A stretch of DNA of 20,000 nt, from positions 17,430,326-17,450,325 of the forward strand of contig NC_057749.1 in assembly GCF_004010195.1 (NCBI RefSeq). The letters are read 5' to 3'. Source of the stretch: Chiloscyllium plagiosum. Its lineage: Eukaryota. Shown here piece by piece: positions 1 through 20,000 of this stretch. Within the stretch, counting starts at the first letter, position 1. The number at the start of each line of letters is the position of its first letter. The notes under the pieces were generated by a model that was not told where the DNA came from, searched no databases, and worked only from the letters and a program-made list of their open reading frames with translations. A program made the translations under genes and the position numbers.

Positions 1-370
1 AAAGACAGTTAACCACCATCCCACCGACATTCAGCCGGATATCCAAGATGCATTGCAGAAATTCATCATAGATCCTGAGACAACACCTTCCAAACCCATG
101 ACCATTTCCATCTGGAAGGACAAGGGTAGCAGGTAAATGGGAATGCCATCACCTGCAAGTTCCCCTCCACACCACTCACCATTCTGACTTGGAAACATAT
201 CTTCAGTGTCACTTGGTCAAAAATTCTGGAATTCCCTCCTTAATGGCATTGTGGGTCAACCCACAGCAGATGGACTGCCATGAGTCAAGAAGGCAGCTCA
301 CCACCACTTTCTCAAGGGCAGTAAATGCTGGCCAGCTATCGATACCCACATCCCACAAATAATGGGTGGT
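1..370 (+). mobile_element. Decayed 3' end of a CR1/L2-group LINE (same family as 3020-4980, opposite strand)
   Basis: Blocks such as 'cctgcaagttcccctcca', 'aagaaggcagctcaccaccac' and 'aaatgctggccagc...cccacatc' are reverse complements of blocks at ~3600-3620, 3455-3478 and 3037-3066. Boundaries approximate. Confidence 0.75.
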
Positions 371-1123
371 TAATTTGAAAATACATGAATGCTGGAAATA
401 AGAGCCAAAAGTAAAAATTGCAACATCAGGGAGACCACACCTACAATGAATGTGAACAGCATATAAATCAGATTTCAAGCTTGACCAGATATGTACTGGA
501 TTAGTCAAATGCAATTTCACTCTCTGTCTGCTTTATGTCAGAGCACGCAGGTTCTGTCTTGAAATACGCCAGAGGATTGGTGAACCGAGAAATGAATGAA
601 TTAGGAAATTTCAGAATGCAGCCAGGAACTTAGATCAATGAGTTAAGGTTATTAATAGAATGTCCACAAATACACTTTTCACCTGAGAATTTGTGTTCTT
701 AGAGATTTTGCATTGAACTGAAGATTAGCACAAGGGTTGGGCAATTTGAATGATTTTGTATTTTAAAGCTTATCGCTTTGTGAATATAACTGATCTGCTT
801 GAGCAATATGTACAGTAAGCAGTGAATTTGAAATGGAGCTCAGGACATATGCATGTATGTGTAATCTGATTTGATTAATATACCTGATTGACCTGAAATG
901 CCAATCAACACAGGATTCCAAGTTAGAAAATGAACACATTATGCTCAGAATTTCAGGCACAGAGCTTTTTCCCAAAACCGAGAGTGACCTCAGGATTTTA
1001 GATTTCCATAAATGCTGCATTTCACTCTCTTGAAGAGTTGTTTGATGTGCAGATGATCACTGATTCTGTATATCTGTGCAGTGATTTGTTTGATGGTGAT
1101 CTTGATTTTCTCTTCTCCCTCAG

Positions 1124-1353
1124 GTCAGGAACTCATATCTCATAATCTGACCCCACCCAGGAGTCCTGATTTAGGGCTAGAGCGAGGGAAAGAGTTTAAG
1201 GAGAATAAAGAGCCATCACCAAAAGTAAAGCGAAGGAGGAGTGTGAAAATTAGCAACGTGGGCTTGGAGCCCATACAGTGCCAGCACGACGAGTTACAGA
1301 TTATTACCAGTGCCAATGATTTCAAGTGTATGAATGAATTCCTGCAGAAGAAG
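1124..1353 (+). CDS. MYO9A: MYO9A internal exon (tail): (G)QELISHNLTPPRSPDLGLERGKEFKENKEPSPKVKRRRSVKISNVGLEPIQCQHDELQIITSANDFKCMNEFLQKK
   Basis: Polypyrimidine tract + CAG (1121-1123); donor AAG|GTAAGT at 1353/1354; 230 nt. The start could alternatively be 1129 (second CAG) because the upstream exon is outside the window. Confidence 0.88.
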
Positions 1354-1592
1354 GTAAGTGTGAAACTCTACAATCAAATCTAAGGTTCTCATGGACAAAG
1401 CAGCAAAATTGATTCTCAAGGAAACTGGGTGGATGCAACAAGCTGAAAAATAACATCAGAGATTCACATCTGCATAAAATTTATGGAATGAGACGTTTCC
1501 CTATCTACATTGGAGGGCCTCCATTAAATGGGTTTTGGCAAAGACAGCCTATTTCTAACTGGACAGAGGCAGGCTTGGCAGAAATAGAAAAG

Positions 1593-1802
1593 AGGTAAAA
1601 ACAATGACTGCAGATGCTGGAAACCAGATTCTGGATTAGTGGTGCTGGAAGAGCACAGCAGTTCAGGCAGCATCCAAGGAGCAGCGAAATCGATGTTTCG
1701 AGCAAAAGCCCTATTCCTGATGAAGGGCTTTTGCCCAAAACATCGATTTCGAAGATCCTTGGATGCTGCCTGAACTGCTGTGCTCTTCCAGCACCACTAA
1801 TC
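1593..1802. mobile_element. Penelope-derived fold-back mini-element with 14-bp TSD
   Basis: Inverted arms 1629-1712 and 1724-1807 (84 bp, a few mismatches), 11-nt loop. Direct repeat CAGAAATAGAAAAG at 1579-1592 and 1803-1816. Homologous to the Penelope terminus at 9975-10091. Confidence 0.88.
1713..1748 (+). ncRNA. Degenerate minimal hammerhead ribozyme motif
   Basis: ATTC-CTGATGA-A-GGGC-TTTT-GCCC-AAAAC-ATC-GATT. The conserved GAAA is changed to AAAA (1737) and GTC to ATC (1742), both consistent with CpG decay. Confidence 0.7.
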
Positions 1803-2090
1803 CAGAAATAGAAAAGGTTTGCAGTGCACCTTTTATTGTTTATAAGGAAGCTTGTTGCTTGGGGAGAATGAAGAAATCTTTATTTAGTAATTAACCGGTA
1901 TACTTATGTCAGAGTCATGAATGCCAGTGCTTGAGTGTGATTTTGAAAGGGTTCCATTAGTATCCCAAGTAACCTTGTTATGCTCAAAATTTGCAAATTT
2001 TATTTTAACTAAGACTCTTCCTCTGTAAGTTAACGATGTCTTACATTCATACTTAAAGGAATATTTTATCTTTTTGCTTTACCTTTTCAG

Positions 2091-2207
2091 ATCACTGACC
2101 TGGACACTGATGACTGCAAGAAGGATACATTTGTGGATGTTGTTTTTAAGAAATCCCTTAAAGAGTTCCGTTTAAATATATTCAACTCTTATTCGGCAGC
2201 TTTAGCG
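2091..2207 (+). CDS. MYO9A: MYO9A internal exon: ITDLDTDDCKKDTFVDVVFKKSLKEFRLNIFNSYSAALA
   Basis: ttttcAG acceptor at 2090; GCG|GTGAGT donor; 117 nt, phase 0-0; not in the ORF track. Confidence 0.95.
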
Positions 2208-2588
2208 GTGAGTGTAGGTTCAGATCGATGAGGATTTTGACCATATATTGATGGAATGGAAGGTGAAACGAAGCAATCATTGTAAGCTGTAAATTACGTA
2301 ATGAGAACTTTTTACTGTTGCTTTTTGATGATCTAGACTGATTTGTTTTTCTTATCCTGTAGAATTGCCTTCATTCCATCTATAAATTTTTGTTTGAGGG
2401 AGTAGAAAATTATCAAAGCTGCTGCTGAATTATCATCTATTTTCTAGGAGGGAGCAATTTATTCTTAACTTACAATAAATCCAACATATTAAGTTGAAGT
2501 ATCGCACCAAAGATTAAGTGGCAGGGAGGGATAGCATGACCCTAGCTATGATACTCTTTTGTTCAGTGTAATGGTATTTCTGTCACAG

Positions 2589-2777
2589 ATGGACAATGGG
2601 AAGAGCATTCGGTACAAAGATTTGTATGCGCTATTTGAGCAGATTCTGGAGAAGACGATGAGACAGGAGCAACGTGATTGGAATGAGTCTCCGGTCAAAG
2701 TGTGGGTCAACACCTTTAAGGTGTTCCTAGATGAATTTATGATGGAATACAAAATTCTGGAGAATAACACTGGAAAG
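2589..2777 (+). CDS. MYO9A: MYO9A internal exon: MDNGKSIRYKDLYALFEQILEKTMRQEQRDWNESPVKVWVNTFKVFLDEFMMEYKILENNTGK
   Basis: cacAG acceptor at 2588; AAG|GTGAGA donor; 189 nt, phase 0-0. Confidence 0.95.
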
Positions 2778-3019
2778 GTGAGATGTTTAAGATATTTAGC
2801 TCAATTTGTTTGAGATGTACATAGGTAAAAATCCAAGATTTGTAATGTAGGACCACAGATATTGAAATAATAACCACAAAAGTGAGGTAAGTCAAGAAGT
2901 AATTAGATGGCACCAAGTATTAACTTTAAGAGACCATGAGGATGAGCAAGGGGGGAGGGAGAGACGCGAATATAGCAAGCTTTGACCATCTTGAAAAGCA
3001 TGATTGTGAAGGACCTTTG

Positions 3020-4980
3020 TTTTATTCACTCATAACGATGTGGGCATTGGTGGCTGGCCAGCATTTTCTTACCCATCCCTAGTTTTTCCACAGAATTCCT
3101 GCAGTGCAGAGCAGGCCATTTGGCCCATAGAGTCCGCACTGACCCTCCAAAGAGCATCCCACCTGGACCACCCACAACTCCCTACCATGCACCTGTAACC
3201 CTGCATTTCCCATGGCTAATTCATCTAGCCCACATATCCCTGGACACTATGGATCAATTAAGTGTGGCCAATCCACCTGCGCTGCACATCTTTGGACTGT
3301 GCGAGGAAACCGGAGCATCAGGAGGAAACCCAGGCAGACACTTGGCGAATGTGCAAACTCCACACAGACAGTCACCTGAGGTGAAATGGAACACAGGCCC
3401 ATGGTGCTGTGAGGCAGCAGCGCTAACCACTGAGCCACCATACTGCCCCAAGAATGTGGTGATGAGCTGCCTTCTTAAACTGTTGCAGTCCAATGCTGTA
3501 CATTGATTCACAATGCTGTCAGGAAGGGAATTGCAGGATTTTGACCCAGTGTCAGTGAAAGAGTGGCAACATGTTTCCAAATTTGAACGGTAAGTAGCTT
3601 GGAGGGGAACTTGCAGGGGATGGTGTTCCCATATATCTGCTGTCTTTGCCCTTCTAGATGGAAATGGTTATGGATTTGGAAGGTGTTGCCTAAGGATCTT
3701 TGGTGAATTTCTGCAGCACGTCTTGTAGTTACAGCTGCTGCTAAATGTTGATGGTGGAGGGAGTGATTGTTTGTAGATGTGCTGCAACACACTCCTGGCT
3801 AGTGCCTTGTAGATGGTGGACAGGCTTTGGGGAGACAAGAGATGAGTTACTCGCTGCAGATTTCCTAGTTCTGATCAGCTATCTGTATTTGTGAAGAGTC
3901 CAGTTGATTTTCTGGTCAATGCTAACCCCAAGGATGCTGATAGTGGGGAATTCAGTGATGGTAACACCATTGAATGTCAAGGGGCAGTGATGAGATTGTC
4001 TCTTACTGGAGATGATCATTGCCTAGCATTTGTTTGGCGCAAATGTTACTTGCCACTTGTCAACTTAAGCTTGGATGTTGTCCAGATTTTGTTGTATTTG
4101 TTCATGGATTGTTTCAGTATCTGAGGAGTTGCAAATGTTGTTGAAAATGCGTGGGCCAAGGACACTACCCTGAGGAACTCTTGGAGCTGAGATAACTGAC
4201 CTCCAACAGCTGCAATCATCTTCTTATATGTCAGGTATGACTCTAAGCACTGGCAAGTTTGCCCACTGATACCCATTGATTCCAATTTTGCCAGGCCTCC
4301 TTGATGCCTCACTCGGTTGAATGCAACCTTGATGTAGAGGGCATCACTCTCACCTCACTTGTGGAATTTAACCCTTTTGTCCATGTTTGAACCAAGGCTG
4401 CAATGAGGTCAGGAGCTGAGTGGCCCTGATGGAACCCAAACTGAGTGGCCCTGATGGAGCATGTTATTGCTCAGCAAGTGTTGCTTGATAGCACTATTGA
4501 TAACATCTTCCATCACTTTACTGTGGTTGAGAGTAGACTGGTTGGATTTGTCCTGCTTTTTGTGGGACAATTTTCTAGTTGTTGTGTAGATGCTGGTATT
4601 GTAGCTGTATTGGAACAGGAGAGCAACAAGTTCTGGAGTATGAATCTTGAGTATTACTACTACCACAATGTTATCAGGCCCATATCCTTTGCAGTGTCCA
4701 GTGCATTCAACTGTTTCTTGATGTCACATGGAGTGAATTGGGTGAAGACTGTTATCTGTGATGCTGGGGCTACTGGAGGAGGCCAAGATGAATCATTCAC
4801 TTGCCAATTCTGGCTGAAGATTGCTGTGAATGCTTCACCCTTATCTTTTCCACTAACCTGGGCTCTTGTATCATTGAGGATGGTGTGATTTGTGGAACCT
4901 CGGTGAGCTGTTTAATTATCCAGCACCGTTCACAACTTGTGGCAAGAATGCAGAGCTTAGACATGATCCATTGGTACATG
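3020..4980 (-). mobile_element. Decayed CR1/L2-group LINE (RT region to 3' end), interrupted by a SINE
   Basis: Minus-strand fragments KKQDKSN...SKVMEDVINSAIKQHLLSNN and LAKLESMGISGQ...LESYL resemble non-LTR RT; a VPQGSVLG-like coding stretch lies at ~4155-4180; many frameshifts. Boundaries approximate. Confidence 0.8.
3089..3447 (-). mobile_element. tRNA-derived V-SINE (HE1-like), full length ~360 bp
   Basis: Minus strand begins GGCAGTATGGTGGCTCAGTGGTTAGCGCTGCTGCCTCACAGC (tRNA-like A box), followed by the V-domain core TGTGTGGAGTTTGCACATT...GGGTTTCCTCC...GCTCCGGTTTCCTC...CAGTCCAAAGATGTGC and a CR1-like tail ATGGGCCAAATGGCCTG...GAATTCTGTG. Confidence 0.85.
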
Positions 4981-5600
4981 GTAATCAGCAGCAGGCTTTC
5001 TTGGCCCTGTTAAACCTGAAGCCTTGAGACTTCAATGTTAATGACTCTGAGGATAGGTGGGAATTCAAAAAGGCTCTGAAATCATAACTCGATTTCCCTT
5101 AACGGCCTAATTGGCATAGGCACCATTCTATACCATTTTAATCATGTGCTTGTGCTGAGTTAGACGAGATGAACTGTGACGATGTTAATGTGTGTTCTGG
5201 TGAAATCGTCCAGGAATTCTGCTGCTGCTTGCAATCTAGTGGCCCCTCCTATTGATAGTTTTTGAGGACAGGTTTGAACTCATTTGTCATTCTCGTCATG
5301 ATTCTTTAGTCTGCCAACACTGTCTGGACTCTTGCAAGTTGAATTCCTATTTGAAATGCTGTTGGCATCTGTGAAAACAAACCTCGAGTTTAGCTGTTCA
5401 TGAGAGTAGTTTGTGGAAAAGTAAAAGTGATGGAAAGCCCAAGATTGATCAGATTTGTTAATTATATCAGTGAAGTAAGTGTCTAGTTTTACATTCTAGC
5501 TTGTGTGATTCCCTGACTGCCTGTTGCCTAGAAACATGGGTGTGGGTGTATGCATGTGCGGGCACATTCACTCACGTAAGAATCCGACTTTGTTTCACAG

Positions 5601-5648
5601 GCGCAAAAAGTTGAAAGAAAGAAGAGACGGAAGAAAGAAACTGACATT
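5601..5648 (+). CDS. MYO9A: MYO9A small exon: AQKVERKKRRKKETDI (polybasic stretch before the C1 domain)
   Basis: tttgtttcacAG acceptor with a CTCAC branch-like motif at 5571-5575; ATT|GTAAGT donor; 48 nt, phase 0-0. Confidence 0.93.
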
Positions 5649-6639
5649 GTAAGTAATTGAGTATTGTCAGACTCCCAGTCACGTTCTTTGTCTGTTTCAC
5701 CAAACTCTGTGTTCCATTAATCTGTTAATGCACTCCAGTTGCACCTATTTCCAACCTGAGCTAACTGTTGTCCTCCGTATACTTATTCAGGCATCTGAAA
5801 TTATTATTTGCAGGGATTTATTGTACTCTTTAGTAGAATTACCCTTCATACAGCACAACAGGAACTGCACTGTGTTTATGGAGCCTTTTTCTGTATTGTG
5901 CTACCTTATCAATTGACTTATTTCTTGAAAAGCAAAAGCAATAACTGCTCCAAGAAGCTATAATGATAGAAAGTGGGTGACAAAGTTCACTTTGTCTTTG
6001 TAGCATCAAAAACTTGAGTCTAGTTTGAACGATAATGTTATTTTTGAAATATCACATATTTCCAAGTAAATTCAGGACCTCTCTTACTCTCTATACTTTC
6101 TTTAAGCCACCTGGTTCTTTAAACCAGCCCTGTTGAGAGGTATAAGCTATTTAAATACTTTTGAGTAATCAGATCTGCTAATAGTAAAGCTTCAGGTTTC
6201 TAATATTCCTGCTTTGCAGTGATTCCAGCTATACAAAACATTGTGTTTGATATTTACACCATTCCTGTCTTAAGTATATTGTCTCATTTCTAGACTGACA
6301 CCTAGTGTTGACACCCGGTTTGTGACTGAATATATGTCGTGTAAAAAATCCTCATGGACTTATCTCATAACACATTTACCTAGTAATCTTGGACCTTCTA
6401 AATCTGTGTATAATTGTTTATTTGCGTACAGTTCATAAAATGTGAAATACTGTTAAGACAGACTTGAGTGAATGCAAAATACCAGCAATAAATAGTGTTG
6501 CACAGAAATTACCCGACAGCGCAAACGAATTTAATTAAAATTTGTCTCCATTGTTGGTTTTCCATGTCCTATAGTGAGTAACATCCAGTCACACTCATGT
6601 CTTATGTTTGTCATGTACATATGATCATATGTGAAGCTC

Positions 6640-7835
6640 TTTTGTTGGAGGTGGAAGGGAGAAAGAAACTTAGTGAAATTAAAATCATTACAGAAGCAGT
6701 ACCAAGCAAAGCAATGAGTTGTGGACTAGCAAACCTGAATCCAGATGTCCAATATAGGGTATAAGAAGAAGTCACTTGTGGGCAATTAAATGCATTTGTG
6801 GTAATTTTCCAAAATTTCCCAGATTCAGAAAAAGTTCCACCAGACTGTAGAGTAGCAAATATAACCACTGTTCAAAAAGGGAGGGAAGATAACGGGGAAC
6901 CAGAAGCCAGCTAGTTTCACCTCTTTTGTGGGGAAGGTGTCAGAATCATTCATTAGTTAGCTTACAGCTGGACATTTAAAGGTTCTAGACAATTAGGAAG
7001 ATACAACATGGATTTGTAAAAAGGAAATCACGCTTAACCAATTTATTAGACCAATTTATTTAGTGGCCCATGTGCTGGGCATGCACTGAAGACATGTTGT
7101 TTTTGGATTCCAGAAGGCAGTTGTGGAAAATATGTGTTCATAGTGTAGTAGGTAATATATTAGCATTGGTAGAAGATTGGCTGAAAATAGCCCTTGTCTC
7201 ATTGGCACGTTGTCATAATGGAGTCCCGCTGGGGCCTCAGCCTTTTACAGTTTGCATCAATGACTTAAAGGAATTTAACGTAGAAGTAAGGATTTTATGG
7301 TTCATTTTAAGGGTCAATTGTGAGAACCACATCTCAAGCACTGTTTTCATCTCCTTGTTAAAGGAAGGAGCAAATGTATTGGAAGTGGTTCAGAAAAGGT
7401 TCAGAGGATTGCTATCCGGAAGGAGCAGTTGTCTCCTGAGAATAGATTTGACAGGCTAGGCTGGTTTCCACTAGAATTTAGAAGAATGAGATTGAACTTG
7501 ATTGAAGTGTATAAGATCCTGAATAATCATGACAAGGTTGGCATAGAAAGGATGCTTCCTTGTGGGTCATTCCAGATGGGGAGCACTGCGTTTAAATTAG
7601 GGGTCACCTTGTTAGAACCAAGATGAGAACTTCTTTTCTCATAAAAGATTCGGTGACTTGGAATTCTGTCTCAGACATTATAGAAGCCTTGACATTGAAC
7701 ATTTTTAAGGCACAGGCAGATTGTCTTGCCATCAAGAATCTTATCAAAGGTTATCAAGGGTATATGGATATGTGGAAATCAAAACACGTGCAAGGATGTG
7801 CATATGATTGGCCGCCATATGCTCCTATTTCATAT
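6640..7835 (+). mobile_element. Highly decayed CR1 LINE with internal deletions
   Basis: Fragments PPDCRVANITT..KKG, GVPLGPQPFTVCINDL, LEVVQKRF, LEFRRMRLNLIEVYKIL, and a CR1-like 3' tail. Confidence 0.85.
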
Positions 7836-8083
7836 ATTGAATTTGTGTATTTTTATTCTAATTTAATGGTGTGTTCAATTGATGTTGAACTATTAGAAGT
7901 ATGTTTATTTTAATGCTTAAGAGTGTCTATTGTAGTGAAGCATCCCACCATTTGAGTGCAGTAGAAGTACTGGAATTAATTTTCTTTTGAGGTGATGGGA
8001 ATGATACAATTTTTTGAACAGTATTTTATCGCTGTCCCTAAATATTAGAATGATTTTTATGAGCCAGATATATCTGATTACAG

Positions 8084-8195
8084 GTGGAGGAGTACAATGG
8101 TCATATTTTCAAATCTACACAGTACAGTATTCCCACCTACTGTGAATGCTGTTCCTCCCTTATCTGGATGATGGACAGAGCCTGCGTCTGCAAGT
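8084..8195 (+). CDS. MYO9A: MYO9A exon, N-half of C1 zinc finger: VEEYNGHIFKSTQYSIPTYCECCSSLIWMMDRACVCK
   Basis: ttacAG acceptor; T|GTAAGT donor; 112 nt, phase 0-1; H-x12-C-x2-C pattern of C1 domains. Confidence 0.95.
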
Positions 8196-8399
8196 GTAAG
8201 TTCCTACAGATATTGCACCAAAATTGAAGAGCAGACAAAAACTTTTGCTTTCAAGAAATTTTTACTTTTTTAATAAATTCTGTTTCCTCATAGTATGGCT
8301 GTTACTTGTCATATTCCCTCGTCTGCCTTTTTCCTTGAAATATATCTAAATGTCTGTAAGGGGCCATTTGTTCTGTCTACTTCCATAATCTATTATCGA

Positions 8400-9385
8400 A
8401 AGACATAGGAGCAAAGATTAGGTCATTTGGACCTGTTCCACCATTCAGTTAGATCGTGGTTGATCTGATAACTCCCCAACTCCACTTTCCTGCCTTTTTG
8501 CCAAAGCCTTGAATTCTTTACTGATAATAGTGTCTGTCTTAGCCCTGAATATACTTAACAATGCAGCATCTACAACCTCTGCAGTAAAAAAAACTCCACG
8601 GATACACTTTGAGAAAAAAAAAACATTCTTCCTCATCACTGTTTTAAGTGGGTGACCCCTTACTCTGAGGTTATGCTCTTTGGTCCTAAACTCTCCAACA
8701 AAGGGATAAGAAGTCTCCACATCTCCCTGTCAAGCCATCTGAGAATCTTGTATATTTCAATAACATGCCTCTCATTATTTTAAATTCCATTAAGTACATG
8801 CGCAATATACTCCACCTCGCTTCATAAAATTCCTCCCTACATGGTATTAACCTAGTGAACCTCCTCTGGACTGCCTCCAATGTGAATGTCTGTTTGCTTA
8901 GATAAGAGGACCACAACAGTTCACAAAATTCCAGATGTGACCTGACTAGTGTCTTGTACGGTCTCAAACTTTGTCAGACTTCTTTTTACAATCCTTCCAT
9001 TAGGACAACAGTCCATATGCCTTCCCAGTTATCCGCTGAATTTAGATGCTCGCTTTTTGTGATTCATGCACAAAGATTCCCAAATTCCTCTGCAGTCTTT
9101 CTCCACTTAAAGCTCTTCTATTTTTTTCCTGTCCAAGTGGAGAGCCTCACTTTCTCCCTCATTAAACTCCATCTGCCAGGTTTTGACCCAGCCACTTAAT
9201 CTATCTATATCCCTCTATGAAATTTCTCTCTCATTCTTGCCACTTGCGTTCCCACTGATTTTTGTGACATCTGCATACGCAGTGATGGTGCATTCACTTA
9301 TGTCATCCAAATTATTAATATACTTTGTAAATAATCGTGGCCACAGAACTAAACCCTGTTGCACTATTCTTCTGTAGTTACTGGT
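8400..9385 (-). mobile_element. Decayed CR1 LINE (3' portion)
   Basis: Minus-strand YKTLVRSHLEFCELLWSSYL...LEAVQRRFTRLIP, and a 3' tail ending in ctcctatgtct. Confidence 0.88.
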
Positions 9386-9659
9386 TTCATAATACCCTCA
9401 CAGCTAGGTGAAGCAGCTTTACCTGTTGGCTTTTGCCTTGAGAACGTTTAAATATTTATTGTATCCAGTTTTATTTGTATGAATCCATGTGGACTAATGG
9501 GGTAAATATCTTATCGATTGTGGTGATTACAATATTACAACACTTGTGCATTTAAATCAAGCTGGTCAACTGAATTGCATCTTTCAAAATTAACTTCAGA
9601 TAAAAATGTCTTTGCATATGTTGTGTTGTATGTTAGGCTACTTTTCACCTCTCTTTCAG

Positions 9660-9721
9660 TATGTAGGTATGCTTGCCATAGAAAGTGCTGCTTGAAAACT
9701 ACGATCAAATGCTCCAAAAAG
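9660..9721 (+). CDS. MYO9A: MYO9A exon, C-half of C1 domain: (L)CRYACHRKCCLKTTIKCSKK
   Basis: ctctttcAG acceptor; AAG|GTAAGT donor; 62 nt, phase 1-0; completes C-x2-C-x4-H-x2-C-x7-C. Confidence 0.95.
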
Positions 9722-9844
9722 GTAAGTTGTCTTGAATTAGCAGAGCTTCAAATTCTTTTTGAGCAATGCTCTGAGAGTGGCAGCTTTGCAGTTTTAAGCC
9801 ATTCTTGTTTTTCAGACTTTACAAGACAATGTTCACTGAAACAT

Positions 9845-9948
9845 GAGTGAATCAGATGAGTTTTTTTTGACAATTGACAATGGATTCAGGGTCATGATTA
9901 TATTCTTAATTCTAGATTTTTATTAAATTCGAATACCACCATTTGTTG
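9845..9948 (-). mobile_element. Probable SINE fragment
   Basis: 'aatcagatgagttttttttgacaattgacaatggattcagggtcatgatta...ttaattctagatttttattaaattcgaataccacc' resembles a recalled shark SINE consensus; from memory only. Confidence 0.4.
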
Positions 9949-10055
9949 AAATTAGTTGAGACAGTTTTGATTCAGGGAGAAAGTGCGCACTGCAGATGTT
10001 GAGAGTGTGGTGCTAGAAAAGCACAGTCGATCAGGCAGCATCCGAGGAGCAGGAG

Positions 10056-10091
10056 AATCAGCGTTTCAAGCATAAGCCCTTCATCAAGAAT
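10056..10091 (-). ncRNA. Degenerate hammerhead ribozyme motif in the Penelope 3' terminal repeat
   Basis: Minus strand ATTC-TTGATGA-A-GGGC-TTAT-GCTT-GAAAC-GCT-GATT; core C3 and the cleavage triplet are mutated. Confidence 0.7.
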
Positions 10092-10125
10092 GGGGCTTGT
10101 GGGCCAAGGAGGCTGTGAGATAAAT

Positions 10126-10142
10126 GGGGGGGGGGGGGGGGG
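10126..10142 (+). repeat. G17 homopolymer inside the Penelope 3' region
   Basis: 17 consecutive G. Confidence 0.9.
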
Positions 10143-12588
10143 TCCAAGTTGGAAGGTTGGATCTGGAATGAGGTGGAAGGAGGGGATATGAGGAAACTGG
10201 TGAAATCCACATTGATGCCATGTGGTTGGAGGGTCCCATGGCAGAAGATGAGGCATTCTTCCTCTAGGCATTGGGTGGTAAAGGTTTGGTGGTGGAGGCG
10301 GCCCAGGACCTGAATGTCCTTGGGGGAGTGGGAGAGGGAGTAAAAGTGTACACCCACAGGCGGTGCGGTTGTTTGCTACATGTGTCCTGGAGGTGTTCTC
10401 TGAAGCGTTCCTCAAGTACCTGTCCTGCCTCAAAAATGTAGAGGAGACCACATTGCGAGCAATGGATACAGTAAATGACGTGTGGAAGTGCAGGTAAATC
10501 TCTGACAGATGTGGAAGGCTCCTTTGGGACCTCGGATGGAGGTAAGGGGAAGGTGCTGGGTGGGGGGGTGTTGGTGAAGGGCGTGGACCTGACGAGAGTC
10601 ACGAAGGGAATGGCCTTTACGGAACGTGGATAGGGGTGGGGAGGGAAATATATTCCTGGCAATGGGGTCTGTCTGTAGGTGGCGGAAATGCCGGAGGATG
10701 ATGCGATGCATCTGGAGGTTGGTGGAGTGGAAGGTGAGGACCAGGGGAGTGCTCTCCTTGTTGCAGCTGGAGGGTGGAGTTTAAGGGCGGAGGTGCAGGA
10801 AGTGGAGGAGATGTACTGGAGGGCATCGTCGGCCATGTGGGAGGGGAAATTGCGGTCTTTGAAGAAGGAGATTATCTGGTCTGTTCGTTGGTGGAATTGG
10901 TCCTCCTGGGAGCAGGTGCAGTGGAGGCAGTTGAATTGGGAATAAGGGGGTAGTGTTTTGACAGGAGGCATGGTGGGAGGAGGTGTAGTCCAGGTAGCTC
11001 TGGGAATCGATGGGTTTGTAGTAGATGTCCGTGTTGAGTTGGTCACCATTAATGGAGATGGAGAGGTCCAGGAAGGGGAGGGAGGTTTCAGAGATGGTCT
11101 AGGTGAACTTATGATCGGGGTGGAATGTGCTGGTGAAGTTGATGAACTGTTCCAATGTCCTCGTGGTGCTGATACAGTCATCGATGTAGCAGAGGAAAAG
11201 TTGGAGAATGGCGCCGGTGTAGCTGCGGAAGATGGACTGTTCCATGTACCTGACGAAGAGATAGGCATAGCTGGGGTACATGCTACCCCGGTGATCTGGA
11301 TGAAGTGGGAGGATTCAAAGGAGAAATTACTGTGGGTGAGGACCAGTTCAGCCAAACTAACAAGAGTGTCAGTGGAAGGGTACTGGTGGGGATGATGGGG
11401 GAAGAAGGAATGGAGGGCTTGGAGGCCTTCATCATGACAGATAGATGTGAATAGGGACTAGATGTCCATGGTGAAGATGTGGCATTGGGGGCTGGGGAAA
11501 TGAAAGTCATGGAGGAGGTGGAGGGAGTGGGTGGTGTCTCGAACATAGGTGGAGAGTTCCTGGACCAGGGGGGATATGACTGTTTCAAGGTATGTGGAGA
11601 TGAATTTGGTGGGGTAGGAGCAGGCCAAGACGACGGGTCGGCTGGGGCAGTCATGTTTGTGACTTTTGGCGTAGGAGGTAGAACCGGCCGTGTGGGGTTC
11701 CCAGACTGAGGTTTGGAGGCTGTGGGTGGCAGATCCCTTGAGGTGATGAGGTTGTGTATGGTCTGGGAGATGATAGTTTGGTGATGGGAGATGAGGTCAT
11801 GATCAAGCGGTCTGTAGGTGGAGGTGTCTGCAAGTTGGTGCCTGGCTTCAGCAGTGTAGAGGTCAGTGCGCAAACTACCAATGCTGCCAGGACATTGACT
11901 GCCTCAACTTGTCGTCCTTTGCTGCAATAGTTTATCAGTTCAGCCCTAGATCTTTTCTTGTTTTAGAATGTTTTTCTTTTAAGGCTTTTAATTTTTCTGA
12001 CTTTCCAGTTGGAAAGAGAGGGGGGGTTTGGGAGAGATGGATGCTTTCTGCCTTCAGGCTATTTTTTCTGTTCTTTGCTGCCTTTGATTCTTAATCTTTT
12101 TAACAGTACAGCTCAATTGGACAGGGTTGTTGTCAGGCAGAATTTTTTTATAAGCTGAAATGACATGGTGCCATTCAGTCTCAGATTCTTGCACTCACTG
12201 CTTCAAACAACAGCATAAAATCTCAGCTCAAAAAATACGCAGCACCTGATTTTTTTTTTAAGTTCTACAACACTTCTATTTCAGTCCAACTTGCAATTTC
12301 ACTTTATATTTCCTAAAATAAAAAGTATGTGGTCTCTACACAAGATAATTATTAGGACCTATGGCTAGTTTGTTGCTTTCCTCCCTATCTCCAAACATTG
12401 AGACTAATTATGATAATTCTACTGCTGGTTAACTCTACAATTGAAGATGAAAGCTGGGACCTTCCATTGTTTATTATTCAATTCATACTGGACATTACAT
12501 TTTGCTGGCTGAGACATTTGAGGGATTATGGGGGCACTAATTACTCTAGGCTACCATAGCTTTACACAGTCTTCTGTTTGATGTACAG

Positions 12589-12781
12589 TATGACCCCGAG
12601 TTATCATCTCGGCAGTTCGGAGTGGAGGTCTCCAGACTTACCAATGATGAGAGGTCAGTTCCATTGGTGGTGGAGAAACTGATCAACTACATTGAAATGC
12701 ATGGCTTGTATACTGAAGGAATCTATAGGAAGTCTGGATCAACCAACAAAATCAAGGAGCTCAAGCAGGGCCTGGACACAG
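12589..12781 (+). CDS. MYO9A: MYO9A exon, start of RhoGAP domain: [64 protein letters not shown]
   Basis: tacAG acceptor; G|GTAAGG donor; 193 nt, phase 0-1; EGIYRKSG arginine-finger motif (Arg codon AGG 12727-12729). Confidence 0.96.
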
Positions 12782-13222
12782 GTAAGGAAGGCTCCCAAAC
12801 TGGGTACTTTGACAGATTCCACCGGTAGGTTGGAATCTGTTCTGCAGTTCAAAGTGTCACCTTAACATATGTATGCTTAAAACTGAATCAAACAAAATTT
12901 AAGAGTGCAATGAGTAATTCTATCCTAGAGTTTTATAAATACTATGAAGGGCGATAACAAATGTTTTGATGAGATGGGGTGCACTTTTTATGTCATTGCT
13001 TGGTTAAAATTCAATAACATTCCACATTAAGATACTATGTGGATTACAGGTTCAAAAACGTTTACTATTTGTGTGACATACAGGCTTTGCTTTTGGGTGT
13101 CCACATGTCAAAAATATACTTTTAAAATGTGGGATGTAGATGATTCTCATTTCCATATGGAAGCCTTTTAAAACTGCTTGCTATTTCTTTGTTTCTGGGC
13201 TGACTGGGATTTCTTCTTGCAG

Positions 13223-13351
13223 ATATTAACAGCATGAATCTGGATGAGTATAACATTCATGTCATTGCCAGTGTTTTCAAACAGTGGTTGAGGGACCTCC
13301 CTAATCCTTTGATGACGTTTGAACTCTATGATGAGGTTCTGCGAGCAATGG
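13223..13351 (+). CDS. MYO9A: MYO9A RhoGAP exon: (D)INSMNLDEYNIHVIASVFKQWLRDLPNPLMTFELYDEVLRAM
   Basis: ttcttcttgcAG acceptor; G|GTAAGC donor; 129 nt, phase 1-1; K-x-W-L-R-D-L-P-x-P-L RhoGAP motif. Confidence 0.96.
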
Positions 13352-13550
13352 GTAAGCGGGAGTTGTATCCATTCAATTATTTGTGAATCATAGAAATGGA
13401 TTCAGTCATTTTAGTAACATGCAAACGAGATGAAGAAAACAAAGAATTCAGCTTTTGGCTGGCATTTTCTAGTAATATCATATGTAGCTGCTGTGATCAA
13501 TTTTCTGTGTAAGCAATGAACTGTGTGTTTTTGGCCGAATGTAAAATATC

Positions 13551-15348
13551 ATTGAGTTTTTTGAAGAAGTAACAAAAAGGATTGAAGGCTTAGCTGTGGA
13601 CGTTATCTGTATCGACTTCAGTAAGGCGTTCGACAAGGTTCCTCAAGATAGACTGCTTAGCAAGGTTCGGTCACACAGAACAGAAGGAGAACCAGCTATT
13701 TAGATACAGAACTGGCTCAAAGGTAGAAGACGGAGTGGTGGAGGATTGCTTTTCAGATTGGAGGCCTGTGACCAGTGGTGTGCCACAAGGATTGGTGCTG
13801 AGTCTGTTGCTTTCCATCATTTATATAAATGATTTGGATGTGAACATAGGAGGTATGGTCAGTAAGTTTGCAGGTGACACCACAATTGGTGGTGTAGTGG
13901 ACAGGAAAGAAGGTTACCTCAGAGTTTAACCGGACTGTGATCGGATGGGCCAATGCGCCGATGAGTGGGGCAGATGGAGTTTAATTTAGATAAATGTGAG
14001 ATGCTGCATTTTGGAAAGGCAAATCAGGGCAGAACTTATACACTTAATGGTAAGGTCCTGGAGATTACTGCTGAACAAAGAGACCTTGGAGTGCAGGTTC
14101 ATAGCTCTTTCAAAGTGGAGTTGCAGGTAGATGGGATAATGAAGAAAATGTTTGGTATACTTGCCTTTATTGGTCAGTGCATTGAATAAAGGAGTTGGGA
14201 GGTCTTGTGGCTTTACAGAACATTGGTTAGGCCACTATTGGAATATTGCATGCAATTCTGGTCTCCCTGCTCAAGGAAGGATGTTGTGAAACTTGAAAGT
14301 ATTCAAAAAATATTTTCAAGGATCTTCCCAGATTAGGAGGGTTTGAACTTTAGGGAGAGGCTGAATAGGTTTGGCTATTTTCCCTGGAGCGCCAGAGGCT
14401 GAGGGGCGACCTTATAGAGGTTTAGGTCAGTAAGTTTGCAGGTGACACCACAATTGGTGGTGTAGTGGACAGGAAAGAAGGTTACCTCAGAGTTTAACCG
14501 GACTGTGATCGGATGGGCCAATGCGCCGATGAGTGGGGCAGATGGAGTTTAATTTAGATAAATGTGAGATGCTGCATTTTGGAAAGGCAAATCAGGGCAG
14601 AACTTATACACTTAATGGTAAGGTCCTGGCGATTACTGCTGAACAAAGAGACCTTGGAGTGCAGGTTCATAGCTCTTTCAAAGTGGAGTTGCAGGTAGAT
14701 GGGATAATGAAGAAAACGTTTGGTATACTTGCCTTTATTGGTCAGTGCATTGAATAAAGGAGTTGGGAGGTCTTGTGGCTTTACAGAACATTGGTTAGGC
14801 CACTATTGGAATATTGCATGCAATTCTGGTCTCCCTGCTCAAGGAAGGATGTTGTGAAACTTGAAAGTATTCAAAAAATATTTTCAAGGATCTTCCCAGA
14901 TTAGGAGGGTTTGAACTTTAGGGAGAGGCTGAATAGGTTTGGCTATTTTCCCTGGAGCGCCAGAGGCTGAGGGGCGACCTTATAGAGGTTTATAAGATCA
15001 TGAGGGGCATGGATGGGATAAATAGCCATGGTCTTTTCCGCAGGGTGTGGGAGACTAAAACTAGAGGGCATAGGTTTAAGGTGAGAGGGGAAAGATTTAA
15101 AAGGGATCTAAGAAGTGCCTTTTTCACTCAGAGGGTGATGCATGTACAGAATGAGCTGCCAGAGGAAGTGGTGAAGGCTGGTACAATTACAACTTTTAGA
15201 AGGCATCTGCTTGTTTGTATGAATAGAGATGGTTTAGTGGGATGTGGGCCAAGTGCTGGAAAATGGGACTATATTAATTTAGGATATTTGGTTGGCATGG
15301 ATGAGTTGGACCCTAGGGTCTAGTTCCATGCTGTCTATTTTGATTCTT
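13551..15348 (+). mobile_element. CR1 LINE (RT C-terminal half + 3' tail), dead, with an internal tandem duplication
   Basis: DFSKAFDKVP, TSGVPQGLVL, YINDLD, SKFAGDT, MEFNLDKC, HRFKVRGERFKRDLR and a 3' tail; in-frame stops. Confidence 0.93.
13857..14992 (+). repeat. Tandem direct duplication, 2 x 568 bp (13857-14424 / 14425-14992)
   Basis: Copies look identical by eye except 14062 A vs 14630 C and 14149 T vs 14717 C; the ORFs at 13965 and 14533 are offset by 568. Confidence 0.95.
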
Positions 15349-15364
15349 GTCATTTTTGACTCAG

Positions 15365-15835
15365 TTAATTGCTCTTTTCTCTGAGTCAGAAGGTTGTGGG
15401 CTTGGGCCAAGTTCCCAAGATTTATTTATACCGAAGGAGTGCAACCTTTTTGGAAAAGGTTTCCATCTGATTTTGGAAGCTGTAATCCTAATATTAGAGC
15501 TATACATGCTGTAATACCAGCTTACACCTTTTCATGAAGAAAATATTGCATGTGTTTTTTAAGGTTGGGGTTACAGGCAGAAAGAAATCTGGGACCAATC
15601 TTGACACTAGCCACCCAGCCGGTTGAGCCCGAAGGATTCGGAGTTGCTGTGACAACTTACATTAATATATGTATACTGTAGCCTGGAGCTACACATAATG
15701 ATAATGTAGGCTGCAATTTCTCTGCTTCACGTTGTGAAATGACTGCCATGTTTATCTATGAGGTCAAGAGATTTCAAAGTAATTCTGAGTACATGAAGCA
15801 TTTTTGAGAGATGTGAAGCAGCACTGAACGAATAT
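15365..15835 (+). mobile_element. Old Deu-domain SINE relics (SacSINE/AmnSINE-like head at ~15365-15420, tail at ~15725-15835)
   Basis: 'ctctgagtcagaaggttgtggg' head-like motif; the tail 'gtgaaatgactgccatgttt...tcaaagtaattc...tgaagcatttttgagagatgtga' is similar to 16460-16580. Confidence 0.45.
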
Positions 15836-16459
15836 GCCACTTATTGCTAACATGATGTTATTGAGATATCGCATGACTAACCAGGAATCTCTTGCTTTTA
15901 CTGCCTACCATTGGTAAATATCAGAAGGATTTACATGGTTAAATTTAACTTGTTTGGCCATGGTGTACGTACTTTCCTTGGGAGACTTAAGTCTGAGTTT
16001 CTGGCATAAAGACAGGGCTGTTGGGTACTGTTCCACAACTCTCCTAATGGGGTGTTTAGGAAAACAATTTTGGAGTATTGAGATGCTCTACTGGGACATT
16101 CGACTGGGACAAAAATGCCCAGCAAATTAGACTGAAGAGCTAAGGGGCTGAGCAGAAATGTAAGTTGGTAAAATATTGTATATCCCAGTTGGAGTGAGGC
16201 CATGGAAGAATTTGTAAACTAGGAGAAGTCATTAGCAAAAATGGGTAGTAACAGTTCACCATATTGTAAGAGGGACCAAGTGCTGAATAAGTTTGACTCT
16301 TTCTCTGACTGGGTTAAGAAGTCACTGAGATGAATATTGGAGGAATAAACCTGAAAGTAGACAGGTCTCAAAAAAGGCGGGAGAGGGGTCTCCGAATATC
16401 CTGACCAAGATTTCCCCAACACTACCAAGAAACAGATTAAACTGAACACATCTCAGTAA

Positions 16460-16582
16460 ATCTTGCTGTGATAAAATGACTGCTATGTTTGCATAGGTAA
16501 GAAGTCACTGTGTGTGAAGTAATTCAGTGTATGTGAAGCACTTCAAGAGAGGTTTGAGAATATGATAAGGCATTAAGTAAAC
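16460..16582 (+). mobile_element. Old Deu-domain SINE 3' relic
   Basis: 'cttgctgtgataaaatgactgctatgtttg...aagtaattcagtgtatgtgaagcacttc...tgataaggcattaagtaaa' resembles the recalled DeuSINE 3' region; a related copy lies at ~15725-15835. Confidence 0.5.
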
Positions 16583-16872
16583 ACCTTATAATATCTTATC
16601 AAGACAGCTCAATTAAAAAAAACCTGCTGCAGTCTCACTTGCATTGTAAAAATGGTTAAGGCTGGCTTAAAGAACTAATGACCTATTCAAAATTTGGAAC
16701 TGCTTGAGTCAGTGTTGTCCTGTAGACCTGATCTAATTAATCCATCTGATGTTCTGACAGTCACCTTCTCTTTCTAACCTTCCTGAAACGGCTTCTTGTT
16801 GCTGGGATATAGCTTTATCAGAATATACAGTCCTTTGGTGTTTCACCTCAATTTATCATTCTTAGGAGAACT

Positions 16873-16995
16873 GTTCCGACAAAGGATCACAGGATTTGAA
16901 ATGTTAACTATTTTTCTCTCAACAGAGCTGTCTCCTGTTGTTTCTCCTGTACACTGCTTATGTTTCAAAATTGTCAGCATTCACACTCCTTTGAG
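16873..16995 (+). mobile_element. Possible ancient Penelope terminal-repeat relic with eroded hammerhead motif
   Basis: GTT-CCGACAA-AGGATC-ACAG-GATTT-GAAAT-GTT-AAC followed by 'tttctctcaacagagctg...cagcattcaca', in the same motif order as the other Penelope termini. Confidence 0.4.
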
Positions 16996-17259
16996 TGCAT
17001 GCTGATGGGAATTTTAACTCATTTTCATCTCTGTGCTGAGCCTAATTTTAACAACCCTACTACTCCATTAGCTAATTAACTGATTCATTGAAGAACAAGA
17101 ATGCTACTTTGAGCCTTCTTGCTCTATATGATTAAACATTTTAAAAAGTAAATGATATTGATCAGAGTTACAGATTAGCATTCAGTCTTGATATAATTTT
17201 CCACCCCATTATTGAATTGTGCGTTTTGATGAGATAAAAATTACTTTGTATAATTGCAG

Positions 17260-17365
17260 GTCTCCCAGACAGAAAGGAAATAATTAGAGGTGTGTATTCC
17301 ATAATTGATCAGTTGTCTCGAACTCACATCAACACACTTGAACGGCTCATCTTTCATCTTGTAAG
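17260..17365 (+). CDS. MYO9A: MYO9A RhoGAP exon: (G)LPDRKEIIRGVYSIIDQLSRTHINTLERLIFHLV
   Basis: ttgcAG acceptor; AG|GTAAAT donor; 106 nt, phase 1-2. Confidence 0.95.
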
Positions 17366-17633
17366 GTAAATATTTGACTGATATGCATTAGATTTTTAAG
17401 TGTAGTTCTGCAGCAGAAGATTGATCAATTTGCACTTTACCATTTTCTTCATGGTTAAGGGTAAACATTATGTTGGCATTTTAAGTTCTAGATTCAGTTC
17501 ATGCTGGTTATGGGGAAGATTTCATTAAAGGAAAAATGATCCACATCAGAGCAAGAGCATTTTGTCTGAAGTTCTGTCAGACCATTTGTTCTCATCCATA
17601 CTAAATGTTATTGCTTTTCCATTCCTTCACCTG

Positions 17634-17850
17634 TTGAAACTTTATTGCTGGAACAGCACAGCAGGTCAGGCAGCATCCAGGGAACAGGAGATTCGACGTT
17701 TCGGGCACAGGCCCTTCTTCAGGAATGAGGGCCTGTGCCCGAAACGTCGAATCTCCTGTTCCCTGGATGCTGCCTGACCTGCTGTGCTGTTCCAGCAATA
17801 AAGTTTCAACTTTGATCTCCAGCATCTGCAGACCTCACTTTCTCCTCGAA
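17634..17850. mobile_element. Penelope-derived fold-back mini-element with perfect 83-bp arms and 14-bp TSD
   Basis: 17633-17715 is the exact reverse complement of 17728-17810 (12-nt loop). TSD CATTCCTTCACCTG at 17620-17633 and 17851-17864. The tail 'cagcatctgcagacctcactttctcc' matches the Penelope 3' terminus at 9976-10000. Confidence 0.92.
17691..17726 (-). ncRNA. Minimal type I hammerhead ribozyme (Penelope-type), intact core
   Basis: Minus strand AUUC-CUGAAGA-A-GGGC-CUGU-GCCC-GAAAC-GUC-GAAU: stem I AUUC/GAAU, CUGANGA core, stem II GGGC/GCCC, GAAA, palindromic ACGU stem III, GUC cleavage triplet. Confidence 0.82.
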
Positions 17851-18275
17851 CATTCCTTCACCTGGTTGTTTCTAAAATTAATCTACTACCTTGGCCTCAA
17901 GACACTTTAGCAATTGATCATTCAGTTGTTTAACTGTTTTATTATTTCCAACTTCACCCTTTTTAGAAGGTTAGAGTTCTGCTTTGACCTTGTGTACTGA
18001 GCATTGTGCATTGGTAACAGAAAAGTATTTGCCAAATGTAGTTGGTAAGAATACTTTTCATAAATCATAATTATGATTTTTTTGTCAAACTTGCAGCTTA
18101 ACCATCATAAATGTGCAAAAGGTACATCTTGTATATGAAGATTTCCCCACTGCTAGGACTATAGCAAGACCTTCTGTGTATTCCCAGCATATTTTTTTTA
18201 TATTTGCAGAGTTGACAGGTTATCATTGTTTCTCTCTACTCCCTCATTCACCCAACTTAATTGCTGCATTTCCAG

Positions 18276-18407
18276 AATTGCACTACAAGAAGAAACCAAC
18301 CGGATGTCTTCAAATGCACTGGCTATTGTCTTTGCTCCATGTATTCTTCGATGTCCGGACACCACTGACCCATTACAAAGCGTACAAGATATTTCAAAAA
18401 CCACTGC
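18276..18407 (+). CDS. MYO9A: MYO9A RhoGAP exon: (R)[43 protein letters not shown]
   Basis: tttccAG acceptor; GC|GTAAGG donor; 132 nt, phase 2-2; N-x-M-x3-A-L-A-I-V-F-A-P RhoGAP motif. Confidence 0.96.
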
Positions 18408-18732
18408 GTAAGGATGCTTTTGTTTCTTAATGACATTTCCGACACTTTCTAATAAAAAGTCATAGTGGTACAATACTGGGATGGTGAAAGCAGATTTTGG
18501 AGTTTTTATTGTAACAATTGCACAAGTTGACCCATTATGCTGGTAGCTTATGTAGTGCTATCTTTTTGAAATCCCATGTCAGGCAGATTGTTCCTGGATT
18601 CATCTATGAAAATAACTGCCAGTTTTACCAGTGTCTTAATGTTTATTACATCAAGTAATTCAAATGTGTACAATTCATTTTTAAATACGAAAAATGTGAT
18701 GAAGTCTAGTGCAAATAAGCGACCCTTCCTTT

Positions 18733-19475
18733 AGAACATAGAAAAGTATAGCACAGAACAGGCCTTTCAGCCCATGATATTGTGCCAAAGATTATTCCTA
18801 ATCTAAAATAAAATAACCTAACCTACACACCCCTCAATTCACTGCTGTCCATGCACATGTCCAGCAGTTGCTTAAATGTCCCTAATGGCTCTGCTTCCAC
18901 CACCACAGGCAATGCATTCACAACTCTCTGTGTAAAGAATCTTCCTCTGACCTCTATACCTTCCTCCTAATATCTTAAAACGATGATCCCTTGTGTCAGT
19001 CAATCCTGTCCTGAGGAAAAGTCTCTGGCTATTGACTCTATCCATGCCTCTCATTATCTTGTATACCTCGATCAGGTCACCTCTCTTCCTCCTTCTCTCC
19101 AGAGAGAATAGTCCCAGCTTAGTCAACCTCTCTTCATAAGATAAGCCCTCCAGTCCAGGCAGCATCCTGGTAAACTTTCTTTGCACCCTTTCCAAAGCCT
19201 CCGTATCTTTCCTATAATAGGGCGACCAGAACTGGACACAATATTCCAAGTGTGGTCTCACCAGTCTTGTAGAGCTGCAGCAAAACCTCGCGACTCATAT
19301 CCTTGATCCCCCTGCTAATGAAAGCCAAAACACCATATGCTTTCTTAACAACCCTATCCACTTGGATGGCCACTTTGAGAGATCTATGTACTTGAACACC
19401 AAGATCCCTCTGTTTCTCTACACTGCCAAGAATCCTGTCTTTAATCCTATATTTAGTATTTAAGTTCGACCTTCC
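18733..19475 (-). mobile_element. CR1 LINE 3' portion, relatively young
   Basis: 129-aa ORF RPHLEYCVQFWSPYYRKDTEALERVQRKFTRMLPGLEGLSYEERL...RGDLIEVYKIMRG; 3' tail with (tctatgttct)-type end near 18733. Confidence 0.93.
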
Positions 19476-20000
19476 AAGAGTTCAGAAAAGATTTACAAGG
19501 ATGTTGCCAGGGTTGTAGGAGTTGAGCTATAGGGAGTGTTGCTGAACAAAGAGGCCTTGGAGTGCAGGTTCATAGCTCCTTGAAAGTGGAGTCGCAGGTA
19601 GATAGGATAGTGAAGAAGGCGTTTGTTATGCTTTCCTTTATTGGTCAGAGTATTGAGTACAGGAGTTGGGAGGTCATGTTGCGGCTGTACAGGACGTTGG
19701 TTAGGCCACTGTTGGAATATTGCGTGCAATTCTGGTCTCCTTCCTGTCGGAAGGATGTTGTGAAACTTGAAAGGGTTCAGAAAAGATTTACAAGGATGTT
19801 CCCAGGGTTGGGGGATCTGAGCTACAGGGAGAGGCTGAACAGGCTAGGGCTGTTTCCCTGGAGCGTCGGAGGCTGAGGGGTGACCTTATATAGGTTTACA
19901 AAATTATGAGGGGCATGGATAGGCTAAATAGACAAAGTCTTTTCCCTGGGGTCAGGGAGTTCAGAACTAGAAGGCATAGGTTTAGGGTGAGAGGGGAAAG
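19476..20000 (+). mobile_element. CR1 LINE fragment (runs off the window end) with a rearranged 5' junction
   Basis: LYRTLVRPLLEYCVQFWSPSCRKDVVKLERVQKRFTRMFPG; same subfamily as 13551-15348. Confidence 0.92.

What the first reader, a model, noticed from the sequence alone, without database searches (positions are those of the whole stretch)
1579..17864. Two divergent fold-back elements share the same inversion junction at the ribozyme boundary
Seen: the elements at 1593-1802 and 17634-17850 are different subfamilies (stem II loop TTTT vs CTGT, CTGATGA vs CTGAAGA, different arm ends), yet their architecture is the same. In both, the tail-bearing arm stops at AGGGC (start of stem II) and the inverted arm starts at ATTC (5' strand of stem I): ...GCCCT|ATTCCTGATGAAGGGC and ...GCCCT C|ATTCCTGAAGAAGGGC. 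Both have 83-84 bp arms, 14-bp TSDs and short microhomology between TSD and arm end. Each element's arms resemble each other more than they resemble the other element's arms. Inference: either a stereotyped mechanism (reverse transcription stalls or switches strand at the ribozyme hairpin and regenerates the palindrome at each insertion), or a distinct non-autonomous palindromic family mobilised by Penelope RT/GIY-YIG. Inverted Penelope termini are known; this precise ribozyme-anchored mini form is the best candidate here for an undescribed system.
Basis: partly seen in the sequence, partly recalled or inferred. Interest (0 to 1): 0.78.

Follow-up and report, generated by a model that had tools for sequence, protein, structure and literature searches.

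The report
Mini inverted Penelope retroelement insertions
The two small hairpin-shaped repeats are ordinary by-products of Penelope-like retrotransposons, which often paste in two short head-to-head copies of their end piece, and the joint between the two copies differs from copy to copy.

Summary
Both fold-backs are real: 84- and 88-nt arms, exact 14-bp target-site duplications, and a 38-40-nt tail on one arm only. They are not a new system. They are ORF-less, head-to-head inverted pseudo-LTR pairs of Penelope-like elements (PLEs). Inverted pLTR, one-sided tail, TSD and a minimal hammerhead motif in the pLTR are all published PLE traits.

The families are huge: 30,787 and 20,188 exact tails. 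Of 60 tail-anchored copies taken in positional order, 32 are fold-backs and 28 are single-arm.

The shared "ribozyme-anchored junction" is not fixed. At least 29 different centres occur among 50 fold-backs of element 2's subfamily, and about 40 among 50 of element 1's. The window's own centres appear in 0 of 50 each. Junctions cluster where single-arm copies also begin, at ATTC, which is probably the RNA 5' end.

The best model is de novo formation at each insertion. Both target strands prime cDNA from two internal start sites, as shown in vitro for an Anolis PLE.

New here is a strict one-tail rule: 22 of 24 arm pairs have one tail and 0 have two. Arms also come from the same template in 29 of 30 copies.

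The parts
1579..1592 (.). Left target-site duplication of element 1 (CAGAAATAGAAAAG).
   Evidence: Identical to 1803-1816.
1593..1628 (-). Tail of element 1: a 3' extension present on one arm only. The element's sense strand here is the minus strand.
   Evidence: It has no partner in the other arm. The core 27-mer occurs 20,188 times in the genome and 0 times in the reversed control.
1629..1712 (-). Tail-bearing (long) arm of element 1. It begins at AGGGC and so lacks the ATTCCTGATGA box.
   Evidence: I4. Aligned with 29 other full-length copies at 91-96% identity.
1713..1802 (+). Tail-less (short) arm of element 1. It starts at ATTCCTGATGA (1713-1723) and carries the minimal hammerhead-like motif at about 1713-1751, with GAAA mutated to AAAA.
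   Evidence: The outer end shares CAGAA with the TSD (microhomology).
1803..1816 (.). Right TSD of element 1.
17620..17633 (.). Left TSD of element 2 (CATTCCTTCACCTG).
   Evidence: Identical to 17851-17864.
17634..17727 (-). Tail-less (short, inverted) arm of element 2. It is complete to ATTC plus 1-2 nt. The minimal hammerhead-like motif lies on the minus strand, about 17726 down to 17688.
   Evidence: I2. The outer end lies at the arm/tail boundary, as in most sampled fold-backs.
17728..17810 (+). Tail-bearing (long) arm of element 2, starting at (A)GGGCC.
   Evidence: Full-length copies are 96-100% identical elsewhere in the genome.
17811..17850 (+). Tail of element 2.
   Evidence: The exact 29-mer occurs 30,787 times in the genome and 0 times in the control. 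Only 364 of these run on into further unit sequence.
17851..17864 (.). Right TSD of element 2.
9965..10101 (-). Single-arm homologue of the arms plus tail. It is the 3' end of an older, degenerate PLE copy.
   Evidence: (D4: 67-75% identity to the two elements).
10267..11962 (-). Degenerate PLE coding remnant with frameshifts and an in-frame stop.
   Evidence: ORFs. The ORFs themselves give no Pfam hit. The 397-aa ORF (10267-11457) matches shark and ray proteins at E down to 2.9e-50. Relatives carry RVT_1 followed by GIY-YIG.

Best explanation
Each fold-back is a dead-end insertion product of a Penelope-like retrotransposon: two copies of the same roughly 100-135-nt piece of pseudo-LTR joined head to head, with no ORF between them.

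The template is an RNA that begins at or near ATTC, the first base of the hammerhead-like motif. It runs on past the tail. The PLE protein nicks both target strands 13-16 bp apart, which gives the TSD. Each nick primes cDNA synthesis at one of two internal start sites. The proximal site lies at the arm/tail boundary and gives the arm without a tail. The distal site lies about 38 nt further 3' and gives the arm with a tail. Both cDNAs run to, or close to, the RNA 5' end. Their ends are then joined by host repair, with trimming, 1-3-nt microhomology or filler. That is why the centre differs in every copy.

Shown here: the anatomy, copy numbers, variable centres, the shared 5' end hot spot, one tail per pair, concordant arms, and tails that almost never run on into unit sequence.

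Shown by others in vitro for an Anolis PLE: nicking and extension of both strands, and two internal RT start sites whose interval equals the tail.

Inferred: that ATTC is a transcription start (Inr-like CTCA+1TTCC), that both cDNAs come from one RNA molecule, and that a protein dimer assigns one start site to each strand.
For: (1) Anatomy in the window.

(2) Abundance: 30,787 exact tails for element 2's family and 20,188 for element 1's, with 0 in the reversed controls.

(3) Tail-anchored sample of 60 places in positional order on one contig. 32 are fold-backs and 28 are single-arm. 16 of the 28 single arms start within -6..+9 of ATTC. 17 of the 32 fold-backs have both inner ends in that range, and 25 of 32 have at least one. 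An exact TSD of 10 nt or more was found in 31 of 60 (median 14, range 10-17).

(4) Centres. There are 2,337 fold-back centres in subfamily 2a, with at least 29 distinct forms among the first 50 listed. There are 1,538 in family 1, with about 40 distinct among 50. Many are complete on both sides (GGAAT|ATTCC types) or carry fillers of up to about 20 nt.

(5) Truncation at the centre affects the tail arm more in 9 fold-backs and the tail-less arm more in 8, out of the 32 sampled.

(6) One-tail rule. Of 24 convergent arm pairs among the first 100 arm ends, 22 have the exact tail start on one arm, 2 on neither and 0 on both. One of the two 'neither' pairs has a tail. Genome-wide, 9,800 of 18,737 arm ends carry the tail.

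(7) Arms co-vary. In family 1 the two subtypes (CAGC/GCTG and CTTC/GAAG) are matched between arms in 29 of 30 copies; the window copy is the one chimera.

(8) Only 364 of 30,787 tails continue into the downstream unit sequence seen in a 224-bp tandem array, so cDNA starts inside a longer RNA.

(9) Literature. Inverted 5'-truncated copy plus one-sided 30-40-bp tail (PMC8557442; PMC3846280). Both strands cleaved and extended, with two internal RT start sites that define the tail (PMC11167929). Minimal HHRs in pLTRs, and pairs on opposite strands 100-700 bp apart (PMC4209133).

(10) The arms are homologous to the 3' end of a PLE remnant in the window, whose relatives have RVT_1 plus GIY-YIG.
Against: No direct evidence exists for the RNA 5' end at ATTC. 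The one RNA data set with raw reads that laid on the sequence showed no start or end hot spot.

The in vitro study reports no difference in start-site use between the two strands. That does not by itself predict the strict one-tail rule seen here.

The first 30 best matches to each window element are full-length and near-identical. Alone, that would suggest copying as a unit, though that sample is biased towards look-alikes of the query.

Some centres recur: for example one centre in 12 of the 30 best matches, and 5-6 of 50 for several types. This could reflect inheritance rather than microhomology.

A fold-back with a fixed odd junction exists in 192 copies, so fold-backs can be copied through.

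The autonomous partner of either young family was not found. The PLE remnant in the window is only 67-75% alike in the arm.

The sampled 60 places all lie on one contig. 5 of them contain masked N runs, and 2 (L067, L068) belong to one complex locus.
Confidence: 0.75

Rival explanations
1. Self-priming (snap-back). One cDNA is made from the tail to the RNA 5' end. Its 3' end then folds back and copies itself, giving the second arm. This follows the suggestion made for palindromes at inverted PLE junctions.
For: Arkhipova et al. 2013 interpret palindromes at inverted junctions as self-priming (PMC3846280, passage). The model explains why arms come from one template (29 of 30 concordant) and why only one arm has a tail.
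Against: Snap-back from the tail-bearing cDNA predicts that the tail arm is always the complete one. In fact the tail arm is the more truncated one in 9 of the 32 sampled fold-backs and in both window copies, against 8 the other way. Nothing in this model stops the copy-back at the arm/tail boundary. Tail-less single arms exist: 19 of 52 unpaired arm ends. The boundary therefore behaves as a start site, as in vitro. Fillers of up to about 20 nt sit at centres.
Confidence: 0.12
2. A distinct non-autonomous palindromic family. A hairpin RNA covering both arms is the template, and the whole 210-217-bp unit is copied each time. Centre variation arises at the hairpin loop during reverse transcription or later in DNA.
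For: Full-length copies at 91-96% (element 1) and 96-100% (element 2) identity over the whole unit. Identical centres occur in several copies. 192 dispersed copies share an odd junction. Long palindromes are known to suffer centre deletions (recalled; no paper seen).
Against: Inheritance with erosion can only lose centre sequence. Yet 17 of 32 unbiased fold-backs have both arms reaching ATTC +/- a few nt, and some carry extra upstream bases or fillers. There are at least 29 centres among 50 copies of a family that is 96-100% identical elsewhere. Single-arm copies with the same 5' end and the same TSDs make up nearly half of insertions. The mini forms carry none of the sequence upstream of ATTC where a promoter would lie. 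The 192-copy form shares its 5' flank in 3 of 3 copies examined, so it is part of a longer unit and not a free hairpin element.
Confidence: 0.08
3. A MITE-like DNA transposon with terminal inverted repeats, or a hairpin RNA (miRNA-like) gene.
For: Fold-back shape with a TSD. Sub-threshold Rfam matches to miRNA precursor models: mir-1295 at 39 bits against a gathering score of 100, and mir-722 at 33 against 81.
Against: The element is asymmetric, with a tail on one side. TSD length varies from 6 to 17. The outer ends vary. The arms are homologous to a PLE 3' end. Single-arm copies have the same ends. All Rfam matches are far below the gathering scores.
Confidence: 0.02

Closest known systems
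Canonical EN+ Penelope-like element insertion architecture: direct and inverted pLTRs, one-sided 30-40-bp tail, TSD. Sources: Arkhipova et al. 2013, PMC3846280; Craig et al. 2021, PMC8557442.
   Same: Head-to-head inverted pLTR next to a direct one. The tail is on one end only. The TSD is variable. There is microhomology at junctions and a hammerhead-type motif in the pLTR.
   Different: Here nothing lies between the two pLTR pieces: no ORF and no second direct pLTR. The whole insert is about 210 bp. This mini form makes up about half of sampled insertions (32 of 60).
PAc (Poseidon of Anolis carolinensis) in vitro system, Frangieh et al. 2024, PMC11167929.
   Same: Both target strands are nicked and extended. 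Reverse transcription starts at two adjacent internal sites whose interval is the tail. The hammerhead lies upstream of the start sites, and its cleavage is not needed. The genomic ends here fit this picture: the arm/tail boundary, the tail end, and only 364 of 30,787 tails running on.
   Different: In vitro, no difference in start-site use between strands was seen. Here one arm has the tail and the other does not in 22 of 24 pairs. The host, sequence and distances differ. Nothing here was tested biochemically.
L1 5' inversions by twin priming
   Same: The second target strand primes cDNA on the template, giving an inverted 5' segment inside one TSD-flanked insertion.
   Different: In L1 the inverted and direct segments are different, adjacent parts of one RNA. 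Here both arms copy the same segment from two fixed start sites. No paper in the held library links PLEs with twin priming in substance (search gave 3 incidental hits).
Non-LTR retrozymes, which are tandem hammerhead repeats. The Li et al. 2026 preprint abstract describes them as likely mobilised by rolling-circle transposition, and its title calls them non-autonomous PLE sequences. That they act through circular RNA is recalled from Cervera and de la Pena 2020, not read.
   Same: The same sequence family also forms 224-bp head-to-tail arrays carrying the motif (L123; spacings).
   Different: The window elements are inverted pairs, not tandems. Nothing here shows circular RNA. The preprint passages seen do not mention inverted mini forms.
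Minimal hammerhead ribozymes of metazoan PLEs (Cervera and de la Pena 2014, PMC4209133).
   Same: CUGANGA, an unpaired base, a 4-bp helix II with a 4-nt loop, and GAAA. There is no helix III loop (ACGU / AUCGAU palindromes), and helix I is short at about 4 bp. That paper noted pairs on opposite strands 100-700 bp apart.
   Different: No Rfam hammerhead model scores. Activity is untested. In element 1 the core G of GAAA is mutated.

Membership tests
Penelope-like element (EN+) | A single ORF with a reverse transcriptase followed by a C-terminal GIY-YIG endonuclease. | tested here: inconclusive
   The window remnant at 10267-11962(-) gives no Pfam hit itself. It matches shark and ray proteins at E down to 2.9e-50. 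Relatives P0019 and P0027 carry RVT_1 and then GIY-YIG. The remnant is only 67-75% like the two elements in the arm. The true partner of the young families was not found.
Penelope-like element (EN+) | pLTR in inverted, head-to-head arrangement at the 5' side of an insertion. | tested here: met
   32 of 60 tail-anchored copies, including both window copies.
Penelope-like element (EN+) | An optional 30-40-bp tail at one end only. | tested here: met
   Tails of 36-40 nt on one arm. 22 of 24 arm pairs have one tail and 0 have two.
Penelope-like element (EN+) | Reverse transcription starts inside the RNA, not at its 3' end. | tested here: met
   Indirect evidence. The unit continues past the tail in tandem arrays, yet only 364 of 30,787 tails continue that way.
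Hammerhead ribozyme (type I, minimal PLE form) | Conserved core CUGANGA ... GAAA with helix II between, and helix I closing. | tested here: met
   By reading. Element 2, minus strand: ATTC-CTGAAGA-A-GGGC CTGT GCCC-GAAAC-GTC|GAAT. Element 1 has CTGATGA, but GAAA reads AAAA on that arm. Helix II stems are invariant across subfamilies, so there is no covariation support.
Hammerhead ribozyme (type I, minimal PLE form) | Match to a curated covariance model. | tested here: not met
   No hammerhead family at E<=1 in the window or at E<=10 in the 541-nt tandem locus. This may be because the minimal form has no helix III loop; I did not check whether any Rfam model covers the minimal form.
Hammerhead ribozyme (type I, minimal PLE form) | Self-cleavage. 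| not testable with these tools
   Only 1 of 32 sampled fold-backs (L114) has both arms ending at the predicted cleavage site. Most templates were therefore uncut.
Non-LTR retrozyme | Head-to-tail tandem repeats of a unit that carries a hammerhead. | tested here: not met
   The window elements are inverted pairs. Tandem 224-bp arrays of the same family exist elsewhere in the genome.
MITE / fold-back DNA transposon | Symmetric terminal inverted repeats with a TSD of fixed length. | tested here: not met
   One-sided tail; TSD 6-17 nt; variable outer ends.
miRNA precursor | Score at or above the Rfam gathering threshold. | tested here: not met
   Best match 39.1 bits against a threshold of 100.

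The most novel reading that the evidence does not exclude
The strict one-tail rule and the same-template origin of the two arms would mean that a PLE protein dimer makes both cDNAs from a single RNA molecule with a fixed division of labour. One protomer starts at the proximal site for one DNA strand. The other starts at the distal site for the other strand. The trailing polymerase displaces the first cDNA. On this reading, mini hairpin insertions are run-off ('strong-stop'-like) products of initiation on the 5'-terminal copy of the start region, and they record in the genome a step of PLE integration that has not been resolved in vitro.
Probability: 0.35. Interest if true: 0.5.

Novelty: new member of a known kind. 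Interest (0 to 1): 0.3.

Why it matters
Taken at face value the finding is ordinary. It shows the known, if odd, insertion signature of Penelope-like elements in its shortest form, in a genome where these pieces number in the tens of thousands.

Its value is as data. PLE integration is still poorly understood. This genome offers thousands of young, TSD-flanked two-arm products whose ends can be read to the base. They show three things. Both strands prime in vivo. The two start sites are used one per strand. Both arms nearly always come from one template.

They also matter for annotation. Such hairpins mimic MITEs and miRNA precursors, and they can confound repeat libraries and assemblies.

Tried and rejected
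(1) A tail-only DNA search with 62 nt found nothing because the first-look filter skipped it. I replaced it with exact pattern searches (onward).

(2) RNA evidence. No RNA holder was listed. The lay of four runs gave the following. X23 laid nothing. X22 (poly-A single-cell raw reads) laid 1,112 reads in both orientations. Of what was laid, a share of 0.93 ran on into sequence unlike the reference, and no start or end hot spot was reported. Depth roughly doubles at ATTC, but that can reflect the copy number of short versus long forms. The lay is therefore no test of a 5' end at ATTC or of hammerhead cleavage.

(3) I looked for a conserved continuation downstream of 112 tail occurrences in all held loci, hoping to find a 5' pLTR followed by an ORF. 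None was found. The continuation was later seen only in a tandem array.

(4) L075 and L099, the 'long' copies, turned out to extend only about 300-360 nt upstream and carry no ORF.

(5) Pfam on the window's PLE ORFs gave no hit. Homology was shown through a protein search instead.

(6) The L084-type fixed junction (192 copies) at first looked like proof of a propagating hairpin family. Three of 3 copies share the 5' flank, so it is part of a longer copied unit.

(7) Earlier notes of this scan held nothing by place, sequence or words.

(8) The hammerhead cleavage site as the cause of the junction is rejected. The junction lies about 32 nt upstream of GUC|GAAU, and only 1 of 32 fold-backs ends there.

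(9) Literature searches found no description of ORF-less mini inverted pLTR pairs as a dominant form, and no quantified one-tail rule. The library lacks most subscription papers. Repbase and Dfam could not be consulted, so these families may already be catalogued there.


Full report
WHAT IS THERE

The window is part of a 3.56-Gb eukaryotic genome.

Element 1 (1593-1802) and element 2 (17634-17850) are near-perfect fold-backs. Element 1 has arms of 84 nt at 94% complementarity with 11 nt between them. Element 2 has arms of 88 nt at 98% with 2 nt between them by the tool's ungapped extension. Each is flanked by an exact 14-bp direct repeat. Each has a 36-40-nt stretch on one side only, the 'tail'.

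A third, single-arm homologue lies at 9965-10101 on the minus strand. It is the 3' end of a degenerate coding remnant at 10267-11962. That remnant gives no Pfam hit itself. Its 397-aa ORF matches shark and ray proteins at E down to 2.9e-50. Relatives carry RVT_1 followed by GIY-YIG, which is the domain pair of endonuclease-positive Penelope-like elements (PLEs).

THE RIBOZYME LABEL

Read on the strand of the tail-less arm, element 2 has this sequence: ATTC, CTGAAGA, an unpaired A, GGGC-CTGT-GCCC, GAAAC, then GTC followed by GAAT. This is the minimal hammerhead layout described for metazoan PLE pLTRs. It has no helix III loop and is thought to act as a dimer (PMC4209133, passages).

No Rfam hammerhead model scores it, either at E<=1 in the window or at E<=10 in a 541-nt tandem locus. 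Helix II stems never vary among the subfamilies I saw, so there is no covariation support. In element 1 the arm with CTGATGA reads AAAA where GAAA is needed. The label therefore rests on motif and literature. Activity is untested.

COPY NUMBER AND A FIRST, BIASED LOOK

Whole-element searches of the genome returned 40 scored places each. All were full length, at 91-96% identity for element 1 and 92-100% (96-100% for the 30 fetched copies) for element 2. That looks like a propagating unit.

When 30 plus 30 copies were aligned with their flanks, each had its own TSD. The arms and tail were conserved. The centre differed from copy to copy, and the outer end of the tail-less arm varied by about 10 nt. 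Two family 1 copies, L010 and L018, had tails on both arms.

Family 1 has two subtypes at one site (CAGC/GCTG and CTTC/GAAG). The two arms of a copy agree in 29 of 30. The window copy is the one chimera.

AN UNBIASED SAMPLE

The exact 29-nt tail of element 2 occurs 30,787 times, against 0 in the reversed control. The 27-nt tail of element 1 occurs 20,188 times.

I took the first 60 places of the element 2 tail on contig C1 in positional order. These were 30 loci of 3 kb and 30 of 479 nt. I aligned them to a natural long copy, L075, with coordinate 1 set at the A of ATTC. The results:

- 32 of the 60 are fold-backs and 28 are single-arm.
- 16 of the 28 single arms begin within -6..+9 of ATTC. 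The rest are truncated further in (26 to 94) or run further upstream (-38, -295, -299).
- 17 of the 32 fold-backs have both inner ends within -6..+9, and 25 of 32 have at least one.
- The outer end of the inverted arm lies at 82-101 in 26 of 32. Values of 82 and 85 are alignment stops caused by subfamily divergence. It lies at 41-69 in 4. It lies at 124-127 in 2, both weak or diverged matches.
- An exact TSD of 10 nt or more was found in 31 of 60 (median 14, range 10-17), one of 6-9 nt in 6, and none by my exact-match rule in 23.

Caveats apply. Five loci contain masked N runs. L067 and L068 are one complex locus. All 60 places are on one contig.

THE JUNCTION IS NOT FIXED

A gapped pattern for the fold-back centre of subfamily 2a matches 2,337 loci. 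The first 50 listed show at least 29 different centres. The commonest types have 5-6 copies each. The window's own centre appears in 0 of 50.

The same test for family 1 gives 1,538 loci, about 40 different centres among 50, and the window's centre in 0 of 50.

Many centres are complete on both sides (…GGAAT|ATTCC…, …GGAATTCC…). Some carry one to a few extra bases that match the sequence upstream of ATTC in long copies. Some carry fillers of up to about 20 nt.

Among the 32 sampled fold-backs, the tail arm is the more truncated at the centre in 9 and the tail-less arm in 8.

The two window copies, in which the tail arm starts at AGGGC and the other carries ATTC, are two draws from this spread. 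They do not mark a stereotyped break at the ribozyme boundary. The hammerhead cleavage site lies about 32 nt inside the arm. Only 1 of 32 fold-backs (L114) has both arms ending there.

WHERE THE TEMPLATE STARTS AND WHERE cDNA STARTS

The bases around it (CTCA+1TTCC) fit an initiator. A/T-rich stretches lie about 25-32 nt upstream, both in a long copy and in a tandem unit. This is my reading and is not tested. pLTRs of other PLEs have been reported to hold a TATA box and Inr-like motifs, or the transcription start itself.

At the other end, a 224-bp head-to-tail array (L123) shows that the unit continues past the tail. Only 364 of the 30,787 tails continue in that way. cDNA synthesis therefore starts inside a longer RNA, at the tail end or at the arm/tail boundary.

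This matches the in vitro finding for the Anolis element PAc. There, reverse transcription starts at two adjacent internal sites, the interval between them is the genomic tail, and both DNA strands are nicked and extended (PMC11167929, main text read in full).

ONE TAIL PER PAIR

Genome-wide, 18,737 exact arm ends of subfamily 2a exist, and 9,800 (52%) are followed by the tail.

Among the first 100 arm ends there are 24 convergent pairs, which are fold-backs. Of these, 22 have the exact tail start on one arm, 2 on neither and 0 on both. One of the two 'neither' pairs has a tail.

If the arms chose independently at the genome-wide rate, about 6 of 24 pairs would have two tails. By my arithmetic the chance of seeing none is about 5x10^-4.

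Of the 52 unpaired arm ends, 33 have the tail and 19 do not, so the proximal site is also used on its own.

[quoted passage not shown] The strictness in two-arm products, together with 29 of 30 concordant arms, is what this genome adds. The in vitro study saw no strand difference in start-site use.

MECHANISM PROPOSED

The mechanism has four steps:

1. The PLE protein, bound to an RNA that begins near ATTC, nicks both strands 13-16 bp apart.
2. One nick primes at the proximal site and the other at the distal site.
3. Both cDNAs run to the RNA 5' end.
4. Repair joins them with variable trimming, microhomology (for example the terminal AT giving GGAATTCC) or filler.

The steps shown here and by others are listed under Best explanation. 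That both cDNAs come from one RNA, and that a dimer divides the two sites between strands, is inference. An AlphaFold2 dimer model for PAc is reported.

Because the mini products carry nothing upstream of ATTC, they are probably dead on arrival. Sources would be long copies and tandem arrays.

CAN A FOLD-BACK BE COPIED AS SUCH?

Yes, when it lies inside a longer template. An odd junction, with the inverted arm running to -144 and joined to a direct arm from -71, occurs 192 times on many contigs. In 3 of 3 copies examined (L084, L121, L122) the sequence 5' of the inverted arm is the same, while the 3' flanks differ right after the tail.

This is a longer unit, or a source locus with 5' transduction, that is read through from the tail. 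It is not a free hairpin element. It does show that the RT can traverse such structures. It keeps the rival 'propagating family' from being excluded for recurrent centres.

RNA DATA

No listed holder is on record as RNA.

The lay on L075 gave 1,112 reads from one poly-A single-cell run. They lay in both orientations, a share of 0.93 ran on into unlike sequence, and there was no start or end hot spot. A second run gave nothing. This fits passive transcription of many copies inside other transcripts and tests nothing further.

The window carries a RhoGAP-domain exon on the plus strand at 12550-12825. If that exon belongs to a host gene spanning the window, the elements would lie in its introns; no gene model was built to check this.

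COMPARISON WITH WHAT IS KNOWN

Four points are in print:

- An adjacent inverted, 5'-truncated copy, a 30-40-bp tail at one end and variable TSDs are described as typical of PLEs (PMC8557442; PMC3846280).
- Palindromes at inverted junctions were discussed as self-priming.
- Minimal hammerheads in pLTRs, and pairs on opposite strands 100-700 bp apart, were noted in 2014.
- Tandem hammerhead repeats have been tied to PLEs (2026 preprint, abstract and passages).

The window elements are the shortest possible version of this architecture. My searches found no paper that describes ORF-less mini pairs as the main insertion form, or that quantifies the one-tail rule. The library is incomplete, and Repbase and Dfam could not be checked.

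VERDICT

Its key generalisation, a shared precise junction, is wrong. The claim of an undescribed system is not supported.

Novelty: a new member of a known kind, with some useful quantitative detail for the still unresolved PLE integration mechanism. Interest: 0.3.

Noticed in passing
window 12550-12825 (+): An open frame with a RhoGAP domain (Pfam E 3.8e-12). The window therefore probably lies inside a host gene. Frames at 9527-9847 and 2535-2810 look like further exons (a cysteine-rich C1-like stretch by eye) but gave no Pfam hit.
   Followed up: partly
window 13846-15072 and 19540-19978: A 568-bp direct duplication at 98-99% identity (13846-14145 / 14414-14713, 14069-14211 / 14637-14779), with an 82-88% relative at 19540-19978. 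Several frames in the window end in the same peptide pattern (…RGDLIEVYKIMRG…), which by recall looks like the C-terminus of a LINE ORF2. Pfam gave no hit for two of them.
   Followed up: partly
window 32-198 and 3571-3737: A 167-nt inverted repeat pair at 80% complementarity, 3.4 kb apart, with further short inverted matches nearby (271-312 / 3451-3492). It may be two copies of another repeat in opposite orientation.
   Followed up: no
L123 (G000:C1:26521960-26522500); also the spacings: Head-to-tail arrays of a 224-bp unit of the same family (hammerhead-like motif, arm, tail and an 89-nt linker). They occur as short arrays of 2-5 units on many contigs, which is a retrozyme-like arrangement. 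The linker holds an ATG about 30 nt after the tail end. Its frame stops after 21 codons, at the TGA inside CCTGAAGA.
   Followed up: partly
L084, L121, L122 (G000:C1:1862370-1865398 and two others): A roughly 450-bp fold-back with a fixed odd junction (192 exact copies in the genome). All three copies examined share the same 5' flank, so it is a longer composite unit or a source locus with 5' transduction.
   Followed up: partly
L067/L068 (G000:C1:467329-470849): Two tails in opposite orientation 492 nt apart, each followed by the same flank sequence, around a CT-rich low-complexity stretch. This is either a larger inverted duplication or an assembly problem at a fold-back.
   Followed up: no
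window 10120-10145: A run of about 17 G (C on the element's sense strand) just upstream of the hammerhead-like motif in the old PLE remnant.
   Followed up: no
window 1687-1751 and 17663-17780: Both fold-backs score as weak look-alikes of miRNA precursor models (33-39 bits against thresholds of 81-100). This is a reminder that such hairpins can be mis-annotated as miRNA genes.
   Followed up: yes

What the first reader, a model, noticed from the sequence alone, without database searches (positions are those of the whole stretch)
17620..17864. Young fold-back mini-retroelement carrying an intact hammerhead ribozyme
Seen: a 217-bp insert between 14-bp TSDs, made of perfect 83-bp inverted arms, a 12-nt loop and a ~40-nt tail matching the 3' terminus of the Penelope element at 9975. 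The minus strand of 17691-17726 reads AUUC CUGAAGA A GGGC CUGU GCCC GAAAC GUC GAAU, a complete minimal hammerhead with predicted cleavage between 17695 and 17694. Known: Penelope-like elements carry minimal hammerheads with a short palindromic stem III that are thought to cleave as dimers; an extra A after A9 is a known tolerated variant. Inference: this MITE look-alike is a non-coding, ribozyme-bearing Penelope derivative. Its long hairpin would sequester the ribozyme in a full-length transcript, giving two mutually exclusive folds.
Basis: partly seen in the sequence, partly recalled or inferred. Interest (0 to 1): 0.8.

Follow-up and report, generated by a model that had tools for sequence, protein, structure and literature searches.

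The report
Fold-back insertion of Penelope retroelement end
This is a real, recent insertion made of two head-to-head copies of the tail end of a Penelope-like jumping gene, one of thousands in this shark-like genome, and its hammerhead ribozyme motif is the family's ordinary one, kept here by chance on one arm only.

Summary
A 217-bp insert sits between perfect 14-bp target-site duplications. It has 83-bp perfect inverted arms, a 12-nt centre and a 40-nt one-sided tail. A complete minimal hammerhead lies on the minus strand at 17691-17726.

A related species has the empty site with a single copy of the duplication, so the insertion is young.

The reading as a self-propagating, MITE-like mini-retroelement is not supported. 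The insert is the 3'-terminal module of a very abundant, young Penelope-like element (PLE) family encoding RT and GIY-YIG. The arm-tail junction 32-mer occurs 10,509 times in this genome.

In a position-based sample, 19 of 37 copies are fold-backs, with many different centre junctions. The outer end of the inverted arm lies at or near one element position, +89/90 in 11 of 19. In 24 head-to-head pairs, 23 carry exactly one tail.

This is the known PLE insertion architecture: an inverted 5'-truncated copy plus a one-sided tail. It fits the two reverse-transcription start sites and two-strand priming shown in vitro.

In this copy the tail-bearing arm is truncated inside the ribozyme. The ribozyme therefore survives only on the inverted arm, antisense to the host RhoGAP intron, and is buried in a hairpin of about -180 kcal/mol.

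Verdict: a new member of a known kind. Earlier scans found head-to-head PLE ends on other DNA.

The parts
17620..17633 (.). Left copy of the 14-bp target-site duplication, CATTCCTTCACCTG. Its last G could equally be element position +89.
   Evidence: A single copy is present at the empty site of organism B.
17634..17727 (-). Inverted, tail-less, 5'-truncated copy of the PLE 3' module. It reads on the minus strand, from element position -5 to +88 relative to C3 of the hammerhead box.
   Evidence: Its outer end, TTGAAAC..., lies at the same element position in all 30 best-matching copies.
17691..17726 (-). Complete minimal (type I, no loop 3) hammerhead motif. It has helix I AUUC/GAAU, the CUGAAGA box, a bulged A, helix II GGGC-CUGU-GCCC, GAAA, the ACGU palindrome and a GUC cleavage triplet. 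The predicted cut is between 17695 and 17694.
   Evidence: Sequence. Descriptor: 1 hit in the window and 0 in 1000 shuffles. The isolated 46-nt segment folds as helix I plus helix II at -7.7 kcal/mol. No Rfam hammerhead hit.
17716..17727 (.). Centre of the fold-back, where the two copies are joined head to head. This is the only variable part among copies.
   Evidence: This exact junction occurs 21 times in the genome.
17728..17810 (+). Direct copy of the PLE 3' module. It is truncated inside the hammerhead: it starts at the bulged A, position +7, and so lacks CUGAAGA.
17811..17850 (+). 40-nt tail, present on this side only. Its last bases vary between copies.
   Evidence: One tail per fold-back in 23 of 24 pairs.
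17851..17864 (.). Right copy of the target-site duplication.
1593..1804 (-). Older fold-back of a related subfamily, about 78% similar. Its tail is on the minus strand, its arms are 90.6% alike, and its TSD GAAATAGAAAAG lies at 1581-1592 and 1805-1816. Its hammerhead is decayed (GAAA to AAAA).
9975..11960 (-). Decayed, frameshifted PLE copy. Its 3' end carries a mutated hammerhead, arm and tail. Limits are approximate.
   Evidence: RVT_1 E 0.057. One search shows thousands of relatives.

Best explanation
The 217-bp insert is the product of one integration event of a Penelope-like element (PLE, RT plus GIY-YIG). It is not a separate element.

**Shown**
- It consists of two head-to-head copies of the PLE's last ~130 nt (hammerhead, 88-nt 'arm', 40-nt tail) between a 14-bp TSD.
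- The site is empty in a related species.
- Thousands of sister insertions exist, about half of them fold-backs with their own centre junctions.

**Inferred mechanism**
1. The PLE endonuclease cuts both DNA strands with a stagger of about 9-17 bp.
2. Each 3' end primes reverse transcription at one of two start sites 40 nt apart on the template RNA. One end starts at the tail end (+128) and the other at the tail-less site (+89).
3. Both cDNAs run to an RNA 5' end that lies at the first bases of the hammerhead (about -4).
4. The two cDNA 3' ends are joined, by template jump or microhomology, and filled in. This gives inverted arm, junction, direct arm and tail.

Whether each arm keeps the CUGANGA box depends on a few bases lost at the junction. 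Here only the inverted arm kept it. The ribozyme motif is therefore a passenger in this copy. It lies antisense to the host RhoGAP intron transcript and is locked in an 88-bp hairpin in any transcript that spans both arms.
For: **Single insertion, young**
- Perfect 14-bp TSD and arms identical at 83 of 83 positions.
- Organism B contigs join 17619 directly to 17851. Their flanks differ at 13 letters over 320+349 aligned bases.
- A second sample of organism A runs from both flanks into the element with 0 differences.

**PLE origin**
- L077 carries the same hammerhead-arm-tail directly behind an ORF with a CX4CXXC linker and a GIY-YIG motif (Pfam PF01541, E 4e-4).
- Among its longer relatives, 30 of 120 listed carry GIY-YIG and 19 of 120 carry RVT_1 plus GIY-YIG. 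The best named hits are from carpet sharks.

**Abundance**
- Arm-tail 32-mer: 10,509 exact copies.
- Arm-end 24-mer: 19,796 copies.

**Fold-backs made anew at integration**
- The sample is all 38 arm-tail hits in the first 11.66 Mb of contig C1; 37 are readable.
- 19 are fold-backs, 14 are simple short copies, 3 extend upstream and 1 is tandem.
- Centre junctions differ from copy to copy. Counts are 21, 40 and 304 for three junction types.
- The inverted arm's outer end is at +89/90 in 11 of 19, and within +89 to +96 in 14 of 19.
- All 30 best-matching copies end at the same position.

**Coupling of the two start sites**
- Among 100 arm ends in 17.7 Mb there are 24 head-to-head pairs: 23 with exactly one tail, 1 with none, 0 with two.
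- There are 0 tail-to-tail pairs.
- Unpaired ends split 32 with tail and 20 without.
- By my own arithmetic, at least 23 of 24 under independent choice at p=0.5 is about 1.5e-6.

**Common RNA 5' end**
- 24 of 37 tail-bearing copies start within -8 to +4 of C3.

**Internal initiation**
- L003 runs 31 nt beyond the tail into PLE body before its TSD.
- L085, L097 and L099 show the same continuation.

**Retro-type ends**
- TSDs of 9-17 bp in 28 of 30 copies.
- The tail keeps 0-6 further bases after CACTTTCTC.

**Literature**
- PMC8557442 (passages): PLE insertions often have an inverted 5'-truncated copy and a 30-40-bp tail at one end.
- PMC11167929 (whole Main text): a purified PLE protein cleaves and extends both strands. 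RT starts at two adjacent internal sites that bound the tail. The protein is predicted to be a dimer. The hammerhead is dispensable for insertion in vitro.

**Ribozyme as passenger**
- In the 37-copy sample an intact motif lies on the tail strand in 15, on the inverted arm in 7, on both in 2 and on neither in 17.
- Hairpin -179.2/-184.7 kcal/mol against -7.7 for the motif alone.
- The host gene is on the + strand.
Against: - Steps 1-4 of the mechanism are inferred from end positions only. No intermediate was seen.
- In vitro, no difference in start-site use between the two strands was reported (PMC11167929). The strict one-tail rule therefore needs an extra assumption, such as one dimeric RNP on one RNA.
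- Some junction types recur: 304, 40 and 21 copies. The 78%-diverged old fold-back at 1593-1804 has the same junction type as this one. I attribute this to hot spots but did not test it.
- At least one two-tailed head-to-head pair exists outside the sample (C1 at 31.08 Mb).
- The cause of the common 5' end at the hammerhead's edge is not established.
- Tail calling used exact words, so mutated tails count as tail-less.
Confidence: 0.72

Rival explanations
1. The fold-back is a self-propagating non-autonomous mini-retroelement. A master fold-back is transcribed, its 3' arm and tail are recognised by the PLE enzyme, and the whole hairpin is copied. The ribozyme and hairpin folds act as a switch.
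For: - 40 scored places in the genome match the whole 217 nt at 92-100%.
- The identical centre junction is found 21 times. Other junction types occur 40 and 304 times.
- The same junction type occurs in an old, 78%-diverged copy in the same window.
- The fold-back retains the tail and both RT start sites.
Against: - The hits were ranked by likeness to the query.
- In the position-based sample the 19 fold-backs show many junctions, and none is of the window's type.
- 21 copies is 0.2% of 10,509.
- No arm substitutions mark the junction classes.
- The outer end of the inverted arm lies at the same element position in all 30. A copied transcript would need a transcription start exactly there, or would carry flank.
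- The intact ribozyme is antisense to the strand that carries the tail.
- The hairpin of about -180 kcal/mol leaves no window for the -7.7 kcal/mol ribozyme fold.
Confidence: 0.08
2. Same PLE origin, but the fold-back arises from a single cDNA. That cDNA reaches the RNA 5' end, snaps back on itself and self-primes second-strand synthesis. The one-sided tail comes from endonuclease resolution of the hairpin intermediate.
For: - The commonest junction, GGCCCTTCTTCAGGAAGAAGGGCC (304 copies), is a near-minimal hairpin turn.
- PMC8557442 (passage) attributes the tail to EN-mediated resolution of a transposition intermediate.
- The one-tail rule (23 of 24) is also expected from a single primed end.
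Against: - Self-copying has no reason to stop at +89. That position is an independent RT start site in simple insertions: 20 of 52 unpaired ends are tail-less.
- It corresponds to the second start site mapped in vitro (PMC11167929).
- Asymmetric fold-backs exist in which the tail arm is much shorter than the inverted arm (L088 at +57, L094 at +53). These are awkward for snap-back.
- Both strands are primed in vitro.
Confidence: 0.18
3. A DNA-transposon MITE, or two independent nested insertions.
For: Long terminal inverted repeats flanked by a direct repeat look MITE-like at first sight.
Against: - TSD length varies from 9 to 17 bp, and the 3' end varies by 0-6 nt.
- The structure is asymmetric, with a tail on one side.
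- The same module ends PLE copies behind a GIY-YIG ORF.
- One TSD flanks the whole structure, and the related species lacks all 231 nt at once.
Confidence: 0.01

Closest known systems
Endonuclease-bearing Penelope-like elements (Penelope/Poseidon, Neptune, Nematis clades): insertion architecture with pseudo-LTRs, an adjacent inverted 5'-truncated copy and a 30-40-bp tail at one end (PMC8557442, passages)
   Same: - Inverted 5'-truncated copy next to a direct copy.
- 40-nt tail on one side only.
- Variable TSD and heavy 5' truncation.
- Hammerhead in the terminal repeat.
- RT plus C-terminal GIY-YIG in related ORFs, with a CX4CXXC linker of the Neptune/Nematis type in L077.
   Different: - Here the whole insertion is only 217 bp, with no ORF.
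- The clade was not tested by a tree.
- The strict one-tail rule (23 of 24) and the clustering of inner ends at the hammerhead's 5' edge were measured here. I did not see them stated in the passages I read.
PAc, the Poseidon element of Anolis carolinensis, studied in vitro (PMC11167929, whole Main text)
   Same: - Two RT start sites that bound the tail.
- Initiation internal to the RNA.
- Both DNA strands cleaved and extended.
- Hammerhead about 85-120 nt upstream of the start sites.
- Ribozyme not needed for insertion.
   Different: - In PAc the ORF starts inside the hammerhead. Here the hammerhead lies behind the ORF end.
- PAc targets AT-rich ATT sites. I saw no clear target motif here.
- No strand preference for the start sites was reported in vitro.
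Minimal hammerhead ribozymes (min-HHR) of metazoan PLEs (PMC4209133, parts 1-2 of 4 read)
   Same: - CUGANGA and GAAA boxes.
[quoted passage not shown]
- G10.1-C11.1 pair.
- Palindromic 15.2-16.2 with no loop 3.
- Helix I of 4 bp.
- Thousands of dispersed copies.
- The paper notes pairs of such motifs about 100-700 bp apart on opposite strands.
   Different: - Helix II is 4 bp, whereas the Schistosoma families described there have 7-8 bp.
- Activity is untested. The paper found low activity even as dimers.
Animal non-LTR retrozymes (PMC7229834, search listing and abstract start only; bioRxiv 10.64898/2026.07.22.740005, abstract and passages)
   Same: - Non-coding, hammerhead-bearing and PLE-derived.
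- The same family does form 224-nt tandem units at another locus (L099).
   Different: The window's element is a head-to-head pair, not a tandem. It has one usable cleavage site at most, so it cannot give a unit-length circular RNA.

Membership tests
Minimal hammerhead of PLEs (descriptor-defined, PMC4209133) | Catalytic boxes CUGANGA and GAAA, and a UH cleavage triplet | tested here: met
   CUGAAGA, GAAA and GUC on the minus strand of 17691-17726.
Minimal hammerhead of PLEs (descriptor-defined, PMC4209133) | [quoted passage not shown] | tested here: met
   Bulged A, then GGGC-CUGU-GCCC.
Minimal hammerhead of PLEs (descriptor-defined, PMC4209133) | Palindromic 15.2-16.2 without loop 3 (dimer-forming helix III), and a short helix I of 4-5 bp | tested here: met
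   ACGU palindrome, and helix I AUUC/GAAU of 4 bp.
Minimal hammerhead of PLEs (descriptor-defined, PMC4209133) | Self-cleavage (as a dimer, or protein-assisted) | not testable with these tools
   No assay was possible. The RNA reads showed no pile-up of ends (table 6). That run is poly(A) single-cell data and only about 2% of it was read.
Rfam hammerhead families (type I, II, III, HH9, HH10 models) | Score at or above the family's gathering threshold | tested here: not met
   0 matches at gathering score. No hammerhead among 8 and 13 matches at E<=10. This is expected for a motif without loop 3 and loop 1.
Penelope-like element, endonuclease-bearing | Single ORF with reverse transcriptase and GIY-YIG endonuclease | tested here: inconclusive
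   - The 217-bp insert has no ORF.
- The same 3' module follows an ORF with GIY-YIG in L077 (E 4e-4, 21 bits, below the 22.6 cut-off).
- Of its longer relatives, 19 of 120 listed carry RVT_1 plus GIY-YIG.
- No intact full-length copy with this exact 3' end was recovered.
Penelope-like element, endonuclease-bearing | Insertion architecture: pseudo-LTR or inverted 5'-truncated copy, a 30-40-bp tail at one end, variable TSD | tested here: met
Retrozyme (animal, non-LTR) | Tandem units, each with a hammerhead, able to give unit-length circular RNA | tested here: not met
   The window copy is a head-to-head pair with one intact motif. Tandem 224-nt units exist elsewhere (L099).
MITE / DNA transposon | Symmetric terminal inverted repeats with a TSD of fixed length | tested here: not met
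   TSD of 9-17 bp, a one-sided tail and a ragged 3' end.

The most novel reading that the evidence does not exclude
This genome's roughly 10,000 young insertions record the PLE integration reaction in vivo. One RNP would use both reverse-transcription start sites at once, one per DNA end, which would explain exactly one tail per fold-back. Most insertions would be run-off copies of a ~130-nt stretch between an RNA 5' end at the hammerhead's first bases and the 5'-proximal start module. [quoted passage not shown] A by-product is thousands of perfect 88-bp hairpins in host introns that could feed small-RNA pathways against the element's own 3' module.
Probability: 0.4. Interest if true: 0.6.

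Novelty: new member of a known kind. Interest (0 to 1): 0.35.

Why it matters
**The finding itself**
- It is an ordinary, dead-on-arrival by-product of a known kind of retroelement.
- Its ribozyme motif belongs to an already described class.

**The family behind it**
- How PLEs integrate is still poorly understood.
- This genome offers thousands of near-identical recent insertions. Their ends can be read like a reaction log: two start sites 40 nt apart, one of each per fold-back, and inner ends that pile up at the hammerhead's 5' edge.
- This gives in vivo support to, and a sharper test of, the two-strand, internal-initiation model derived in vitro.

**Possible host effect**
- A perfect 88-bp hairpin newly placed in a 0.9-kb RhoGAP intron, absent in the sister species, is a possible source of small RNAs, editing or splicing effects. 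None of this is shown.

Tried and rejected
- **Rfam.** Searches of the window at gathering score, of 361 nt at E<=10 and of 61 nt at E<=10 gave no hammerhead. They returned only generic miRNA-hairpin look-alikes far below their thresholds.
- **Pfam on the decayed element at 9975-11960.** Nothing at E<=0.01. Only a weak RVT_1 at E 0.057. A 535-aa open frame in L032 also gave nothing.
- **Mis-reconstructed junction string.** I misread one from an alignment and it matched nothing. The true strings were read and counted.
- **Loci for an unbiased sample.** Small regions were fetched instead.
- **Search for the autonomous partner.** The 30 PLE loci found with the old copy's protein have 3' ends only 73-87% like this family. 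The one 90% hit is another fold-back.
- **Dimer energy.** The hammerhead dimer could not be evaluated, because the structure is pseudoknotted for the nested model.
- **Sequencing runs.** No RNA holder was listed for the stretch.
- **Laid RNA run X21.** It gave family reads on both strands. There were none on the adjacent intron flanks (17393-17609, 17858-18200), only about one read deep over 17300-17361 in the upstream exon piece, and no start or end pile-ups. This says nothing firm about this locus.
- **Earlier findings.** The look-up by place returned nothing.
- **Lunse et al. 2017.** The paper on dimeric cleavage is not held. I saw only its citation.
- **Literature on Penelope inverted repeats and siRNA.** Nothing specific appeared in the listing.
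- **Stem II covariation.** Across 30 older PLE 3' ends, stem II is GGGC/GCCC throughout. The changes are one-sided decay, mostly at CpG, and only 4 of 30 keep an intact core by my regex.
Full report

Yes.

- The direct repeat CATTCCTTCACCTG lies at 17620-17633 and 17851-17864.
- Between the two copies, 17633-17720 and 17723-17810 are 88-nt inverted arms, 98% complementary.
- The only two unpaired positions lie next to the centre. This leaves a perfect 83-nt run, 17633-17715 against 17728-17810, and a 12-nt centre, TCTTCAGGAATG.
- The 40 nt at 17811-17850 have no inverted partner.
- The minus strand of 17691-17726 reads ATTC-CTGAAGA-A-GGGC-CTGT-GCCC-GAAA-CG-TC-GAAT. The predicted cut is between 17695 and 17694.
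- I wrote a descriptor from the features that Cervera and de la Pena list for their minimal hammerheads (PMC4209133; I read parts 1-2 of 4). It finds this one site on both strands of the window and none in 1000 shuffles.
- Rfam's hammerhead models do not see the site at any threshold tried. That is expected for a motif lacking loop 3 and a closed helix I, but it is a miss all the same.

**2. It is an insertion, and a young one.**

- Contigs from two runs of a related organism B run from 17300 to 17619 and continue without a break at 17851 (X9 record 16, 3231 nt; X11 record 1, 1235 nt).
- Their flanks differ from the window at 13 letters (X9) over 320+349 aligned bases.
- In a second sample of organism A, contigs run from both unique flanks into the element with no differences (X3 records 8 and 15).
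- The arms are identical and the TSD is perfect.

**3. What family is it?**

- The window holds two relatives.
  - One is an older fold-back at 1593-1804. Its tail is on the other strand, its arms are 90.6% alike and it has a 12-bp TSD.
  - The other is the 3' end of a decayed, frameshifted element on the minus strand that ends at 9975.
- In the window's own 3.56-Gb genome the protein of that decayed copy finds a very large family: 144,386 first-look candidates, 104 scored.
- A copy of the young family (L077) carries the same hammerhead-arm-tail directly behind an ORF that ends in a CX4CXXC linker and a GIY-YIG motif. The Pfam GIY-YIG hit has E 4e-4 and 21 bits, just under the 22.6 cut-off.
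- Longer relatives of that ORF in the public protein collection carry PF26215 in all 120 listed. GIY-YIG appears in 30 of 120, and RVT_1 plus GIY-YIG in 19 of 120. The best named ones are uncharacterised proteins of carpet sharks.
- Reverse transcriptase plus C-terminal GIY-YIG, a hammerhead in the terminal repeat, a tail and inverted partial copies define endonuclease-bearing Penelope-like elements (PMC8557442, passages).
- I did not place the clade by a tree.

**4. A propagating mini-element, or a by-product of integration?**

*The first search looked like a master family.*
- A similarity search returned 40 places matching all 217 nt at 92-100%.
- That ranking favours look-alikes of the query, so I took counts and a position-based sample instead.

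*Genome-wide counts of exact words.*

| Word | Copies |
|---|---|
| Arm-tail junction 32-mer | 10,509 |
| Hammerhead box on the same strand as the tail junction | 5,917 |
| Arm-end 24-mer | 19,796 |
| The window's centre junction | 21 |
| Second junction type | 40 |
| Third junction type | 304 |

*Position-based sample.*
- The sample is all 38 arm-tail hits in the first 11.66 Mb of contig C1. One lies at an assembly gap, leaving 37.
- 19 are fold-backs. 14 are simple short copies. 3 extend upstream into the PLE 3' UTR or ORF. 1 is tandem.
- The fold-backs have many different centre junctions. Only one string recurs, three times. None is of the window's type.
- Among the 30 similarity-ranked copies, 28 readable centres fall into 12 different strings. 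The arms carry no substitutions that mark these classes.

*Fixed outer ends.*
- The outer end of the inverted arm is at element position +89/90 in 11 of 19 sampled fold-backs, and within +89 to +96 in 14 of 19.
- It is at the same position in all 30 ranked copies.
- The direct arm ends with the tail at about +124 to +130.

*TSDs and tail ends.*
- TSDs are exact in 28 of 30 copies and 9-17 bp long.
- The tail's last bases vary: 0-6 further bases are kept after CACTTTCTC.

*One tail per fold-back.*
- Using coordinates only, the first 17.7 Mb of C1 hold 100 arm ends, 55 with a tail and 45 without.
- They form 24 head-to-head pairs. 23 have exactly one tail, 1 has none and none has two.
- There is no tail-to-tail pair.
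- Unpaired ends are 32 with and 20 without a tail.
- If the two ends chose independently, about half of the pairs would be mixed. By my own arithmetic, at least 23 of 24 has a probability near 1.5e-6.
- One two-tailed pair does exist outside the sample (C1 at 31.08 Mb).

*Conclusion for this section.* A fold-back copied from a master would not explain the variety of junctions. It would also not explain the fixed outer end without transduced flank, or the one-tail rule. These features describe the integration reaction.

**5. How it most likely works.**

*What is published.*
- PLE insertions are heavily 5'-truncated. They often have an inverted 5'-truncated copy at the 5' side and a 30-40-bp tail at one end (PMC8557442).
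- In vitro, the Anolis Poseidon protein cleaves and extends both DNA strands.
- It starts reverse transcription at two adjacent sites inside the RNA, whose interval is the tail.
- It is predicted to be a dimer, and it does not need the hammerhead for insertion (PMC11167929, whole Main text).

*What the genomic ends add.*
- The two ends of one insertion use the two different start sites (+89 and about +128).
- 24 of 37 tail-bearing copies begin within -8 to +4 nt of C3 of the hammerhead box. The inner ends of the inverted arms cluster in the same region. The template therefore appears to have a 5' end at about the A of ATTCCTGAAGA.
- The hammerhead cleavage site lies between +27 and +28. Only two sampled copies start near it (L083, L095).
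- L003 continues 31 nt past the tail into PLE body sequence before its TSD. L085, L097 and L099 show the same continuation. The template therefore extended beyond the tail and initiation was internal.

*My model (inferred).*
1. Staggered cuts are made on both strands.
2. One cDNA starts from each start site.
3. Both cDNAs run off at the RNA 5' end.
4. The two cDNA ends are joined, with the loss or addition of a few bases, and filled in.

*The snap-back rival.* It explains the commonest, near-minimal turn. It does not explain why copying stops at +89, or the asymmetric fold-backs (L088, L094).

**6. The ribozyme.**

- The motif meets every sequence feature of the PLE minimal hammerhead.
- The isolated 46-nt segment folds into helix I plus helix II as its minimum-energy structure, at -7.7 kcal/mol.
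- At family level it looks maintained.
  - The young family has an intact core.
  - Its changes lie at the free N7 and in loop 2.
  - Its helix I pairs better than in older subfamilies (GAAU against GAUU).
- There is no two-sided covariation in helix II. Older copies show one-sided decay, mostly at CpG, and only 4 of 30 keep an intact core by my regex.
- In this particular insert the tail-bearing copy begins at the bulged A (+7) and lacks CUGAAGA. Only the inverted copy is complete.
- The same configuration (motif on the inverted arm only) occurs in 5 of 37 sampled copies. The motif lies on the tail strand in 15, on both in 2 and on neither in 17.
- Either full-length transcript folds into the long hairpin, at -179.2 and -184.7 kcal/mol.
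- The element lies in the intron between two + strand RhoGAP exon pieces, 17238-17366 and 18157-18408. Host transcription therefore makes the hairpin strand without the ribozyme.
- I conclude that the ribozyme is a passenger here.
- Published activity of such motifs is low even as dimers (PMC4209133), or protein-assisted (PMC11167929).

**7. Comparison and novelty.**

- The nearest known things are:
  - the PLE insertion architecture;
  - the PAc in vitro system;
  - the min-HHR class, whose authors already noted pairs of motifs on opposite strands about 100-700 bp apart;
  - animal retrozymes.
- The window's element is not a retrozyme, because it is not tandem. The same family does form 224-nt tandem units within one insertion elsewhere (L099).
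- Earlier work in this scan met head-to-head PLE ends in other genomes (e1-2578455, e1-7552376). I did not test those.
- Verdict: a new member of a known kind.
- The quantitative signatures (one tail per fold-back, inner ends at the hammerhead's edge) were not stated in the passages I read. They rest on small samples, exact-word calling and one contig.

**8. Limits.**

- No intact full-length partner with this exact 3' end was recovered.
- The cause of the common 5' end is unknown. TCATTCC resembles an initiator motif, but that is from recall and untested.
- Recurrent junction types, and the shared junction type of the old copy at 1593-1804, are unexplained.
- RNA evidence is uninformative for this locus.
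- Supplementary files of the papers were not consulted. Those of the bioRxiv preprint are closed.

Noticed in passing
window 12550-12828, 13204-13386, 17238-17366, 18157-18408 (+): Four exon pieces of a RhoGAP-domain gene (Pfam PF00620 profile positions 1-47, 47-84, 83-120, 118-148). The fold-back sits in the ~0.9-kb intron between the last two, with its tail strand on the gene strand.
   Followed up: partly
L099 (G000:C1:26521800-26522950), about 154-1005: One insertion between copies of a TSD. It holds 2.5 tandem units of 224 nt at 99% identity, each made of hammerhead-arm-tail plus 89 nt of internally deleted PLE body. A further module lies behind about 150 nt of other PLE sequence. The arrangement is retrozyme-like.
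   Followed up: partly
37 sampled copies, L061-L098; element positions -8 to +4: The 5' ends of 24 of 37 copies pile up at the first bases of the hammerhead (...CTC|ATTCCTGAAGA). They do not pile up at its cleavage site (+27/+28), where only L083 and L095 start nearby. Cause unknown. An RNA 5' end or transcription start is my guess.
   Followed up: partly
window 1581-1816: Older fold-back of a related subfamily. Its TSD is GAAATAGAAAAG, its arms are 90.6% alike and its tail is on the minus strand. It has the same junction type as the young insert: the tail arm starts at the bulged A and the tail-less arm at ATTCC.
   Followed up: partly
L003 (G000:C34:18815337-18818553), oriented copy: A fold-back with the window's junction. 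Its 3' end runs 31 nt beyond the usual tail into PLE body sequence before the 15-bp TSD. This shows that the template extended past the tail.
   Followed up: yes
window 13545-13929 (+): Fragment of another, LINE-like reverse transcriptase (RVT_1, E 2e-4 and 0.0039) in the intron downstream of the second RhoGAP exon piece.
   Followed up: no
window 10125-10140 (minus-strand reading): Run of about 15 C in the 3' UTR of the decayed PLE, about 45 nt upstream of its hammerhead. Just before the hammerhead, CACAAGCCCC is nearly complementary to helix II, giving a small natural hairpin around the CUGAUGA box.
   Followed up: no
window 17641-17857, RNA run X21: Poly(A) single-cell RNA reads of the same species label cover the repeat module on both strands. 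They come from family copies elsewhere: 99% of what was laid runs on into unlike sequence. The adjacent intron flanks have none, the upstream exon piece (17300-17361) about one read.
   Followed up: no
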